This document shows, one piece after another, positions 1 to 64,000 of a DNA stretch of 64,000 nucleotides. Made by a program: the position numbers and the translations under genes. The stretch's first letter is position 1. Every line of letters begins with the position of its first letter. Location: assembly GCA_963713855.1 (NCBI GenBank), contig OY970209.1, positions 1,088,001 through 1,152,000 of the forward strand, in the 5' to 3' direction. Origin of the DNA: an uncultured bacterium (lineage in GTDB: Bacteria; Babelota; Babeliae; Babelales; Babelaceae). The notes under the pieces are model-generated. The model did no database searches, was not told the DNA's origin, and saw nothing but the letters and a program-made list of their open reading frames with translations.

Positions 1-757
1 GGAGCAGGCTTGAAAGGAGTCCTAGGCCGACAGGTATAACTTGATAGCGATTGACTAATTCGGTAAATATCTGGGCTTTTGTTGGGGTAATAGTTTTAAG
101 CCAGACCTCTGAGATCTCGCTCAGTGAAGTGATCCTATTTTTATTGTGGATATCTCTTAGGGCGTTATAAGCAAAGATGGCTTCTTTTTCTCTTTTAGGT
201 GTGACCAATAATTCTAATGGGTCTACAAGTAGTTTGTCAATGAGCGCTTTTTGACCAGACATGGAATGAAGATCTAGTATTCTGTGTTGAGATTCTTTCC
301 AAGTTAGATAGTCTTCATCCTCGAGCAATGCAAAAGCTACTTGTGGTATTTCTGGCTCTTTCTGTTCATCGTAGATATCCGATTGATCTTGTATGATGGT
401 TCTTTCTAATAGTATGTAATAGAGGGCATGTAAAAATAGCTTGTTTCCATGAAATTTTATTTCGTGCGGCTTTAAGTTGGCGTCTTTGCCAAATAAAAAT
501 CCCTCCGGGGCTAGACCGAAATTAAGTCTGTTATACGTAAAGACAGCTTTTTTATTAGCATCTATCTTTAGTTCGGAGAGATCAATGACTTCGTATAATA
601 GTTCAATGACTTTTCTCTTGAGTTCAAGTTCATTGAGTTGTGGATGTTTTCGCTGTAGCTCTGCCTGGAAGAATTTAGTTTCACCGTACAATGAAGATAA
701 GGACTTTGTTGGGCTGAGCATAAAGAGAAACAGAGTAAGAACAAGCATTTTTTTCAT
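1..757 (-). CDS. Secreted hypothetical protein, partial (runs off the window start)
   Basis: Not in the ORF track because its stop lies outside the window. ATG at 757 (minus) gives MKKMLVLTLFLFMLSPTKSLSSLYGETKFFQAELQRKHPQL..., a signal-peptide-like N-terminus. The frame stays open to base 1. Confidence 0.7.
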   Translation of the reverse strand, partial: MKKMLVLTLFLFMLSPTKSLSSLYGETKFFQAELQRKHPQLNELELKRKVIELLYEVIDLSELKIDANKKAVFTYNRLNFGLAPEGFLFGKDANLKPHEIKFHGNKLFLHALYYILLERTIIQDQSDIYDEQKEPEIPQVAFALLEDEDYLTWKESQHRILDLHSMSGQKALIDKLLVDPLELLVTPKREKEAIFAYNALRDIHNKNRITSLSEISEVWLKTITPTKAQIFTELVNRYQVIPVGLGLLSSLL

Positions 758-1007
758 AAGTATTTCCCCGTATTATAGCTTATGTAACAAGTATACCATT
801 TATTGAGGTTTTGTACGAGCGATCTTTTGAACCATTATCTTTAAAAAGCTTTATCTGGCGAGTTATATGGAAAGAATATTGATTGAAAATGCGGTCTGAT
901 TGCTGCTCTGATTACCTAGTATTTTTGCGGGTGACAGACCTATACTTTTTATGGTAGTCTACCGGATGAGTTACATTCTCATCGTTTTTAAACGGATGGA
1001 GCTTATC

Positions 1008-1292
1008 ATGAAAGAACCAGTTAAGAAGCATCTTTCTTTCACCCCTCTACATCATGATATTTTCAAAAAACCCCTTAAACTACAAAAAGAGCTTAGAAAA
1101 AGCTCACGACGAATCCCTCATAAGATAGTTAACTTTAAGGCAGCGTATAAGAGCATGTTTGAAGCTACGGAGCATAAAACAAGCAGCGCTTATAGCGTAA
1201 AGCAGTGTCTACATAGTGCAGGCAAAGTGCTTTCAATTCTTAAAAGAGCTATCGGAAACCAATCAAAAGACATTATAAAAGAAGAGATCTAA
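1008..1292 (+). CDS. Small basic hypothetical protein
   Basis: Track ORF 951..1292. GGAG at 998-1001 favours ATG 1008 (MKEPVKKH...). Lys-rich and followed by a perfect hairpin. Confidence 0.55.
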   Translation: MKEPVKKHLSFTPLHHDIFKKPLKLQKELRKSSRRIPHKIVNFKAAYKSMFEATEHKTSSAYSVKQCLHSAGKVLSILKRAIGNQSKDIIKEEI

Positions 1293-1297
1293 TTGCT

Positions 1298-1371
1298 TGA
1301 CAGAAGGGAGGTTTCCCTCCCTTCTGTCACAAGTTCTGGTTTTCTTGCCTGAGGACACTCAGGATTTTTTT
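1298..1371 (+). terminator. Intrinsic terminator region (two hairpins)
   Basis: TGACAGAAGGGAGG-TTTC-CCTCCCTTCTGTCA is a perfect 14-bp stem (1298-1329). It is followed by CCTGAG-GACA-CTCAGG and a T-run (1348-1371). Confidence 0.75.
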
Positions 1372-1494
1372 ATGTGGAAGTGGATACATCAAGCTTTCTC
1401 GAGTTGTTTGAAGATTTACTTTTTAGCAGTTTATAGTATAATGCTATTATGAATTTTGCCTGATATCAATTGTATTTATGTTACTAAGGAAACT

Positions 1495-1974
1495 ATGAAC
1501 AAACTACTCTATACCCTAACAATGCTTGTGGCTTTATGCCCAAGCTTACTTTCTGCTCAATACCTGACCTTATGGAATAAAAATGCACGCTATTATAAGC
1601 GCAGCATCGAATGTGGTTCTTATGAGCACCAAGAGCAATTAGAAACAGCCCTATCAGAGTTGATCGAGTTGATTGTTCATGGCAAACACTATACTTTTAA
1701 AAGGCTTGCAAGAAAATATGACAAGAAGCTTACGGATTTCTTTTTTAAGTTGAGTTCGATTTTGATCTTTCATAAGCTTTTTATAACTCCTGATAATAAG
1801 GTAAAGATGGAGACTCAACTAAAAATGAAGCTTGAATCACTCTTTGATCAAACAGTTGGCTGTACGGGATCAATTGAGTGGATTGATCGTATTCTTAAAA
1901 ACCTCGATGAAAGTAGAGAGGTTGCAACGACTGATGAGGATGAAACAACTCTTGATAGCATAGATATACTTTAA
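1495..1974 (+). CDS. Secreted hypothetical protein
   Basis: Track ORF 1456..1974. AAGGA precedes ATG 1495. MNKLLYTLTMLVALCPSLLSA looks like a signal peptide. Acidic C-terminus. Confidence 0.65.
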   Translation: MNKLLYTLTMLVALCPSLLSAQYLTLWNKNARYYKRSIECGSYEHQEQLETALSELIELIVHGKHYTFKRLARKYDKKLTDFFFKLSSILIFHKLFITPDNKVKMETQLKMKLESLFDQTVGCTGSIEWIDRILKNLDESREVATTDEDETTLDSIDIL

Positions 1975-2103
1975 TTCTTTAGAGGCAGCGTAAAGCTGCC
2001 TCTTTCTTCTTTTCATACTTTTTCTCAATATATTCTTGACGCATGAGCATGTTTTTTGTATTTTTGATGGTAAAGGCATCAATTATTAAGAAAATATGAT
2101 GGT

Positions 2104-3246
2104 ATGTACAACAGAATTTTAAAATTACCACTTGATGGGCAGAGCAGTATTTTTTTGTTTGGCCCTCGAGGAACAGGCAAAACATCTTGGGTTAAGGCTC
2201 ATTTACCGGATGATCTTTACTTTGATTTTCTTGATTTTTCGATTTTTAGTGCGCTATCTGCAGATCCTAGCCGCTTAGGCAATCTTATACCCGAAGGGTA
2301 TAAGGGATGGGTCATCCTTGATGAAGTTCAACGTGTTCCCGCGATTCTAAATGAGGTCCATCGTCTTATAGAATCACGAAAGCTTCGCTTTTTACTTACA
2401 GGCTCAAGCGCACGCGGATTAAGGCGCAAGGGCGTTAATCTGCTTGCCGGTAGAGCGTTAACCTACTATATGCATCCTCTTGTGGTACAAGAAATAGGAA
2501 AAGATTTTGTTCTCGATCACGCTCTCACGTTTGGGCTGTTGCCGGTCGCTTTGCAGCACCCAGATCCTTCAAAGTACCTTGAAAGCTATGTACAGACTTA
2601 TGTTCGGGAAGAAGTATTGCAGGAGGGCCTTACCAGAAACATCGGCGCTTTTACGCGATTCTTGGAAATAGCAAGTTTTTCGCAAGCAAGTGTGCTTAAT
2701 TTTTCAGAAATTGCTCGAGAACTAAGGATTAACAGACTCGTTGTTGCTCACTATTTTGATATTTTGGAAGATTTATTGCTTGCAAAACGCATAAGTACTT
2801 TTACAAAGCGGGCAAAAAGGAAAATGGTAGCTCACCAAAAGTTTTATTTCTTCGACACGGGAATCTATCGGTTCTTGAGGCCTTCTGGTCCTCTAGATAC
2901 CTCCGAAGAAGGAGATGGAGCGGCGCTTGAGACGCTCTTCTTTCAATCGGTTGCGGCAATCAATGACTATTTTGATCTGGGATACAAGATTTATTTTTGG
3001 AGAACGTCAGCTGGCGCTGAAGTAGATTTTGTGCTGTACGGCCCGCGCGGCTTACATGCGTTTGAAATAAAACGCACCGCCCATATTTCTCCTAAAACTT
3101 TTAAAGGGCTTAAAGCATTTAAAGAGGATTATCCTGAAGCAAAACTTCATCTTCTTAACCTTTCAAAACACATCGAATATCATGGAGATGCAACAGCATA
3201 TCCCTTCACTCAAGCTCTCTATGCCTTGCCAGACATACTAAAATAG
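2104..3246 (+). CDS. AAA_14-family ATP-binding protein with C-terminal DUF4143 domain
   Basis: Walker A GPRGTGKT, Walker B VILDEVQ, LLTGSSA, LAGRA, KFYFFDTG and YFWRT..GAEVDFV..FEIK; 380 aa. Confidence 0.9.
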   Translation: MYNRILKLPLDGQSSIFLFGPRGTGKTSWVKAHLPDDLYFDFLDFSIFSALSADPSRLGNLIPEGYKGWVILDEVQRVPAILNEVHRLIESRKLRFLLTGSSARGLRRKGVNLLAGRALTYYMHPLVVQEIGKDFVLDHALTFGLLPVALQHPDPSKYLESYVQTYVREEVLQEGLTRNIGAFTRFLEIASFSQASVLNFSEIARELRINRLVVAHYFDILEDLLLAKRISTFTKRAKRKMVAHQKFYFFDTGIYRFLRPSGPLDTSEEGDGAALETLFFQSVAAINDYFDLGYKIYFWRTSAGAEVDFVLYGPRGLHAFEIKRTAHISPKTFKGLKAFKEDYPEAKLHLLNLSKHIEYHGDATAYPFTQALYALPDILK

Positions 3247-3317
3247 CAAAAATCTTGCTATTTTGACCTGCATTTTATTACAATAAGAGTAGCTTTAGTC
3301 TAAAAAAGGAGATTAAC

Positions 3318-3461
3318 ATGACTGAAAAAAAGCAAGGTCACGCTAAAGAAGCGGAACACGAAAAGAAAGCGCAACAAGAGCCGAAGCCTAAGCATACCGA
3401 GGGCGGAAGCTGTGGTATTGGTTCCGAGGACCGCTCAAAAGGTTCATCCTGCGGTTGCTAA
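3318..3461 (+). CDS. 47-aa small protein with C-terminal Cys motifs (not in ORF track)
   Basis: AAGGAG RBS before ATG 3318. Translates to MTEKKQGHAKEAEHEKKAQQEPKPKHTEGGSCGIGSEDRSKGSSCGC, TAA at 3459-3461. A terminator follows. Confidence 0.75.
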   Translation: MTEKKQGHAKEAEHEKKAQQEPKPKHTEGGSCGIGSEDRSKGSSCGC

Positions 3462-3487
3462 AGCTTTCTCTAAAGCTTTAATTTTAT

Positions 3488-3517
3488 ACGGTCCCTCAAG
3501 CTGAGGGACCGTTTTTT
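3488..3517 (+). terminator. Intrinsic terminator between convergent genes
   Basis: ACGGTCCCTCA-AGC-TGAGGGACCGT (11-bp stem) followed by TTTTT. Confidence 0.8.
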
Positions 3518-4261
3518 CTATTTTTGCATGTTTTCAGGTAAGCCACCCCCAAAAATAGCCGGATAAGAATATGCATGAGGGTATGCGCTTTGAAACAGAG
3601 GTTGGGCTAGGTTTTGATTTATTTGAGGCAATGGCATTTGTATCGCTTGAATCGCTCTTGATTGCCTCAAGAGCTCATCTATCGCCCGTGCCCTAGTTAA
3701 TTTTTCAGGATCATTTTTGCTAGCTTCGATTGCATTTTTTGAACGTCTGAGTTCTTTCTTAGTAACTTCAGCCCCGCCTTTAAGAAGGTATTGAACCGTT
3801 TCAGGATTTAAGCTACTTATTGCGTTCATCAAAGGACTGACATTACCCTTGCATCGAGCGTTAGGGTCAATGTTAAAAAGAAGAAGCAGTTTTACAAGGG
3901 CAGGGTTATTGGTATTGTTTCGAGATGCAGCATAAAGCAAAGTCCTATTGCCTGGGGTTACTATTGCTCTAGGATCCTTGCCCGCCTCCACCATATATCT
4001 GAGTGCTCTGAGAATAATAGCATTGGCTTCTGTTCGTGTGGATGTTTCTGAAAGCTCCACCGCCTCTTCAATAGCTCTGAAAAGCAATGTGGTATCTTGT
4101 AAATTTGTAGCTAACAATGCTTCAATACGCTCCTCAAGCCTCTCGAGGTTTACAGCTTTGCCCAACAATGTAAGGTTTTTGCGCAATTTTATGCTGCCTT
4201 CCATGCCAAACGCAGGAAATGACAACACTAAGGCGACGGCAAGTAGTATTGTATAGATCAT
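3518..4261 (-). CDS. Secreted ankyrin-repeat protein
   Basis: Signal peptide ending AFG-ME. Ankyrin-like units GNRTLLYAA..LVKLLL..DPNA and GNVSPLMNA..VQYLLKGGAEV. Confidence 0.8.
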   Translation of the reverse strand: MIYTILLAVALVLSFPAFGMEGSIKLRKNLTLLGKAVNLERLEERIEALLATNLQDTTLLFRAIEEAVELSETSTRTEANAIILRALRYMVEAGKDPRAIVTPGNRTLLYAASRNNTNNPALVKLLLLFNIDPNARCKGNVSPLMNAISSLNPETVQYLLKGGAEVTKKELRRSKNAIEASKNDPEKLTRARAIDELLRQSRAIQAIQMPLPQINQNLAQPLFQSAYPHAYSYPAIFGGGLPENMQK

Positions 4262-4410
4262 AGTCTTTCTTTTTTCTTAAAGTAGTTTAAAAATGCTAAC
4301 AATGGCTTTTATCCATTATATACAAGGCTCAGGCCTTTGTCACAAATACGATACGAAAACTCATTTTTCGTGTATAATAGTTTTTGTGCGCAAAAAAATG
4401 GAGCAAATAA

Positions 4411-5466
4411 GTGAAGCGATTTTTTTATATAGGTTTTTTTATTGTGTTAGCACTTATGGGCAATACGGCATTTTCCTATCAGGTAACAAGAGCAGCCTTT
4501 GATCTGGGCTCAGGCAAGTTTAAAATGCTTGTTGCCCGTGTTGACACCGAAACGTCAACAGTTCAAGAAGTTCTTTACTCAGGCAGCGTTGAAGTTCGTC
4601 TTGCTGATGACTGGCGTGAAAATAAAGGCTCTTTAAGTGAAGTGGCTCAAAAGCGGGCCTTAAATGCGTTGGTTTTTTTAAAGGAAAAGGCATTGGAGCA
4701 CGCAGCTACTGAATTTAGCGCAGTCGCTACCGCTATTTTTAGAAAGGCCTCTAATGGACAAGCTCTTCTTGAAACACTCACCAAAACAACCGGCATTCCC
4801 GCGACCGTAATCTCTCAAAGGCAAGAAGGGCTTATAGGCTTTCATACGATGATGGTTGCTTATCAAGATGGGGCACGAGCAATCTCTTGGGATTCCGGCA
4901 ACGCAAGCTTTCAAATAGTTGCTGCTAGGAATAACGAGTACAAAGTGTATGAAGGTTCCTGGGGGAATGCTCTTGTCGTAAGTGCATTTATTGAAAAACT
5001 AAGAAAAGAGCCCTATTCAGTAGGCTACCCAGTAAATCCTGTAAGTACCGACGAGATTGAAAAGCTTGTCGCATTAATTCAAAGAAAGCTTTCTTTGCCC
5101 GACTGGTTAAAAGAAGAGATTTCAAGTGAAACGCTGGTTCGGGGTATAGGGGAAAACGAGTGCATATTCGCAGTTACGGCGCGAGCGCTCAATGCAACAA
5201 CTTATACCCAAGAAGAGGTACGCGATGCTCTTTTTGGTTTGGCCGGATATACAAACAGCGATGAGCTATTTAAAAGGCTTAATCCCACAAACCAAAGACT
5301 TGTTGTTACCCAAGTTGCACTTTTGTATGCCGTTATGTCTGCCTTTGGTATTAAAAAAGTATCTTATAAAAAGACCTCCGGCAGCAACCTTGGACTTCTT
5401 GTTACTCCTGAGTTTTGGCCTTTGCAGCATCCATCCCTTACAAAAGGCCAGAGCGTGATATTATAG
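4411..5466 (+). CDS. Ppx/GppA-family (ASKHA fold) phosphatase-like protein with signal peptide
   Basis: AAFDLGSGKFKMLVA, AVATAIFRKASNG, VISQRQEGLIGF and WDSGNASFQI match the Ppx/GppA motif series. Hydrophobic N-terminus MKRFFYIGFFIVLALMGNTAFS. Confidence 0.8.
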   Translation: MKRFFYIGFFIVLALMGNTAFSYQVTRAAFDLGSGKFKMLVARVDTETSTVQEVLYSGSVEVRLADDWRENKGSLSEVAQKRALNALVFLKEKALEHAATEFSAVATAIFRKASNGQALLETLTKTTGIPATVISQRQEGLIGFHTMMVAYQDGARAISWDSGNASFQIVAARNNEYKVYEGSWGNALVVSAFIEKLRKEPYSVGYPVNPVSTDEIEKLVALIQRKLSLPDWLKEEISSETLVRGIGENECIFAVTARALNATTYTQEEVRDALFGLAGYTNSDELFKRLNPTNQRLVVTQVALLYAVMSAFGIKKVSYKKTSGSNLGLLVTPEFWPLQHPSLTKGQSVIL

Positions 5467-5473
5467 GATTCTT

Positions 5474-6127
5474 ATGTACTTTAAAAGCGCGCCTTTCGTA
5501 ATCTGCCTTATCGCCTTCGGGATACAAAATCCACCTGACGAAAATAGTAAACTGTATGAGCTTCTGGCGACATTGCATTACAAAAAACTGCCCTACGTTG
5601 ACGTTGAGCATACCACTCCCTTAGTGATCTGTTTTTCCGGGACACCCGGCATGGGAAAGACCTACCTTGCCAAGAAAATGGAGGAGGAGTATCAAGGTTT
5701 ACGCATCAGTACCGACGAAATCCGCGAACTATTAAAGGCTCAGGGTATTACAGTGAGAAATGAAAGCATTCTTGAAGAATATCTTCTCTATCTTTTAAAT
5801 AGCAACACCATCATCAATAAGATACTTATACTTGATTGCAGCATCGATAGAAGGGCTTCGAAGCTTTTTTCTTTTTTAAACGCCAAAAAAATACCCTATT
5901 TTGTTATCCGTATTGCTGCATCGCCTGAATGCGCTATAGAGCGCATCGCTCAACGTGAAAATGAAAACAGCGCTCATTATATTCGCTTTTTTTCTCGCTG
6001 GTATGAAGATTATGAATCTTTCTTAGAAACGCATACGCCCGATTGTACCATCGATAACGAAGTAAACGGTCCGGTAGCACTTGATGAGGCTTTTAAAGGC
6101 ATTAATGCGCTTCTAGGTAGAACCTAA
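5474..6127 (+). CDS. P-loop kinase / AAA_33-like protein
   Basis: ICFSGTPGMGKTYLAK, RISTDEIRELL, LILDCS and AIERIAQRE lid motif, typical of nucleoside/nucleotide-kinase-like P-loop proteins. Confidence 0.75.
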   Translation: MYFKSAPFVICLIAFGIQNPPDENSKLYELLATLHYKKLPYVDVEHTTPLVICFSGTPGMGKTYLAKKMEEEYQGLRISTDEIRELLKAQGITVRNESILEEYLLYLLNSNTIINKILILDCSIDRRASKLFSFLNAKKIPYFVIRIAASPECAIERIAQRENENSAHYIRFFSRWYEDYESFLETHTPDCTIDNEVNGPVALDEAFKGINALLGRT

Positions 6128-6305
6128 AAAAGCTCACCCTCCCGTCAATCCACCCAAATATCTACTCCAACTTCACCAGGACGGTTCCTCTTGTTGCTTT
6201 GCTTGAGTAAATGAAGGCATTGGCAAGCTTTCACGAGGTGCCTCTGAAAGAAAGTGTTTTTTAAGCATCTCATCAATCAATTGGTAGCGTTTTTGCCGTT
6301 CACTA

Positions 6306-6947
6306 CTAGGTAGAACCAGAGGGTGTAAGCTGAGACAACATCGATTTGATCTTGGTAACTATCATGTCGATAGCTACTGTGTTTTCGGCACCTCTCGGAA
6401 TGATGATGTCTGCCCAGCGCTTACTTGGTTCAACAAATTCAAGGTGCATGGGTTGTACCGTAGTAAGATATTGATGCATGACCGAATCGACGGAATGCCC
6501 ACGCTCAACGATATCCCTCTTAATCCTACGTATAAGCCGCTCATCAGATGGCGTATCGACGAATATTTTGATGTTCATAAGCTGCCGTAATGCGGCTTCG
6601 GAAAAGATAAGTATACCGTCGATGATGATAATTTTTTTGGGCTCGATGGGAATGGTTTTTTGTAATCGGCGTTGGGTTATAAAATCGTAAACTGGTTGAT
6701 TGATTTTCCGCCCCTCCTTTAGGGCGATGATGTGTTCGATGAGAAATGAGGTTTCTAGAGAATCGGGGTGATCAAAGTTAAGGTCTTCTTTTTCAATACC
6801 TTTAAGTTCGCCACAGTCCTTATAATATGAATCGTGCTGAAGGACAACAACTTTTTCCTGTAAGCGCTCAACGATCTTATTGGTTACCGACGTTTTTCCA
6901 GACGCGCTACCTCCGGCAATACCTATCACAAGTGGCTTTGTTTCCAT
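6306..6947 (-). CDS. udk: Uridine kinase
   Basis: VIGIAGGSASGKT, HDSYYKD, NFDHPDS, PVYDF, IFVDTPSDERLIRRIKRD..ERG, V.PMH..FVEPSKRWADIIIPRG. Start moved to ATG 6947, which has AAGGA upstream. Confidence 0.95.
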   Translation of the reverse strand: METKPLVIGIAGGSASGKTSVTNKIVERLQEKVVVLQHDSYYKDCGELKGIEKEDLNFDHPDSLETSFLIEHIIALKEGRKINQPVYDFITQRRLQKTIPIEPKKIIIIDGILIFSEAALRQLMNIKIFVDTPSDERLIRRIKRDIVERGHSVDSVMHQYLTTVQPMHLEFVEPSKRWADIIIPRGAENTVAIDMIVTKIKSMLSQLTPSGST

Positions 6948-7095
6948 GCAATCCTTATTCAAGTTCTTTTATAATAGTAGCACGTCCTATTTTACAGTCA
7001 ACGAATCGATTCTATATTGCACTATTGCTCGTATTTTCCTATTTTTATTGATTATTTAAATGGTATGGTAGTTTGTAATGTAAGGTAGTTTTTCG

Positions 7096-8037
7096 ATGAA
7101 AAGAGCACTTTTACTATTCCTAGCCGCGAGCATGCTCATGGCATTGTCTGTCCGAGCGATGGAGGAGAAATTCCCCCTACACGTTGCTGTTGCAAATAAT
7201 GATCAAAGCGAGATACTCTCCTTGCTTGAGAGAGGTTTTTTTATAAACCAAGTGGATAACTTGGGGCTTACTCCGCTTCAACACGCCTCAGTTACTCCAA
7301 ATGTAGAGCTTATTAAGTTTTTACTTGATCATGGTGCAGATGCCCGGCTACTTGACAATGAAGGTCATACCCCCTTATGGCAGGCATTATCGATTGAAGA
7401 TAACAATGCGGTAGTTTTACTGCTTTTAAAGCATGGAGCTTATCAAGTATATGAGGACAAAGATCAAAAAAGGCGCTTAGCAAATGTTTTTAAGGCAAAT
7501 AATCGGCTAAAAATGCTAATCGAGGGGGATAATAAAGCAATTAAAAGACAGCTTAATAGGTTAACTAAAAAAGAAGAAATAAAGTCCTTCCTGTACGAAT
7601 CATTTTTCTTATTTGTACATTACGATAATCGGGACATGATAGATTTTATTTTTCAACAACTTGCTGAGTATGTTGATCGGAACCAGATGCTCGATTTATT
7701 TCTAAGACTGGCTCAGATTGGTAACATTGAACTTTTAAAGAAATTTTTTTTAACGATTGGATTTAAGGATCCAGTGCTTGAAAAGGCTTTTTTAAAAGCT
7801 GTTGAAGCTCGCAAGAAAGAAACGATTGAATTTTTTTGCAGAACTGGAAGAATTCCTTTAGAGATGATACAAGAGGCTGCGCGCCAAAACGCGGACCTAG
7901 AACCCATTCTTCAAGAAAGTGAAAACCTCGCTCTAGAAGAGGGAAGTGAGGTTCAAACAGGGATAGATCCGCAAGGGCCACCAAACGATCTATCGCCCCG
8001 TCAGCTCGATCTTTCAAGGCATACATTCCTGATATAA
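7096..8037 (+). CDS. Secreted ankyrin-repeat protein
   Basis: Signal ending VRA-MEE. FPLHVAV, GLTPLQHA..LLDHGAD, GHTPLWQA..LLLKHGA. Confidence 0.88.
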   Translation: MKRALLLFLAASMLMALSVRAMEEKFPLHVAVANNDQSEILSLLERGFFINQVDNLGLTPLQHASVTPNVELIKFLLDHGADARLLDNEGHTPLWQALSIEDNNAVVLLLLKHGAYQVYEDKDQKRRLANVFKANNRLKMLIEGDNKAIKRQLNRLTKKEEIKSFLYESFFLFVHYDNRDMIDFIFQQLAEYVDRNQMLDLFLRLAQIGNIELLKKFFLTIGFKDPVLEKAFLKAVEARKKETIEFFCRTGRIPLEMIQEAARQNADLEPILQESENLALEEGSEVQTGIDPQGPPNDLSPRQLDLSRHTFLI

Positions 8038-8131
8038 CGGTGAATTATAGCGTCATACATACAGGATGATAAAAGAAAAAGAGTCATGGATACTAAAAGA
8101 GCTGAAGGTTTTTACTCCAGCCCCAAAAGAC

Positions 8132-9379
8132 TTATTTCTTTTCTTCTGCATTATGCTTTTTGGTGAATATAGATCTCAAAAGATTAGTGGATACACGTCC
8201 TTTTTTACGCCTCATTGGCAGTGATATTGCTCTCTGGCGCGCCCTAGGCGTTAAAACTTCGTTTTGCGCGGGCACCGGAGTTTCTTGTTCATAAGGTTCA
8301 ACAGAAATTTCGGTAATACGCCTACCACCGGATGAATCTATTTGAGAAGATCTTAAAATGATTGTGGATGGCTCTGGAAGAGAAGTCGACAACACTATGG
8401 GCTCAAAAGAATCACCCCTGGAAGAGTGGGCATTTGCCTTTTCAAGTGCTGCAAAAATTTCCAAATAATGAGCCTTTAGATCTTTTGGTAATCCTTCAAG
8501 CTTTAAGATAACCTTTATCTGTTTTAATACCTTGGCTAAATCAACGGTATAGATACATTGTCGGCATCGTTCGATTATTAGATTAATAATGGACGCATTT
8601 TTACGTAAAACGGCACAGAAAAGCGCGTACTGGAACGTTTTACTCCAGGCATCATTTTTCATTTCGTCTTTATTTTTATTATATTTAAATAATAGTCTCA
8701 GTATGCTTTCATGTCCTGCGTAAGCCGTATTGATGAAAGCTTCTTCCATCGTTTCTGGCTGTATAAGGTTTCTGTGTGTTGTGAGAATTTTAAGGAGAAG
8801 CTTGAATTTACCTTGACCAGCAGCAAGGAGGAATAATTCTTGAATTTCTTCGGGCAAAACGGTGTAATCTCCTTCATTTAGCATGGCTGAAAGGAGAGAG
8901 TTGGTTCTTTGGCCAATTATTTTTCTAATTACCTCTTCATAACCAGAAGGAATTTGAGCTCCCCGAGTAAGGCAAAAGAGTACCCAGGTTCTTTGGTCTT
9001 CTAGCTTTAGGTCGCCATTCACAAGAATTTGTTGTAGTGCATAATTTAAGTCTGCTCCATAGTTAACAAAAATCATTGCCACTGGCAGGTTAAGTCGACT
9101 ATTGAACCATAACATCTTCTTGGCTAATTCCTCCCCACTATGATACCTTTCCAGGCATAATTGCCTTACGGCTTCTTCCATTTCCTCTTGCAAGGTATTC
9201 TCAAGAAAAGACACAGAATATGAAGCCGATAAACTATAATGACTTGGAAGGGGCGTGTCTAACGGAGCAATAATGCCCATTTCTGCAATTTCTGCGGGCT
9301 GGCCCTCCATGCCCTTCAGTGCACTCTCCTTATGCATAAAAAATGCAATAAGAAGCATGCAACCTATTTTCTTAACCAT
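8132..9379 (-). CDS. Secreted protein with degenerate ankyrin-like repeats
   Basis: Signal ending LKG-MEG. Units LFLLAAGQGK, AFINTAYAGHESILRLL and ALFCAV resemble the other ANK-like paralogues. Low-complexity basic C-terminal tail. Confidence 0.7.
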   Translation of the reverse strand: MVKKIGCMLLIAFFMHKESALKGMEGQPAEIAEMGIIAPLDTPLPSHYSLSASYSVSFLENTLQEEMEEAVRQLCLERYHSGEELAKKMLWFNSRLNLPVAMIFVNYGADLNYALQQILVNGDLKLEDQRTWVLFCLTRGAQIPSGYEEVIRKIIGQRTNSLLSAMLNEGDYTVLPEEIQELFLLAAGQGKFKLLLKILTTHRNLIQPETMEEAFINTAYAGHESILRLLFKYNKNKDEMKNDAWSKTFQYALFCAVLRKNASIINLIIERCRQCIYTVDLAKVLKQIKVILKLEGLPKDLKAHYLEIFAALEKANAHSSRGDSFEPIVLSTSLPEPSTIILRSSQIDSSGGRRITEISVEPYEQETPVPAQNEVLTPRARQRAISLPMRRKKGRVSTNLLRSIFTKKHNAEEKK

Positions 9380-9512
9380 CTGACTCCTTACAAGTTTTTA
9401 ATAGCGAATATAAAGTTTAGATTAAACTAAATAATAGCATATATGAAAATTATCATTTAGGCAAAAAAGGGGCTTTGCAACTCTAGCATTTAAGGCTTAT
9501 TTTGCCTAAAAT

Positions 9513-9540
9513 TTGACATGTAAATAACAAATTGTATATT
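9513..9540 (+). promoter_or_regulatory. Sigma70-type promoter
   Basis: TTGACA-16 nt-TATATT about 30 nt upstream of ATG 9570. Confidence 0.6.
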
Positions 9541-9569
9541 AAAATTATTATTGTTATTTTTGGGGTATC

Positions 9570-10229
9570 ATGTCATTAAACTATTGTGCACTCGCTTTCA
9601 TTGCGTTTTTCACCCATTCTTTGAAAGCAATGGAGCAAGCGGAATATAGCCCAGAGAAAATGGCCCAGATGCTTTTTCGTTCGATGTGTATCGCCACTTC
9701 TCTTGACGGCTATGATTTACAAAGCATTCGTGGAATCAGGGATTTGCTTGATAATACGCTGTTGATAAAAGCTGCAGCCCGTGGTAATGAAAGAGCTGTC
9801 GCTGATCTTCTAAAAGCAGAATCTTCTATTAACGCCTATAATTCAGCTGGACAGACAGCTCTCATCATAGCGGTTAAAAATAAGCACGCTAAGATTGCTG
9901 AAATATTGTGCGATAAGGGAGCCGACGTTAATGCTCAGGACTTTTTTGGACGCACGGCTTTAATTGAAGCAATAACGAATAATGACGTCCCCTTAGTTCG
10001 ACTTTTACTTATTCACGGTGCTAATAGAGAACTTCCAACCGGTGCCCGCCAAACAGCTCGTGAAATAGCTATTCGTTTAGGATTTACTGAGGTTCTTGAG
10101 ACCTTGGATACTCCCGCTTGGCATTTTCTTATAGGCGATTTTTTTAATCCAGACGAAGAAGGTTTAGAAGGCTTTGATGTGTATGTGCAAGACCCTGTGG
10201 AACTCTTTTCGAACATGCTGATGGACTAA
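9570..10229 (+). CDS. Secreted ankyrin-repeat protein
   Basis: Signal ending LKA-MEQ. GQTALIIAV..GADVNAQD..GRTALIEAI..LLLIHGAN. Confidence 0.9.
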   Translation: MSLNYCALAFIAFFTHSLKAMEQAEYSPEKMAQMLFRSMCIATSLDGYDLQSIRGIRDLLDNTLLIKAAARGNERAVADLLKAESSINAYNSAGQTALIIAVKNKHAKIAEILCDKGADVNAQDFFGRTALIEAITNNDVPLVRLLLIHGANRELPTGARQTAREIAIRLGFTEVLETLDTPAWHFLIGDFFNPDEEGLEGFDVYVQDPVELFSNMLMD

Positions 10230-10326
10230 CACGATGTCTTCATTTAGCTTAATTAACGCTAAAATCGAGAAATTCTTCAAGTATTACTTTTAATATGGTG
10301 CGCTTAGGCGCTACTGACGAGCTTAA

Positions 10327-11346
10327 ATGGTGAAAAGTACTAAACTTACTTATACTGCAAGTGTTTTCTTATTTCTTATTTGCTGTACATCTCATAAAGC
10401 GCATAGCATGGAGTGGTTTATGGGCTTGTTGGGCTTAGGAGGTAAGAGAAAAAGTGAGGAATTGTCCCAGCCCTCAAAGGAAATAAGAGATCTTCAGCTT
10501 GACATGGCTTGGGGAGCACGGCCAGATGTTCTGATTGCCGAAGAAAGCATGAGGAATAGAAGCGATTTGATAAAATGGTTAATTGAGCGGGGAGCTTCAG
10601 GTAAGGCATTCAGTCGTTTTTACGGTCCGGACATCAGAGCACAATTATTAAGCGGGAATCCGGAAAATGTCGGTGATTATTTAATGACAAATGCGTCTAG
10701 TGAAGAAATCGGAAACGTTTTAATCTTAGCAGCTTCGCAAGGGTATACCGAAGTAGCTACCTTTATCCTTGATCATTTTGTGACCAGGCTTGATTGTAAA
10801 ATTCTCGCAAGAGCTTTTTTTAGAGCGGCATTGGCAGGCCATGAGCATACGGTTAATGCCCTATACCCTTTGGCAATAGAGCTTTTGGGCGATACTTTTC
10901 ATAATATTTGGCTTACATCACTTCGATGGGCAGCAGTACAGGGACGCGTAAAAGTAGTTAGGTATATTCTTACTATGGCTCTACGAGACTATATACAATT
11001 TGATATGAGTGCGATTCATGGCATAGAACAACGCGTCAATGACATCATTGAAGCGAGCAGCATAAGTCAAGGCTATGTTGATGAAGAAGAACGAGCAGAT
11101 TTGAATGATGTCCTTACATCATTAAGGCAATATAGGCTAGTTATTGAGGGTGGCAACGCCCTTCGTTCGTTAGAGATTACGTTACCCCGATACAGAGATT
11201 CGTCAAGACAAGTACCATTGCCGGAGGACATTGTTCACTATATCAGAAGTTTTGAGCGACCGCTTTTTTCGGCCTTTAGAAACATTTTCCTAACTTCTCA
11301 GCTTAACGATCTTTTTTGTGTTGGTCTTCGTTCAGGGCGTCACTGA
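10327..11346 (+). CDS. Secreted degenerate ankyrin-repeat protein with C-terminal F-box-like motif
   Basis: Signal ending AHS-MEW. LILAASQGYTEVATFIL, AFFRAALAGHE, LRWAAVQGRVKVVRYIL; PLPEDIVHYIRSF near the C-terminus. Confidence 0.75.
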   Translation: MVKSTKLTYTASVFLFLICCTSHKAHSMEWFMGLLGLGGKRKSEELSQPSKEIRDLQLDMAWGARPDVLIAEESMRNRSDLIKWLIERGASGKAFSRFYGPDIRAQLLSGNPENVGDYLMTNASSEEIGNVLILAASQGYTEVATFILDHFVTRLDCKILARAFFRAALAGHEHTVNALYPLAIELLGDTFHNIWLTSLRWAAVQGRVKVVRYILTMALRDYIQFDMSAIHGIEQRVNDIIEASSISQGYVDEEERADLNDVLTSLRQYRLVIEGGNALRSLEITLPRYRDSSRQVPLPEDIVHYIRSFERPLFSAFRNIFLTSQLNDLFCVGLRSGRH

Positions 11347-11881
11347 GTATTTTCACAGCTTCTGGTGACTCGTAAATCCTGTTGCCAAAATCTTCAAGGA
11401 ATGCCAACCGATTATTTTGTAAAAGTTCTTGAGCTGATTCCATTTCATCGTTAAGGTCCATGACAATCTGGGTAATTTCAGGCCCAAAAGCTTCGTTTAC
11501 GTAGTTTTTAAGTTTAGCTGTTGCAACTTCAATTGCTTCATTTAACGCTTTTTTAACGATTTGAACAATATCAGATGAGATATCTCGTACCGGATGAGCA
11601 CCTAATGGCGACCAATGAAGTTGTTCAAGCGTAATAAATAGTGCTTTTGTCGCCTGTTTTCCTAAGCATGCAAGATGAGGGTTTTTGCTTACTATGTGAG
11701 TAATCTCGCGGGCGTCCTTAACCGTTGCGCCAAAGTCAACTGCGCCACCTTTTTTCTTAAGAGTATCGATGAATTTTCTTGTATAGTCATTACTTTGCTT
11801 TGACGACAATGTGCAGGTTGCTGAAGCTTCTAGTGTTGCACCAAAGACAATCATGGCCTGTAATAGTAGCATTTTATTCAT
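11303..11881 (-). CDS. Secreted hypothetical protein
   Basis: GAGGAG RBS upstream; signal-like MNKMLLLQAMIVFGATLEASA; 192 aa. Its 3' end overlaps the convergent gene by 44 nt. Confidence 0.7.
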   Translation of the reverse strand: MNKMLLLQAMIVFGATLEASATCTLSSKQSNDYTRKFIDTLKKKGGAVDFGATVKDAREITHIVSKNPHLACLGKQATKALFITLEQLHWSPLGAHPVRDISSDIVQIVKKALNEAIEVATAKLKNYVNEAFGPEITQIVMDLNDEMESAQELLQNNRLAFLEDFGNRIYESPEAVKILSDALNEDQHKKDR

Positions 11882-11942
11882 GGAGACTCCTCAATAGTAG
11901 TTTTCAAAAATTGAAGGCTGAAAGCTTTCTTTTTAACGTTTC

Positions 11943-13391
11943 TTAGGCGGCTACCGGAATATCTTGTAACTTTGCTCTATTTTCTTCATTCTTTTTTTCG
12001 GTCGAAAAATATTTCTTCAATACTTTATCTTCAAAATAGGTCATGAGTTTAAGCTTAATTGGCCTAAAGCCCTTATCAGTATCTTCATCAACGAGCTTAT
12101 TGATGGCATCAGTATCTTCTTCGGTAAAATCTTCTTGTGAAAGAGCGAGTTCTGCCTGCTCATGAAGCTGTAATACTGATGGAAAGAGTTCTTTCCACAC
12201 AGCAGTTTTTTTGTATTCTTTTTCGTAGCCAGCAAAAGGAACAACATGGAGGCGACTAAGCAGAGCGTCATCTGTAACAACCGTTTTTCCTCCTAAAACG
12301 ATTCCAAGATGTCCAATATAGACATCGGCCCTTAAATAAGGGCTATAAAAAGTACTGGTTTCTGATTCAAGCAAGGTGAGAATAAAGGACAAGAGGTCAC
12401 TATTTGCTTCATTTAACAATATTCTATCTGCATCATCAATCAGTAAGATCATATTAGCCGCTTTTTGAGCCGTGTCTTTAGTAAGCGCATTAATCAAGAT
12501 ACCCGGATCATCATAATCTCCAATAAGCTTATGCATGTCCACGTTTGCTAAAGAAATAACTGCAATCGGTAAGCCAAGCGCCTCAGCTACCATTTTTGCA
12601 GCTCTCGTTTTGCCCACACCTGGTTCACCATAAAAATATGCTGCAATTTTACGCACTGCTGTAGCAGTTGAAGCAGCTGCATGCCGAATACAATACCGCT
12701 TGAGCTCGAGCGTTGTTTGCGGGCTATAACCTTGCAAGACGGCGTCAATTCGCTCACTGTCGTACACAATTTTATGATTTTCAAAGGGCAATTTAAGTAT
12801 CGTTTCAATAATTTTGATGTCATGTTCACGTGGCCCTGGATGTGGTGAACAGCGCACGGATACAAAATGTTTCTCAACGACACGTTGAAGCTCGAGTTGT
12901 ATGCGAGGCTTAGATCTAACGTACGTAATTTCTAGTCGATCGAGCTCACTTTTTGATCCTTGAGATAAATAAACCTGCTTAATGGAATCTATGAGGGATA
13001 CTAACTTGCTTATGGGCTCAGAACTGGCGTATGTCAAAAGCTGCCCAAGAGCAGCTCCGCTTCCAAGACCTACCGCCATGGGAACTTTATCAAGGAGATT
13101 ACTATATCGGTAAAGCACAAGAGCAGCTGGCAGAAAAGGTATAGCGTAGATCGCTGAATCTGTTATAGTCCACAAAGCACCAAAAATGCGCCTGTATTGA
13201 AAGTGCGTTTCTAGCATGTCTTGCTGAGTTTCTTCGTCCGCTTCTTGAAATGCCTCCGCCGCTATTAGTGCTGACTGATCGAAAAGATCGTAATTTTTTT
13301 GGCAATAAGCAGGAGAGAAATCCTGATTCATGGCCTCGATTTGATTGTTGATGAAGCACCCAAATAAGAGGACGAGAAAATATTTTTTCAT
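11943..13391 (-). CDS. Lon-like AAA+ ATPase without protease domain, with signal peptide and hydrophobic segments
   Basis: FYGEPGVGKT, PGILINAL, ILLIDDADR, LLESE..FYSPYL.., LLSRLHVVPFAGYE, KGFRPI follow the Lon AAA+ module in order. The protein ends where Lon's protease domain would begin. Likely start MKKYFLVLLF (13391). Confidence 0.75.
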   Translation of the reverse strand: MKKYFLVLLFGCFINNQIEAMNQDFSPAYCQKNYDLFDQSALIAAEAFQEADEETQQDMLETHFQYRRIFGALWTITDSAIYAIPFLPAALVLYRYSNLLDKVPMAVGLGSGAALGQLLTYASSEPISKLVSLIDSIKQVYLSQGSKSELDRLEITYVRSKPRIQLELQRVVEKHFVSVRCSPHPGPREHDIKIIETILKLPFENHKIVYDSERIDAVLQGYSPQTTLELKRYCIRHAAASTATAVRKIAAYFYGEPGVGKTRAAKMVAEALGLPIAVISLANVDMHKLIGDYDDPGILINALTKDTAQKAANMILLIDDADRILLNEANSDLLSFILTLLESETSTFYSPYLRADVYIGHLGIVLGGKTVVTDDALLSRLHVVPFAGYEKEYKKTAVWKELFPSVLQLHEQAELALSQEDFTEEDTDAINKLVDEDTDKGFRPIKLKLMTYFEDKVLKKYFSTEKKNEENRAKLQDIPVAA

Positions 13392-13678
13392 GTTGATTTG
13401 TATAGGTTTCACGAATATCTTACCTCTATTTCTCAGTTTATAAATATTATATTTCTGAATAAAAAAATGTAAAGTGCTCTTCTTGAGAAAACCAAATGAA
13501 AAAACTCACGCAGCCTGAAGTGTGACCGGCATCAAAATGCGCGCATGGTCCGGATCAACTTCTCGCTTGTCTTCATAAAGAAAACATGTTAATTTTCTAG
13601 CGCCTTTATAAGAGCATTGTTGCTTTCTTAAATTAATAAGGTTGAGAAAAAGGTCATCTATAAAAAGTCGAGTTTTAT

Positions 13679-15967
13679 ATGCAGTTCATGATATTGCTGG
13701 GCCTATTATTGTGTTTTGTGGTCACAAGAATGGAATCAAATAGTAGTTGCTCGTTACAGCCGGGTGTCAATTATCCCTTTCCTGGTTCTTCAGTACCTAC
13801 TTTAGTGGCATTTTCACCGTCAGGCAACTATCTTGCGACTGCCAATGGTGCTTCGAATGATGTTACTCTATTTACGGTAGGAGCCGGGGGAGTATTGGAT
13901 GCTGGTACCACCACTGCTTTACCATCTGGTTCTACACAAGCTATTTCAGTAGCATTCTCACCGTCGGGTAATTATCTTGCTACCGCTAATTATTCTTCAA
14001 ATGATGTAACAGTATTTACCGTAGGGGCTGGAGGCGTTCTGAGTGGGGCGGCATCGTACGCTTTACCAGTGGGTTCTATTAATCCTTTTTCTGTGGCATT
14101 TTCACCTGATGGCTTATATCTTGCAGTGGCAATCGCTAACTCGAATGATGTAGCTATATTTTCAGTAGGCGTTGGTGGAGCATTGAGCGGCGTGACACCC
14201 TACGCTTTACCCCCTGGCTCTACGGGACCTTCTTCAGTGGCATTTTCACCATCAGGCAATTATCTGACCACCGCGAATTCAGGTTCAAATGATGTGACCG
14301 TATTTACGGTAGGATTAGGCGGTGCTTTGAGCGGAGGGTTAAGCTATGCTTTGCCTCCTGGTTCTACAATACCTTCTTCAGTCGTATTTTCCCCATCAGG
14401 CAATTATCTTGCTACTGCTAATTATGGTAATGCCAGTGGTACTACAGTAACGCTATTTCAAGTGGGAGCAGGAGGAGTATTAAGCGGAGGAGTAAGCTCC
14501 GCTTTACCTTCTGGCTCTACAGGGCCTATTTCAGTAGCATTTTCACCGTCGGGTAATTATCTTGCTACTGCTAATTATGCTTCACATGATGTAACCGTGT
14601 TTACCTTAAGTGCAGGAGGAACTTTAAGCACTGGCATATCTTATATTTTGCCTTCGGGTTCTTCTAATCCTCAGTCAGTGGCATTTTCACCATCAGGCAA
14701 TTATTTTGTAACTGTTGATGGTGGCGTAGGTATTCACGTAACAGTATTTATCCTGAATTGTTCAGCAAGCCCAACGATAGTAGGTACTTCCTATCCTTTG
14801 CCCACTGGTTCTCGTGAGCCTCATTCAATAGCTATTTCAAAGAATGGTTTATTTTTGGCAACAGGCAATTACAATTCAAGCGATGTAACGCTATTTTCAG
14901 TAGGTAATGATGACACACTCAGTAGCGCCGCCTCATTCTCGTTACCACTGGGTTCATTGGCACCGGCGAGTATTGCCTTTTCATATGACACATCATACGT
15001 GGCAACAGCAAATAGCAAAACAAATGATGTAACTCTTTTTCACGTAACCGCAGGAGCGCTAGCAGGGGCAACATCATATAAATTACCGAGCAATTCAACT
15101 CATCCCGTTGCGATTGAATTTTCGCCGGATGATGCTTATCTTGTAACTGCTAACAGTCAATCGGGGGATATCACATTGTTCAAAGTAGCAGGAGGAGCAC
15201 TTAGCGATGCTCTTTCTTATACTTTGCCCGCTAATTCAACAAATCCAGTAGCGGTAGCGTTTTCACCCGATGGCTCATATTTAGCGACGGCCAATGCTCT
15301 GTCAAATGACGTCACACTCTTTAACGCCACCAATGGGGTACTAAAAAGTATATCGTCCCATACACTGCCTATTGATTCAAGCATGCCACACTCAGTCGTG
15401 TTTTTACCAACACCTACCGGGATTTTTATAGCAACGGCAAACAGTAATTCAAGTGATATAACACTATTTCCAGTACAGGGGGGTACGTTGGAAACGGGAA
15501 CGTCATATAAATTACCACTCGGTTCAACAGATCTACTATTTATTTCAGCTGCACCACAAGGAACATATCTAGCGACGGCAAATGGTATTTCTAATGTCTT
15601 TACCTTGTTTACGGTGAGCAACGGGATCCTAGGCCAAGGTTTTTCATATAATCTGCCTGGAAATTCGAGTAATGATGTAGCAGTAGCGTTCGCTCCGGTA
15701 CCGACAAGCACAGGAAATGTGTTTCTTGCAACTGCAAACAGCGACTCAAACGATGTATCGGTTGTAACGATTCTTGGTTCTGAGGGAGATGGTAGTAGCA
15801 ACGTTCCTCTCGGTCTTATCTTAGGAATATCTCTGGGAGTTCCTGCGGCTTTTGTGGTTGGAGCAACGGCCATTTCGGCGGGTGCATTTGTTTACTATCA
15901 GTATTGGTATAGGCATCGTGGCCTTCGGAGTGTGAATTATGGTACTGATTCCACGGACACATTATGA
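13679..15967 (+). CDS. Membrane-anchored beta-propeller repeat protein (7+7 blades)
   Basis: Signal peptide; 14 repeats of SYxLPxGSxxPxSVAFSPxGxYLATANxxSNDVTxF; GDGSS linker; TM helix; tail RHRGLRSVNYGTDSTDTL. Confidence 0.9.
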   Translation: MQFMILLGLLLCFVVTRMESNSSCSLQPGVNYPFPGSSVPTLVAFSPSGNYLATANGASNDVTLFTVGAGGVLDAGTTTALPSGSTQAISVAFSPSGNYLATANYSSNDVTVFTVGAGGVLSGAASYALPVGSINPFSVAFSPDGLYLAVAIANSNDVAIFSVGVGGALSGVTPYALPPGSTGPSSVAFSPSGNYLTTANSGSNDVTVFTVGLGGALSGGLSYALPPGSTIPSSVVFSPSGNYLATANYGNASGTTVTLFQVGAGGVLSGGVSSALPSGSTGPISVAFSPSGNYLATANYASHDVTVFTLSAGGTLSTGISYILPSGSSNPQSVAFSPSGNYFVTVDGGVGIHVTVFILNCSASPTIVGTSYPLPTGSREPHSIAISKNGLFLATGNYNSSDVTLFSVGNDDTLSSAASFSLPLGSLAPASIAFSYDTSYVATANSKTNDVTLFHVTAGALAGATSYKLPSNSTHPVAIEFSPDDAYLVTANSQSGDITLFKVAGGALSDALSYTLPANSTNPVAVAFSPDGSYLATANALSNDVTLFNATNGVLKSISSHTLPIDSSMPHSVVFLPTPTGIFIATANSNSSDITLFPVQGGTLETGTSYKLPLGSTDLLFISAAPQGTYLATANGISNVFTLFTVSNGILGQGFSYNLPGNSSNDVAVAFAPVPTSTGNVFLATANSDSNDVSVVTILGSEGDGSSNVPLGLILGISLGVPAAFVVGATAISAGAFVYYQYWYRHRGLRSVNYGTDSTDTL

Positions 15968-16004
15968 GCTGGATTCCGGTTTTTGAAAAGTAGTAAGGAG
16001 TAAC

Positions 16005-16328
16005 ATGATGTTGCCTAGAAGTATTCCTCAGAAACATTCTTTTAAGCTTAGTTTTTTTCTTCCATAAGCTCAGTTGCCCAACCTGTTAGCGAAATTAGCT
16101 ATGCTTTGCCCGGTGCCTCTTTCTGGCCTTCCGGTGCACAATTTTCGCCCAACGGTCAGTATCTTGCAACTGCGAATAAAAATGATGTATCAGTTTTTTA
16201 ATGTGCAAGCGGGCGGAACGTTGCTTGCAGGCTCGTCCTCTTTACTACCTCCGGGTACTACGACCCCCTACGCAGCAGTATTTTCGCCTGATAGCTCTTA
16301 TCTAGCTACCGCTAACTTCAATACATAG
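16005..16328 (+). pseudogene. 5' stub of a long-class propeller gene
   Basis: AAGGAG precedes ATG 16005 and the frame stops early after a T7 run. Another frame reads SEISYALPGASFWPSGAQFSPNGQYLATANKNDVSVF. An extra T in a T6 run (~16194-16199) shifts the frame again, and the stub ends in blade 2. Confidence 0.8.
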
Positions 16329-16358
16329 GCTGGCTTTAAATCCGAAAAGTTTGGAACA

Positions 16359-19300
16359 TTAAAGCTCTTCTTCCGGTCCGTAATTTACGCTTCCAAGTGA
16401 AGTTCGAGGTCTATGAACGTGCTTATAAATTAAAAAAGCAACTACGCCGGCAGTAGTAAGAAGAACCGCAGTGCCCACAATACCCGCGGTTAATGTTGTT
16501 GCGAGTATGATGGCCAAATCGTTATTGCTGGATAAGCCATCACCACCGTCTCCACCTTGCGCGCCATTGGTGTTACCATCCCCGAAAAGTGAAGCCACCG
16601 TCACATCGTCCGAAAGCGCATTAGCAGTAGCAAGATGTACTCCGTCAGGCGCAAAAGTTATACCTACACATTGTGTTGAGTTAGCTGGCAAGTTAAAAGA
16701 AATCCCCTGGCTTAAGACGCCGTTACTTACCGTAAAAAGAGTGAAGCTGCTTGATGCGCTGTTAGCAGTTGCTATATAGGTACCATTTGTTGATGAAGCA
16801 GCAGCAATTGACTGCGGATTAGTAGTTCCCGATGGTAACGGATATGACTGTCCATTATTCAAAGTGCCAGCTTGAAAGTCAAATACAGAAACGTCATTAG
16901 AGTCACCATTTGCGGTAATGAGTAAGAATGTATTACTCAATGGTAAAAATGCTATAGATTGAGGTCCGGAAGATCCTGTAGGAAGAGCTGTTGATGCTCC
17001 AGAGCTTAAAGCACCTGCGCTAAATGACCATGTCGTTACGTCATTCGAACCATGATTTGCGCTTGCAAGAAAAGCACCGTTAGGTGTAAAAGCAAGAGCC
17101 GCAGGTTCCGTTGAACCTGCCGGTAATGCGTAAGCAGTGGGATTTGTGAGCGATGCACCTGTTATATCAAATACGACAACATTATTTGAATCACGGTTAC
17201 AAACTACAACATAAAGGTCATCGGGTGAAAAAGCGATGCCTGATGGATTTGTTGATCCAGGAGGTAAAGAGTACGATATGGGCTTAATTAATTGGCCACT
17301 ATTAACGTGGAAAAGTGTCACATCATTTGAGTTATGGTTGCCAGTGGCAACTAAAGAATTATTTGCAGAAAAAGCTATCGATGTGGGATTTGAAGGTGTT
17401 TGTAAATTGTAAGGCAATGGAAAAGCCTTTTTTGCGGTGAGTGTAAACGTGTTGTTGCTTGAATTTACGTCAAAAAGTGCAACGTCGCTTGACCCAAAAT
17501 TCGCAGTTACCAAGTATGAGCGATCGGATGAAAAAGATACGGCGCTAGGCCTTTGGGAACTTATTGAAAGTTGTGGCAAAATGTACGACGTTCCCGTATT
17601 AAGGGTTCCGCCCGTTGAGGTAAAAAGAGTGATATCAGAAGAACCCGTATTAGCGACAGCTGTAAACATGCTGTTGGGTGAAATAGCTATTGAATTATCA
17701 AAATAATCGCCCGTTGGTAGTGGATACGTTGCCAGCAAACTAAGTACGCCTCCTGCTCCAACGCTAAATGTCGTAACCTTGCCTATTCCAGTATCAATGG
17801 CTATATATGAGCCATCGGCGGAAAACGCAAGGGAGAAAACGCCGCCGCTTGGTAAACTATATGACGTCGCGCCACTTAAAACTCCTCCAGATCCCACATT
17901 AAACATAGTTACTTGTCCCGAAACAACAGCGAGATGTAAGCCATCGGGCGAAAACGAAAGCGAAGTGGCGCCTGCAAAATAAGAGGGCACTGAGTAACTA
18001 GTGCCTGTACTCAAAGAGCCTCCTACTCCAACACTAAATATTGTCACATTAGATGAGCCGTTAGCGGTAGCTACATATGAGCCATCGGGTGAAAAGGCTA
18101 TTGCCAAAGGATCCCAAGTACTCGCTGGCAACGAATACGACGTTCCCGCGTTCAATGTCCCACCGTTAACCGTAAAAATCGTTACACTACCTGCCAATTG
18201 AGAATCACTGTTTGCTGTAGCAAGGTAATTGCCTGATGGCGAAAAAGCTAGTCCCGAGGGTGCATAAGAACCGACTGGCAGAGGGTATGAGATTCCAGTG
18301 CCGAGTACTTCGCCTGCTTGCACATTAAATACTGTTACGCTGTTTGCATACTTATTAGTGGTTGTAATGTAGGAACCGTTAGGTGAAAATGCAATTGAAG
18401 TAGGCTGTGTGGTATTTGAAATTACCTGGTAAGATGCAGCATTCGATAAAGCTCCGCCTGAGCCAACACTAAATATCGATACGTTGTTTGAGTACCTATT
18501 AGCAGTGGCTAAGTACGCACCATCTGCAGAAAATGCTACCGATTCAGGAGCAATCGAATTTGTAGGCAACGCATAGGTCGTCCCAGCATTTAATGTGCCT
18601 CCCGACTGCACGGTAAATACTGTGACACTATTTGAGAAGGTGTTAGCTGTAACGAGATTGGTGCTATTTGGTGAAAAGGTAATTGAATTAGGCCTTGGAT
18701 TAGAACTTGGTATTGAGTAGGAAGTGCCTGTGCCAAGAGTTTGTCCGGTTACGCTAAACAGGGTCACATCATTAGAACCCGAATTTGCGGTTGCAAGGTA
18801 CTGGCCATTTGGTGAAAATGCAACTGAAGAAGCGTTATTAGATCCTGTCGGCAGCGAGTATGTGGTGGGATTACTCAGAGTACCCCCAGTTCCCACCGTT
18901 AATAGCACAACATTTGAGACGCCGGCGCTGGCCAGAAGTGAGCTATCTGGTGAGAAAGTCGCTGCATAGGTGCCAGTTGCTCCCGAATATGTCGTTGGGC
19001 TACTTAAGGTGCCGTTTGATCCTATGGTAAATAAAACAATTTGTGAGAAATGCGCAACAACGAGATATAAACCGTTGGGGGAAAATGTTAACGAACTTGA
19101 ATAACCGATGTATCCATCGAGAAAAGCAGTGGGGCCGAGTGAGTAGGAGTTTCCCACATTAAGGATGCCTCCCACGCCAACTGTAAATATCGTTACGTCT
19201 CCTGATTCGAAGTTTACCGTTGCAAGAAATGAACCATCTGGTGAAAAGGCGATCGATTGGGGAGAAAGCGAGCCGCTAGGTAAAGGATACGTAGCAGCGC

Positions 19301-19664
19301 CGCTCAGCACTCCACCAGCTCCAACTTGAAATATGGTTACGTCGTTGGTAAATGAATTAGCAGTAGCAAGGTATAATCCGTTAGGCGAAATCACTGAGCA
19401 ACTGGGAGGCGTTAATCCTACCGGTAATCGATAAGAACTCATTGCACTAAGCGCTCCAGTTCCCGATACGCTAAATATTGACACATCGTCAGAACCATTA
19501 GCGCTAGCAAGGTATGATCCATTAGGCGAAAATACTGCAGCATTAGGCCATTTAGAAACGCCTGGCAAAGGGTAGCTGATCTCGCTGAGTGCTTTACTCA
19601 GACAGTTCCAAGAAATAAGACTTAAGCTAAAAAGTAAGTATCGTACGCTTGATTGAGCCGTCAT
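16359..19664 (-). CDS. Membrane-anchored beta-propeller repeat protein (21 blades, class lacking bracketing Cys)
   Basis: Signal peptide, 21 counted repeats, GDGGDG linker, TM, tail HRPRTSLGSVNYGPEEEL. Confidence 0.9.
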   Translation of the reverse strand: MTAQSSVRYLLFSLSLISWNCLSKALSEISYPLPGVSKWPNAAVFSPNGSYLASANGSDDVSIFSVSGTGALSAMSSYRLPVGLTPPSCSVISPNGLYLATANSFTNDVTIFQVGAGGVLSGAATYPLPSGSLSPQSIAFSPDGSFLATVNFESGDVTIFTVGVGGILNVGNSYSLGPTAFLDGYIGYSSSLTFSPNGLYLVVAHFSQIVLFTIGSNGTLSSPTTYSGATGTYAATFSPDSSLLASAGVSNVVLLTVGTGGTLSNPTTYSLPTGSNNASSVAFSPNGQYLATANSGSNDVTLFSVTGQTLGTGTSYSIPSSNPRPNSITFSPNSTNLVTANTFSNSVTVFTVQSGGTLNAGTTYALPTNSIAPESVAFSADGAYLATANRYSNNVSIFSVGSGGALSNAASYQVISNTTQPTSIAFSPNGSYITTTNKYANSVTVFNVQAGEVLGTGISYPLPVGSYAPSGLAFSPSGNYLATANSDSQLAGSVTIFTVNGGTLNAGTSYSLPASTWDPLAIAFSPDGSYVATANGSSNVTIFSVGVGGSLSTGTSYSVPSYFAGATSLSFSPDGLHLAVVSGQVTMFNVGSGGVLSGATSYSLPSGGVFSLAFSADGSYIAIDTGIGKVTTFSVGAGGVLSLLATYPLPTGDYFDNSIAISPNSMFTAVANTGSSDITLFTSTGGTLNTGTSYILPQLSISSQRPSAVSFSSDRSYLVTANFGSSDVALFDVNSSNNTFTLTAKKAFPLPYNLQTPSNPTSIAFSANNSLVATGNHNSNDVTLFHVNSGQLIKPISYSLPPGSTNPSGIAFSPDDLYVVVCNRDSNNVVVFDITGASLTNPTAYALPAGSTEPAALAFTPNGAFLASANHGSNDVTTWSFSAGALSSGASTALPTGSSGPQSIAFLPLSNTFLLITANGDSNDVSVFDFQAGTLNNGQSYPLPSGTTNPQSIAAASSTNGTYIATANSASSSFTLFTVSNGVLSQGISFNLPANSTQCVGITFAPDGVHLATANALSDDVTVASLFGDGNTNGAQGGDGGDGLSSNNDLAIILATTLTAGIVGTAVLLTTAGVVAFLIYKHVHRPRTSLGSVNYGPEEEL

Positions 19665-19930
19665 GAAGCTCTCCCTTTTAAGACCATGTTTTCATGTACC
19701 AATATCGATTGGAAGAACAAACTAATGCAAAGTGTCTTTTGCAACCACCACCAATTTTACGTTCGGGTAAATATAGCACTCATGGTTCTTTTGTCAATCG
19801 GACTATAGATGAACTTATGGCTTGCATTCTCATCTGATAAAGATAGTCCTTTAATAGCTTCGACAATGCCAAGTGGCTTTTCCTGAGCGGTGCGTCTTCA
19901 TAAAATGCTTCTACTTGCCGTAGCTCTTTT

Positions 19931-21789
19931 TTACGAAAAATTAACCGTACCTGTTCTTGATCGAACCCTATAGTAGTGGTACTTATAGCCTGCAAAGCCA
20001 ATAAGGGAAGCTGCGATAGCGACTGCCGCAAGCCCCAGCGGCACTCCTACCGTTGTTCCAACAATGACGCTTATGGGTAAGCCGTTGCTTCCATCCCCCG
20101 TTCCTGCAGCGCCAAGCAACGGTGAAATTGACACGTCATTTGAATAGAGATTTGCTGTACCGATTGAGCCACTTCCGTCACTTGCCAATAAAAAAACTAC
20201 AGCAACACCGTCGGTGGAGTTGCCAGGCAAATCATATGACGCCTGACTATTTAAAGTGCCTCCTGAAAGATTAAATAAAACAATACTATTTGATCCGCTG
20301 TTAGCTGTTGCAAGATAGGCTCCACCAGGCGATATTGCTAGCCACTGAGGGCTTACATTTCCTTCAGGAAGTGAATACGATTGTGCACTGGTGAACGTAT
20401 CTGCTTGTATACGAAAGATGGTTACATCATTTGAATCGCTATTACATGTAGCAAGAAATAAGTTATTTGCTCCGTCAGTAAAAAAGCTCAGCGATTGGGG
20501 CTTATTTGAGTTAACGGGCAGTGGTTGTGAAATTCCGTTGGTCAAAATGCCACTGGAAACCTTAAAGAGTGTTATATCGTTTGATCCTATGTTGGCTGTG
20601 GCACAGTAAGTACCGTCAGGTGCAAAAGCAATCGCTACTGGATTTGAAGAACCGTTAGGCAACATATATGAAAGAGGACCAACCAAAGAGCCTGCTGCGA
20701 AGTTGAACACTGTTACATCGTTTGACTGGCTATTTGCTACAGCAACATGCATATCATCGGGTGAAAATTCGATTGAGATGGGATTTTTAGAGCCTGTTGG
20801 TAAACGATACGACTGTGCTTTAGTTAATTGTCCACCTACGACGTTAAAGAGGGTAAGGTCATTTGAGTTACCGTTAGCTGTTACCAAGTAGGTTGTATTA
20901 AGAGAAAAGGCTGAGGACAAGGGGTTTGTTGAATTAACCGGTAAAGGAAATGATTGTCCCGAATTGAGCGTTATCTGATTGTTGTTTTGACTCACAGGAA
21001 ACAGTGTTACATCGCTTGATTGATAATTTGTTGTGGCAAGATACGATCCATCTTGGGAACGCTCGATTGAGCCTGGCTCAATCGAGTGAGCTGGCAAGGG
21101 ATATGAAGTTCCGTGAGGAACAAGACTACCACAGATAAGCGTAAAGAGTGTTACATTATTTGAGGTTTCGTTTGCAGTAACAATATAGGCACCATTAGGT
21201 GTAAATGCTATTGATGAAGGGTTGCGAGCCCCGGGCGGTAACGGATACGACGTGCCATTAGTAAGTCTTCCAGCAGAAACAGTAAATATGGTGACGTCAT
21301 TTGATGTATTATTAGCAGAAACCAAAAAAGAACTATCCGGTGAGAATGCCAGTGAAATAGGAAAACTAGAGCTTGCAGGAACAGGATACGAAGTTCCTGA
21401 GCTGAGAACGCCACCAGCTCTTACGGTAAATAGTGTTATATCGTTGGTGGAATTAGCAGTTGCAAGGTACTCTCCGTTTGGTGAAAATGCTATTGAGTAA
21501 GGACCACTCGAGCCGATAGGCAAAAAATACGTGCATGGTAGATTAAGGACCCCGCCCGGATTTACCGTAAATACAGTTACAGTGCTGTAAAATTATTAGC
21601 GGTTGCCAGATATGAGCCGTCTGGTGAAAATGCTGCCTCATGAGGTGCCGTATAGTGCGTAGCCGGTGGCAAACTATAACTAACGCCAGACAATGTAGGG
21701 CACAAATTTTGAGCTCCCATGCTATGGGTAAAAACAAAAACTAGAAGTGCGCACACAGAAAGAAAAACGTTACCCACTATAAAGAACAT
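19931..21789 (-). pseudogene. Beta-propeller repeat gene (4+7 blades) split by one frameshift
   Basis: ORF 21577..21789 (signal + blade 1) and ORF 19931..21523 join if one base is added near 21585-21592, giving ...ATANNF-x-STVTVFTVNPGGVLNLPCTYFLPIGSSGP. Otherwise intact, with TM and tail RTGTVNFS. Could be a sequencing error. Confidence 0.75.
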
Positions 21790-21829
21790 AGCAAATTCCT
21801 CACTTCATTCTACTTGAGACATTCGGCTG

Positions 21830-21857
21830 AAAGTAGCATGAATGATTTTTTTGTCAA
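21830..21857 (-). promoter_or_regulatory. Sigma70-type promoter with extended -10
   Basis: Minus strand TTGACA-16 nt-TACTTT with TGn before the -10, upstream of ATG 21789. Confidence 0.55.
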
Positions 21858-21956
21858 TTCTTGTTAACTGTTAAATAAACTAATGAACAATTGGAAGAAA
21901 GCATGCTTCGTGCCCCGGTATTCTACGCGTAAAAATCCTTGCATAGAATAACCTCC

Positions 21957-22038
21957 TGGTTCCAATAATAACCCCGAGCGGAAGGCTACTGCCATCTCCT
22001 TTCTGGCCACTACCACCAAAAAGCGAAGCAACACTCAA
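21957..22038 (-). pseudogene. Relic of a propeller gene C-terminal linker/TM start
   Basis: Minus strand reads LSVASLFGGSGQKGDGSSLPLGVIIGT, the family's last strand, GDGSS linker and start of the TM, isolated in an intergenic region. Confidence 0.75.
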
Positions 22039-22172
22039 TGATCTTGATGTTGATCAAACGTGCTAGCGCAGATAGAATTCACACATTCTATTCTGATTTG
22101 CTATTGCATTTTTAGTGTTGTATCATTTTGCATGTATTGCTTGCAATTAGTTAGAGCGCATCTTGTAAGCAT

Positions 22173-25100
22173 ATGCTAGAAGAAAAGAGGAGAAATGAGG
22201 CTATGTTTTCTTATTACATGCGAAGATACTTTATTCTGTACATCATTATGCTCGGTTGCATGAGTTCCCAAGCAATCATAGAAGATAGTTATTCTTTACC
22301 GGGAGCTTCCCGTTGGCCAACCGATGGAGAGTATTCGCCCAATGGCCAGTATCTTGCGACGGCAAATTTAGATGACGTATCTTTATTTACGGTCGGTACT
22401 GGAGGGGCTTTACAACAGGGAACTTCGTATTCATTGCCTCCTGGCCCTACGACGCCTTATAAAGAAGCCTATTCATATGATGGTGCTTATTTGGCTACAG
22501 CTAACAATGCGACAAGCGATGTAACTGTTTTTACGGTAGGTTCAGGAGGAACTTTAAATAACCCTGCGTCATACCCATTACCTGCAAGCTCTTCCACCCC
22601 TCAGGGTATAGCTTTTTCTCCCAATGGTTTATATCTTGCTACCGCTAATAACTCCAATGATGTAACAATATTTTCAGTGTCGGGTGGCACCTTAGGTAAT
22701 GCTCTTTCCTATGCTTTACCGACTGGAAGCACCAGTCCTTATTCAATTGCTTTTTCTCCTGATAGCTCGATTTTAGCTGTCGCTAACCGCGACCCTGTTC
22801 CTGGAAGTGTTACCCTATTTACAGTCCAAACGGGAGGTGCATTGTCCAACGGAACATCTTATACATTACCCGGTTCATCACAGGAACCTTTTGGACTAGC
22901 GTTCTCACCCAATGGTTTGTATCTCGTTACAGCTAATTTTGCCTCAAATGATGTAACTATTTTTGATGTTGGGACAGGAGGCACTTTAAACAGTGGAACA
23001 TCTTATGCGTTACCTACAGGCTCTAGTGGGTCGCTTTCAGTAGCGTTTTCGCCAACAGGTGCATATCTTGCTACAGTCAACGATTCTGATGATGTAACTG
23101 TCTTTAGCGTCCAAACAGGAGGCGCGTTAACCGGCGCAGCATCCTATCCTTTACCCTCGGGATGCACCGCCCCTTGGTCGATAGCTTTTTCACCCTCGGG
23201 CAATAATATTGCTACTGCTAATAGCACCTCAAATAACGTTAGTGTTTTTAACGTTGGAGCGGGTGGTGTTTTAAGCGGTGGTACGGCATATACGTTACCC
23301 GCCGGCTCTACTAGTAGTTTTGATGTAGCATATTCACCTACAGGATCTTATTTAACTTCACTTAACGGTGCAGGTGGTGGCATCGGCAATCTCTCCGTCT
23401 TTACTGTCAGCTCGGGTGGAGCGCTAAGCGGAGGTACTACCTATCAGGTGATATCGGACTCACTCCAGCCGCAGGCAGTTGCTTTTTCCCCTAATAGCGC
23501 ATACCTTGCTGCGGTCACCTCTCTATCTGAGGCTGTCACAGTCTTTACGGTTGGGTCGGGCGGCGTTCTGAATAATGGTCTTTTATACTCAATACCTTCG
23601 GGTTCTAAGTATCCTACCGACGTTACATTTTCACCGTCAGGCAATTATCTTGCTACCACTAATGAGAGCTCAAATGATGTAACCATGTTTAATGTAGGAG
23701 TAGGAGGTGCTCTGAGCGGCGCTACATCATACCCACTTCCTGGCGCTGCCGTCGCCCCTCGTGCTTTAAGGTTTTCACCCAATAGCAATTATCTTGCTGT
23801 TGCCGCAAATCGTTATATAGTGATGTTTACGGTAACAGGCGGTACCCTGACAGGAGGTACGGCGTATCTCACTCCTGGAATTTCGTTTCCTACCTCTTTA
23901 GCATTTTCTCCTAGTGGTGCTTATCTTGCTGTAACAATAACTTCTACAACCAATCGGATTGTAACTGTGTATAACGTTGGATCAGGGGGAGCCCTCAGCC
24001 TTAATGCTTCGTACGCTCTGCCTACCGGTGAGTCACCTGTCTCAGTTGCCTTTGATTCCACAGGTTCTTATCTTGCTATTGCAAGTACTAGTTCAGGTAA
24101 TCTCCTTCCTGGCAACGTGTTTCTCTTTTCCGTAGGATCAGGTGGAGCATTAAGCGGTCAGACAACCTATCCATTACCAGCAGGTTCTTTCGAACCAGTT
24201 ACCGTATCTTTTTCTCCAAGCGGGTATCTTGCCGCTGCTGATACGCAATCATCGACAGTAAGCGTATTTAGCTTAAGTGGAGGCACGTTGACAGGAGGAA
24301 CTACCTACCGACTACCGCCTTTATTTAGAGGATCACGCGAGCCTAATGCGGTAGTCTTCTCGCCAGATCGTTCATTCTTGGTAACAGCAAACTATCAGAC
24401 AAGCGATATAACCGTTTTTGATGCAGAGTATACGAACAACAACATTACGCTAGGAGCAAAAAAATCTTATCCGTTGCCCTTTAGTGGTCAAGCGTCATTA
24501 CCTACATCAGTAACGGTCTCAGCTGATAATGCATATATTTTGACAGCAAACGCTAATACCAATGATGTCTCGGTGCTTTCGTTAGTGGGGGGTAAAGTAA
24601 CAAATGCGGTCTCATACCCGTTGCCAATCAATACACTGGATCCTCGTTCTATACAGTTTTCTCCCGATAATTTCTATGTTCTTGTTGCAAACGTTGGGTC
24701 GGATACTATTACGGTCTCTCCATTCAACGCGGGTGTTTTAGGGAATGGAACTGCGTATGCATTGCCTGCAGGGGGCTCTGACCCTCAAGCTATTGCAATC
24801 ACACCCGACGGTTCATATGTAGCTAGTGCCAATTATCTGTCAAATAACGTGGCAGTATTTCCGTTTGCTTCAGGTGCGCTAGGCGGTGGAGCGCTTACCT
24901 CATTACCTACCGGGGCTTCAGGACCACAGTCTCTCGTTTTTATCCCGTTACCGGGCAATGCGCTTATTTTAGCTACCGCTAATGGTGGTTCTAATGACGT
25001 TACCGTTTTTGATTTTCAAGCCGGCGCTTTAACAAATGCACAATCTTATCCTCTGTCTGTCAGTGATTTTAATCCACAATCGATAGCATCCACGCTAAAT

Positions 25101-25526
25101 GGTGCGTATCTTGCAACAGCTAATAGTGATTCTAGCACCTTTACACTTTTTACGGTTAACGGCGGAAATTTGTTGCTGAATGGTTCTTTTCCATTGCCAG
25201 CAAACTCTACAAGGTGCGTTGCTATAAACTTTGCCCCGCGCAATGCAACCACTCCAGGCGTTGAAAATCTTGTAACGGCTAACTTTGAGTCGAATAGTGT
25301 AACTACAGGCTCTTTTGGGTCGCTATTTCCAGTAGGTGACGGTAGCAATAGCGGTGGAGGGGGAGATGGTTTGGGATCAAGTGGTGCCACTACCATCATT
25401 CTAGCAACCGTTTTGCCAATCACCATCGTGGGAGGAATGCTTTTGTTGACCGCTGCTGGCGTAACCGCATGCTTGGTTTATCGGTATATGCATAGACCGC
25501 GTGCTGAATCAATGGTTAACTATTAA
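22173..25526 (+). CDS. Membrane-anchored beta-propeller repeat protein (21 blades)
   Basis: 21 counted repeats, GDGSNSGGGGDG linker, TM, tail HRPRAESMVNY. True start probably the downstream ATG (MFSYYMRR, 22203). Confidence 0.9.
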   Translation: MLEEKRRNEAMFSYYMRRYFILYIIMLGCMSSQAIIEDSYSLPGASRWPTDGEYSPNGQYLATANLDDVSLFTVGTGGALQQGTSYSLPPGPTTPYKEAYSYDGAYLATANNATSDVTVFTVGSGGTLNNPASYPLPASSSTPQGIAFSPNGLYLATANNSNDVTIFSVSGGTLGNALSYALPTGSTSPYSIAFSPDSSILAVANRDPVPGSVTLFTVQTGGALSNGTSYTLPGSSQEPFGLAFSPNGLYLVTANFASNDVTIFDVGTGGTLNSGTSYALPTGSSGSLSVAFSPTGAYLATVNDSDDVTVFSVQTGGALTGAASYPLPSGCTAPWSIAFSPSGNNIATANSTSNNVSVFNVGAGGVLSGGTAYTLPAGSTSSFDVAYSPTGSYLTSLNGAGGGIGNLSVFTVSSGGALSGGTTYQVISDSLQPQAVAFSPNSAYLAAVTSLSEAVTVFTVGSGGVLNNGLLYSIPSGSKYPTDVTFSPSGNYLATTNESSNDVTMFNVGVGGALSGATSYPLPGAAVAPRALRFSPNSNYLAVAANRYIVMFTVTGGTLTGGTAYLTPGISFPTSLAFSPSGAYLAVTITSTTNRIVTVYNVGSGGALSLNASYALPTGESPVSVAFDSTGSYLAIASTSSGNLLPGNVFLFSVGSGGALSGQTTYPLPAGSFEPVTVSFSPSGYLAAADTQSSTVSVFSLSGGTLTGGTTYRLPPLFRGSREPNAVVFSPDRSFLVTANYQTSDITVFDAEYTNNNITLGAKKSYPLPFSGQASLPTSVTVSADNAYILTANANTNDVSVLSLVGGKVTNAVSYPLPINTLDPRSIQFSPDNFYVLVANVGSDTITVSPFNAGVLGNGTAYALPAGGSDPQAIAITPDGSYVASANYLSNNVAVFPFASGALGGGALTSLPTGASGPQSLVFIPLPGNALILATANGGSNDVTVFDFQAGALTNAQSYPLSVSDFNPQSIASTLNGAYLATANSDSSTFTLFTVNGGNLLLNGSFPLPANSTRCVAINFAPRNATTPGVENLVTANFESNSVTTGSFGSLFPVGDGSNSGGGGDGLGSSGATTIILATVLPITIVGGMLLLTAAGVTACLVYRYMHRPRAESMVNY

Positions 25527-25778
25527 CAGAGAGCGACTTTGGTGGGACTGTGTTACGTGGCGGAATCGTCCATTCGAGGAATATGAATATGCCTGTTGCC
25601 TAACTATTGCTGTATTGCTCATCTTCGAGCAGGAAAATGAGCTTGAGACTCTTGAGCTCCTACTGCACCCACAAATCAGCATTCCAAAAGCCTTGTTTAA
25701 AGTTTCCCCCGCAGAGGGAAGTTTTTTAGAAAAATTTCCTTCCAAAAGGGAAAAAATCTCTATATATGTCCAGTATAG

Positions 25779-26045
25779 AGGGAAAGAACTGGTGAAGGTG
25801 ATAAAGAGGCCGATTTTGTGCTTCTTATGCCTGACCAAACAATTAACCTTTTTCAAGTGTGCTTATCGATGCAATCATTGGATACTCGTCGTAGAGAAAT
25901 TGCAGGATTAGAAGATGCTATGAAAGAGCTCAATCTGAAAAACGCTTGCATAATAACGCTTGAGGAGGAAGAAAAAATTACGTCACCTGTGGGTGAGATT
26001 GAGGTTGTACCTGCATGGAAATTTTTTCTCCATCGGAGCATCTAA
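25779..26045 (+). pseudogene. C-terminal fragment of an AAA_14/DUF4143-type ATP-binding protein
   Basis: After an in-frame TAG the frame reads ERTGEGDKEADFVLL..FQVCLSM..TRRREIAGLEDAMKEL..IITLEEEE..EIEVVPAWKFFL, the typical C-terminus of this family. No P-loop part is present. Confidence 0.7.
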
Positions 26046-28315
26046 AGCTGCGCCTCTTCACCGAAGTTAACTGTTCCTCTGTGCCTGTAGTGATGCACGT
26101 ATTTCCACAAGAGCCAAGAGCCTATAGCCGCAACTATTGCAACCCCACCAAGTACGATCGGAACTCCAACGCTTATACCAATAATAGCACCCAGAGGCAC
26201 ACTTGAACTTCCGCCACCATTTCCATTTGTTCCTTCATTGCCAAATAGAGCGAATACTGAAACGTCATTAGAACCGCTATTAGCGGTTGCGATGACCGTG
26301 CCTCCACCATTTACGTCGGAAAAGGCCACCGATACGTCTCCTTTAGAAGTAGATGGCAAGCCAAAGGAAGTACCCTGGCCTACTATGCCACTTGTTACAT
26401 TGAAGAGTGTGATGCTATTTGAGCCTCTATTGGCTGTTGCAAGAGAGGTCCCATTTATTGAAGCAGCAATAGCAACTGGTCCCACTTCGCTTAAAGGCAA
26501 TGGGTAAGACAGACCTGCGCCAAGACCTCCGTTAACAGGAAAAATGGTAACGTCATTTGAATCGCTATTTGAGGTAGCGATGAATAGATTGCTCTTTTCC
26601 GGCACAAAAACGAGTGAGCGAGGTCTATTAGAACCTGAAGGCAACGGCTGAGAAGCTATGCTCTTTAAAGAACCTTGAGTTACATTAAAAAGAGTCACAT
26701 CATTAGAAGCAACGTTTGCTGTTGCAAGATATAGGTCACCGGGCGAAAAAGCGACAGCGACAGGTTGAAGTGACCCAGCAGGAAGTGCATAAGAAAGAGC
26801 TCCTGTTAACGCTCCTGAAAATACTTTAAAGACAGTAACATCACTGGAGTTACTATTTGCAACAGCAAGATAGGCACCATTTGATGAAAAATCAATCGAC
26901 ACCGGCTCAACAGAACCAGCAGGCAAAGCATACGAAGCACCAGAAGCTAGTTGTCCCCCAGTTACAACAAATAGCGTTACATCATTGGACTTACTATTAG
27001 AGGTTGCAAGATAGTTATTATCGTCTGAAAATGCGACCTCGGAAGGGTGTCGCGAACCAGCTGGTAAAGGATACGAGACACCATTTGTGAGCGAACTGTT
27101 TGCATTGACCGCGAATAACGAAACATCGCTGCTATTATAGTTAGCAGTTGCAAGATACACATTATTAAGAGAGAAAGCTACCGAATCGGGCTCTTGAGAT
27201 TGGGGCGGCAACGGGTAAGAGGTTGACGGACTTGCAAGGCTGTTTAAGCAGCCGGGTGCTGCAAACATTGTTACATTGTTCGAAGTAAAGTTTGCGGTAG
27301 CAAGATAGAGGCCTGAAGGAGAAAATGCGGCATCGGTTGCGCCCGTAGACCCAGCAGGAGTTGCATATGATGTGGCCCCGCTCAATACGCCACCCGAGCT
27401 CATTGCAAATACCGTGACGGTACTCGAAGTTTGATTGGCTACTGCAATATTGGTACCATCAGGGGAAAAACTAAGCAACGATGACCCGGCGGTTCCTGAG
27501 GGAAATGGATAGGAAGTTGCTCCGCTTAATGTGCCTCCCGCACCGACCGTAAAAACAGTCATGTCTTCCGAACCCTTGTTAACTGTGACCAAATAAGCTC
27601 CTGAAGGAGAAAAAGCAACAGTATCAGGAGTTGTAGATCCGCTAGGTAAGGGATACGATGTGGCACCACTTAATGCACCCCCGGTTCCAACCGTAAAGAC
27701 GGTGACGTTGTTTGTTACTGGGTTACACGTTGCCGCATAAGCACCCGAAGGTGAGAATACAATGATATGCGGATTAGTTGAGCCACCCGGCAATGCATAA
27801 GAGGCGCCCACACTTAGGGCGCCTCCACTTCCAACTTGAAATATAGTCACGTTGGCTGAATTATAATTGGCAACAGCCAAATATGCACCATTAGGCGAAA
27901 AAGCTACAGAATACGGACTTGTGCCGGCTGGAACGGGATACGAGGTCGCGCCACTTAATACTCCTCCGGGCCCTACTTGGAATACTGTCACGTCATTGGA
28001 ATTATAGTTGGATGTAGCAAGGTAAGCTCCAGAAGGAGAAAATGCTGTTAATGTTGGCAACAGAGAGCCTCCAGGCAACGGATACGACATTCCAGTACTT
28101 AAAATTCCGTCCGAGCTGACAGTAAACATCGTAACGTCATTTGAATTATTATTGGCTGTGGCTATATAAGCACCGGAAGGAGAAAATCGCGATGCGCCAG
28201 GGACCGTGGAGCCGCCAGGCAGTGGATAAGTTGTTCCTGATTGCAGTAAGCAAGCACCAGAAACGGTGACAGTGTTACACAAAATGAGAGCAAAGTATAT
28301 AAGAGCAAGCTTCAT
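26042..28315 (-). CDS. Membrane-anchored beta-propeller repeat protein (7+7 blades)
   Basis: Track start 28546 looks over-extended. ATG 28315 (MKLALIYF..SGAC) has AAGGA and a promoter upstream. 14 repeats, TM, tail RHRGTVNFGEEAQL. Confidence 0.9.
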   Translation of the reverse strand: MKLALIYFALILCNTVTVSGACLLQSGTTYPLPGGSTVPGASRFSPSGAYIATANNNSNDVTMFTVSSDGILSTGMSYPLPGGSLLPTLTAFSPSGAYLATSNYNSNDVTVFQVGPGGVLSGATSYPVPAGTSPYSVAFSPNGAYLAVANYNSANVTIFQVGSGGALSVGASYALPGGSTNPHIIVFSPSGAYAATCNPVTNNVTVFTVGTGGALSGATSYPLPSGSTTPDTVAFSPSGAYLVTVNKGSEDMTVFTVGAGGTLSGATSYPFPSGTAGSSLLSFSPDGTNIAVANQTSSTVTVFAMSSGGVLSGATSYATPAGSTGATDAAFSPSGLYLATANFTSNNVTMFAAPGCLNSLASPSTSYPLPPQSQEPDSVAFSLNNVYLATANYNSSDVSLFAVNANSSLTNGVSYPLPAGSRHPSEVAFSDDNNYLATSNSKSNDVTLFVVTGGQLASGASYALPAGSVEPVSIDFSSNGAYLAVANSNSSDVTVFKVFSGALTGALSYALPAGSLQPVAVAFSPGDLYLATANVASNDVTLFNVTQGSLKSIASQPLPSGSNRPRSLVFVPEKSNLFIATSNSDSNDVTIFPVNGGLGAGLSYPLPLSEVGPVAIAASINGTSLATANRGSNSITLFNVTSGIVGQGTSFGLPSTSKGDVSVAFSDVNGGGTVIATANSGSNDVSVFALFGNEGTNGNGGGSSSVPLGAIIGISVGVPIVLGGVAIVAAIGSWLLWKYVHHYRHRGTVNFGEEAQL

Positions 28316-28367
28316 CAAAACAATCCTTTTATAATAGCTAATTATGCAAGCGCTGAGTGCCAGAGCT

Positions 28368-28395
28368 AAGCTATCAGTCGCGAGGAAAATGTCAA
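28368..28395 (-). promoter_or_regulatory. Sigma70-type promoter with extended -10
   Basis: Minus strand TTGACA-16 nt-TAGCTT with TGn, upstream of ATG 28315. Confidence 0.55.
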
Positions 28396-28640
28396 TTTTG
28401 AGAGGAGGCAAATCTTTCTTTAACGAACGTTTTCCTTTGACGATTCGTGGAAGCACAGCGATGCAATAGTTAATTTGCTTGCAATTTTCTTTTGTGTGTA
28501 TAAAACTACACAGCGGCTTTGGACAGATCGAAAAATTCCCTACCACAGTAACGTGAATTTCGGTGGGAGCGAATCAGCCGAAGGGAGCTTATAAAATTTG
28601 CTGATCCCCAAATCGACTTAGAGATTAGCAGACTTTTTAT

Positions 28641-31600
28641 TTAGAGTGTTTCCATGGACTCTTTGCCAGCAAAGTTAACGCTTCCATCACGTTGCCTATG
28701 TGTGTATCTGTATATTAAATAGCCGGTCAAAGTTCCAGCAGCTACGATAAGAGTAAGGCCAACAGGGATTCCTAACGACAATCCAATAATAAGGCCTAAA
28801 GGCGTATCACTACCTCCGGAACCACCGCCCGATTGCGTGCCAAGGATCGTAGACAGCGAAACATCATCGGAGCCCTTATTAGCTGTTCCATAGAAAATGT
28901 TTCCATTATTGCTAAGAACTGGTGAAAATGCGATTGCAACACAGTTACTCGAATTACCTGGTAAATCGTAGGTAGTGCCTTGACCAATAACACCATTGGT
29001 AACGTTAAAAACGACCACAGTGCTTGAGCCGCTATTAGCAGTTGCAATGTAAGAATTCTGTGGCGATCCTGCAATAGAACTCGGTTGCGCGTTTCCTTGT
29101 GGCAAGTGGTATGATAAGCCGCTGCTCAATGTGCCCCCGTTAACAGTAAAACTCGTTATATCATTAGAGCCGCTATTAGCACTTAGGAGGTATAGGCTAT
29201 TTAAAGAGGGTAAAAAGAGAACTGATTGAGGAGCTGTGGATCCATGCGGTAAAGTATATGACGTTCCGCCATTCGGTACGCCGTCAGTTAGCGTGAAAAA
29301 AGTGACATCATTAGAATTAAAGTTTGCCGTTGCGACGTACGCTCCGTTTGGCGAGAAAGTAATTGAAACGGGTTTTGTTGAGCCTGCAGGCAGAGCATAA
29401 GAAGCTCCTCCCGATAGCGTTTGTCCAACTACATTAAATATCGTTATATCGTTTGAATTATCATTCGCTACGGCAAGATATGTATTATTGGGAGAAAAAG
29501 CGACGGCGGTGGGCCCAAGGCTTCCCGCAGGTAATGCAAATGATTGCGCTGCTGTTAATAGTTGTCCTATTACTTTAAAAAGGGAGATGTCATTTGATTG
29601 ACTGTTTGCCACCGCCAAATAAGTATCATCTATAGAAAAAGCGACTGCAGAAGGATGAGATGAACCTGATGGAAGTGAGAATGAAGATCCCTTGGAAATC
29701 GTATCTACCCCATTGGTTGTGTTAGTTATGAACAAGCTTACATCGCTTGAATTATAATTTGCTGTCGCAAGATACACTCCATTATGCGAGAATGCTACTG
29801 CATCCGGTTCATGAGACCCGCTCGGTAGTGGATAAGAAGCACCCGTGCTTGTAAAGTTACCGCAGGCAAAAAGGGTAACAGCACCCGACGTATCAGCTGT
29901 AGCAATATACGAACCAGTTGGTGAGTAGGCTACTGAATTTGGATATGCCGAACCCTGGGGAAAAGAATACGTTACAGGATTAGTTAAAATCCCGCCAGCT
30001 ACGGTAAAAGTAGTCAAATCATTTGAACCATAATCAGCGGTAACAAGGTACGCGCCGTCCGGTGAAAAGGTTAGCGAAACTGAATTTGTAGCGCCCGTAT
30101 TTACTGGATATGAAATAGCTCCACTTAAGACTCCTCCAGCTCCTACGTTAAACAGGGTAACGTCATTAGAAATTAAGTTAGCTAAAGCGAGATACAATCC
30201 ATTTGGTGAATAAGCTACAGAATGCGGCGAGAGCGAACCCGCTGGTAGTGGGTATGTACTAATGCTACTTAAAGTTCCTCCTGCTCCTACAGCAAAAATG
30301 GATACGTCGTTTGACGCGGCATTGGCCGTTGCCACGTATGCGCCTGTAGGTGAAAAAGCTATCGATAGTGGATCAAGAGCACCTCCAGGTAAAGTATACG
30401 ATGCAACTACAGTAAGAGCGCCGCCCACGCCCACACTGAACATTGTCACAGTAGCTGAAAGCCCATTGGCGACCGCAAGATAATTTCCTGAGGGCGAAAA
30501 TGCTAATGAGTAGGGACCGGTATTACCTGCAGGTAATGCATACGATGTGCCTGTTGTCAAAACTCCGGCGTTTACGTTGAATATCGTTATATCATCAGAG
30601 TTATAATTAGCAGTTGCGCACAGAGCTCCATTCGGTGAAAAACTAACTGACAGTGGAAATAAAGACCCGGATGGTAAAGCATACAAGGTGCCTGAGTTGA
30701 GCGCATCGGTTTCTACTCCAAATACTGTTATGCTGTTAACATTGGGATTAGCAGTTACAAGCTGTGAGCTATTGGGAGAAAATGTGACTTTAAAGGGCTG
30801 CGTGGAAACAGATGCTAATGAATATGAAGTAGCTGCAGTAAGAATACCTCCGGCCCCTACCGTAAACAGGGTTATATCATTTGAATTGTAATTAGCTGTA
30901 GCCAGATAAGCGTTATTGGGCGAAAATGCCACATATTGTGATCCCGTTGATCCAGACGGTAACGTGTAGGTAGCACTCGTGCTGAGCACTCCCCCTGCTC
31001 CTACATTAAATACGACTACATTGTTTAAAGAAGTAGCTGCTGCCAAATACAAGCCATCAGAAGAAAATGCCACTGAATTGCAGGAAGATCCTGATGGTAA
31101 TGCATAGGAAACGCTACCACTAAGCACACCTGAGTTTACTTGAAATATCGTTACATTTGTTGAGCCGTTACCTGTTGCAAGATACGAACCGTTAGGAGAA
31201 AATACAACCGATTTTGGGCTTGTAGAACCTGAAGGCAACGAATAACTTGTAGCTGCGCTAAGTGCTCCACCCGCCCCCACAGTAAATATGGTTACATTAT
31301 TAGAAAGTTCATTAGCTGTTGCAAGATATGAACCATTTGGCGAGAAAACTACTGAGTTAGGTGATTGAGAACCGCTTGGTAAAGCATAAGAGACAGCGCC
31401 AGACAGAACGCCCCCCGAACCCACGCTAAATATTGTCACATCACTCGAACCCTGATTAGCTGTAGCTAAATAAAGATTGTTGGGAGAATATGCTAGTCCA
31501 ACGGGCTTCATAGAGCCTGTCGGTAGAGAACTATAAGAATCTCCTACAGAAGTAACATCACCACTTGCAACAACCTGATACACGATTATGCCGTATTCGT

Positions 31601-31943
31601 TAGGAAAGCCTTGATTAAGCGCTATAGCCGGTGTAGCCATATATAAGCTATTGGGTGAAAATGCTAGCGATATCGGTTGAGCAACTCCTGGAAGAACGTT
31701 AGAAGGAAAACCGGTTAAAGTTCCTTGCGATGTCACCGCGAATGTTGCTATGTTATCTGAGAGGCTATTAGCAGTTGTCAGGGATAAGCCGTTTGGTAAA
31801 AAAGCAAGGCAGGTAGGGCCGACCGGGTTGGAGGGCATCGGAAAATTAGTTCCAACTAACCTACATAGAGCAGAAATTCTGCTATCTGATAACATGAAAA
31901 AAGCAAAAACAAGGAGTACATATTCGATAGTCTTTTTCGTCAT
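28641..31943 (-). CDS. Membrane-anchored beta-propeller repeat protein (14+7 blades)
   Basis: Likely start MTKKTIEY (31943, GAGG upstream). Cys-bracketed 14 blades plus the 7-blade module, TM, tail RQRDGSVNFAGKESMETL. Confidence 0.9.
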   Translation of the reverse strand: MTKKTIEYVLLVFAFFMLSDSRISALCRLVGTNFPMPSNPVGPTCLAFLPNGLSLTTANSLSDNIATFAVTSQGTLTGFPSNVLPGVAQPISLAFSPNSLYMATPAIALNQGFPNEYGIIVYQVVASGDVTSVGDSYSSLPTGSMKPVGLAYSPNNLYLATANQGSSDVTIFSVGSGGVLSGAVSYALPSGSQSPNSVVFSPNGSYLATANELSNNVTIFTVGAGGALSAATSYSLPSGSTSPKSVVFSPNGSYLATGNGSTNVTIFQVNSGVLSGSVSYALPSGSSCNSVAFSSDGLYLAAATSLNNVVVFNVGAGGVLSTSATYTLPSGSTGSQYVAFSPNNAYLATANYNSNDITLFTVGAGGILTAATSYSLASVSTQPFKVTFSPNSSQLVTANPNVNSITVFGVETDALNSGTLYALPSGSLFPLSVSFSPNGALCATANYNSDDITIFNVNAGVLTTGTSYALPAGNTGPYSLAFSPSGNYLAVANGLSATVTMFSVGVGGALTVVASYTLPGGALDPLSIAFSPTGAYVATANAASNDVSIFAVGAGGTLSSISTYPLPAGSLSPHSVAYSPNGLYLALANLISNDVTLFNVGAGGVLSGAISYPVNTGATNSVSLTFSPDGAYLVTADYGSNDLTTFTVAGGILTNPVTYSFPQGSAYPNSVAYSPTGSYIATADTSGAVTLFACGNFTSTGASYPLPSGSHEPDAVAFSHNGVYLATANYNSSDVSLFITNTTNGVDTISKGSSFSLPSGSSHPSAVAFSIDDTYLAVANSQSNDISLFKVIGQLLTAAQSFALPAGSLGPTAVAFSPNNTYLAVANDNSNDITIFNVVGQTLSGGASYALPAGSTKPVSITFSPNGAYVATANFNSNDVTFFTLTDGVPNGGTSYTLPHGSTAPQSVLFLPSLNSLYLLSANSGSNDITSFTVNGGTLSSGLSYHLPQGNAQPSSIAGSPQNSYIATANSGSSTVVVFNVTNGVIGQGTTYDLPGNSSNCVAIAFSPVLSNNGNIFYGTANKGSDDVSLSTILGTQSGGGSGGSDTPLGLIIGLSLGIPVGLTLIVAAGTLTGYLIYRYTHRQRDGSVNFAGKESMETL

Positions 31944-32107
31944 TCCATACCTCACCACCACCTCTTTGACCGATCGAATTACCTGGAGACTTTCGCGATG
32001 TGTGAAATAGCAGAACATGGAAAAACTAAAAAGTCAAGCCAATAAAGGCAACATTAAAGCCCCTGTCTGAATTATAACTCGGCGCCGACTAGTTCATACG
32101 GCATGTT

Positions 32108-32300
32108 TTACTTTTTGCTGAAATTAACCATTTTAAATCCGCGATGCCTGAAGTTTATAAACAAGAAAAACGCTTATTCCTGCAACCCTTGCTAAAAATA
32201 CAAGTGCGGTCGGAACACCTATGGCGACTCCTACGATAGTGCCCAAAGGCAGTTTTGTGTCGTGGTCAGTGGACGCACTAACCATCTCGGTCTTCGCACT
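32108..32300 (-). pseudogene. Relic of a propeller gene TM anchor and tail
   Basis: KLPLGTIVGVAIGVPTALVFLARVAGISVFLVYK (in track ORF 32133..32384), then MVNFSKK* in a shifted frame. No blades upstream. Confidence 0.75.
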
Positions 32301-32503
32301 TTTAAAACATACGGTAAGAAATCGCAAATTGCGGCTTCTTACCGTAATTCCTTCGCTCATTAATGCTTGCTCTATACGATACATTTTTTCGTCTTTACAT
32401 TTGTTTATTGGAGATCTAGAATCAATCCGATTTCAAAAAATGTTTGCAAAATGAACCTCCACTTTTTAAGTGAAGATATATTTTACAAGGGAGAGTTACA
32501 TTA

Positions 32504-34777
32504 ATGAATAAAAAGATACTTCTAGGTTTAATCCTGAGTCTGGCGGGAAAAATGCAAGCGAGCATTACGTGTACCGCTCAGACGCACGGGCCCTATACTT
32601 TGCCTCTTGGCTCCGTAGATTGCTCATCTGTAGCGTTTTCCCCGTCAGGAAATTACCTAGCAAGCGTCGGCAATCTTGCAAATACTGTCACTATACTAAG
32701 CGTGGGAGCAGGGGGAGTTTTGAGCAGTAGCGCTTCATATGCTATACCAAGCACCTCAGAAGGACCTATATCGGTTGCATTCTCTCCATCAGGAAATTAC
32801 CTTGCTACTGCTAATTACTACACGAATGATGTCACTGTCTTTGCCGTAGGCGCCGGAGGAGTATTAAGCCCAGGTGTATCCTATACTTTGCCTGTAAATT
32901 CACTGTCTCCTTACTCAATAGCATTTTTGCCATCGGGCAATTACCTTGCCATAGCTAATCAACTTTCGAGCAGTGTAACCATATTTACCGTAGGAGCGGG
33001 AGGGGTGCTGAGTGCGGGGAATTCATATGCTTTACCGCCGGGCTCATCTTATCCCACCTCAGTCTCAATCTCACCATCGGGTAATTATCTTGCTACGGCT
33101 AACTCGAACTCAAACAATGTAACCGTATTTACGATAGGCTCGGGCGGCACATTAAGCAATGGCGTGTCTTATGCTTTACCTTCCGGTTCCACCATTCCTG
33201 AGTCAGTAGCATTTTCTCCATCGGGCAATTATCTTGCAACAGCCAATGCAGGCTCAAATGATGCTACCACTTTCGCTGTAGGATCTGGTGGGGCTTTGAC
33301 TAATGCGACATCCTATCCTTTGCCTACTGGGTCTGCAAATCCTGACGGGATAGCATTCTCACCATCTGGTAACTATCTTGCCGTTGCCAACAAAAATTCA
33401 AATGACGTTACCGTATTTGCAGTTGGATCAGGAGGCGCATTAAGTGCAGGCACCTCATATCCTTGCCCAAATGCCTCAGCTCCTTTCTTCGTGACATTCT
33501 CGCCATCGGGTAACTATATCGCTACCGCTAATTTTAATTCTAATAATATTACTACTTTTACTGTCGGATCCACAGGGGTATTAAGCGGTGGTGAATCATA
33601 TCCTTTGCCTGAGGCTGCTATAAATCCCGATGCAGCAGCATTCTCATCATCAGGAACTTATCTTGTTACCGCTAATCGCGCCTCAACTAGCACAACGGTG
33701 TACAATATTGAACCAGGAGGATCCTTGAGCGGTGGTACTTCCTATCGTTGTCCTGGTGGATGCGTTCCTGTAGGGGTAGCATTCTCTCGATCGTGTGCTA
33801 TTCTCGCTCTTGCCAGTAGCTCGGGCATTAATACTTTTACGGTTGGATCGGGGGCCGCTTTGAGCCCTGTCGCGACCTACAGCGGGCCCGCTGTATCTTT
33901 GCCGAATTCAGCGGCATTCTCTTCCTCAGGAAACTATCTTGCTACGGCTAACCCTAGCAATCACTATGACCCAACAAGCGATGTCGTCGTATTTACTGTC
34001 GAAAATAACGGTACATTGAGCAATGGTGCAGCTTATGCTATACCTTCTACCATGTCTGAAACCCTATCAGTAGCGTTTTCTCCCTGCGGCACGCATCTTG
34101 CTGCAGCCAATTACGGCTCAAATGACGTTACCGTATTTGACCTTGGGCCAGGAGGCGTGTTAAGCGGAGGAAAATCCTATCCACTACCTGCTGGTTCTAC
34201 CCAGCCAATCGCCGTAGCTTTCTCGCTTGACGGGAACTATCTTGCTACGGCAAATCAAGGCTCAAATGATATCACGCTCTTTACAGTGGAGTCTGGGGGA
34301 ATTTTATGCAGCAATATGTCCTATCCCTTACCTGCTGGCTCTTCATCGCCGTCATTTTTAATATTCTCGCCCTCAGGCGATTTTCTCGCTAGTATCAACT
34401 CTGCGGATGTCACCATATTTTCCGTTTCATCAGGTGCTTTGTGCTCCGGCACTTCCTTTTCGTGGCCACTAACAGCATTAAGTCCATTATCAGCAGCGTT
34501 TCTTTCTCAAACAGATGACTATCTAGCTATTGCAAGTACGAGTTATAGTTCTATAGGAGTGCTTACTCTTAACTGTTCTACTCCAACCGTGTCTTGCACG
34601 CAAAATTCGTATTGTGTTCCGGTAAATTCCCCTTGCAATACGTCATATGTCCCCTGTAATATATCGAGCTCCTCACAGAATTCAGCAAGTAGCAGTGCTA
34701 GCACGAGGCCCTCCACTTTGTTGCTTATAAGCTCTTACTTGACCCGTTTGAGTAAATTATTTGCTTTAAGCTCATAA
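32504..34777 (+). CDS. Beta-propeller repeat protein (14 blades) with atypical Cys/Ser-rich C-terminus
   Basis: Signal peptide and 14 Cys-bracketed repeats. It lacks the conserved 7-blade module and the TM/VNF tail, and ends in a Cys-rich then Ser-rich then semi-hydrophobic segment. Confidence 0.88.
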   Translation: MNKKILLGLILSLAGKMQASITCTAQTHGPYTLPLGSVDCSSVAFSPSGNYLASVGNLANTVTILSVGAGGVLSSSASYAIPSTSEGPISVAFSPSGNYLATANYYTNDVTVFAVGAGGVLSPGVSYTLPVNSLSPYSIAFLPSGNYLAIANQLSSSVTIFTVGAGGVLSAGNSYALPPGSSYPTSVSISPSGNYLATANSNSNNVTVFTIGSGGTLSNGVSYALPSGSTIPESVAFSPSGNYLATANAGSNDATTFAVGSGGALTNATSYPLPTGSANPDGIAFSPSGNYLAVANKNSNDVTVFAVGSGGALSAGTSYPCPNASAPFFVTFSPSGNYIATANFNSNNITTFTVGSTGVLSGGESYPLPEAAINPDAAAFSSSGTYLVTANRASTSTTVYNIEPGGSLSGGTSYRCPGGCVPVGVAFSRSCAILALASSSGINTFTVGSGAALSPVATYSGPAVSLPNSAAFSSSGNYLATANPSNHYDPTSDVVVFTVENNGTLSNGAAYAIPSTMSETLSVAFSPCGTHLAAANYGSNDVTVFDLGPGGVLSGGKSYPLPAGSTQPIAVAFSLDGNYLATANQGSNDITLFTVESGGILCSNMSYPLPAGSSSPSFLIFSPSGDFLASINSADVTIFSVSSGALCSGTSFSWPLTALSPLSAAFLSQTDDYLAIASTSYSSIGVLTLNCSTPTVSCTQNSYCVPVNSPCNTSYVPCNISSSSQNSASSSASTRPSTLLLISSYLTRLSKLFALSS

Positions 34778-34840
34778 ATAGTAAAATGAGGCTAAGATAA
34801 TGCTGTCCCAAAAAAAGGTTATGGAAAAAAGGATCTTAGG

Positions 34841-37800
34841 ATGATGCGTAAAACAATTGTGTATAAGTGTGTGTTTGTAGTAAATGCTGCCCTTATGCTG
34901 CTTACTAGTTTACCAATTCGTGCTTTAACCGAAGTTAGCTATGCTTTGCCGGGAGTTGCTCTCCACCCCCAGGATGGTGTTTTTTCTCCTAACGGTTCTT
35001 ATTTTGCAACCGCTAATGGTAATAGCGTATCGGTTTTTAACGTATCAGCACAAGGCTCATTAGTAAACGGTTTTTCTTATGCGTTACCGCCTAGTCCCAC
35101 CAAGCCGAGTCAAGGTGTGTTTTCAACAGATGGCGCCTATTTCTTTACGGCAAACGGCATCACTAACGATATTACTGTATTTAGTGTGGGCACAGGGACA
35201 TTGACCGAGTTGGCTTCCTATTTATTGCCAGTCACGTCAACAGATCCTGGCGGCATAGCCATTTCCCCCAATGGGTCTTATCTTGCTACCTGTAATGGTA
35301 CCAGCAGCGATGTCACTATCTTTGCTCTAGAAGGTAGTATTCTAGGTGCCGGTATTTCCTACCCTCTGCCTGGCAGCTCTACTCTGCCATATGCAATAGC
35401 ATTTTCGCCGAATGGTAATTATCTTGCCACCGTTAACGGGACGAACGATGTTACCGTATTTAGCGTGCAAACAGGAGGCGTATTGGGGCTTCCCACTTCA
35501 TACAGTTTGCCGGCTGGTTCCGGCTATCCCATAGCGATTGCATTTTCGCCAAATGGTTTATATCTTGCTACGGCTAATCCAAATTCCAATAATATAACGG
35601 TTTTCGACTTTGGGGCTGGAGGAGTTCTAACGGCAGGCACCTCTTATTCGCTGCCTGCAGGTTCCCAATCGCCTAACTCTGTCTCATTTTCACCTAATAA
35701 TGGCTATCTTGTAACTACTAATTTTACTTCAAGCGATGTAACCGTATTCAAGGTGCAAGCTGGTGGCGCTCTTACAGGCGCAACTTCCTATGGATTGCCT
35801 GCAGGTACTACAGTGCCTAACTCCGGAATGTTCTCACCAGACGGCTTATATTTTGCTTCTGCCAATACTAATAGCAGTTCAGGAGGAATTGCCAGCGTAA
35901 CAACATTTAGCTTCGGCTCAGGCGGAGCTTTGAGCGGCGGTATATCGTATACGCTCCCATCGAATTCCACCGACCCTGTTTCTGTTGCTTTTACTCCAAG
36001 CGGCTCATATCTTGCCACGGCTAATTTTAGCTCAAAGGATGTTACTATCTTTAGCGTTGCGTCAGGAGCATTGAGTGGAGGATTGTCCACTCAGGTCTTA
36101 TCCGAAGCCACCGAAAGCGTGGCGGTAGCATTTTCTCCTAACAGTCAGTACATAGCAGTTGCGGCCGATGTCGCAAACGAAATAGTTGTGTTTCAAGTAG
36201 GAGCCGGCGGCATCCTAAGCGGAGCTACCTCATATACGCTTCCTACAGTCTCTTCGGGGCCATCAGGGGTGGCATTTTCACCAAATGGCTTATATCTTGC
36301 TTCTGCTAATCAGTCGCCTCAGGGAGGTGTCACGATCTTTCAAGTGGGTTCAGGAGGTACATTGAGCGGAGCCACTTCATATACGCTTCCGGCAATTCCT
36401 TCAGGTACTGCCGGCGCAACGGCTGTAGCATTTTCGCCTAATGGCTCATATTTAGCAACGGCCGATCCTTTCGGGTACGTGACGATATGTCAAGTTGGAG
36501 CAGGAGGCGTCTTGAGCGGAGCTACATCATATGCGCTGCCAGGTTCAGCCACGCCTTCTTCTGTGGCGTTTTCTCCAAATGGGTCCTACCTTGCCACGGC
36601 CAATTATAATTCAAACAATGTAACGATGTTTACTGTCGGGGCTGGGGGCGCACTGAATAGTGGAACAAATTATCCAATGCCATCCGGTTCTATGGGCCCA
36701 GACTCGGCCGTATTTTCAACGGACAGTGCTTATCTTTTTACCGCTAACTTGTCGTCATTCAATGTGACCGTGTTTAATGTTGGAGCGGGTGGTGTTTTGA
36801 GCAGCGGCACATTATACCCACTACCTTCAAGTTCGGACGGGTCAAGCTCGGTCGCAATTTCCCCGAATGGGTCGTATTGCGCAATAACTAACGCCGGCTC
36901 CTCGGACGTTGACGTGTTTACTCTATCCGGAGGCGTTTTGAGTCAAGCAGCCTCCTATCTTTTACCACCATTACCGGTAAGTTCTCGTCAGCCAGCTGCT
37001 GTTTCTTTTTCGCCAAATATCCTCTACTTAGGAACTGCAAATTTTGCATCAAACGATGTATCGCTTTTTGACGTAAATCTCAACACCAATAACAATACGC
37101 TCACTTTGGGAGCCCGAAGATCGTATCCGCTTCCTTACAGTTCGGGAGCTTTGTCCTATCCAACTTCAATAGCATTTTCCGAAGATAGCTTGTTTGTAGT
37201 GACCTGCAATCAGAATACCAATGACGTTACCGTCTTTCCGCTTGCAGGAGGAATCTTAACAAAGCCAACTGCATATGCTTTGCCTGCAGGATCAGTTCAA
37301 CCTTCATCACTGCGATTTTCCCCAAACGATCTCTATCTTGCAGTTGCCAATCGCGGCTCTAATGACGTAACCATTTTTAGCTTTACTGCCGGAGTCCCAA
37401 GCGGGGCTGTTAATTATCCTTTGCCTGGAGGATCTTCTCTGCCGGCGGCGCTTGCGTTTTCGCCCGACGGCGCATATCTTGCGACTGCTAATTATGGCTC
37501 AAATGACATCACTCTTTTTCAGGTTATGGGAGGCACTCTTAATAGCGGTACTTCACAGCTGCTTCCAGTTGGCTCGACGGGTCCCCAAGCAATTGTGTTT
37601 CTCATCCCGATCGGTAACAACTACGTTATTTTTACAGCCAATGGCAACTCTCATGACGTCACTGCGTTCAAGTTGCAGTCTGGATCGTTGAGTTCCGGAC
37701 TATCCTATCCTTTGCCCGCAGCAGACCTTAATCCCCAATCAATCGATGTTTCGCCAAGCGAAGGATTCTTGGCCACCGCTAACAGTGCTTCAAGCACCTT

Positions 37801-38173
37801 TACTCTCTTTGCGCTCGATCAAGGCGCTCTGTTCAATGGTACATCATTTCACTTGCCCAACAATTCGCTACATTGTGTTTCAGTCAATTTTGCCCCGGTT
37901 GCTAATACGACAAACAATACATACCTAGCGACGGCAAATTTTTATTCGAATGACGTGTCGATTGGCAGCCTGTTTGGAGCAGGCGATGGCTCAAATAGTG
38001 GTGGAACAGGAGACGGAGGTAGTAATCCTCCTTTAGGCGTCATTATAGGTGTATCCGTAGGAGTTCCCGTTGCTCTAGGTGCCCTGGCTATTGCGGGTGC
38101 AGTCACGGCTTTCGTGCTGTATAAATTCTGGCTTTATAAACATCGTACTTCGCTTGACTCTGTTAGCCTTTAG
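34841..38173 (+). CDS. Membrane-anchored beta-propeller repeat protein (21 blades)
   Basis: Signal, 21 repeats, GDGSNSGGTGDGG linker, TM, tail KHRTSLDSVSL. Confidence 0.9.
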   Translation: MMRKTIVYKCVFVVNAALMLLTSLPIRALTEVSYALPGVALHPQDGVFSPNGSYFATANGNSVSVFNVSAQGSLVNGFSYALPPSPTKPSQGVFSTDGAYFFTANGITNDITVFSVGTGTLTELASYLLPVTSTDPGGIAISPNGSYLATCNGTSSDVTIFALEGSILGAGISYPLPGSSTLPYAIAFSPNGNYLATVNGTNDVTVFSVQTGGVLGLPTSYSLPAGSGYPIAIAFSPNGLYLATANPNSNNITVFDFGAGGVLTAGTSYSLPAGSQSPNSVSFSPNNGYLVTTNFTSSDVTVFKVQAGGALTGATSYGLPAGTTVPNSGMFSPDGLYFASANTNSSSGGIASVTTFSFGSGGALSGGISYTLPSNSTDPVSVAFTPSGSYLATANFSSKDVTIFSVASGALSGGLSTQVLSEATESVAVAFSPNSQYIAVAADVANEIVVFQVGAGGILSGATSYTLPTVSSGPSGVAFSPNGLYLASANQSPQGGVTIFQVGSGGTLSGATSYTLPAIPSGTAGATAVAFSPNGSYLATADPFGYVTICQVGAGGVLSGATSYALPGSATPSSVAFSPNGSYLATANYNSNNVTMFTVGAGGALNSGTNYPMPSGSMGPDSAVFSTDSAYLFTANLSSFNVTVFNVGAGGVLSSGTLYPLPSSSDGSSSVAISPNGSYCAITNAGSSDVDVFTLSGGVLSQAASYLLPPLPVSSRQPAAVSFSPNILYLGTANFASNDVSLFDVNLNTNNNTLTLGARRSYPLPYSSGALSYPTSIAFSEDSLFVVTCNQNTNDVTVFPLAGGILTKPTAYALPAGSVQPSSLRFSPNDLYLAVANRGSNDVTIFSFTAGVPSGAVNYPLPGGSSLPAALAFSPDGAYLATANYGSNDITLFQVMGGTLNSGTSQLLPVGSTGPQAIVFLIPIGNNYVIFTANGNSHDVTAFKLQSGSLSSGLSYPLPAADLNPQSIDVSPSEGFLATANSASSTFTLFALDQGALFNGTSFHLPNNSLHCVSVNFAPVANTTNNTYLATANFYSNDVSIGSLFGAGDGSNSGGTGDGGSNPPLGVIIGVSVGVPVALGALAIAGAVTAFVLYKFWLYKHRTSLDSVSL

Positions 38174-38412
38174 CAATCAAGATCCGATAAATGGGAAGAC
38201 CATTCATCCCTAGGCTTGAAACAGAACAGACGTACATTTTTTACCAACTATCTAGAAAAGTTTACTAGATTATGAGTGATAAAATATTGTTTTGATTTAT
38301 TTTATTTCGCTTTACAATTGTTATGACAGAATCTAGAATAACATTGGTTTTCAAAAATGCTCGTAAAGCAATATACTTCTTGAACAAAGGAATTTACGCT
38401 TCTCGTTGAAAA

Positions 38413-40698
38413 ATGGTTAGAATGATGGCAGTTATCTCGCGCCTACTCAGTGTTGTGCTTGTTTTCTCTATGAATACAAATCTGGACGCTCTGTGTTCTC
38501 TTGCTGGTACATCTTACGGTTTACCGTCAGGCTCTACAGGACCTTATTCAGTAGCATTTTCCCCCTCAGGAAATTACCTTGCCACTGCTAATCAAAGCAC
38601 AGGTAATGTAACCATATTTACCACAGGCCCGCAAGGGGCGTTAAGCGCAGGCGCTTCCTATGCTCTGCCTTCAGGCTCTACATCGCCCTATGCAGTAGCG
38701 TTCTCTCCTTCCGGAAATTATCTTGCTACGGTTAACTTTGGCTCAAATAATGTAACAATGTTTACTGTAGGGTCAGGAGGGGCGTTAAGCGGAGGAACAA
38801 CCTATGGATTACCATCTGGCTCTAATGCGCCTTATTCAATAGCATTTTCGCCCTCGGGAAATTATCTTGCCATCGCAAATGGAGGATCGAGTGATGTGTC
38901 AGTATTTGCCGTAGGAGCGGGAGGCGCATTAAGCGGAGGAACAAACTATGCATTGCCATCGGGCTCCATAGAGTGCGAATCGGTAGCATTTTCACCATTA
39001 GGCAATTATTTGGCTACCGCTAATCCTGGCTCAAATGATGTGACACTATTTACTGTAGGAGCGGGGGGAGCGTTAAGTAACGCGAAATCTTATCCCTTAC
39101 CTTCGGGGTCTGTAGGACTTTATTCATTAGCATTTTCGCCGAATGGGTCATTTCTGGCCACTGCTAATTACAATTCGAATAATGTAACGATATTTACAGT
39201 AGGAGTAGATGTATTAAGCGGAGGAACGTCTTATGCTTTACCTTCTGGTTCTACACAACCTTATGCAGTGACATTTTCACCATCAGGCAATTATTTAGTT
39301 ACCTCCAGTTCCTCCACAAATACTGTAACCCTATTTACCGTAGGAACTGGGGGAGTATTAAGCGGTGGAACCTCCTCTGGTTTACCTGCTAATTCTTCAC
39401 AACCTTATTCAGTAGCTTTTTCACCGACAGGCAATTATTTTGCTACCTCTAATTATGGCTCAAATAACGTCACGGTATTTACAGTAAGCTGTGCAGGCAC
39501 AACGGGCCCAGGTACTTCTTATCCTCTGCCATCAGGGTCTAAGCAGCCTGACTCTATTGCCCTTTCACCTAACGGGCTCTATCTTGCAACAGCCAACTAC
39601 GGCTCTCACGACGTAACATTATTTAACGTTACTCTTCAGGGTACAGCAACACTTAATGCAGGAATATCCTACGCGTTGCCATCTAACTCGTTTGAGCCGA
39701 CAGACATAGCTTTTTCTTCTCAATCCGCGTATCTTGCAACGGCCAATAGCAATTCGAATGATGTAACACTCTTTACCATTAATGAGGGACAGTTACAGCA
39801 AGGCACATCATATGGTTTACCAGCAGGCTCTTCAAGACCGACTGCACTTGCTTTTTCTCCTAATGACCTTTATTTAGCAGTTGCCAATAGTAATTCGAGT
39901 GACGTGACCATTTTTAGTGTAACAGGTGGAACTTTAACAAACCCTGCTTCTTATCAACTACCAATCGGGTCTTTATATCCTGTTGACATTGCTTTTACAC
40001 CTGATAGTAGTTACCTTACAACAGCAAATGCCCATTCGAATGGAACCACTATTTTCAAGCTGTCATCCGGTTCGCTCGTAAACGGTTTTTCTCAAAAACT
40101 TCCAAGCGGTTCGAGTAAACCTGTCTCGCTCGCTTTCTTACCCGGTTCAGGCGTGCTTCTTCTTGCTACGGCCAATGAGGGCTCAAACGACATAAGTATC
40201 CTAAGCTTGCAAGGCAGCAACTTCAATGCTCTTGAATCATATCCCATCCCTGTTGAGCCCGTTGCCATTGCTGCCTCACCGAACGGAACCTATCTGGCTC
40301 TTGCTCAGAGCATTTTGAATGGCATTACCATTCTTAACGTTAATAACAACACGGTAATTCAAAACGTCTTTTATTATTTGCCCGACAATTCAAGCGATTG
40401 TCAGGCTATCGCGTTTTCTCCAGATGGTGCTTATATTGTAACAGCTAACTTTGCTACAAATGACGTCTCGCTCGTTCCCCTTCTTGGCAGTACTGGGGAC
40501 GGAAGCAGCACATCCGGATCGGGCGGTTCGAGTAACAACCTTGCTATTATTCTCGGAACAACATTAGGAACAGGCGTTGCTTTTGTAAGTGTGGTCGCTG
40601 CTATTGCTGCTTTTTCGGCATTTACTTACTGGCGCCATACGCAAAGGATAAAAAAGTTGTCAAGCCTGACAGGAGCCCTAGCCGTCGACCAAAATTGA
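38413..40698 (+). CDS. Membrane-anchored beta-propeller repeat protein (7+7 blades)
   Basis: Signal, Cys-bracketed 7 blades plus 7-blade module, GDGSS linker, TM, basic tail lacking the VNF motif. Confidence 0.9.
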   Translation: MVRMMAVISRLLSVVLVFSMNTNLDALCSLAGTSYGLPSGSTGPYSVAFSPSGNYLATANQSTGNVTIFTTGPQGALSAGASYALPSGSTSPYAVAFSPSGNYLATVNFGSNNVTMFTVGSGGALSGGTTYGLPSGSNAPYSIAFSPSGNYLAIANGGSSDVSVFAVGAGGALSGGTNYALPSGSIECESVAFSPLGNYLATANPGSNDVTLFTVGAGGALSNAKSYPLPSGSVGLYSLAFSPNGSFLATANYNSNNVTIFTVGVDVLSGGTSYALPSGSTQPYAVTFSPSGNYLVTSSSSTNTVTLFTVGTGGVLSGGTSSGLPANSSQPYSVAFSPTGNYFATSNYGSNNVTVFTVSCAGTTGPGTSYPLPSGSKQPDSIALSPNGLYLATANYGSHDVTLFNVTLQGTATLNAGISYALPSNSFEPTDIAFSSQSAYLATANSNSNDVTLFTINEGQLQQGTSYGLPAGSSRPTALAFSPNDLYLAVANSNSSDVTIFSVTGGTLTNPASYQLPIGSLYPVDIAFTPDSSYLTTANAHSNGTTIFKLSSGSLVNGFSQKLPSGSSKPVSLAFLPGSGVLLLATANEGSNDISILSLQGSNFNALESYPIPVEPVAIAASPNGTYLALAQSILNGITILNVNNNTVIQNVFYYLPDNSSDCQAIAFSPDGAYIVTANFATNDVSLVPLLGSTGDGSSTSGSGGSSNNLAIILGTTLGTGVAFVSVVAAIAAFSAFTYWRHTQRIKKLSSLTGALAVDQN

Positions 40699-40740
40699 AT
40701 CAACATTGAAAACTAAATTTTAGAAATAAGCACCGTAATC

Positions 40741-40760
40741 CTCCCCAATTCATTGGGGAG
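40741..40760 (+). terminator. Hairpin downstream of 38413..40698, possible terminator
   Basis: CTCCCCAA-TTCA-TTGGGGAG stem; no clear T-run follows. Confidence 0.35.
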
Positions 40761-40910
40761 ATATAAGGAGCGGCGCCGAAGGCGAAGTTGTTGAAATTGT
40801 TAACCATATGTAATAGAATAGTTGTCGCGCATCCAAAACGTGCTCCAGCAGACATATGTCCTAATCGATAAGTTAAAATCTAAAAGAGATGTAAAAAAGA
40901 AGAGTGATTT

Positions 40911-43900
40911 ATGGTTATGAAGACTAGCGTAGTACTAAGCATAGTGTTATGTTTGGTTGCAAGAATAGAAGCGAATAATAGTTGTTCATTGGATATCGGC
41001 GTAAATTACGCTTTACCTGCTGGCTCTCTTAATCCTAATGCAATAGCCTTTTCCCCCTCGGGAAATTATGCGGCCATTGCTAATACAAACTCAAATTCTG
41101 TTACTGTGTGTACCGTTGGAGCAGGAGGGGTGTTAAGTGGGCCTGTGTCTTACGCTTTACCTTCAAGTTCTCTATCTCCTTATTCAGTAGCCTTTTCCCC
41201 TTCCGGCAATTATCTTGCTACTGCTAATTTTAATTCCAATGATGTTACAGTATTTACCGTGGGGTCAGGCGGAGTGTTAAGTGGAGCTACATCTTACGCG
41301 TTGCCAACAGGTTCTAGGAACCCTTATTCAATAACGTTCTCGCCTTCGGGCAGTTATCTTGTTACCGCTAACGTCAGTTCAAGCGACGTAACACTATTTT
41401 CCGTAGGAGCGGGCGGAGTTTTAAATGCAGGGGCATCTTATCTTGCAGGTACATCCCCTTATTCAGTAATGTTTTCACCATCAGGTTACCTTGCTTGTGC
41501 TAATTGGGGTTCAAACAATGTAACCATGTTTACCATTGGTACGGGAGGTATGATACTCTTCACGACATCTTATGCGTTACCTGCTGGTGCCACAGAACCT
41601 ACCTCGCTTGCTTTTTCACCGTCAGGTAGCTATTTGGCCACTGCTAATGAAGGCACAAATAATGTAACCGTATTTCAAGTAACAGGCGGCTCATTAAGTG
41701 GAGCAATATCATATGCTTTACCTGGTGGGTCAACGATTCCTTTTTCTGTGGCGTTTTCGCCGTCGGGTAATTATCTTAGTACCGCTAATGCTGTTTCGAA
41801 CGATGTAACGACATTCACAGTAGGATCGGGAGGAGCATTGAGCGGAGCGGCCTCCTTCGCTTTACCTTCAGGTTCTAAAGGACCTCAATCAATAGCATTT
41901 TTACCATCAGGTAATTATCTTAGTACCGCTAATTACACCTCAAATGATATAACTACATTTACGGTGGGCGCAGGAGGAGCATTGAGCGGGGGTAATTCAT
42001 TTACTTTGCCTATAAGTTCAATCAAACCTTATTCGGCGGCTTTCTCGCCGACGGGAAATTATGTCGCCACCGCTAACTTTGGCTCAAATAGTGTAACAAC
42101 GTTTACTGTCAGCGGAGGAGTATTAAGCGGAGCAGCGTCATATGGCTTACCTTCCGGGTCGACGGGGCCTTATGCAGTAGCGTTTTCGCCCTCGGGAAAT
42201 TATCTAGCAACCGCTGATTCATCGTCAAACAGCGTAACAGTATTTACGGTAGGGGCTGGAGGTGCTCTCAGCGCCGGGGCTTCATATACCTTGCCTGCGG
42301 GTTCGACGACTCCTCAAGCAATAACATTTTCAACATCGGGCAATTATCTCGCCACCGGCAACTTTGGTTCGAATGATATAACAATATTCTTGGTAGGTGC
42401 GGGAGGAACGTTGAGCGGTGCTCAATCATATGCTTTGCCTGCAGGTTCTCAACAACCTTATTCTGTAGTATTTTCACCCTCAGACAGCTATTTAGCTACT
42501 GCTAATTTTAATGGTAATGTGACTATGTTCACCGTAGGTGCTGGCGGCACCTTGAACAGTGTAGCATCATATCTCGTACCATCAGCCGCTCGATCAGTGG
42601 CGTTTTCCCCATCGGGCAATTTTCTCGCTTGTGCTAATCAAGGCACGAATAATGTAACCGTATTTACAGTAGGCACCGGTGGAACATTGAGCGGGGCAAC
42701 GACCTATCCCTTACCTTTTGACTCTATAGAGCCTATTTCATTAGCATTTTCCCCATCGGGTACTTATCTTGTTTGCGCTAATGGATTTTCAAACGTAAAT
42801 GGTGTAACAATATTTACAGTAAATGCAGCAGGAACGTTGAGTGAGGCGGTGTCTTATGATTTACCTCCAGGCTCTACAGCGCCTTTGTCGGTGGCATTTT
42901 CACCATCAGGAAATGCTTTAGTTACTGCTAATCCCTCTTCAAACGAAGTAACGCTATTTACTATCAATTGCGCCTCAAATCCGGCATTCCAAGGAACATC
43001 CTATCCCTTACCTATTGGATCTCGTGAGCCTCGCTCGATAGCCATTTCAAAAGAAGGAATGTATTTAGCAACCGGGAATTACAATTCGAGTGACGTAACG
43101 CTCTTTTCAATCGATCCAAATGGCATTCTTAATAACGCAGCTTCATTCTTGTTGCCAGCAGGCTCGTTAGCGCCAGCAGACGTAGCATTCTCATTTAACT
43201 CGTCTTATCTTGCAACCGCAAACAGTAGAACGAATGACGTGACGCTCTTTGAACTAACTGGAGGAAAGCTTATAGGAGCAAGCTCTTACAAGCTACCGAG
43301 CAATTCAACGCAGCCGGTATCGATCCAATTTTCACCCAACGGGTACTTAGCGACTGCCAATAGTAAATCTGGGGACATAACTCTTTTTAAAGTAGGCGCG
43401 GGAACCCTGAGCAATGCTCTTTCTTACGTATTGCCTTCTAACTCATCTAATCCAGTAGCGGTAGCGTTTTCATCCGATGGCTCCTATCTAGCGACGGCAA
43501 ATCTATTGTCAAATGACATAACACTCTTTAATGCTACCAATGGCGCATTAAAGAGCATTTCATCTCAAAAGTTGCCGGCAGATTCAAGCATGCCGCAATC
43601 AGTAATATTTTTACCGGGCTCTAATGGGAATATTTTCGTGGCAACTGCAAACAGCAATTCCAGTGATGTAACGATATTTCCGGTAAATGGAGGCGTATTA
43701 GAACCTGGCACATCATATAAACTTCCGTTAGGCTCAACAGATCCGCTTTTTATCGCAGTTGCCCCTCAAGGAGTATATCTAGGAACGGCAAATGGCTTAT
43801 CTAATACTTTTACCTTGTTTGCCATAACTAATGGGGTACTTGACGAAGGCTTTTCATACAATCTACCCGGAAATTCGAGCAATGATGTAGCTATCACATT

Positions 43901-44183
43901 TTCACCGGTATTGACAAGCACGGGCAATGTGTTTCTGGCAACGGCAAACAGTGATTCGAATGATGTATCGGTAGCAACAATTTTTGGTAGTGAGCAAGGA
44001 GGAGATGGCGGCAATCTTCCTATAGGGGTTATTATAGGAACAACAGTTGGAGTGCCTGTAGCCCTCGGTCTTATAGCAACGGTAAGTGCGGTTAGCGCCT
44101 TCCTTTTCTATAAGTATTGGCATAAACATCGCGGTCTTCAAAGCGTGAATTATAGTGGTCCAGAATCTACGGATACCTTGTGA
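40911..44183 (+). CDS. Membrane-anchored beta-propeller repeat protein (14+7 blades)
   Basis: Signal ARIEA-NNSC, 14 Cys-bracketed blades plus 7, TM, tail KHRGLQSVNYSGPESTDTL. Confidence 0.9.
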   Translation: MVMKTSVVLSIVLCLVARIEANNSCSLDIGVNYALPAGSLNPNAIAFSPSGNYAAIANTNSNSVTVCTVGAGGVLSGPVSYALPSSSLSPYSVAFSPSGNYLATANFNSNDVTVFTVGSGGVLSGATSYALPTGSRNPYSITFSPSGSYLVTANVSSSDVTLFSVGAGGVLNAGASYLAGTSPYSVMFSPSGYLACANWGSNNVTMFTIGTGGMILFTTSYALPAGATEPTSLAFSPSGSYLATANEGTNNVTVFQVTGGSLSGAISYALPGGSTIPFSVAFSPSGNYLSTANAVSNDVTTFTVGSGGALSGAASFALPSGSKGPQSIAFLPSGNYLSTANYTSNDITTFTVGAGGALSGGNSFTLPISSIKPYSAAFSPTGNYVATANFGSNSVTTFTVSGGVLSGAASYGLPSGSTGPYAVAFSPSGNYLATADSSSNSVTVFTVGAGGALSAGASYTLPAGSTTPQAITFSTSGNYLATGNFGSNDITIFLVGAGGTLSGAQSYALPAGSQQPYSVVFSPSDSYLATANFNGNVTMFTVGAGGTLNSVASYLVPSAARSVAFSPSGNFLACANQGTNNVTVFTVGTGGTLSGATTYPLPFDSIEPISLAFSPSGTYLVCANGFSNVNGVTIFTVNAAGTLSEAVSYDLPPGSTAPLSVAFSPSGNALVTANPSSNEVTLFTINCASNPAFQGTSYPLPIGSREPRSIAISKEGMYLATGNYNSSDVTLFSIDPNGILNNAASFLLPAGSLAPADVAFSFNSSYLATANSRTNDVTLFELTGGKLIGASSYKLPSNSTQPVSIQFSPNGYLATANSKSGDITLFKVGAGTLSNALSYVLPSNSSNPVAVAFSSDGSYLATANLLSNDITLFNATNGALKSISSQKLPADSSMPQSVIFLPGSNGNIFVATANSNSSDVTIFPVNGGVLEPGTSYKLPLGSTDPLFIAVAPQGVYLGTANGLSNTFTLFAITNGVLDEGFSYNLPGNSSNDVAITFSPVLTSTGNVFLATANSDSNDVSVATIFGSEQGGDGGNLPIGVIIGTTVGVPVALGLIATVSAVSAFLFYKYWHKHRGLQSVNYSGPESTDTL

Positions 44184-44350
44184 GAGAAAAGATTATTTAC
44201 AAACAAGAGACCAAATACTCAAGCTCTAATACGTCCACATTATCTATTTTCTGCTCGCCTTTCGAGCTCAATTTTAGCACAGCTTACTATCATTTTTGAT
44301 AAAAATGGATTATTATTCGTGTCTTGTACTCTATAGCATCCTAAACATGG

Positions 44351-46111
44351 TTGAAGTATATGATACTTGTTCGTAAATGTGCAGTTATTATTTTTATAGT
44401 ATGTTTTGTTTATAGTGACTGCATGGAAGAAAGAAAGAGAAAGCCTCAAGAAGAATTTTGTCCCGTAAAAAAGGGTAAAATTTTTAATTCTAAGTCGACC
44501 TCAGAGCTTTTTAGAGCGATTGCTGACGGTGATGAAGACCTTGTTTCAAAGCTTGTTTTAGAAGAAAACGCTGACGTTAACGGTCGTGATGATGAAAATG
44601 TTACTCCTTTACATAGAGCATTGGAGCTAGGTTCTAAAGCTCTTGTTAACCGACTTATGAATTTAGGAGCAGATGCTTCCTTGGCAGACCAGCAAGCAAG
44701 GAACGAAGTTTGCTTTGACCTAAACCCACAACCGTGGCAGTATTTGCCCTCAGGGGCGCTAACACCATTAGAATATACGATATTGATGCTTGATGATCCT
44801 CTTCGCATTGAAATACTTACTCTGATGATTGAAAGCGGAGCCGTGCTCAACCCTCGCAACGAGCCCTTTACGCCGCTTCATATTGCAGCAACAACAAGCT
44901 CGGCCCATTCTTGCCTTAAAATGCTTCTTTTACATAAAGCAAACCCAAACCAACGAAACTCTAAGAGCATTTCTCCGTTATTTGTAAGTGCTTTTTATGG
45001 TAATGCTGAAGGGGTATTGACGCTTTTAGAGTATGGAGCAGATGCTAACATGCAGCAGTTATTCATGGGTAGTCAAAGAGTTGCGTTATCGCAGCCTGTA
45101 AGAGCACTCAGTGGCGTACTGGATGAAGAAGCTTGTCCAGAATCCTTAGCTAGTCTTCTTCAGCTTTTGCACCTCCTGCTTCGGTGCACCCGACTCAGTC
45201 TGCTTGATTTACAATCGAGCAGACTTTTAGATAGAGAGCTTCCACTACTACATGAAGGATATCACTTATTTAACAATGCCATTGAAGAGGCCCTTGTTCT
45301 AAATGATCAGGAAAAGTTTATGGGGGAGCTTTTACAACTTACGAATCTTGGCCGAGATTTAACAGAAGAAGAACGCAAATCGCTAGAAACAACTGCATTT
45401 TTCGCACTGGGCCGCGGAAATAAAGAGTTTGTGGCTTTTATAATTGATAATTTTGGATCTGTTCTTAATCCGAGATTATGCAGGGAACTTTTCATTGGTG
45501 CGGCTCGATTTGGCCATACTGATATTCTTTCGTATCTCCATAATAGTATAGAACCAACGCCTGAGTTAGTTAATGAAGCATTCGTCGTGGCAGGTCGCGC
45601 AAGGCAACCGAACTCGATGATATTTCTTTACTCAACTGACATGCTTGAAAATTCTACTATAGAGATTGTTTTAAATAGAGCTATCGCTTGGGGGCAGACA
45701 ACCGTATTTAAAATGCTCTTAAATTATATACTTCGCGAAGCTAAAGTCCCAGGCCTATTTATTCAAGCAGCAGCGCAGGGAAGAATCAAGCTCTTAAGGC
45801 TTTTGAGCGATGGGAGCGTCATTCCTAGTGCTCAACTTGAAGAAGCAATTTTGAAAGCAGCTCTTGGTAAGCACGTTAAAGCAGTGCGTTATATACTTTT
45901 ACTGTACCCAGACATTGACGTAACAAGGGTGATTCAAGAAATAAATGCTCTTCTTGAAGGCGGAGAGATAACTAGGCAAAGCAGAACTTATTACGAAGAA
46001 ATTCTAAATTTACTGAAATCAAATGTTTCTCACACATTTTTAAGGACAGACTTTTCTACAATAGAGACGTTCTTTCCAGTAGTTTTTGGCCAAAAATCTC
46101 CTTTTGCCTAG
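44351..46111 (+). CDS. Secreted ankyrin-repeat protein
   Basis: Signal ending SDC-MEE. NADVNGRD..VTPLHRA, FTPLHIAA, ISPLFVSA..GADAN; degenerate ANK-like C-terminal half. Confidence 0.88.
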   Translation: MKYMILVRKCAVIIFIVCFVYSDCMEERKRKPQEEFCPVKKGKIFNSKSTSELFRAIADGDEDLVSKLVLEENADVNGRDDENVTPLHRALELGSKALVNRLMNLGADASLADQQARNEVCFDLNPQPWQYLPSGALTPLEYTILMLDDPLRIEILTLMIESGAVLNPRNEPFTPLHIAATTSSAHSCLKMLLLHKANPNQRNSKSISPLFVSAFYGNAEGVLTLLEYGADANMQQLFMGSQRVALSQPVRALSGVLDEEACPESLASLLQLLHLLLRCTRLSLLDLQSSRLLDRELPLLHEGYHLFNNAIEEALVLNDQEKFMGELLQLTNLGRDLTEEERKSLETTAFFALGRGNKEFVAFIIDNFGSVLNPRLCRELFIGAARFGHTDILSYLHNSIEPTPELVNEAFVVAGRARQPNSMIFLYSTDMLENSTIEIVLNRAIAWGQTTVFKMLLNYILREAKVPGLFIQAAAQGRIKLLRLLSDGSVIPSAQLEEAILKAALGKHVKAVRYILLLYPDIDVTRVIQEINALLEGGEITRQSRTYYEEILNLLKSNVSHTFLRTDFSTIETFFPVVFGQKSPFA

Positions 46112-46202
46112 CTTTAACCTTCATCGTCAATAAAGGACAAACCCCCGCCCCGGGTATCTGTATCTGTACCTGTAGAATAGCCAAGCAATTTCTAAAAAGT
46201 AA

Positions 46203-46230
46203 TTGAGATACTTGCTTCACGTGTTAGAAT
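46203..46230 (+). promoter_or_regulatory. Sigma70-type promoter with extended -10
   Basis: TTGAGA-16 nt-TAGAAT with TGn, upstream of ATG 46262. Confidence 0.55.
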
Positions 46231-46261
46231 ATTAATAATTGTATGAAAAAGACGGGTCGTC

Positions 46262-47950
46262 ATGCATTACAAGCATAATATAAAAATGATTATTGGTATT
46301 GCCGTATGTGTAATCCTGCTGGAGACTTTTCCTGCTCTTTGCATGGAAGAGGGGGAGGACTGCGCAAAAGAAGCCTATGGAGAGCCTCAAGAAACGAGGC
46401 AGGAAAATTTGCAAGAAGCACAACAAGCATTGTTGCGCGCAATTGAAGGCGGTGAAACCAATCAAGTTCGCGAAATTGTTCACCAGGGTATTGATCTAAA
46501 TTTCTATGATCATGAAGGACGTGGGCCTATGCATTATGCAGCAATGGCTGGCGATACTTCTATACTTGCTGTCCTTGCGGATGCTAAAGGTGATCTACGC
46601 GATCGCGACGATACAGGCAGAGAGCCTCTTCATTACGCAGCAATGGCAGGGCAGCTTGAAGCGCTCATGTGGCTTATAGAGCAAGGAGTTGATCGGGATG
46701 CCAGAGCATGGGATGGCTGCCAACCCGCGCATTACGCAGCTCGGCACGGTCATGTCGCAATTCTAGAATACTATACAGGTCCAGGTTCTGTTGTTGAAGA
46801 TCATAGGGGTAGAGAGCCAATACACTATGCAGCACGTGCTGGGCGCATCAATGTGCTTCAGTTTCTTGATGAGCACGGGGTGAGTTCTAGCACCGCTGAC
46901 GCTGGGGGAGAGCTACCTATCCATTATGCGTCAAATGGTGGGCATTTCAATGCACTGGTGTGGCTTTCAGAACATGGAGCAGATTGTAAAGCCACCACTA
47001 GAAGTGGTAATAACGCATTCCATTATGTGGCAGAAAATGGGAGCATTCGTCTCTTGGCATGGCTGCTGGGACAGGGCGTTTCTCCCGAAGCGTGTAATCG
47101 AGATGGAACTCGGCCGCTGCATCGTGCCGGTGCGTTCGGGAATATACCCGCACTGACGTGGCTTATTCTTCATGGATGCAACAGAGACGCACTTGATTAT
47201 AAGAAGAAAGATGCGGTATGGCATAGTGATAGACACCTTAAAACCTTGCTCTGGTTATTTGATCACGGTGCTTCGTTGACATGTTTGACCGATAAACAAA
47301 AAAACGGGTTTAAACCCTACCCACTTATTTTGGCGATTTTAAATAGCCAAGAAGATGAAGCAATTGCATTATTGCTTAAACGAGGCGTACAAGAAAGCGC
47401 AGGAAGAGATGCAAATGAGTGGCGGCATGCCTTCTTGCTGAGCATTGCTTTAGGTTATCGGAACCTTTTTAGTTTTATGCTCGAACATTCCGAAGGAAAG
47501 ATGACTTCCAGATTGCTCAGAGCAGCTTTAGAAACGGCCGCTGCTTGCGGTAACGCCGACGCGTGCCTAGCGTTATATGCATGTGCATCAAGTTACATAG
47601 ACAGCAAAGAAATGACTTATGCGGAAGTCAAATCGATATTGGAGAACGCGCTTGAGTGGGCAAGTGTCGCTGGCCATGAGAAAGCTGTGACATTTATATT
47701 GAATTATGCTATTGCTTATGAAGGAGTGCCTGATCTGAATGTTGGCAGAGCACTTAACAGGTTAAATGAAATAGAAGCAAGAGCTGCTCAGCTCGGGCGC
47801 GAGTTTAACCTAGAGAGCATACGTGACCGGCTTATATTAGCTCAAATGATGCAAGATCAGAGGCTGATGTTTGACTTACAAGATCTGATTGATCATCTTC
47901 CTTCAGAGCTTCGAGTATTAGTTATGAGCTTTGCTCTTAGTCCAGGATAG
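46262..47950 (+). CDS. Secreted ankyrin-repeat protein with C-terminal F-box-like motif
   Basis: Signal ending ALC-MEE; repeated GREPLHYAA-type units; C-terminus LIDHLPSELRVLVMSFAL. Confidence 0.9.
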   Translation: MHYKHNIKMIIGIAVCVILLETFPALCMEEGEDCAKEAYGEPQETRQENLQEAQQALLRAIEGGETNQVREIVHQGIDLNFYDHEGRGPMHYAAMAGDTSILAVLADAKGDLRDRDDTGREPLHYAAMAGQLEALMWLIEQGVDRDARAWDGCQPAHYAARHGHVAILEYYTGPGSVVEDHRGREPIHYAARAGRINVLQFLDEHGVSSSTADAGGELPIHYASNGGHFNALVWLSEHGADCKATTRSGNNAFHYVAENGSIRLLAWLLGQGVSPEACNRDGTRPLHRAGAFGNIPALTWLILHGCNRDALDYKKKDAVWHSDRHLKTLLWLFDHGASLTCLTDKQKNGFKPYPLILAILNSQEDEAIALLLKRGVQESAGRDANEWRHAFLLSIALGYRNLFSFMLEHSEGKMTSRLLRAALETAAACGNADACLALYACASSYIDSKEMTYAEVKSILENALEWASVAGHEKAVTFILNYAIAYEGVPDLNVGRALNRLNEIEARAAQLGREFNLESIRDRLILAQMMQDQRLMFDLQDLIDHLPSELRVLVMSFALSPG

Positions 47951-47985
47951 GTAGTTAAAACTGCTCAGAAGGATACCATGAAAGG

Positions 47986-48981
47986 TTGCTCATGAATTTA
48001 AAACAAGTAATAAGTGTCGCACTGTTCGTAACATGCGTCCATATGATAGCTATGGAAGATAGACCAGGAAATGAAAAAACTTACACAGACGATACCAGTG
48101 CTTACGATAGCTCCGGTATGCAGCCTTTGCATTGTGCAGCTTTACGTGGAGAGATACCTTTATTGTCCCACCTTGTCCAAACTGGTAGTGCAGTCACTAG
48201 TCTTGATGATTTGGGGAGGGAGCCACTATGGTATGCACTTCAGGCGGGCCATTTAAATGCTGCTTTGTGGTTGCTTGATCATGGGGCGACTATAAGCACG
48301 TTAACAGAGGAGCAGATAAATTTATTAAAACAGTATCCTTGCATTTATGCGTTATTAAGCGGCGACGAAAATCTGGCTCGTGAGCTACTTAGTGCGGCTA
48401 GTGATAATGAGAGTGTTAATGACGTAAGTCAAGCATTTTTGTTAGCTATAGCTTTACAGTATCAAGCATTTCTACAGTCTGTATTAGCAAGAGAGGACGT
48501 ATTGACGCCGGAACGTATGCGTGCAGGCTTTGAAACAGCAGCTGCTACAAATAATAAGGATGCATGTGTTCTATTGTATGAGTACCTTAAGAAGTACTTG
48601 GAAAGCCGAGGCTTATCTCAGCAATTAAGCTCCATAGCAGAAAATACCCTTTTTTGGGCGAGCGTTAAAGGATCTGAGTCGATTGTAGAGTTTATGCTTG
48701 AGCGCGCTTTTGCGCATAGGGAAATACCAGATCTAAGCTTGACTAGAGCTGTGCAGGGGGTTGGTAATATACTCGCAACATGGCCATTAACAGATGAAGA
48801 AAGCCGCCGCTTTAACAGTATTCAGCAAAGATTGTTGAATGCTGCCATAATTCAGGAACTTGCCCGTCAGCGTGAGTTGAATCGTCAAATAAATTCTTCT
48901 GATCTGCCTTTGCATATTCGCCGATACATCAGAACATTTAATTTGGGTCCTCAGATTGGGTGCAGTAGCAGTCTATTTTAA
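47986..48981 (+). CDS. Secreted ankyrin-repeat protein (short paralogue of 46262..47950)
   Basis: Signal ending MIA-MED. GMQPLHCAA, GREPLWYA. Shares AFLL.IAL, ETAAA, EN.L.WASV and PDL...RA with the upstream gene. C-terminal DLPLHIRRYIRTF. Confidence 0.85.
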   Translation: MLMNLKQVISVALFVTCVHMIAMEDRPGNEKTYTDDTSAYDSSGMQPLHCAALRGEIPLLSHLVQTGSAVTSLDDLGREPLWYALQAGHLNAALWLLDHGATISTLTEEQINLLKQYPCIYALLSGDENLARELLSAASDNESVNDVSQAFLLAIALQYQAFLQSVLAREDVLTPERMRAGFETAAATNNKDACVLLYEYLKKYLESRGLSQQLSSIAENTLFWASVKGSESIVEFMLERAFAHREIPDLSLTRAVQGVGNILATWPLTDEESRRFNSIQQRLLNAAIIQELARQRELNRQINSSDLPLHIRRYIRTFNLGPQIGCSSSLF

Positions 48982-49042
48982 AAGAGTACATGAACTATCA
49001 GTTATGCCAGAGTTACCGGCGTTAACTCAGCAAAAAAATTTG

Positions 49043-49915
49043 CTACAAAGGCATGGCTTTTCCAGGTTTGCATCTACTCGTGTACGCATCATAATCAGTT
49101 TTTTGACAGCAGACATTAAAACCTGGCATATAGTATGAGTTTGGTGGGCAACATCCGCCTTGACGCGGGTCATCGTTGCCGATCACATCACCAGGAAGCC
49201 TTGCAAAAGTTTTTCCTTCTGGACAGCAAGTATTGTTGGCACGATTTACTTGGCTGTTTGGACAGCAGGTATTTGTTGAAGCGATGAAGGTGTTTCCGGA
49301 AGCACAACAGATAGTGTTATTGGGATTGTACGCAGATTCTGGACAGCATGTACCTTTTTGATCATACACTTGTCCGGCAGGGCAGCAGCCGCCCTTGCCC
49401 TCGACGTTGGTCGGATTACTAAAGGTCGGTTTATCCGCAGGACAACAGGTTTTAGCTGCAGCCACAAACACGCTTCCAGAGGGACAGCAGCTATTATTGT
49501 CTAAATTATACGAGTAAGAAGGGCAGCACGTACCGGACTGATCATAGACCTGACCCGAAGGACAGCAGCCACCCTTACCATTTGCATCAGTTGGATTACT
49601 AAAAGTCGGCTTACTCAAAGGACAGCATGTCTTTGTATTTGGGTTAAATTGCGTTTGAGCGCAACAATAGCTTGTCGTTGAATCATACAATTGTCCCTGT
49701 GGGCAGCATCCGCCGTAACCCGCCTTGCCAGAAGCTGGATACTGAGGATATGTGGCATTACTGTAGACTTGGCCAACCGGACAGCAACTTTTACTCTCTG
49801 GATTCCAGGCATAGCCCTCATTTTCGCAACCCTCTTTCGTGGCGGGATGCGCTATTTGAAGAGCCGAGAACAAACCCAAAGCTATAAAGTGGACTCTATA
49901 ACTCCCAAGCTTCAT
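49043..49915 (-). CDS. Secreted cysteine-rich protein with di-cysteine (CC) repeats
   Basis: AAGGAG RBS, signal peptide, 15 CC doublets plus one lone Cys near each end; internal repeat KPTFSNPT...GKGGCCP.GQVYDQ.GTCCP. Confidence 0.85.
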   Translation of the reverse strand: MKLGSYRVHFIALGLFSALQIAHPATKEGCENEGYAWNPESKSCCPVGQVYSNATYPQYPASGKAGYGGCCPQGQLYDSTTSYCCAQTQFNPNTKTCCPLSKPTFSNPTDANGKGGCCPSGQVYDQSGTCCPSYSYNLDNNSCCPSGSVFVAAAKTCCPADKPTFSNPTNVEGKGGCCPAGQVYDQKGTCCPESAYNPNNTICCASGNTFIASTNTCCPNSQVNRANNTCCPEGKTFARLPGDVIGNDDPRQGGCCPPNSYYMPGFNVCCQKTDYDAYTSRCKPGKAMPL

Positions 49916-50104
49916 TTCTTACTCCTTTGATAATCCAATTATATTTTCTATTATCTTACAAATATAAAATATTGATTGTCAAGGATTGTTGGAGGCAGCT
50001 GCTAAAACAGAAACGTGAGCACGGCATTTGGGGGCAGTAAAATGTTAATTCTAGAGCGGCACATTTTGTTACTAAATAAAACAATATTTGGAAATTATAG
50101 AGCA

Positions 50105-50132
50105 TTGACAAACGATCTCGTATTATTACACT
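50105..50132 (+). promoter_or_regulatory. Sigma70-type promoter
   Basis: TTGACA-16 nt-TACACT upstream of the AAGGA RBS and ATG 50161. Confidence 0.6.
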
Positions 50133-50160
50133 TAAAAGTGGGTAGAAAGGAAAAACAATC

Positions 50161-50790
50161 ATGAACAATGCACGATTAATATTGCTGATGGGTCTTGGAC
50201 TCATGGTCAACAATCTAATTTTTGCTATCAATGAAGTAAGAAGTGAGGATATCGAAGCTTTAATGTCTTATTTCTGGGATGAAGCACTAAAAGCAGCCCC
50301 TGCCACAAGCCGAAAAGCTGAAGGCAGCATTGTTGTTGATTTTGACAAGCGCACATTTGCAGAACAAACGCTAGCGTTCATCGAAACGAGCAGCGGCACC
50401 GTGGTGATTGTGCCAAAGAGTGTGCTAGACAAAAAATTACGTGCCATTGCACGAATCACTGCTGAAATTAATGTCCAAATGGAGGAGTTTGATAGAATTC
50501 TTGGCAAGAACGGCGACCATCAGGAATACTTAAACAAGCTAAGCCTAGGTGAAAAGCTAGCGAAAACCCAGAAAATTCTCTCAGAACCTGCAAATATTGA
50601 AAGACAGGGGCTCATCACGTTTGACGCAGCGGACTTAGAAAAAGGAGTCTTTATAGAAACGAGTTTGGGCACTGCTGCAATTGTGCCAATAACCGTATGG
50701 CATGAGTTAGAACAGAGGTTGCAAAAAACAGCCCAAACACTTGATGCACAAATAGAAGATTACGACCGGCTTATTGCACAGTTAGCCTAG
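50161..50790 (+). CDS. Secreted hypothetical protein with internal duplication
   Basis: Signal peptide; two copies of FIETS.GT..IVP followed by a helical/coiled segment ending E.[FY]DR. Confidence 0.75.
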   Translation: MNNARLILLMGLGLMVNNLIFAINEVRSEDIEALMSYFWDEALKAAPATSRKAEGSIVVDFDKRTFAEQTLAFIETSSGTVVIVPKSVLDKKLRAIARITAEINVQMEEFDRILGKNGDHQEYLNKLSLGEKLAKTQKILSEPANIERQGLITFDAADLEKGVFIETSLGTAAIVPITVWHELEQRLQKTAQTLDAQIEDYDRLIAQLA

Positions 50791-50837
50791 TTATTCCAGT
50801 AGCCCGACGGTACGTTAACGACATTCCTTTTTGTGGG

Positions 50838-53129
50838 TTAAAGCGTTTCTGTAGCTAATTCTGTCCCTCCAAAATTAACACTTCCACCGCGATGCTTGTA
50901 CCAATACTTGTAAAGTACATAAGCGCTTATACCGCCTACGGCCGCTATTATTACCAATGCTACAGGTACACCAACGGTCGTTCCTATGATGGCACCTATG
51001 GGAAGGCTGCTCCCATCGCCATTACCATTTTCTCCTTGGCCAACAGTACCAAAAATCGTTACTACGGATACATCATTTGAATCACTATTTGCTGTCGCAA
51101 AAAAAACATTCCCCGTTCTCAATCCGGAAGAGAATGTCACTGCTACGTCATTGCTTGAATTTCCGGGCAGATTATACGAGAAGCTTTGATCAAGTGTTCC
51201 GTTACTCTGCTCAAACAGGGTAAAGGTATTAGAAAGACCATTTGCCGTTACTAGATATGTACCTTGAGGAGCAACTGCAATAAAAAGGGGATTAGTCGAA
51301 CCTAAGTTCAATTTATACGATATACCGGTTTTTAAAATACCTCCATTTATTGGAAATAGAGTTACATCACCCGAATCACTATTTGCAGTCGCTACAAAAA
51401 TACCTACGGAGGTTAGCAAAAACGCTACCGAGTGTGGCATGCTGGAATTAGCCGGCAATTTTTGGGACGAAATACTTTTTAATACCCCGTTTGTGGCATT
51501 AAAAAGGGTCACATCATTTGATAGAGCATTTGCTGTTGCAAGGTATGAGCCGTCGGGTGAAAATGCCACCGCTACCGGGTTAGTTGAATTAGCAGGCAAC
51601 GCATAAGACAGCGCATGACTAAGAATTCCCGCTTCTATTTTAAAAAGAGTGATATCTCCCGATTGACTATTTGCTGTTGCCAGATAAGCATCGTTCGGTG
51701 AAAATTCTACCGAAACAGGCTGCGTCGAATTGCTTGGTAATCTATATGATCGGGCACCGGCTAATTTTCCCCCGATTACGTCAAATAAAGTTATATCATT
51801 TGTTTTGCTATTTGCTGTCGCAAGGTATGTTGTATTAAAAGAGAATGCAACACTTGCTGGCGCTAATGATCCTAATGGTAATAAGAATGAACTTGCATTG
51901 CTCAGTGTGCCGTTTTGACTTGCCAAAAAGAGCGTAACGTCGCTTGTATTGTAATTGCCTGTTGCCACATATAAACCATCGTTGGAAACAGCAATTGAAT
52001 GTGGTTCTCGAGAGCCGGGAGGTAAAGGGAATGATGTTCCTTCTACGGCTTGATTTGCAGGACAATTTACCGTAAACACGGTTACATTATTTGAGCTTTG
52101 ATTAGCAGTAACAAGATAATTCCCGGATGGCGAAAATGCAACCGAAAAAGGAGTCGATGCTCCAGCAGAAACGGGGTAAGACACAGCTTGGCTTAATATC
52201 CCTTGGGAGCTTACAGAAAATAACGTTACATCATTTGAGCCATAATTAGCGGTTGCAAGATAGTTTCCTGATGGCGAGAATTCTATCGAAATGGGGTTTA
52301 CCGAACCACTAGGCAATGAGTAAGAAATAGCGTTAGTAAGCGTACCACCCGCTCCAACTGTAAGCACTGTTACAGTACTCGAGTTTTGGCTCGCGATAGC
52401 CACATAATCACCTGAAGGCGAAAATGCAGCTGAAGAAGGACCGTTGCTTGCGGCAGGCAGAGCATACGACACCGCGCCGCTCAGAACACCACCGGCACCT
52501 ACTTGGAATACTGTTACGTTATTGGAGGATAAATTGGTAGTGAGCACGTAGTTACCTGAAGGTGAAAAAGCCGCTGAATAGATTCCTGTTGAGCCAGCAG
52601 GCAGAGCATACGACGTGCCTGCGCTTAACGTACCTCCGGTCCCTACGGTAAACATTGTCACATTATTCGAACCATTATTAGCAGTAGCAAGGTAATTGCC
52701 ATTGGGTGAGAATTTTATTGAAAAAGGACTTGTCGAACCGCCTGGCAGAGCATATGATACTGCTCCGCTTAAAGCTCCCCCCGATCCCGCAGAAAATACT
52801 GTTACCTCGTTTGAAGCATCAGCAGTTGCAAGATAATTTCCTGATGGTGAAAAGGCCAAACTGTAAGGTCCTGAAGAAGCTCCCGGCAAAGGATAGGACG
52901 TCACGCTAACTAGAGTACCTTGCAAGGACGATGAGAAGATGGTCACGTTTGCGGTACTCAAATTTGCGGTAGCTAGGTAATTGCCTGAAGGCGAAAACGC
53001 GGCTGAGGAAGGCCCAGCGCCCGAAGGCAAACCGTAATTTGCACCCTGTTGCAATGAGCAACTGTTATTCGCTTCTATTCTTGCCGCTATTAAATACAAT
53101 ACTATGCTTAGTGCTACCTTAGTCTTCAT
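50838..53129 (-). CDS. Membrane-anchored beta-propeller repeat protein (7+7 blades)
   Basis: Likely start MKTKVALSIVL (53129), matching the signal of 40911. 14 repeats, GDGSS linker, TM, tail KHRGGSVNFGGTELATETL. Confidence 0.9.
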   Translation of the reverse strand: MKTKVALSIVLYLIAARIEANNSCSLQQGANYGLPSGAGPSSAAFSPSGNYLATANLSTANVTIFSSSLQGTLVSVTSYPLPGASSGPYSLAFSPSGNYLATADASNEVTVFSAGSGGALSGAVSYALPGGSTSPFSIKFSPNGNYLATANNGSNNVTMFTVGTGGTLSAGTSYALPAGSTGIYSAAFSPSGNYVLTTNLSSNNVTVFQVGAGGVLSGAVSYALPAASNGPSSAAFSPSGDYVAIASQNSSTVTVLTVGAGGTLTNAISYSLPSGSVNPISIEFSPSGNYLATANYGSNDVTLFSVSSQGILSQAVSYPVSAGASTPFSVAFSPSGNYLVTANQSSNNVTVFTVNCPANQAVEGTSFPLPPGSREPHSIAVSNDGLYVATGNYNTSDVTLFLASQNGTLSNASSFLLPLGSLAPASVAFSFNTTYLATANSKTNDITLFDVIGGKLAGARSYRLPSNSTQPVSVEFSPNDAYLATANSQSGDITLFKIEAGILSHALSYALPANSTNPVAVAFSPDGSYLATANALSNDVTLFNATNGVLKSISSQKLPANSSMPHSVAFLLTSVGIFVATANSDSGDVTLFPINGGILKTGISYKLNLGSTNPLFIAVAPQGTYLVTANGLSNTFTLFEQSNGTLDQSFSYNLPGNSSNDVAVTFSSGLRTGNVFFATANSDSNDVSVVTIFGTVGQGENGNGDGSSLPIGAIIGTTVGVPVALVIIAAVGGISAYVLYKYWYKHRGGSVNFGGTELATETL

Positions 53130-53484
53130 AAACGACTCTACCCTGTTTACTGAAAAACGTGCGACTATTTTCACCTATTTATCTAAGCCAGGACAAAGTC
53201 TAGCACAAGCTAGGCCTTTGTCCACGCATAGATCTTATATCACAAAGACCTACAAGCAGGATATCAATTGTTAATATTAGCAGCCAAACAGATAGTCGTG
53301 AAAAAGCTGCACGCTAGATCAAGGCATAGCGTCTGTCACTTTTTCGATTTTTAAGTCGGGCTTTGTTCTGTGGGGGCGGAGTTTTTTACAAAGCGCTTGT
53401 TGATTCCTCTATTTGGTTCTATTACAACCGTTGTATCTTTACCTATGATAAGAGGTTCCCGTTAAATTTTGGGCTTTTTCTTTC

Positions 53485-55788
53485 CTATAGGGGAGTGGAG
53501 CGTAGCGATTCATCCCCGTGGAAATTAATAGTTCCTATACCACGATACCGGTATTTATAAATATAGATTAATACACTAACAGTCGCTATTCCTGCAGCAA
53601 AAAGGCCGAGAACTACTGGCAAGCCAACTGAAAGACCTATAATAACCCCGAGTGGAACGCTACTTCCATCGCCGCCATTTCCCCCCGTTGTGGCGCTATA
53701 GCTACCATCACCAAAGAGCGGAATGATAGACACGTCACTTGAATCAAAGTTGGCAGTGGCAAGATAGGTACCATTTGACACAAATGCTACAGCCACACAG
53801 TCGCTTGAGTTACTCGGCAAAGTATAAGAAATACCTTTGCTTAAAAGGCCACTGGCCACGGCGAAGAGTGTTATGGTGTTGTATATACTATCAGCCGTAG
53901 CAAGATACATACCATCAGGTGAGGAAGCGATTGAAAGAGGATTCATGCTACCCACAGGTAGTGAATAGGATTGCCCAGCACTTAACATGCCTGCTTGTAC
54001 ATCGAAAATGGTCACATCACTAGAACCGCTGTTAGCTGTGGCAACGAGTAAGTTGTTATTACTTAATAAAAAGAGAATTGAGCGCGGCTGCGTAGATCCT
54101 ACGGGCAAATGGTAAGAAGCGCCATTGCTTAACACTCCATTGGTTACTTGAAAGAGCGTTGTATCATTTGAATAGGCATTGGCGGTAGCAAGGTAAGCCC
54201 CACTTGGCGCAAAAGCTAACGATACAGGGTGTAAAGAACCTGCTGGTAACGGATAAGAGAGAGGGCTATTCAAAGCTCCAGAGATTACCTTAAAAATGGT
54301 TATGTCATTTGTGTTACTGTTGGCTACAGCAAGGTACAAATCATCGGGCGAAAATACTGCTGAAGCAGGATTGGTAGAATTCTTAGGCAATGCATATGAT
54401 GTCCCTCCCGTTAGTGCTCCTCCTACAACGTTAAAGAGCGTTACATCGTGTGAGTTGCTATTTGCCGTTGCAACATGTGCGTTATCGAGGGAAAAAGTAA
54501 CCGAAGTGGGATTTAATGAACCGGATGGTAAGGGGTACGATTTTCCTAAGGAAAGCGTATCCAGCGTACCCGTCGAATTTACCATGAACATCGTTACATC
54601 GCTTGTGTTATAATTTCCTGTTGCTAGATACAAGTTATTTGGGGAAATAGCTACTGAGTCAGGCCCGTAGGAACCAGGGGGTAAGGGATAAGAGGTTGTT
54701 GGGATACTGCCGCTAGGACAATTGACTGTAAAGACCGTAACATTATTTGAAGTATGATTAGCAGTTGCACAATATAAACCATTTGGTGAAAACGCTATTG
54801 AAGATGGGCGAGTAGAGCCAGAGGGTAATGGATAGGAGGCGCCATTGCTTAAGGCACCGCCTGTTCCTACCGTAAAAACCGTCACATCATTTGAGGTATC
54901 ATTAGCAGTAGCACAATATAAACCATTTGGTGAAAATGCTATCGAAATAGGCAATGTAGAACCAGAAGGTAAAGAGTATGGAGTAGCCCCGCTCAGCACA
55001 CCTCCCGTTCCTACACTAAATACTGTTACATTGTCACTAGCAGTAGCAAGATATAAGCCATTGGGTGAAAATGCTACTGAATAGGGTGTACCACTAGGCA
55101 AAGTATACGATGTACCGCCACTTAAAGACCCTCCCACGCCCACACTAAATACCGTTAGGTTATTTGAACCATTATTAGCAGTAGCAAGATATGAGCCATT
55201 TGGTGAAAAAGATATTGAAACGGGATCTGTGGAACCTGATGGCAAAGGATACGAAGTGCCTCCACTTAAGACACCGCCTGATCCTACACTGAATACTGTG
55301 ACATCATTTGAATAATTAGCTGTAGCAAGATATGCGCCATTTGGCGAAAATGTTATCGACAAGGGATCTGTGGAACCAGCCGGTAATGCGTACGTGGTGC
55401 CACCGCTTAGAGCACCGCCTGATCCTACGCTATATATTATTACACCAGCACCATTTTGATTATTGCTGGCAAGATACGAGCCATCGGGTGAAAATGCTAT
55501 CGTAAAGGGAGATGCGCCAGAGGGTGCTGTGTACGAAATACCGCCGCTCAGAGCACCTCCTGCTCCTACCGTAAAGATCGTCAGATCATTTGAAGCATTA
55601 TTAGCGGTAGCAAAATATGAGCCATTTGGTGAAAATACTGCTGACCCGGGCTGTAGAGAGCCAGCTGGTAAAGCATAACTCGTGCCCGATGACAAAGAAC
55701 AAGCATCGGAATCTTCAGAACCTAGTATAAAAAAAATTGATAATGTTATATAGAGATAGGCAATTGGAAATCGTTTAGTATTTTTCAT
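53485..55788 (-). CDS. Membrane-anchored beta-propeller repeat protein (7+7 blades)
   Basis: Signal, Cys-bracketed 7 blades plus 7, GDGSSVPLG, TM, tail RYRGIGTINFHGDESLRSTPL. Confidence 0.9.
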   Translation of the reverse strand: MKNTKRFPIAYLYITLSIFFILGSEDSDACSLSSGTSYALPAGSLQPGSAVFSPNGSYFATANNASNDLTIFTVGAGGALSGGISYTAPSGASPFTIAFSPDGSYLASNNQNGAGVIIYSVGSGGALSGGTTYALPAGSTDPLSITFSPNGAYLATANYSNDVTVFSVGSGGVLSGGTSYPLPSGSTDPVSISFSPNGSYLATANNGSNNLTVFSVGVGGSLSGGTSYTLPSGTPYSVAFSPNGLYLATASDNVTVFSVGTGGVLSGATPYSLPSGSTLPISIAFSPNGLYCATANDTSNDVTVFTVGTGGALSNGASYPLPSGSTRPSSIAFSPNGLYCATANHTSNNVTVFTVNCPSGSIPTTSYPLPPGSYGPDSVAISPNNLYLATGNYNTSDVTMFMVNSTGTLDTLSLGKSYPLPSGSLNPTSVTFSLDNAHVATANSNSHDVTLFNVVGGALTGGTSYALPKNSTNPASAVFSPDDLYLAVANSNTNDITIFKVISGALNSPLSYPLPAGSLHPVSLAFAPSGAYLATANAYSNDTTLFQVTNGVLSNGASYHLPVGSTQPRSILFLLSNNNLLVATANSGSSDVTIFDVQAGMLSAGQSYSLPVGSMNPLSIASSPDGMYLATADSIYNTITLFAVASGLLSKGISYTLPSNSSDCVAVAFVSNGTYLATANFDSSDVSIIPLFGDGSYSATTGGNGGDGSSVPLGVIIGLSVGLPVVLGLFAAGIATVSVLIYIYKYRYRGIGTINFHGDESLRSTPL

Positions 55789-56131
55789 AATAAAGTCCCG
55801 GGTCCTTAGGTCTTTAAGTTATAGTTTTTGCAAGATACACTGAATCTAGCATGACTCATTTTTTTATTCTATAAAGACGAAAAAAGGGTTGTAAAAAGAC
55901 GTCGACATGCAATCTAAAGGTTTGCCAGAGCTTGTTGGCTATCTACGAAATGAGCACTGCTTTGCACCCATGAGCTCTACATCAACATTAGATGTTATAT
56001 GGTACGATAATCTGCGAGGCGTCGTTTAATCTACTCGTTATCGTGCCCTGATGCTTTTTTGTCCGGAAGCCCTTATATTTATACCACAATAAAATATCTA
56101 CCGATTTTTAAAATTGATAAAAAAACGAGCA

Positions 56132-59100
56132 TCATAATGAATCAGTAGTATCTGGCCCAATATTAACACTACCTAAAGCAGCGCGTGGCCTGTATACATA
56201 GTGATACACTCCACAGAGCGCAACTCCTATTGTGGCCAACAAGGCAGCACCTCCTAGAATAGTCACAGGTAAAACAGTTGCAAGAATAATCGTTACCTCA
56301 TTATTGTTTGAGGAGCTTCCTAAACCACCAGCACTACCGTCACCACCTAACAGGGCTCCAAAAGAACCGACTGTTACATCATTTGAATCAAAATTAGCAG
56401 TAGCGAGATATTCTTGTCCATTGGTTGCATTGTTCGGTGCAAAAGTGAGGGCAACGCAGTGGGTTGAGTTGGTAGGTAAAGGGTAAGAACCATTTGCTTG
56501 TAGGATTCCATTGTTAACAGTAAAGAGCGTGAAACTATTCGAATCGCTATTGGCCGTAGCAATATAAGCACCATTGAATGAAGCGGCAATGGATTGTGGA
56601 TTAAGTGAGCCAGTAGGCAATGCGTAGGATTGGGCATTACTTAATGTGCCTGATTGGAAGTTGAACGTAGTAACATCATTTGAACCACCATTAGCAGTAA
56701 CGAGCAGCAACCCGTTGCTTGAAATAGGTAAAAATAAAAGAGACTGGGGTCCCGTAGATCCTGACAGTAAAGGTGTTAAACTTCCGCCGCTTAAGACTCC
56801 TGATGCAAATGTAAACACGGCAATGTTATTAGAGACAAAATTAGCTGTAGCAAGGTATAAACCGTCCGGCGTAAATGTAATTGCTTGAGGATCTGAAGCC
56901 CCCGTAGGGAGCGGGTAGGCGATTGGATTGTTCAAAACACCTGCTGCTATTTGAAATACCGTAACATCATTGGAACCACGGTTGGCGACAGCAACGTAAA
57001 GATTGTCCGGCGAGAACTGTAATGAGCTAGGGTTCGTAGATCCAGCAGATAACGGGTACGAAAGAGCATTTGTTAATTGTCCCGCTGTTAGTTGGAAGAC
57101 GGTGACATCATTTGTTTTGTCATTGGCCGTTAAAACATACAGGGTGTCGAAAGAAAAAGCTACTGAAGCGGGAAATGAAGCAGTGACACCATTGTACGGT
57201 AACGGGTAAGACCGTTTTGTTCCCAAAGTAACATTGTTGTTAGTCGAATCAACTGTGAAGAGGGTGACATCGCTTGTATCATAATTTGCTGTTGCAAGGT
57301 ATAAAGCATTTGCTGAAAAAGCTATCGCAGTTGGCTCTTGAGAGCCTGTGGATAGTGGTGGTAAGGGGTACGAAGTTCCTCCAGTGAGTGCTCCTCCAGT
57401 TACGGTAAATACACTTACATTAGACGAACCATAATTAGCGGTGGCAAGATAAGCGCCATTTGGTGAAAATGCAGCTGAGTAGGGATTTGTAGAACCAGAG
57501 GGTAACGCATACGATGTACCACCACTGAGCACTCCTCCCGAACCTACGCTAAAGACAGTGACAGTATTTGAAGCATTAGCAGAATTAGCAGTAGCAAGAT
57601 ATGAACCATTTGGTGAAAATGCTAGCGATCTGGGATTAAAAGAGCCAGAGGGTAAAGCGTACGAGGTACCTCCACTCAGAATTCCTCCTGTTCCCACAGT
57701 AAATACTGTTACGTCATTTGAATTGAAATTAGCAGTAGCAAGGTATGCACCAGTTGGTGAAAATGCTACTAAAATGGGATCTGTAGAACCAGGAGGTAAT
57801 GCATACGATGTGCCGCCGCTCAGAATACCTCCTGTTCCTACAGTAAATACGGTCACATTATTTGAACCACCATTAGCAGTAGCCAGGTATGATCCATTCG
57901 GCGAAAATGCTACTGATTGGGGATATGAAGAACCAGAAGGCAATGTATACGAAGTACCTCCACTGAGCGTGCCTCCCGTTACATTAAATACTGTTACCAT
58001 AGCGTGCTCCGGATCAGTAGCAACAAGATATAAGCCATTTGGTGAAAATGCTACTGAAACAGGATATGCAAAATTATAAGGCAGAGAATACTCAGTACCT
58101 TGGCTGAGCACGCCTTCGGCTCCAACGCTAAATAATATTATCCTGCCCGAATTTGGATTAGCTGTAGCAAGATATGAACTATCCGGTGAGAAGGCTACAG
58201 AGAATGGCTCTATGGAAGTGGAGAACACCGGATATGATGTACCCCCGTTGAGAGCACCTCCAGTTACACTAAATATCGTCACGTTCGCAGAAAAATAATT
58301 AGCGGTAGCAAGATATGAGCCATCAGGAGAAAAAGCTACTGAATAGGGATTTGTAGAGCCAGAAGGTAATGGATAGGCGGTGCCACCGCTCAGCACACCT
58401 CCCGTCACGCTAAATATCGTCACGGTGGTTGCCCCATTAGCAACAGCAAGATAGTTATCATTGGGTGAAAATGCTACTGCGTAGGCACCTGCTGGTAGAG
58501 AATAAGAAGTCCCCCCGTTCAGAACACTTCCAGTTCCTACTCTAAATATCGTCACATTATTTGAAGTTAAATTAGCAGTAGCAAAGTATAAACCGTTAGA
58601 CGAAAATGCTCCTGATTGGGATCCGGTAGAACCAGCAGGCAACGGATATGACGTAGCCCCACTAAGAACGCCCCCTGTTCCCACATTAAATACCGTAACG
58701 GTATTTGAACTACAACATATATTAGTTGTAATAACAATTGAATTATTGGGTGAAAATGCTATCGAAGTAGGCTCGCTTGAACCAGAAGGCAAGGCATACG
58801 ATATTCCATTGCTCAGTTTTCCTTCAGCTTCCACGCTAAACACAGTAACGTTAGCCGAATTAATGTTGGCAGTAGCAAGATATGAGCCATTTGGCGAAAA
58901 TGCTATTGATTGAGGGCTGAAAGAACCAGAAGGAAGTGAGTAAGAAGTTGCCCCGTTCAAGATACCTCCGGTCCCTACGTTAAATACACACACGTCATTT
59001 GAACCCGAATTAGCAGTAGCGAGATATAAGCCATTAGGCGAAAATGCTACTGAGTAAGGAGTTTTAGAACCGGCAGACAAAGGATACGATGTACCACCGC

Positions 59101-59470
59101 TCAAGACTCCTCCGGTTCCCACGCTAAAGACCGTTACATCATTGGAATTTTGATTCACCGTGGCAAGGTATAAGCCATTTGGGGAAAAAACTGCTGAATA
59201 GGGACCTGTTGGGGCCGCAGGCAACGAAAAAGAACTGCCTTCAGTGAAGATGCCTCCCGTTTGCACATTAAAAACTGAAACATCATTGAGATTAGCTGTT
59301 GCAAAATATTGACCATTGGGCGAAAATTGTCCATCACTAGGCCATTCAGACGCGCCTGGCAGGGGGTAACTTACCTCGCTTATGGCTCGAGTCAACATGC
59401 TGACAGTGCAAATGATTACTAGGCTTAATACAATAATCCATCTCTGTATGAGAGTAATAAAAGTCTTCAC
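56132..59470 (-). CDS. Membrane-anchored beta-propeller repeat protein (21 blades)
   Basis: GTG start with GGAG RBS, signal, 21 counted repeats, TM, tail RPRAALGSVNIGPDTTDSL. Confidence 0.9.
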   Translation of the reverse strand: MKTFITLIQRWIIVLSLVIICTVSMLTRAISEVSYPLPGASEWPSDGQFSPNGQYFATANLNDVSVFNVQTGGIFTEGSSFSLPAAPTGPYSAVFSPNGLYLATVNQNSNDVTVFSVGTGGVLSGGTSYPLSAGSKTPYSVAFSPNGLYLATANSGSNDVCVFNVGTGGILNGATSYSLPSGSFSPQSIAFSPNGSYLATANINSANVTVFSVEAEGKLSNGISYALPSGSSEPTSIAFSPNNSIVITTNICCSSNTVTVFNVGTGGVLSGATSYPLPAGSTGSQSGAFSSNGLYFATANLTSNNVTIFRVGTGSVLNGGTSYSLPAGAYAVAFSPNDNYLAVANGATTVTIFSVTGGVLSGGTAYPLPSGSTNPYSVAFSPDGSYLATANYFSANVTIFSVTGGALNGGTSYPVFSTSIEPFSVAFSPDSSYLATANPNSGRIILFSVGAEGVLSQGTEYSLPYNFAYPVSVAFSPNGLYLVATDPEHAMVTVFNVTGGTLSGGTSYTLPSGSSYPQSVAFSPNGSYLATANGGSNNVTVFTVGTGGILSGGTSYALPPGSTDPILVAFSPTGAYLATANFNSNDVTVFTVGTGGILSGGTSYALPSGSFNPRSLAFSPNGSYLATANSANASNTVTVFSVGSGGVLSGGTSYALPSGSTNPYSAAFSPNGAYLATANYGSSNVSVFTVTGGALTGGTSYPLPPLSTGSQEPTAIAFSANALYLATANYDTSDVTLFTVDSTNNNVTLGTKRSYPLPYNGVTASFPASVAFSFDTLYVLTANDKTNDVTVFQLTAGQLTNALSYPLSAGSTNPSSLQFSPDNLYVAVANRGSNDVTVFQIAAGVLNNPIAYPLPTGASDPQAITFTPDGLYLATANFVSNNIAVFTFASGVLSGGSLTPLLSGSTGPQSLLFLPISSNGLLLVTANGGSNDVTTFNFQSGTLSNAQSYALPTGSLNPQSIAASFNGAYIATANSDSNSFTLFTVNNGILQANGSYPLPTNSTHCVALTFAPNNATNGQEYLATANFDSNDVTVGSFGALLGGDGSAGGLGSSSNNNEVTIILATVLPVTILGGAALLATIGVALCGVYHYVYRPRAALGSVNIGPDTTDSL

Positions 59471-59654
59471 GCTATCTCCGTAATTTGTAAATGTATGTTC
59501 GCTATAAGCTTATTTTTTCTGAAAAAGTTTTTCTCAGAAAATTTTTTCCATTCTTGCACAAAGCAACAATTTGTGCAACTGGTATTGCCTGGCTAGGCAA
59601 CATCATATTCTTTAGTTACGTATATGTAAATGTGTAAGCCGCTGTTAAATCAAC

Positions 59655-60345
59655 GAGTGTGCCTGTTGGCTCAGTAAATCCTTTAGGGCAAAATTCGAAC
59701 AACGATGTAACCATAACTTTCTCGCTAAATGGGTCTTTTCTTGTCACAGATAAGCTTTGAAAAGCTAGCTAGATTGCCTAAGTTTAAAGTGGTAGATTTG
59801 TTCTACCTTTAAAAGATGTTTCCGTATTCGATTTTCAAGCGGGCACTGTGAGCAATGGCCAGTCCTATCCATTACCTTCATAAACCATTAATCCGCAATC
59901 TATTACTGCAGCTTCATCGATGAATGGTAAGTACATGGCGACTGCTAACAGCGGATCAAGTAGCTTTACTCTTTATACAGTAAGCAATGGTATCTTAAGT
60001 TAGGGAATTTCATATGACTTGCCAGCTAACTCGACATAATGTGTTGGTATAACGTTTGCTCCCGACGGAGCGCATCTGACCACTGCCAATGCCTTTTTAG
60101 ATCATATGACGGTAGCTTCGCTTTTCGAGGGCGGTAATAATTATGGTGGCACTGGAAGCGTTGGAGATGGTTTAAGCGGCAATAATAATTTGGCCATCAT
60201 TCTCACCACAACGCTAACCGTGGGTATTGTGGGAACTGCCGCCATTCTTACGACTGCAGCCGCAGTTTCTTTTTTGGCTTACAAATATACATCGACCTCG
60301 TGCCGCACTCGGAAGCGTAAACTACGGACGGAAGAAGAGCTTTAA
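59655..60345 (+). pseudogene. Decayed 3' part of a propeller gene, closest to 16359..19664
   Basis: From 59815: DVSVFDFQAGTVSNGQSYPLPS*TINPQS..GILS*GISYDLPANST*CVGITFAPDG..LAIILTTTLT. In-frame stops at 59881, 60001 and 60037; frameshifts in the tail (..RPRAALGSVNYG..EEEL). Scrambled blade pieces lie at 59655-59755. Confidence 0.88.
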
Positions 60346-60408
60346 GGGATATCCTCTCCCGATGCACTAAGGATTTCAAAGCGCTCTTACCTTTTGCTTC
60401 GATGAATT

Positions 60409-60447
60409 TCCTTGAAATATGGAAGCTGGACTTCCATATTTCAAGGA
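60409..60447. repeat. Perfect 17-bp inverted repeat
   Basis: TCCTTGAAATATGGAAG-CTGGA-CTTCCATATTTCAAGGA. Confidence 0.8.
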
Positions 60448-60639
60448 TTTTAGTTCAGTCTCTGGAGGCAAACTAACTGCGATAGACTTTCAACTCATTT
60501 TCAAATTTTTTCTCAAACTCGCCTGTTGCGAGTGTTTCCAAACCATATGCTGTTATACCCTTTTCGAGAGGAAAAATTCTGTCGCCTGGATATAGAAGAG
60601 CTAAATGGTCAAGTTTAAGGTGGAACCCTTGCACACCGA

Positions 60640-61611
60640 ATGCGCGTAGATCGCTCTACATACGCTGTGTCTAATGTTCTCGAATGGCTCTTAGCGCACG
60701 GATTTAACTTCGGGTCTAAGGATAAAAAGAGGGGTGAGACACCTTGCCAAAAAGCAATGAGGACTCGCTCCGAAGAAGCTATGCTGTGGTTTATTGAGCA
60801 CGGAGATAGAACCCCAGTGGATTTCATTGCACAATCCCTTGGAGATGAAAACTCCGACAGCGATGACGATGAAGATGAAGATGCAGACAGTGACGAATTG
60901 ATCAAGAAAAAGCCATTAATTAAAGCAATTTTTAATCGAGACTCACCATGTGTCCAAAGGCTATTGGAAGGCGGTACGCTTGATTCCTGGGATTTTAGGC
61001 ATTCATTTTTGCTCATGATAGCTTTGGGCGATGATTGGCTTGGCCATGAGCCTATTGACTATGTTGTAAAAAATATGAAAGACGAGATAACCTTGAGCAC
61101 TTTGGTCTTTGCCCTTGAAACAGCTATCGTTAATAATAATGAGCGAATGTTTATGGTATTGCTAAATTGGCTAAAAGAACGTGTAAAAGCTGAAGCTGAA
61201 AGAAAACGTTCTGCGGCTGCAGATACAAGCAAATTTTCCACTGTAATCGAAAGAATTTTATTTTGGGCAGCGATATTCGGTCGCGAAAGAATGGCCAGGG
61301 AAATAACAAGCTATGCTCTCTTGAGAAATATCTCGTTAGAAAGGGCTCGATGGCGCATTGAACAGTATTTAACTCGTACAAATTTCCGGCAGGAAGAACA
61401 TGCGAAGAAAGAAATGATCAGTTCTATTCTAGAAAGTCTCAGGCAAGCACTTAAACTTAATGAGGAACTAGCGGCTGTCTATAAAAGGGAATTAAATAAG
61501 AAACTTCATCCTTTCGGGACTTCTTCTTTTTATGTCGACATCGTGAGGAATTTTCCTATCGAGGTCATTCAAATGATAGTGGCAATGTTTTATATGCAGA
61601 ATAGAAATTAA
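60640..61611 (+). CDS. Ankyrin-like paralogue of 46262/47986, apparently 5'-truncated, with C-terminal F-box-like motif
   Basis: LEWLLAHG..GETPCQKA, FRHSFLLMIALG, ALETAI, ILFWAA, NFPIEVIQMIVAMF. No signal peptide. An in-frame TAA at 60616 precedes an ankyrin-like GGTLAH. Confidence 0.65.
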   Translation: MRVDRSTYAVSNVLEWLLAHGFNFGSKDKKRGETPCQKAMRTRSEEAMLWFIEHGDRTPVDFIAQSLGDENSDSDDDEDEDADSDELIKKKPLIKAIFNRDSPCVQRLLEGGTLDSWDFRHSFLLMIALGDDWLGHEPIDYVVKNMKDEITLSTLVFALETAIVNNNERMFMVLLNWLKERVKAEAERKRSAAADTSKFSTVIERILFWAAIFGRERMAREITSYALLRNISLERARWRIEQYLTRTNFRQEEHAKKEMISSILESLRQALKLNEELAAVYKRELNKKLHPFGTSSFYVDIVRNFPIEVIQMIVAMFYMQNRN

Positions 61612-62314
61612 TGCACAAAGAAGAACAAATGCGAATGAATTCAGCCTCTAGCAAGAAAAAATAATCCCTCCCATAATTTGTATGAAGCGATGTCTTTTCT
61701 TTTGTCTTATTTGATTCTCGTTGCCCTATTTTAAATGCGGATTGTAGAATGTTTGATTTATTTAAAAATATTTGTATATGATTTATAGTGATAAATCTCA
61801 GCGGGGGGAGCTCGTATCAAAATAGCTCCATTTCAAGAAAAAAGCTGTAGTATAAGCTTTTTTATAGATCTATGACAACAAATCAGAATTTGTTGACTTA
61901 GGTATTGGGCAATCTTTGCTTGGGATCTTTTCCGTGAGAAGAACTTGGCCTCTACCGTCGCGGATTCTTAAATGAAAAATTCACGCGTTATTAGTGAACT
62001 TTAAAGGCCCAGAATTGCGGCCTACTCTTTTAGAACTTAAAAAGTTTAGGTTGGGTCTTTTCATAGCGCTTCCATTCATGGATACTATGTTCCGTATTTC
62101 TTGGCTTTTTAAGCCCTTTAACAAAACCTAAAATATTCCTACTACAGAATCGTAACACAATTAATTCCCGCTTGCTTACATCGTTATCCAGGTGAACTAT
62201 AATAACAACGTTCTTCGTAAGAAAGAACATTGCAGCGATGTCATAGAAGTCCGGGCGCATCATCTTTAATCGATTAAGATATCCGCTCTGTAAAAATTAC
62301 CAGGAGATTCACGT

Positions 62315-64000
62315 ATGTTTTCTATTCACCACTGCATTCTTTTAATGTTGGTGCTTGTTTCTTTAGTGGGCTCGGAGACTCATGGTCTTTGTCCAGGTAT
62401 TAGTTACACGCTACCGTCTGGTTCTACAAATCCCCATTCAGTAGCATTTTCGCCCAATGGTTCCTATCTCGCTACCGCTAATTTTAATTCAAATGGTGTA
62501 ACCATATTTACCGTGGGAACAGGAGGCGTATTGAGCGGCAGCACGTCATACGCCTTACCGTCTGGTTCTACAGCTCCCTATTCAGTGGCATTTTCGCCGA
62601 ATGGCTCCTATCTTGCAACTGCTAATTATGGCTCAAGTAATGTAACCATATTTAGTGTAGGAACAGGAGGAGTATTGAGTGGCGGCATTTCGTATGCGCT
62701 ACCGTCTGGTTCTTCAGAACCCATATCGGTAACATTTTCACCCAATTCTTCATACCTTGCTATTGGTAATTTTGGTTCAAGTGATGTAACGCTTTTAAGC
62801 TCTGTGTGTCCTAGTGGCAAGAGTCCAACAACTTCATATCCCCTACCTCCTGGCTCTTACGGGCCTGATTCAGTAGCTCTTTCACCGAATAATTTATATC
62901 TTGCGACAGCGAATTATAATTCAAGCGACGTAACCATATTTATGATAAATTCGACTGGCATGATGGATACGCTTTATTTAGGAACGTCATACCCATTACC
63001 ATCCGGTTCATCATACCCGTCTTCAGTTACTTTTTCGCTTGATAACGCATATGTTGCAACAGCCAATAGCTACTCAAATGATGTCACTCTCTTTAAGGTA
63101 GTAGGAGGAAAGTTAACAGGAGGAATCTCATACGCATTACCTAAGAACTCTACCAACCCAGTTTGGGCAACCTTCTCGCCCGATGATTCTTATCTGGCCG
63201 TAGCCAATTATAAGTCAAACGACGTAACCATATTTAACGTTGCCGTAGGATTATTATCTGGACCAATTTCCTACAGATTACCTGCGGGATCATTAGAGCC
63301 TGTATCACTAGCCTTTGCACCTAATGGTACCCATCTTGCTACTGCCAATGTCAATTCAAGTGACGTGACACTCTTTAAAGTAACAAATGGTGTGTTAAGC
63401 AGTGGCATTTCTTACTCCTTACCCACCGGATCTACGCAACCTCGATCAATCCTCTTTTTGCCCATTTCTGGTGGTGATTTACTCGTTGCTACAGCCAATA
63501 GTGGTTCAGATGATGTGACAACCTTCAGCGTACAAGGAGGCATCCTAAACACGGGTAATTCGTATCCATTACCCCCGGGCGCTTTTAATCCCCTATCATT
63601 GGCCTCCTCATCAGATGGCGCCTACCTTGCTACTGCTAATAGTGGCTCTAACAGTATCACGGTCTTTACTGTTAACGCGGGTATATTAGATCAAGGTACA
63701 TCTTATTCTTTGCCCATTAACTCGAGCGACTGCGTGGCAGTAGACTTTTCGCCAAATGAAACTTATGTTGTTACTGCCAATTTTGATTCAAATGACGTGT
63801 CGCTCATTCCGATCTTGAGCAGAGGTAATGGAATTTCAAGTGAGGGCAGTAGTAGCGATAGTCTTCCGATTGGTGTTATCATAGGAACAACTGTGGGAAT
63901 TCCTCTAGGCCTTGGGGCAACAGCATTAGGAACAAGCATCGTCGGTTTTTTGGTATATAAGTACTTGCACAAGCATCACCATCTAGCTAGCAATGTTAAT
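62315..64000 (+). CDS. Membrane-anchored beta-propeller repeat protein (3+7 blades), partial at window end
   Basis: Not in the ORF track (no stop in the window). AGGAG RBS, ATG 62315 MFSIHHCILLMLVLVSLVGSETHGLC, 3 blades then SVCPSG, 7-blade module, SLPIGVIIGTTVGIPLG TM, tail KYLHKHHHLASNVN... Confidence 0.88.
   Translation, partial: MFSIHHCILLMLVLVSLVGSETHGLCPGISYTLPSGSTNPHSVAFSPNGSYLATANFNSNGVTIFTVGTGGVLSGSTSYALPSGSTAPYSVAFSPNGSYLATANYGSSNVTIFSVGTGGVLSGGISYALPSGSSEPISVTFSPNSSYLAIGNFGSSDVTLLSSVCPSGKSPTTSYPLPPGSYGPDSVALSPNNLYLATANYNSSDVTIFMINSTGMMDTLYLGTSYPLPSGSSYPSSVTFSLDNAYVATANSYSNDVTLFKVVGGKLTGGISYALPKNSTNPVWATFSPDDSYLAVANYKSNDVTIFNVAVGLLSGPISYRLPAGSLEPVSLAFAPNGTHLATANVNSSDVTLFKVTNGVLSSGISYSLPTGSTQPRSILFLPISGGDLLVATANSGSDDVTTFSVQGGILNTGNSYPLPPGAFNPLSLASSSDGAYLATANSGSNSITVFTVNAGILDQGTSYSLPINSSDCVAVDFSPNETYVVTANFDSNDVSLIPILSRGNGISSEGSSSDSLPIGVIIGTTVGIPLGLGATALGTSIVGFLVYKYLHKHHHLASNVN

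What the first reader, a model, noticed from the sequence alone, without database searches (positions are those of the whole stretch)
13679..64000. Large diversifying array of type-I membrane beta-propeller proteins (14 genes + 4 relics)
Seen: most of this ~50 kb encodes one family. The layout is signal peptide, Ser/Gly-rich ~47-aa blades, a conserved membrane-proximal 7-blade module, a Gly/Ser linker, one TM helix and a short basic tail. Genes lie on both strands, several have their own promoter, and decayed copies are interspersed. Known: the repeat resembles lactonase/YVTN/WD40-like 7-bladed propellers, which are common binding scaffolds. Inference: this is a birth-and-death repertoire of surface adhesins/receptors (variable head, constant base) for host recognition or evasion. 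I do not recognise it as a described family.
Basis: partly seen in the sequence, partly recalled or inferred. Interest (0 to 1): 0.9.

Follow-up and report, generated by a model that had tools for sequence, protein, structure and literature searches.

The report
Parasite's shuffled propeller receptor repertoire
A small host-dependent bacterium of the Dependentiae devotes about a tenth of its genome to one family of exported beta-propeller proteins whose binding faces vary while their bases stay constant, and whose short tails resemble those of a eukaryotic membrane-protein family, which suggests a changing set of host-binding proteins that may act in the host's own membranes.

Summary
The array is real, and it is the densest patch of a genome-wide family: about 60 genes, about 10% of a 1.52-Mb Dependentiae (Babeliales) genome. 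The congener G001 carries a dispersed copy of the repertoire. Proteins have a signal peptide and 7, 14, 21 or 28 blades. AlphaFold gives stacked 7-bladed propellers (pLDDT 88.5). All 56 membrane-proximal propellers of the anchored multi-propeller proteins form one clade. Head propellers vary at top-face binding positions (omega 1.27 versus 0.22 elsewhere), and in G001 head blades are swapped between genes out of register. A cysteine pair closes the head. The proteins lack the lactonase motif. New here: the cytosolic tail motif (V-N-F ... acidic-L) matches an unnamed membrane-protein family, shown eukaryotic on one contig; members without the helix end in GPI-signal-like tails. The cell has an outer membrane and no sortase-like protease or Dsb system was found, so plain surface display is unexplained. 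Best reading: a diversifying host-binding repertoire (about 0.8) that mimics host membrane proteins and acts at host membranes (about 0.5). The eukaryotic set was retrieved with the bacterial profile, so the tail match is partly circular. Delivery, ligand and host are unknown.

The parts
13679..15967 (+). 14-blade member: signal peptide, 7-blade head with Cys pair, 7-blade base, TM, VNY...L tail
16030..16325 (+). relic: 5' end of a 21-blade-type gene, frameshifted
16359..19664 (-). 21-blade member, TM, no Cys pair; best promoter-like site of the scanned region upstream at 19797-19770
19931..21789 (-). frameshifted member, about 4 head blades + 7 base blades + TM; shift near 21585
21958..22047 (-). 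relic: linker and start of TM
22203..25526 (+). 21-blade member, TM (start moved from 22173 by ribosome-binding site and signal peptide)
26042..28315 (-). 14-blade member, TM, Cys pair (start moved from 28546)
28641..31943 (-). 21-blade member, TM; Cys pair spans the 14-blade head (start moved from 32018)
32075..32330 (-). relic: TM and tail
32504..34777 (+). 14-blade member without base or TM; Ser-rich linker and GPI-signal-like tail
34841..38173 (+). 21-blade member, TM
38413..40698 (+). 14-blade member, TM, divergent tail
40911..44183 (+). 21-blade member, TM, Cys pair over 14 blades
50838..53129 (-). 14-blade member, TM
53485..55788 (-). 14-blade member, TM
56132..59470 (-). 21-blade member, TM
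59575..60345 (+). relic: base blades, TM and tail with several in-frame stops
62315..64000 (+). 10-blade member (3-blade head with Cys pair, 7-blade base, TM); ends 33 bases past the window

Best explanation
A lineage-specific, diversifying repertoire of host-binding proteins of an intracellular parasite of eukaryotes, built to resemble host membrane proteins. Shown here: bacterial genes with ribosome-binding sites encode a signal peptide, one to three variable head propellers, usually one constant base propeller, and one of three C-termini (TM helix + V-N-F...acidic-L tail; CxxxC-TM helix; Ser/Thr linker + small residues + short hydrophobic tail). Variation concentrates on the top face of the heads. 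In G001, head blades are exchanged within and between genes while base blades keep their register. Genes are gained and lost. Inferred: the heads bind host proteins or glycans; the Cys pair is a disulfide that closes the head ring; export runs through Sec and the type II system or vesicles. The proteins then work with the propellers in a vacuole lumen or outside the host cell and the tail read by host sorting machinery, as decoys or receptors for entry, vacuole control or evasion. How they reach the host membrane is not shown.
For: Fold: two 7-bladed propellers, Z 39.5, rmsd 1.9 A over 299 residues for the best match. Blade counts are multiples of 7 in 50 of 52 open frames of G000 and 31 of 31 of G001. 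56 of 56 base units of TM multi-propeller proteins form one clade, support 1.00. Head identity is below base identity in 14 of 16 pairs, equal in 2. Omega at three top-face positions is 1.27 (bootstrap 1.03-1.57) against 0.22 elsewhere in heads and 0.21 in bases (positions after PMC3419727). Blade tracts 98-100% identical between distant genes, out of register. Cys pair: both 56, neither 20, one only 9; background 15 of 1133 blades. Tail motif in 41 of 60 TM members against 6 of 140 other C-terminal-TM proteins of G000; V, N, F are kept in 80, 80 and 63% of 46 tails while most later positions stay under 50%. Cytosolic-only profile match: 95% to the eukaryote-type family, 3% and 10% to two control sets. 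One member sits on a contig with GT-AG introns next to a peptidase C78 gene; another has a signal peptide and an RCC1 propeller head. Parasite markers: three ATP/ADP translocase genes; both organism-named RecA hits among 120 are Dependentiae.
Against: The eukaryote-type set was retrieved with the bacterial tail profile; retrieval by ectodomain alone found nothing, so the true frequency of the motif in that family is unknown. The whole-anchor match is not specific (99.09% against 99.11% for generic helices). No route from the bacterial inner membrane to a host membrane is identified. The GPI-like tails are only weakly hydrophobic (median 1.3 over 13 residues), several end in charged residues, and the scoring rule was my own and post hoc. 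N-glycosylation sequons are not enriched (944 against 958 +/- 18). One exported thioredoxin-like protein could form the disulfides in the bacterium. G000 itself shows no recent blade swaps (best 92%). I had seen the per-position table before fixing the three hot-spot positions, so that test was not blind.
Confidence: 0.5

Rival explanations
1. The proteins stay on the bacterium: anchored in the inner membrane facing the periplasm, or displayed on a degenerate, LPS-free envelope as adhesins or decoys. The tail is read by a bacterial partner, and the resemblance to the eukaryotic tail reflects old capture or convergence.
For: Default topology for a signal peptide plus C-terminal helix (established knowledge); bacterial ribosome-binding sites at 38 of 48 starts; LpxB below cut-off, in line with loss of LPS genes in Babeliales (PMC4776705 passages); amphipathic tails can anchor bacterial proteins (recalled).
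Against: A periplasmic site does not readily explain top-face diversification; no rhomboid, exosortase or CPBP protease found; no DsbA, DsbB, VKOR or Thioredoxin_4 found (genome 91% complete by markers); cytosolic-only match to the eukaryote-type family.
Confidence: 0.3
2. Tail-anchored effectors: secreted into the host cytosol and inserted by the C-terminal helix with the propellers in the cytosol, acting as protein-binding scaffolds.
For: Several other exported proteins of G000 have a single C-terminal hydrophobic segment; Chromulinavorax replicates in host cytoplasm (PMC6561590 passages).
Against: The covarying Cys pair implies an oxidising site; the tail would then face the lumen, opposite to the eukaryote-type family it matches.
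Confidence: 0.08
3. A sensor or decoy repertoire against phages or competing endosymbionts, like fast-turnover WRAP propellers.
For: Amplified and disrupted propellers are linked to prokaryotic innate immunity (PMC9218822 passages); best PDB sequence hit is 2YMU.
Against: No STAND, TIR or other signalling domain; tails of about 20 residues; exported.
Confidence: 0.06
4. Active lactonases or other enzymes.
For: Pfam Lactonase above cut-off (151 bits against 21.7); source names of bacterial relatives.
Against: NCBIfam 6-phosphogluconolactonase scores 63 of 370 and 36 of 500; no P-R-H motif in 1278 blades and no His at that position in 606 head blades (motif recalled); the would-be active-site face is the most variable.
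Confidence: 0.03
5. Neutral repeat expansion or mis-assembly.
For: About 10 broken loci and several relics; reads not available.
Against: Framework omega about 0.2; exact multiples of 7; same family in G001; almost no exact repeats.
Confidence: 0.03

Closest known systems
Lactonase-like / YVTN 7-bladed propellers (PF10282; hydrazine synthase beta 5C2V, archaeal S-layer 1L0Q, Leptospira Lp49 3BWS; Solirubrobacteraceae 'lactonase family' proteins)
   Same: Blade length and fold (Z 35-39.5); 45-52% identity of heads to actinobacterial exported propellers.
   Different: No catalytic motif; 1-4 propellers with a dedicated base clade; eukaryote-type C-termini; about 60 paralogues.
WRAP propellers (2YMU; PMC9218822)
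   Same: Repetitive blades, blade-level amplification, broken copies, 14-blade double propellers.
   Different: WRAP are 40-residue WD blades on cytoplasmic STAND ATPases; these are exported 47-48-residue blades with no signalling domain.
Expanded secreted families of Babela and Chromulinavorax (ankyrins; 'WD40, beta-propeller and Ig-like' proteins; PMC4378268, PMC6561590)
   Same: Same phylum, signal peptides, type II secretion, proposed host interaction.
   Different: The passages and section read describe no TM- or GPI-like-anchored propeller repertoire; the anchor was found in full only in genus g1 among 261 genomes.
Variant surface families such as Giardia VSP, Borrelia VlsE, Anaplasma Msp2 (all recalled, not tested)
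   Same: Variable ectodomain, constant anchor, segmental gene conversion.
   Different: No silent-cassette or expression-site layout seen; scaffold is a propeller; producer is a diderm bacterium with a eukaryote-type tail.
Unnamed eukaryote-type type I membrane proteins (alignment A4; weak ComC_SSD hits, E 0.05 and 0.15)
   Same: Signal peptide, variable head (RCC1 propeller in P0352 and L101), constant membrane-proximal domain, Gly/Ser linker, TM, V-N-F...acidic-L tail.
   Different: Ectodomains are unrelated to the bacterial propellers; only the anchor is shared.
Sorting signals GlyGly-CTERM, PEP-CTERM, MYXO-CTERM
   Same: Linker + TM + basic cluster on exported proteins.
   Different: No cognate protease family found; longer conserved tail; within G000 the anchor occurs only on this family.

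Membership tests
6-phosphogluconolactonase / lactonizing enzyme | 7-bladed lactonase-type fold | tested here: met
6-phosphogluconolactonase / lactonizing enzyme | score above curated equivalog cut-off | tested here: not met
   63/370 and 36/500 bits
6-phosphogluconolactonase / lactonizing enzyme | conserved P-R-H active-site motif (recalled) | tested here: not met
   0 in 1278 blades
WD40 / WRAP | about 40-residue blade with WD dipeptide and DHSW tetrad | tested here: not met
   47-48 residues, Phe 93% at the Trp position; Pfam WD40 passes only as a whole-protein sum with 0 single stretches
WD40 / WRAP | fusion to a STAND ATPase | tested here: not met
Sortase-type CTERM systems | linker + TM + basic cluster | tested here: met
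Sortase-type CTERM systems | cognate rhomboid, exosortase or CPBP protease in the genome | tested here: not met
   not found with PF01694, PF09721, PF02517; genome 91% complete; sortase PF04203 not searched
Variant-antigen repertoires | variable exposed face with constant anchor | tested here: met
Variant-antigen repertoires | segmental gene conversion | tested here: met
   G001 only; none recent in G000
Variant-antigen repertoires | surface exposure and switching of expression | not testable with these tools
   no run listed
GPI-anchored proteins | small-residue omega site + spacer + hydrophobic C-terminus | tested here: inconclusive
   16 of 24 against 4 of 335 by my own crude rule; weak hydrophobicity; no trained predictor available
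GPI-anchored proteins | passage through a eukaryotic ER | not testable with these tools
   needs experiment
Eukaryote-type A4 family | membrane-proximal domain ending in Y-D-P | tested here: not met
   bacterial proteins have a propeller there
Eukaryote-type A4 family | V-N-F...acidic-L cytosolic tail | tested here: met
   set selected with the bacterial profile

The most novel reading that the evidence does not exclude
A bacterium makes a library of eukaryote-style receptors: bacterial propeller heads diversified by blade shuffling, grafted onto anchors taken from its host (type I helix with a cytosolic sorting motif, or a GPI signal). These are delivered into the host secretory pathway, where host machinery forms the disulfides, sorts them and perhaps adds GPI, so that the parasite rebuilds the vacuole or cell surface of its host.
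Probability: 0.25. Interest if true: 0.95.

Novelty: new variant of a known kind. Interest (0 to 1): 0.8.

Why it matters
Dependentiae are widespread parasites whose hosts and entry mechanisms are mostly unknown. A reduced genome spending about 10% on one binding scaffold points to the main battleground with the host. The shared tail gives a concrete handle for finding the host and for testing mimicry. The family is also a natural example of a binder library with a fixed frame, a few variable positions per blade and blade-level recombination. If the anchors are read by host machinery, it would be an undescribed route for bacterial proteins into eukaryotic membranes.

Tried and rejected
Single-sequence folding failed (pLDDT 33.9). 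ESM Atlas gave only scores of 0.80 or less for the propeller and nothing for P0264. The genome-contig scan gave three distant hits. The maximum-likelihood tree did not finish; FastTree was used. No sequencing run was listed; this is no evidence on expression or assembly. Retrieval of the eukaryote-type family by ectodomain alone found nothing; none was found in viral contigs. No Pfam family is shared by more than 4 of the 46 bacterial anchors. Translation of bacterial mRNA by the host was considered and rejected because ribosome-binding sites are present. Sequon enrichment is absent. Frameshifts as homopolymer sequencing errors: run lengths near the shifts are mostly like background, so most look like real decay, but single shifts remain uncertain. 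Conserved position of the array: the G001 region holding the closest match to the flanking AAA gene shows no propeller gene in 20 kb, and G001 members lie singly or in pairs. Complex prediction was not run: no defined partner. The 14- and 21-blade heads were not modelled (fold jobs spent).
Full report
Observation. The span 13679-64000 holds 14 family reading frames on both strands and four relics; family sequence covers 77% of it. One member has no TM helix (32504), one is frameshifted (21789 to 19931) and one has 10 blades (62315). Only one 30-mer is repeated in the window, so this is not a duplicated assembly. Reads could not be checked.

Organism. The window lies in a single 1,521,901-base contig. 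Of 120 RecA hits two carry an organism name, both Dependentiae. The genome has three ATP/ADP translocase genes, BamA, an OmpA-family protein and two secretins with a PilM/PilN-like gene. LpxB is below cut-off. This fits the phylum as described: parasites of protists with a degenerate Gram-negative envelope and type II secretion (passages of PMC4776705, PMC6561590 and PMC4378268). The host of this organism is unknown.

Scale. tblastn marks 70 intervals, 155,869 bases or 10.2% of the genome; 9.75% after dropping four weak intervals with no blade hit. I analysed 52 open frames: 17 of 7 blades, 13 of 14, 19 of 21, 1 of 28, and two of 10 and 11. About 10 more loci are broken. G001, of the same genus, gave 31 open frames, all multiples of 7, plus broken pieces, lying singly or in pairs. 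G008 has a smaller set without the helix. At E <= 1e-30 the family profile matched 10 of 251 genomes of the order, strongly only these three (only 4 candidates were scored per genome). The anchor matched in full only in G000 and G001 of 261 genomes; 14 others gave weak helix-only hits. Further members occur in metagenomes.

Structure. With a 59-row alignment the 14-blade protein folds as two 7-bladed propellers and a C-terminal helix (pLDDT 88.5; pTM 0.60, so their relative position is uncertain). Best fold matches are tied 7-bladed propellers (Z 36-39.5). Heads are 45-52% identical to exported propellers of Solirubrobacteraceae and unnamed bacteria, so the scaffold is bacterial. Lactonase membership fails on curated cut-offs and on the recalled P-R-H motif. 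An N-terminal Cys covaries with a Cys after the last head blade, whether the head has 7, 14 or 21 blades: both 56, neither 20, discordant 9 of 85 proteins, four left out as truncated or divergent; background 15 of 1133 blades. The 3-blade head follows the same rule. I infer a disulfide that closes the head ring. DsbA, DsbB, VKOR and Thioredoxin_4 were not found, but one exported thioredoxin-like protein exists.

Evolution. In a tree of 178 propeller units (three proteins with odd blade counts left out) all 56 membrane-proximal units of TM multi-propeller proteins form one clade with support 1.00; the three last units of helix-less proteins fall among heads. Heads are less alike than bases in 14 of 16 pairs, which are not independent. 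In six close G001 pairs, head positions 4, 21, 2 and 20 differ in 82, 80, 70 and 67% of blades, against 5-19% in bases. By alignment to 2YMU, positions 2, 4 and 21 correspond to the top-face binding positions R1-2, R1 and D-1 of WD40 proteins (passages of PMC3419727). Their omega is 1.27 (bootstrap 1.03-1.57) against 0.22 for the rest of the head and 0.21 in bases. I had seen the table before fixing these positions, and shuffled blades are not strict orthologues. In G001, blades 3-5 of one 14-blade gene are 98-100% identical to blades 9-11 of a distant 21-blade gene, and several blades within one gene are 99% identical. The best nucleotide match keeps its register for 153 of 174 base blades but 60 of 258 head blades in G001, and 183 of 222 against 78 of 368 in G000. 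G000 shows no match above 92%, so its shuffling is older. The G001 assembly was not checked against reads.

Anchors. A profile of 46 anchors against 1.84 billion proteins gave 98 hits. Of 94 new ids, 14 have blades, 3 are family fragments and 77 are other proteins. Of those, 27 share an upstream motif of an unnamed family (alignment A4), and 23 of the 27 carry [VI][NS][FY] in the cytosolic tail, against 9 of 11 short fragments and 4 of 39 others. The motif is in 41 of 60 bacterial TM members and 6 of 140 other C-terminal-TM proteins of G000; motif plus acidic-Leu end, 34 of 60 against 0 of 140. The whole-anchor match is unspecific (99.09% against 99.11% for generic helices), but the cytosolic-only match is specific (95% against 3% and 10%); 43 of 53 bacterial tails beat the 99th percentile of shuffles. 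One member of that family lies on contig L101, with GT-AG introns, an RCC1 head and a peptidase C78 neighbour, so it is eukaryotic. P0352 is full length with a signal peptide and RCC1 propeller. Weak ComC_SSD hits hint at Amoebozoa (that association is recalled), but no name was obtained in 30 look-ups. The main weakness is circularity: the set was selected with the bacterial profile, and ectodomain-only retrieval failed. Four single-propeller members have a CxxxC-IIG helix also seen in nine non-family hits. Helix-less members end in a Ser/Thr linker, small residues and a short hydrophobic stretch; 16 of 24 pass my crude GPI-like rule against 4 of 335 controls, but hydrophobicity is low.

Mechanism. 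Shown: architecture, base clade, top-face variation, blade exchange (in G001), turnover, tail conservation. Inferred: ligand binding by the heads, disulfide closure, export, and action at a host membrane with the tail in host cytosol. I put the diversifying host-binding repertoire at about 0.8 and the host-membrane mimic version at 0.5; the main rival (0.3) keeps the proteins on the bacterial envelope. No processing protease was found, so neither route is worked out.

Literature. Searches found no description of this family. I read passages only of PMC4776705, PMC6561590, PMC3419727 and PMC9218822, and passages plus section 15 of PMC4378268. That paper notes 'many other beta-propeller' proteins and 7 secreted Cys-rich proteins in Babela; its Figure 5 and additional files were not seen and may bear on novelty. 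Most subscription journals are not searched. Earlier scan notes agree on the lineage, and one proposes a eukaryote-type NMNAT in this genome; I did not test that.

Verdict. Real; new variant of a known kind (variant host-interaction repertoire); interest 0.8.

Noticed in passing
window 49043-49915 (-): Exported Cys-rich protein (32 Cys in 290 aa, Galaxin-like repeats) inside the array; a similar one at G000:1434792 and several other Cys-rich exported proteins occur although no Dsb system was found.
   Followed up: partly
window 44351-48981, 60640-61611, 3518-11346: Clusters of signal-peptide ankyrin-type proteins typical of the phylum.
   Followed up: partly
G000:C1 670740, 1077986, 1078932, 1273713, 1438564: Exported proteins with one C-terminal hydrophobic segment: possible tail-anchored effectors.
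   Followed up: no
window 11943-13412 (-): Exported AAA ATPase with weak Lon-like similarity flanking the array; close relative in G001 (L100:9099-10694) without an array.
   Followed up: partly
L093:1015-2220 (G000:242490): Exported protein with one thioredoxin domain and a CxxC motif, near the secretin genes; candidate disulfide catalyst.
   Followed up: partly
G000:C1 612116-614214, 1037915-1039703, 1158954-1160087: Divergent proteins with only 2-3 blades of the family, some with a C-terminal helix; one relative in G001 (L041).
   Followed up: no
window 62315-64000 and 19931-21789: Members with 3- and about 4-blade heads that keep the C-terminal Cys; decaying genes or heads completed by oligomerisation.
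   Followed up: no
L101 and alignment A4: An apparently unnamed eukaryotic type I membrane-protein family with variable heads, a constant Y-D-P domain and a V-N-F tail.
   Followed up: partly
window 28424-28591 (+) and about 25868-26040 (-): Possible further tail relics, weak evidence.
   Followed up: no
L083-L089: Other Babeliales carry separate expansions of lactonase-like propellers with different architectures and no such anchor.
   Followed up: partly
window 4411-5466, 5474-6127, 6306-6962, 2104-3246: Exported Ppx/GppA-like protein, AAA_33 kinase-like protein, a uridine-kinase-like protein (by eye) and an AAA_14/DUF4143 protein.
   Followed up: no
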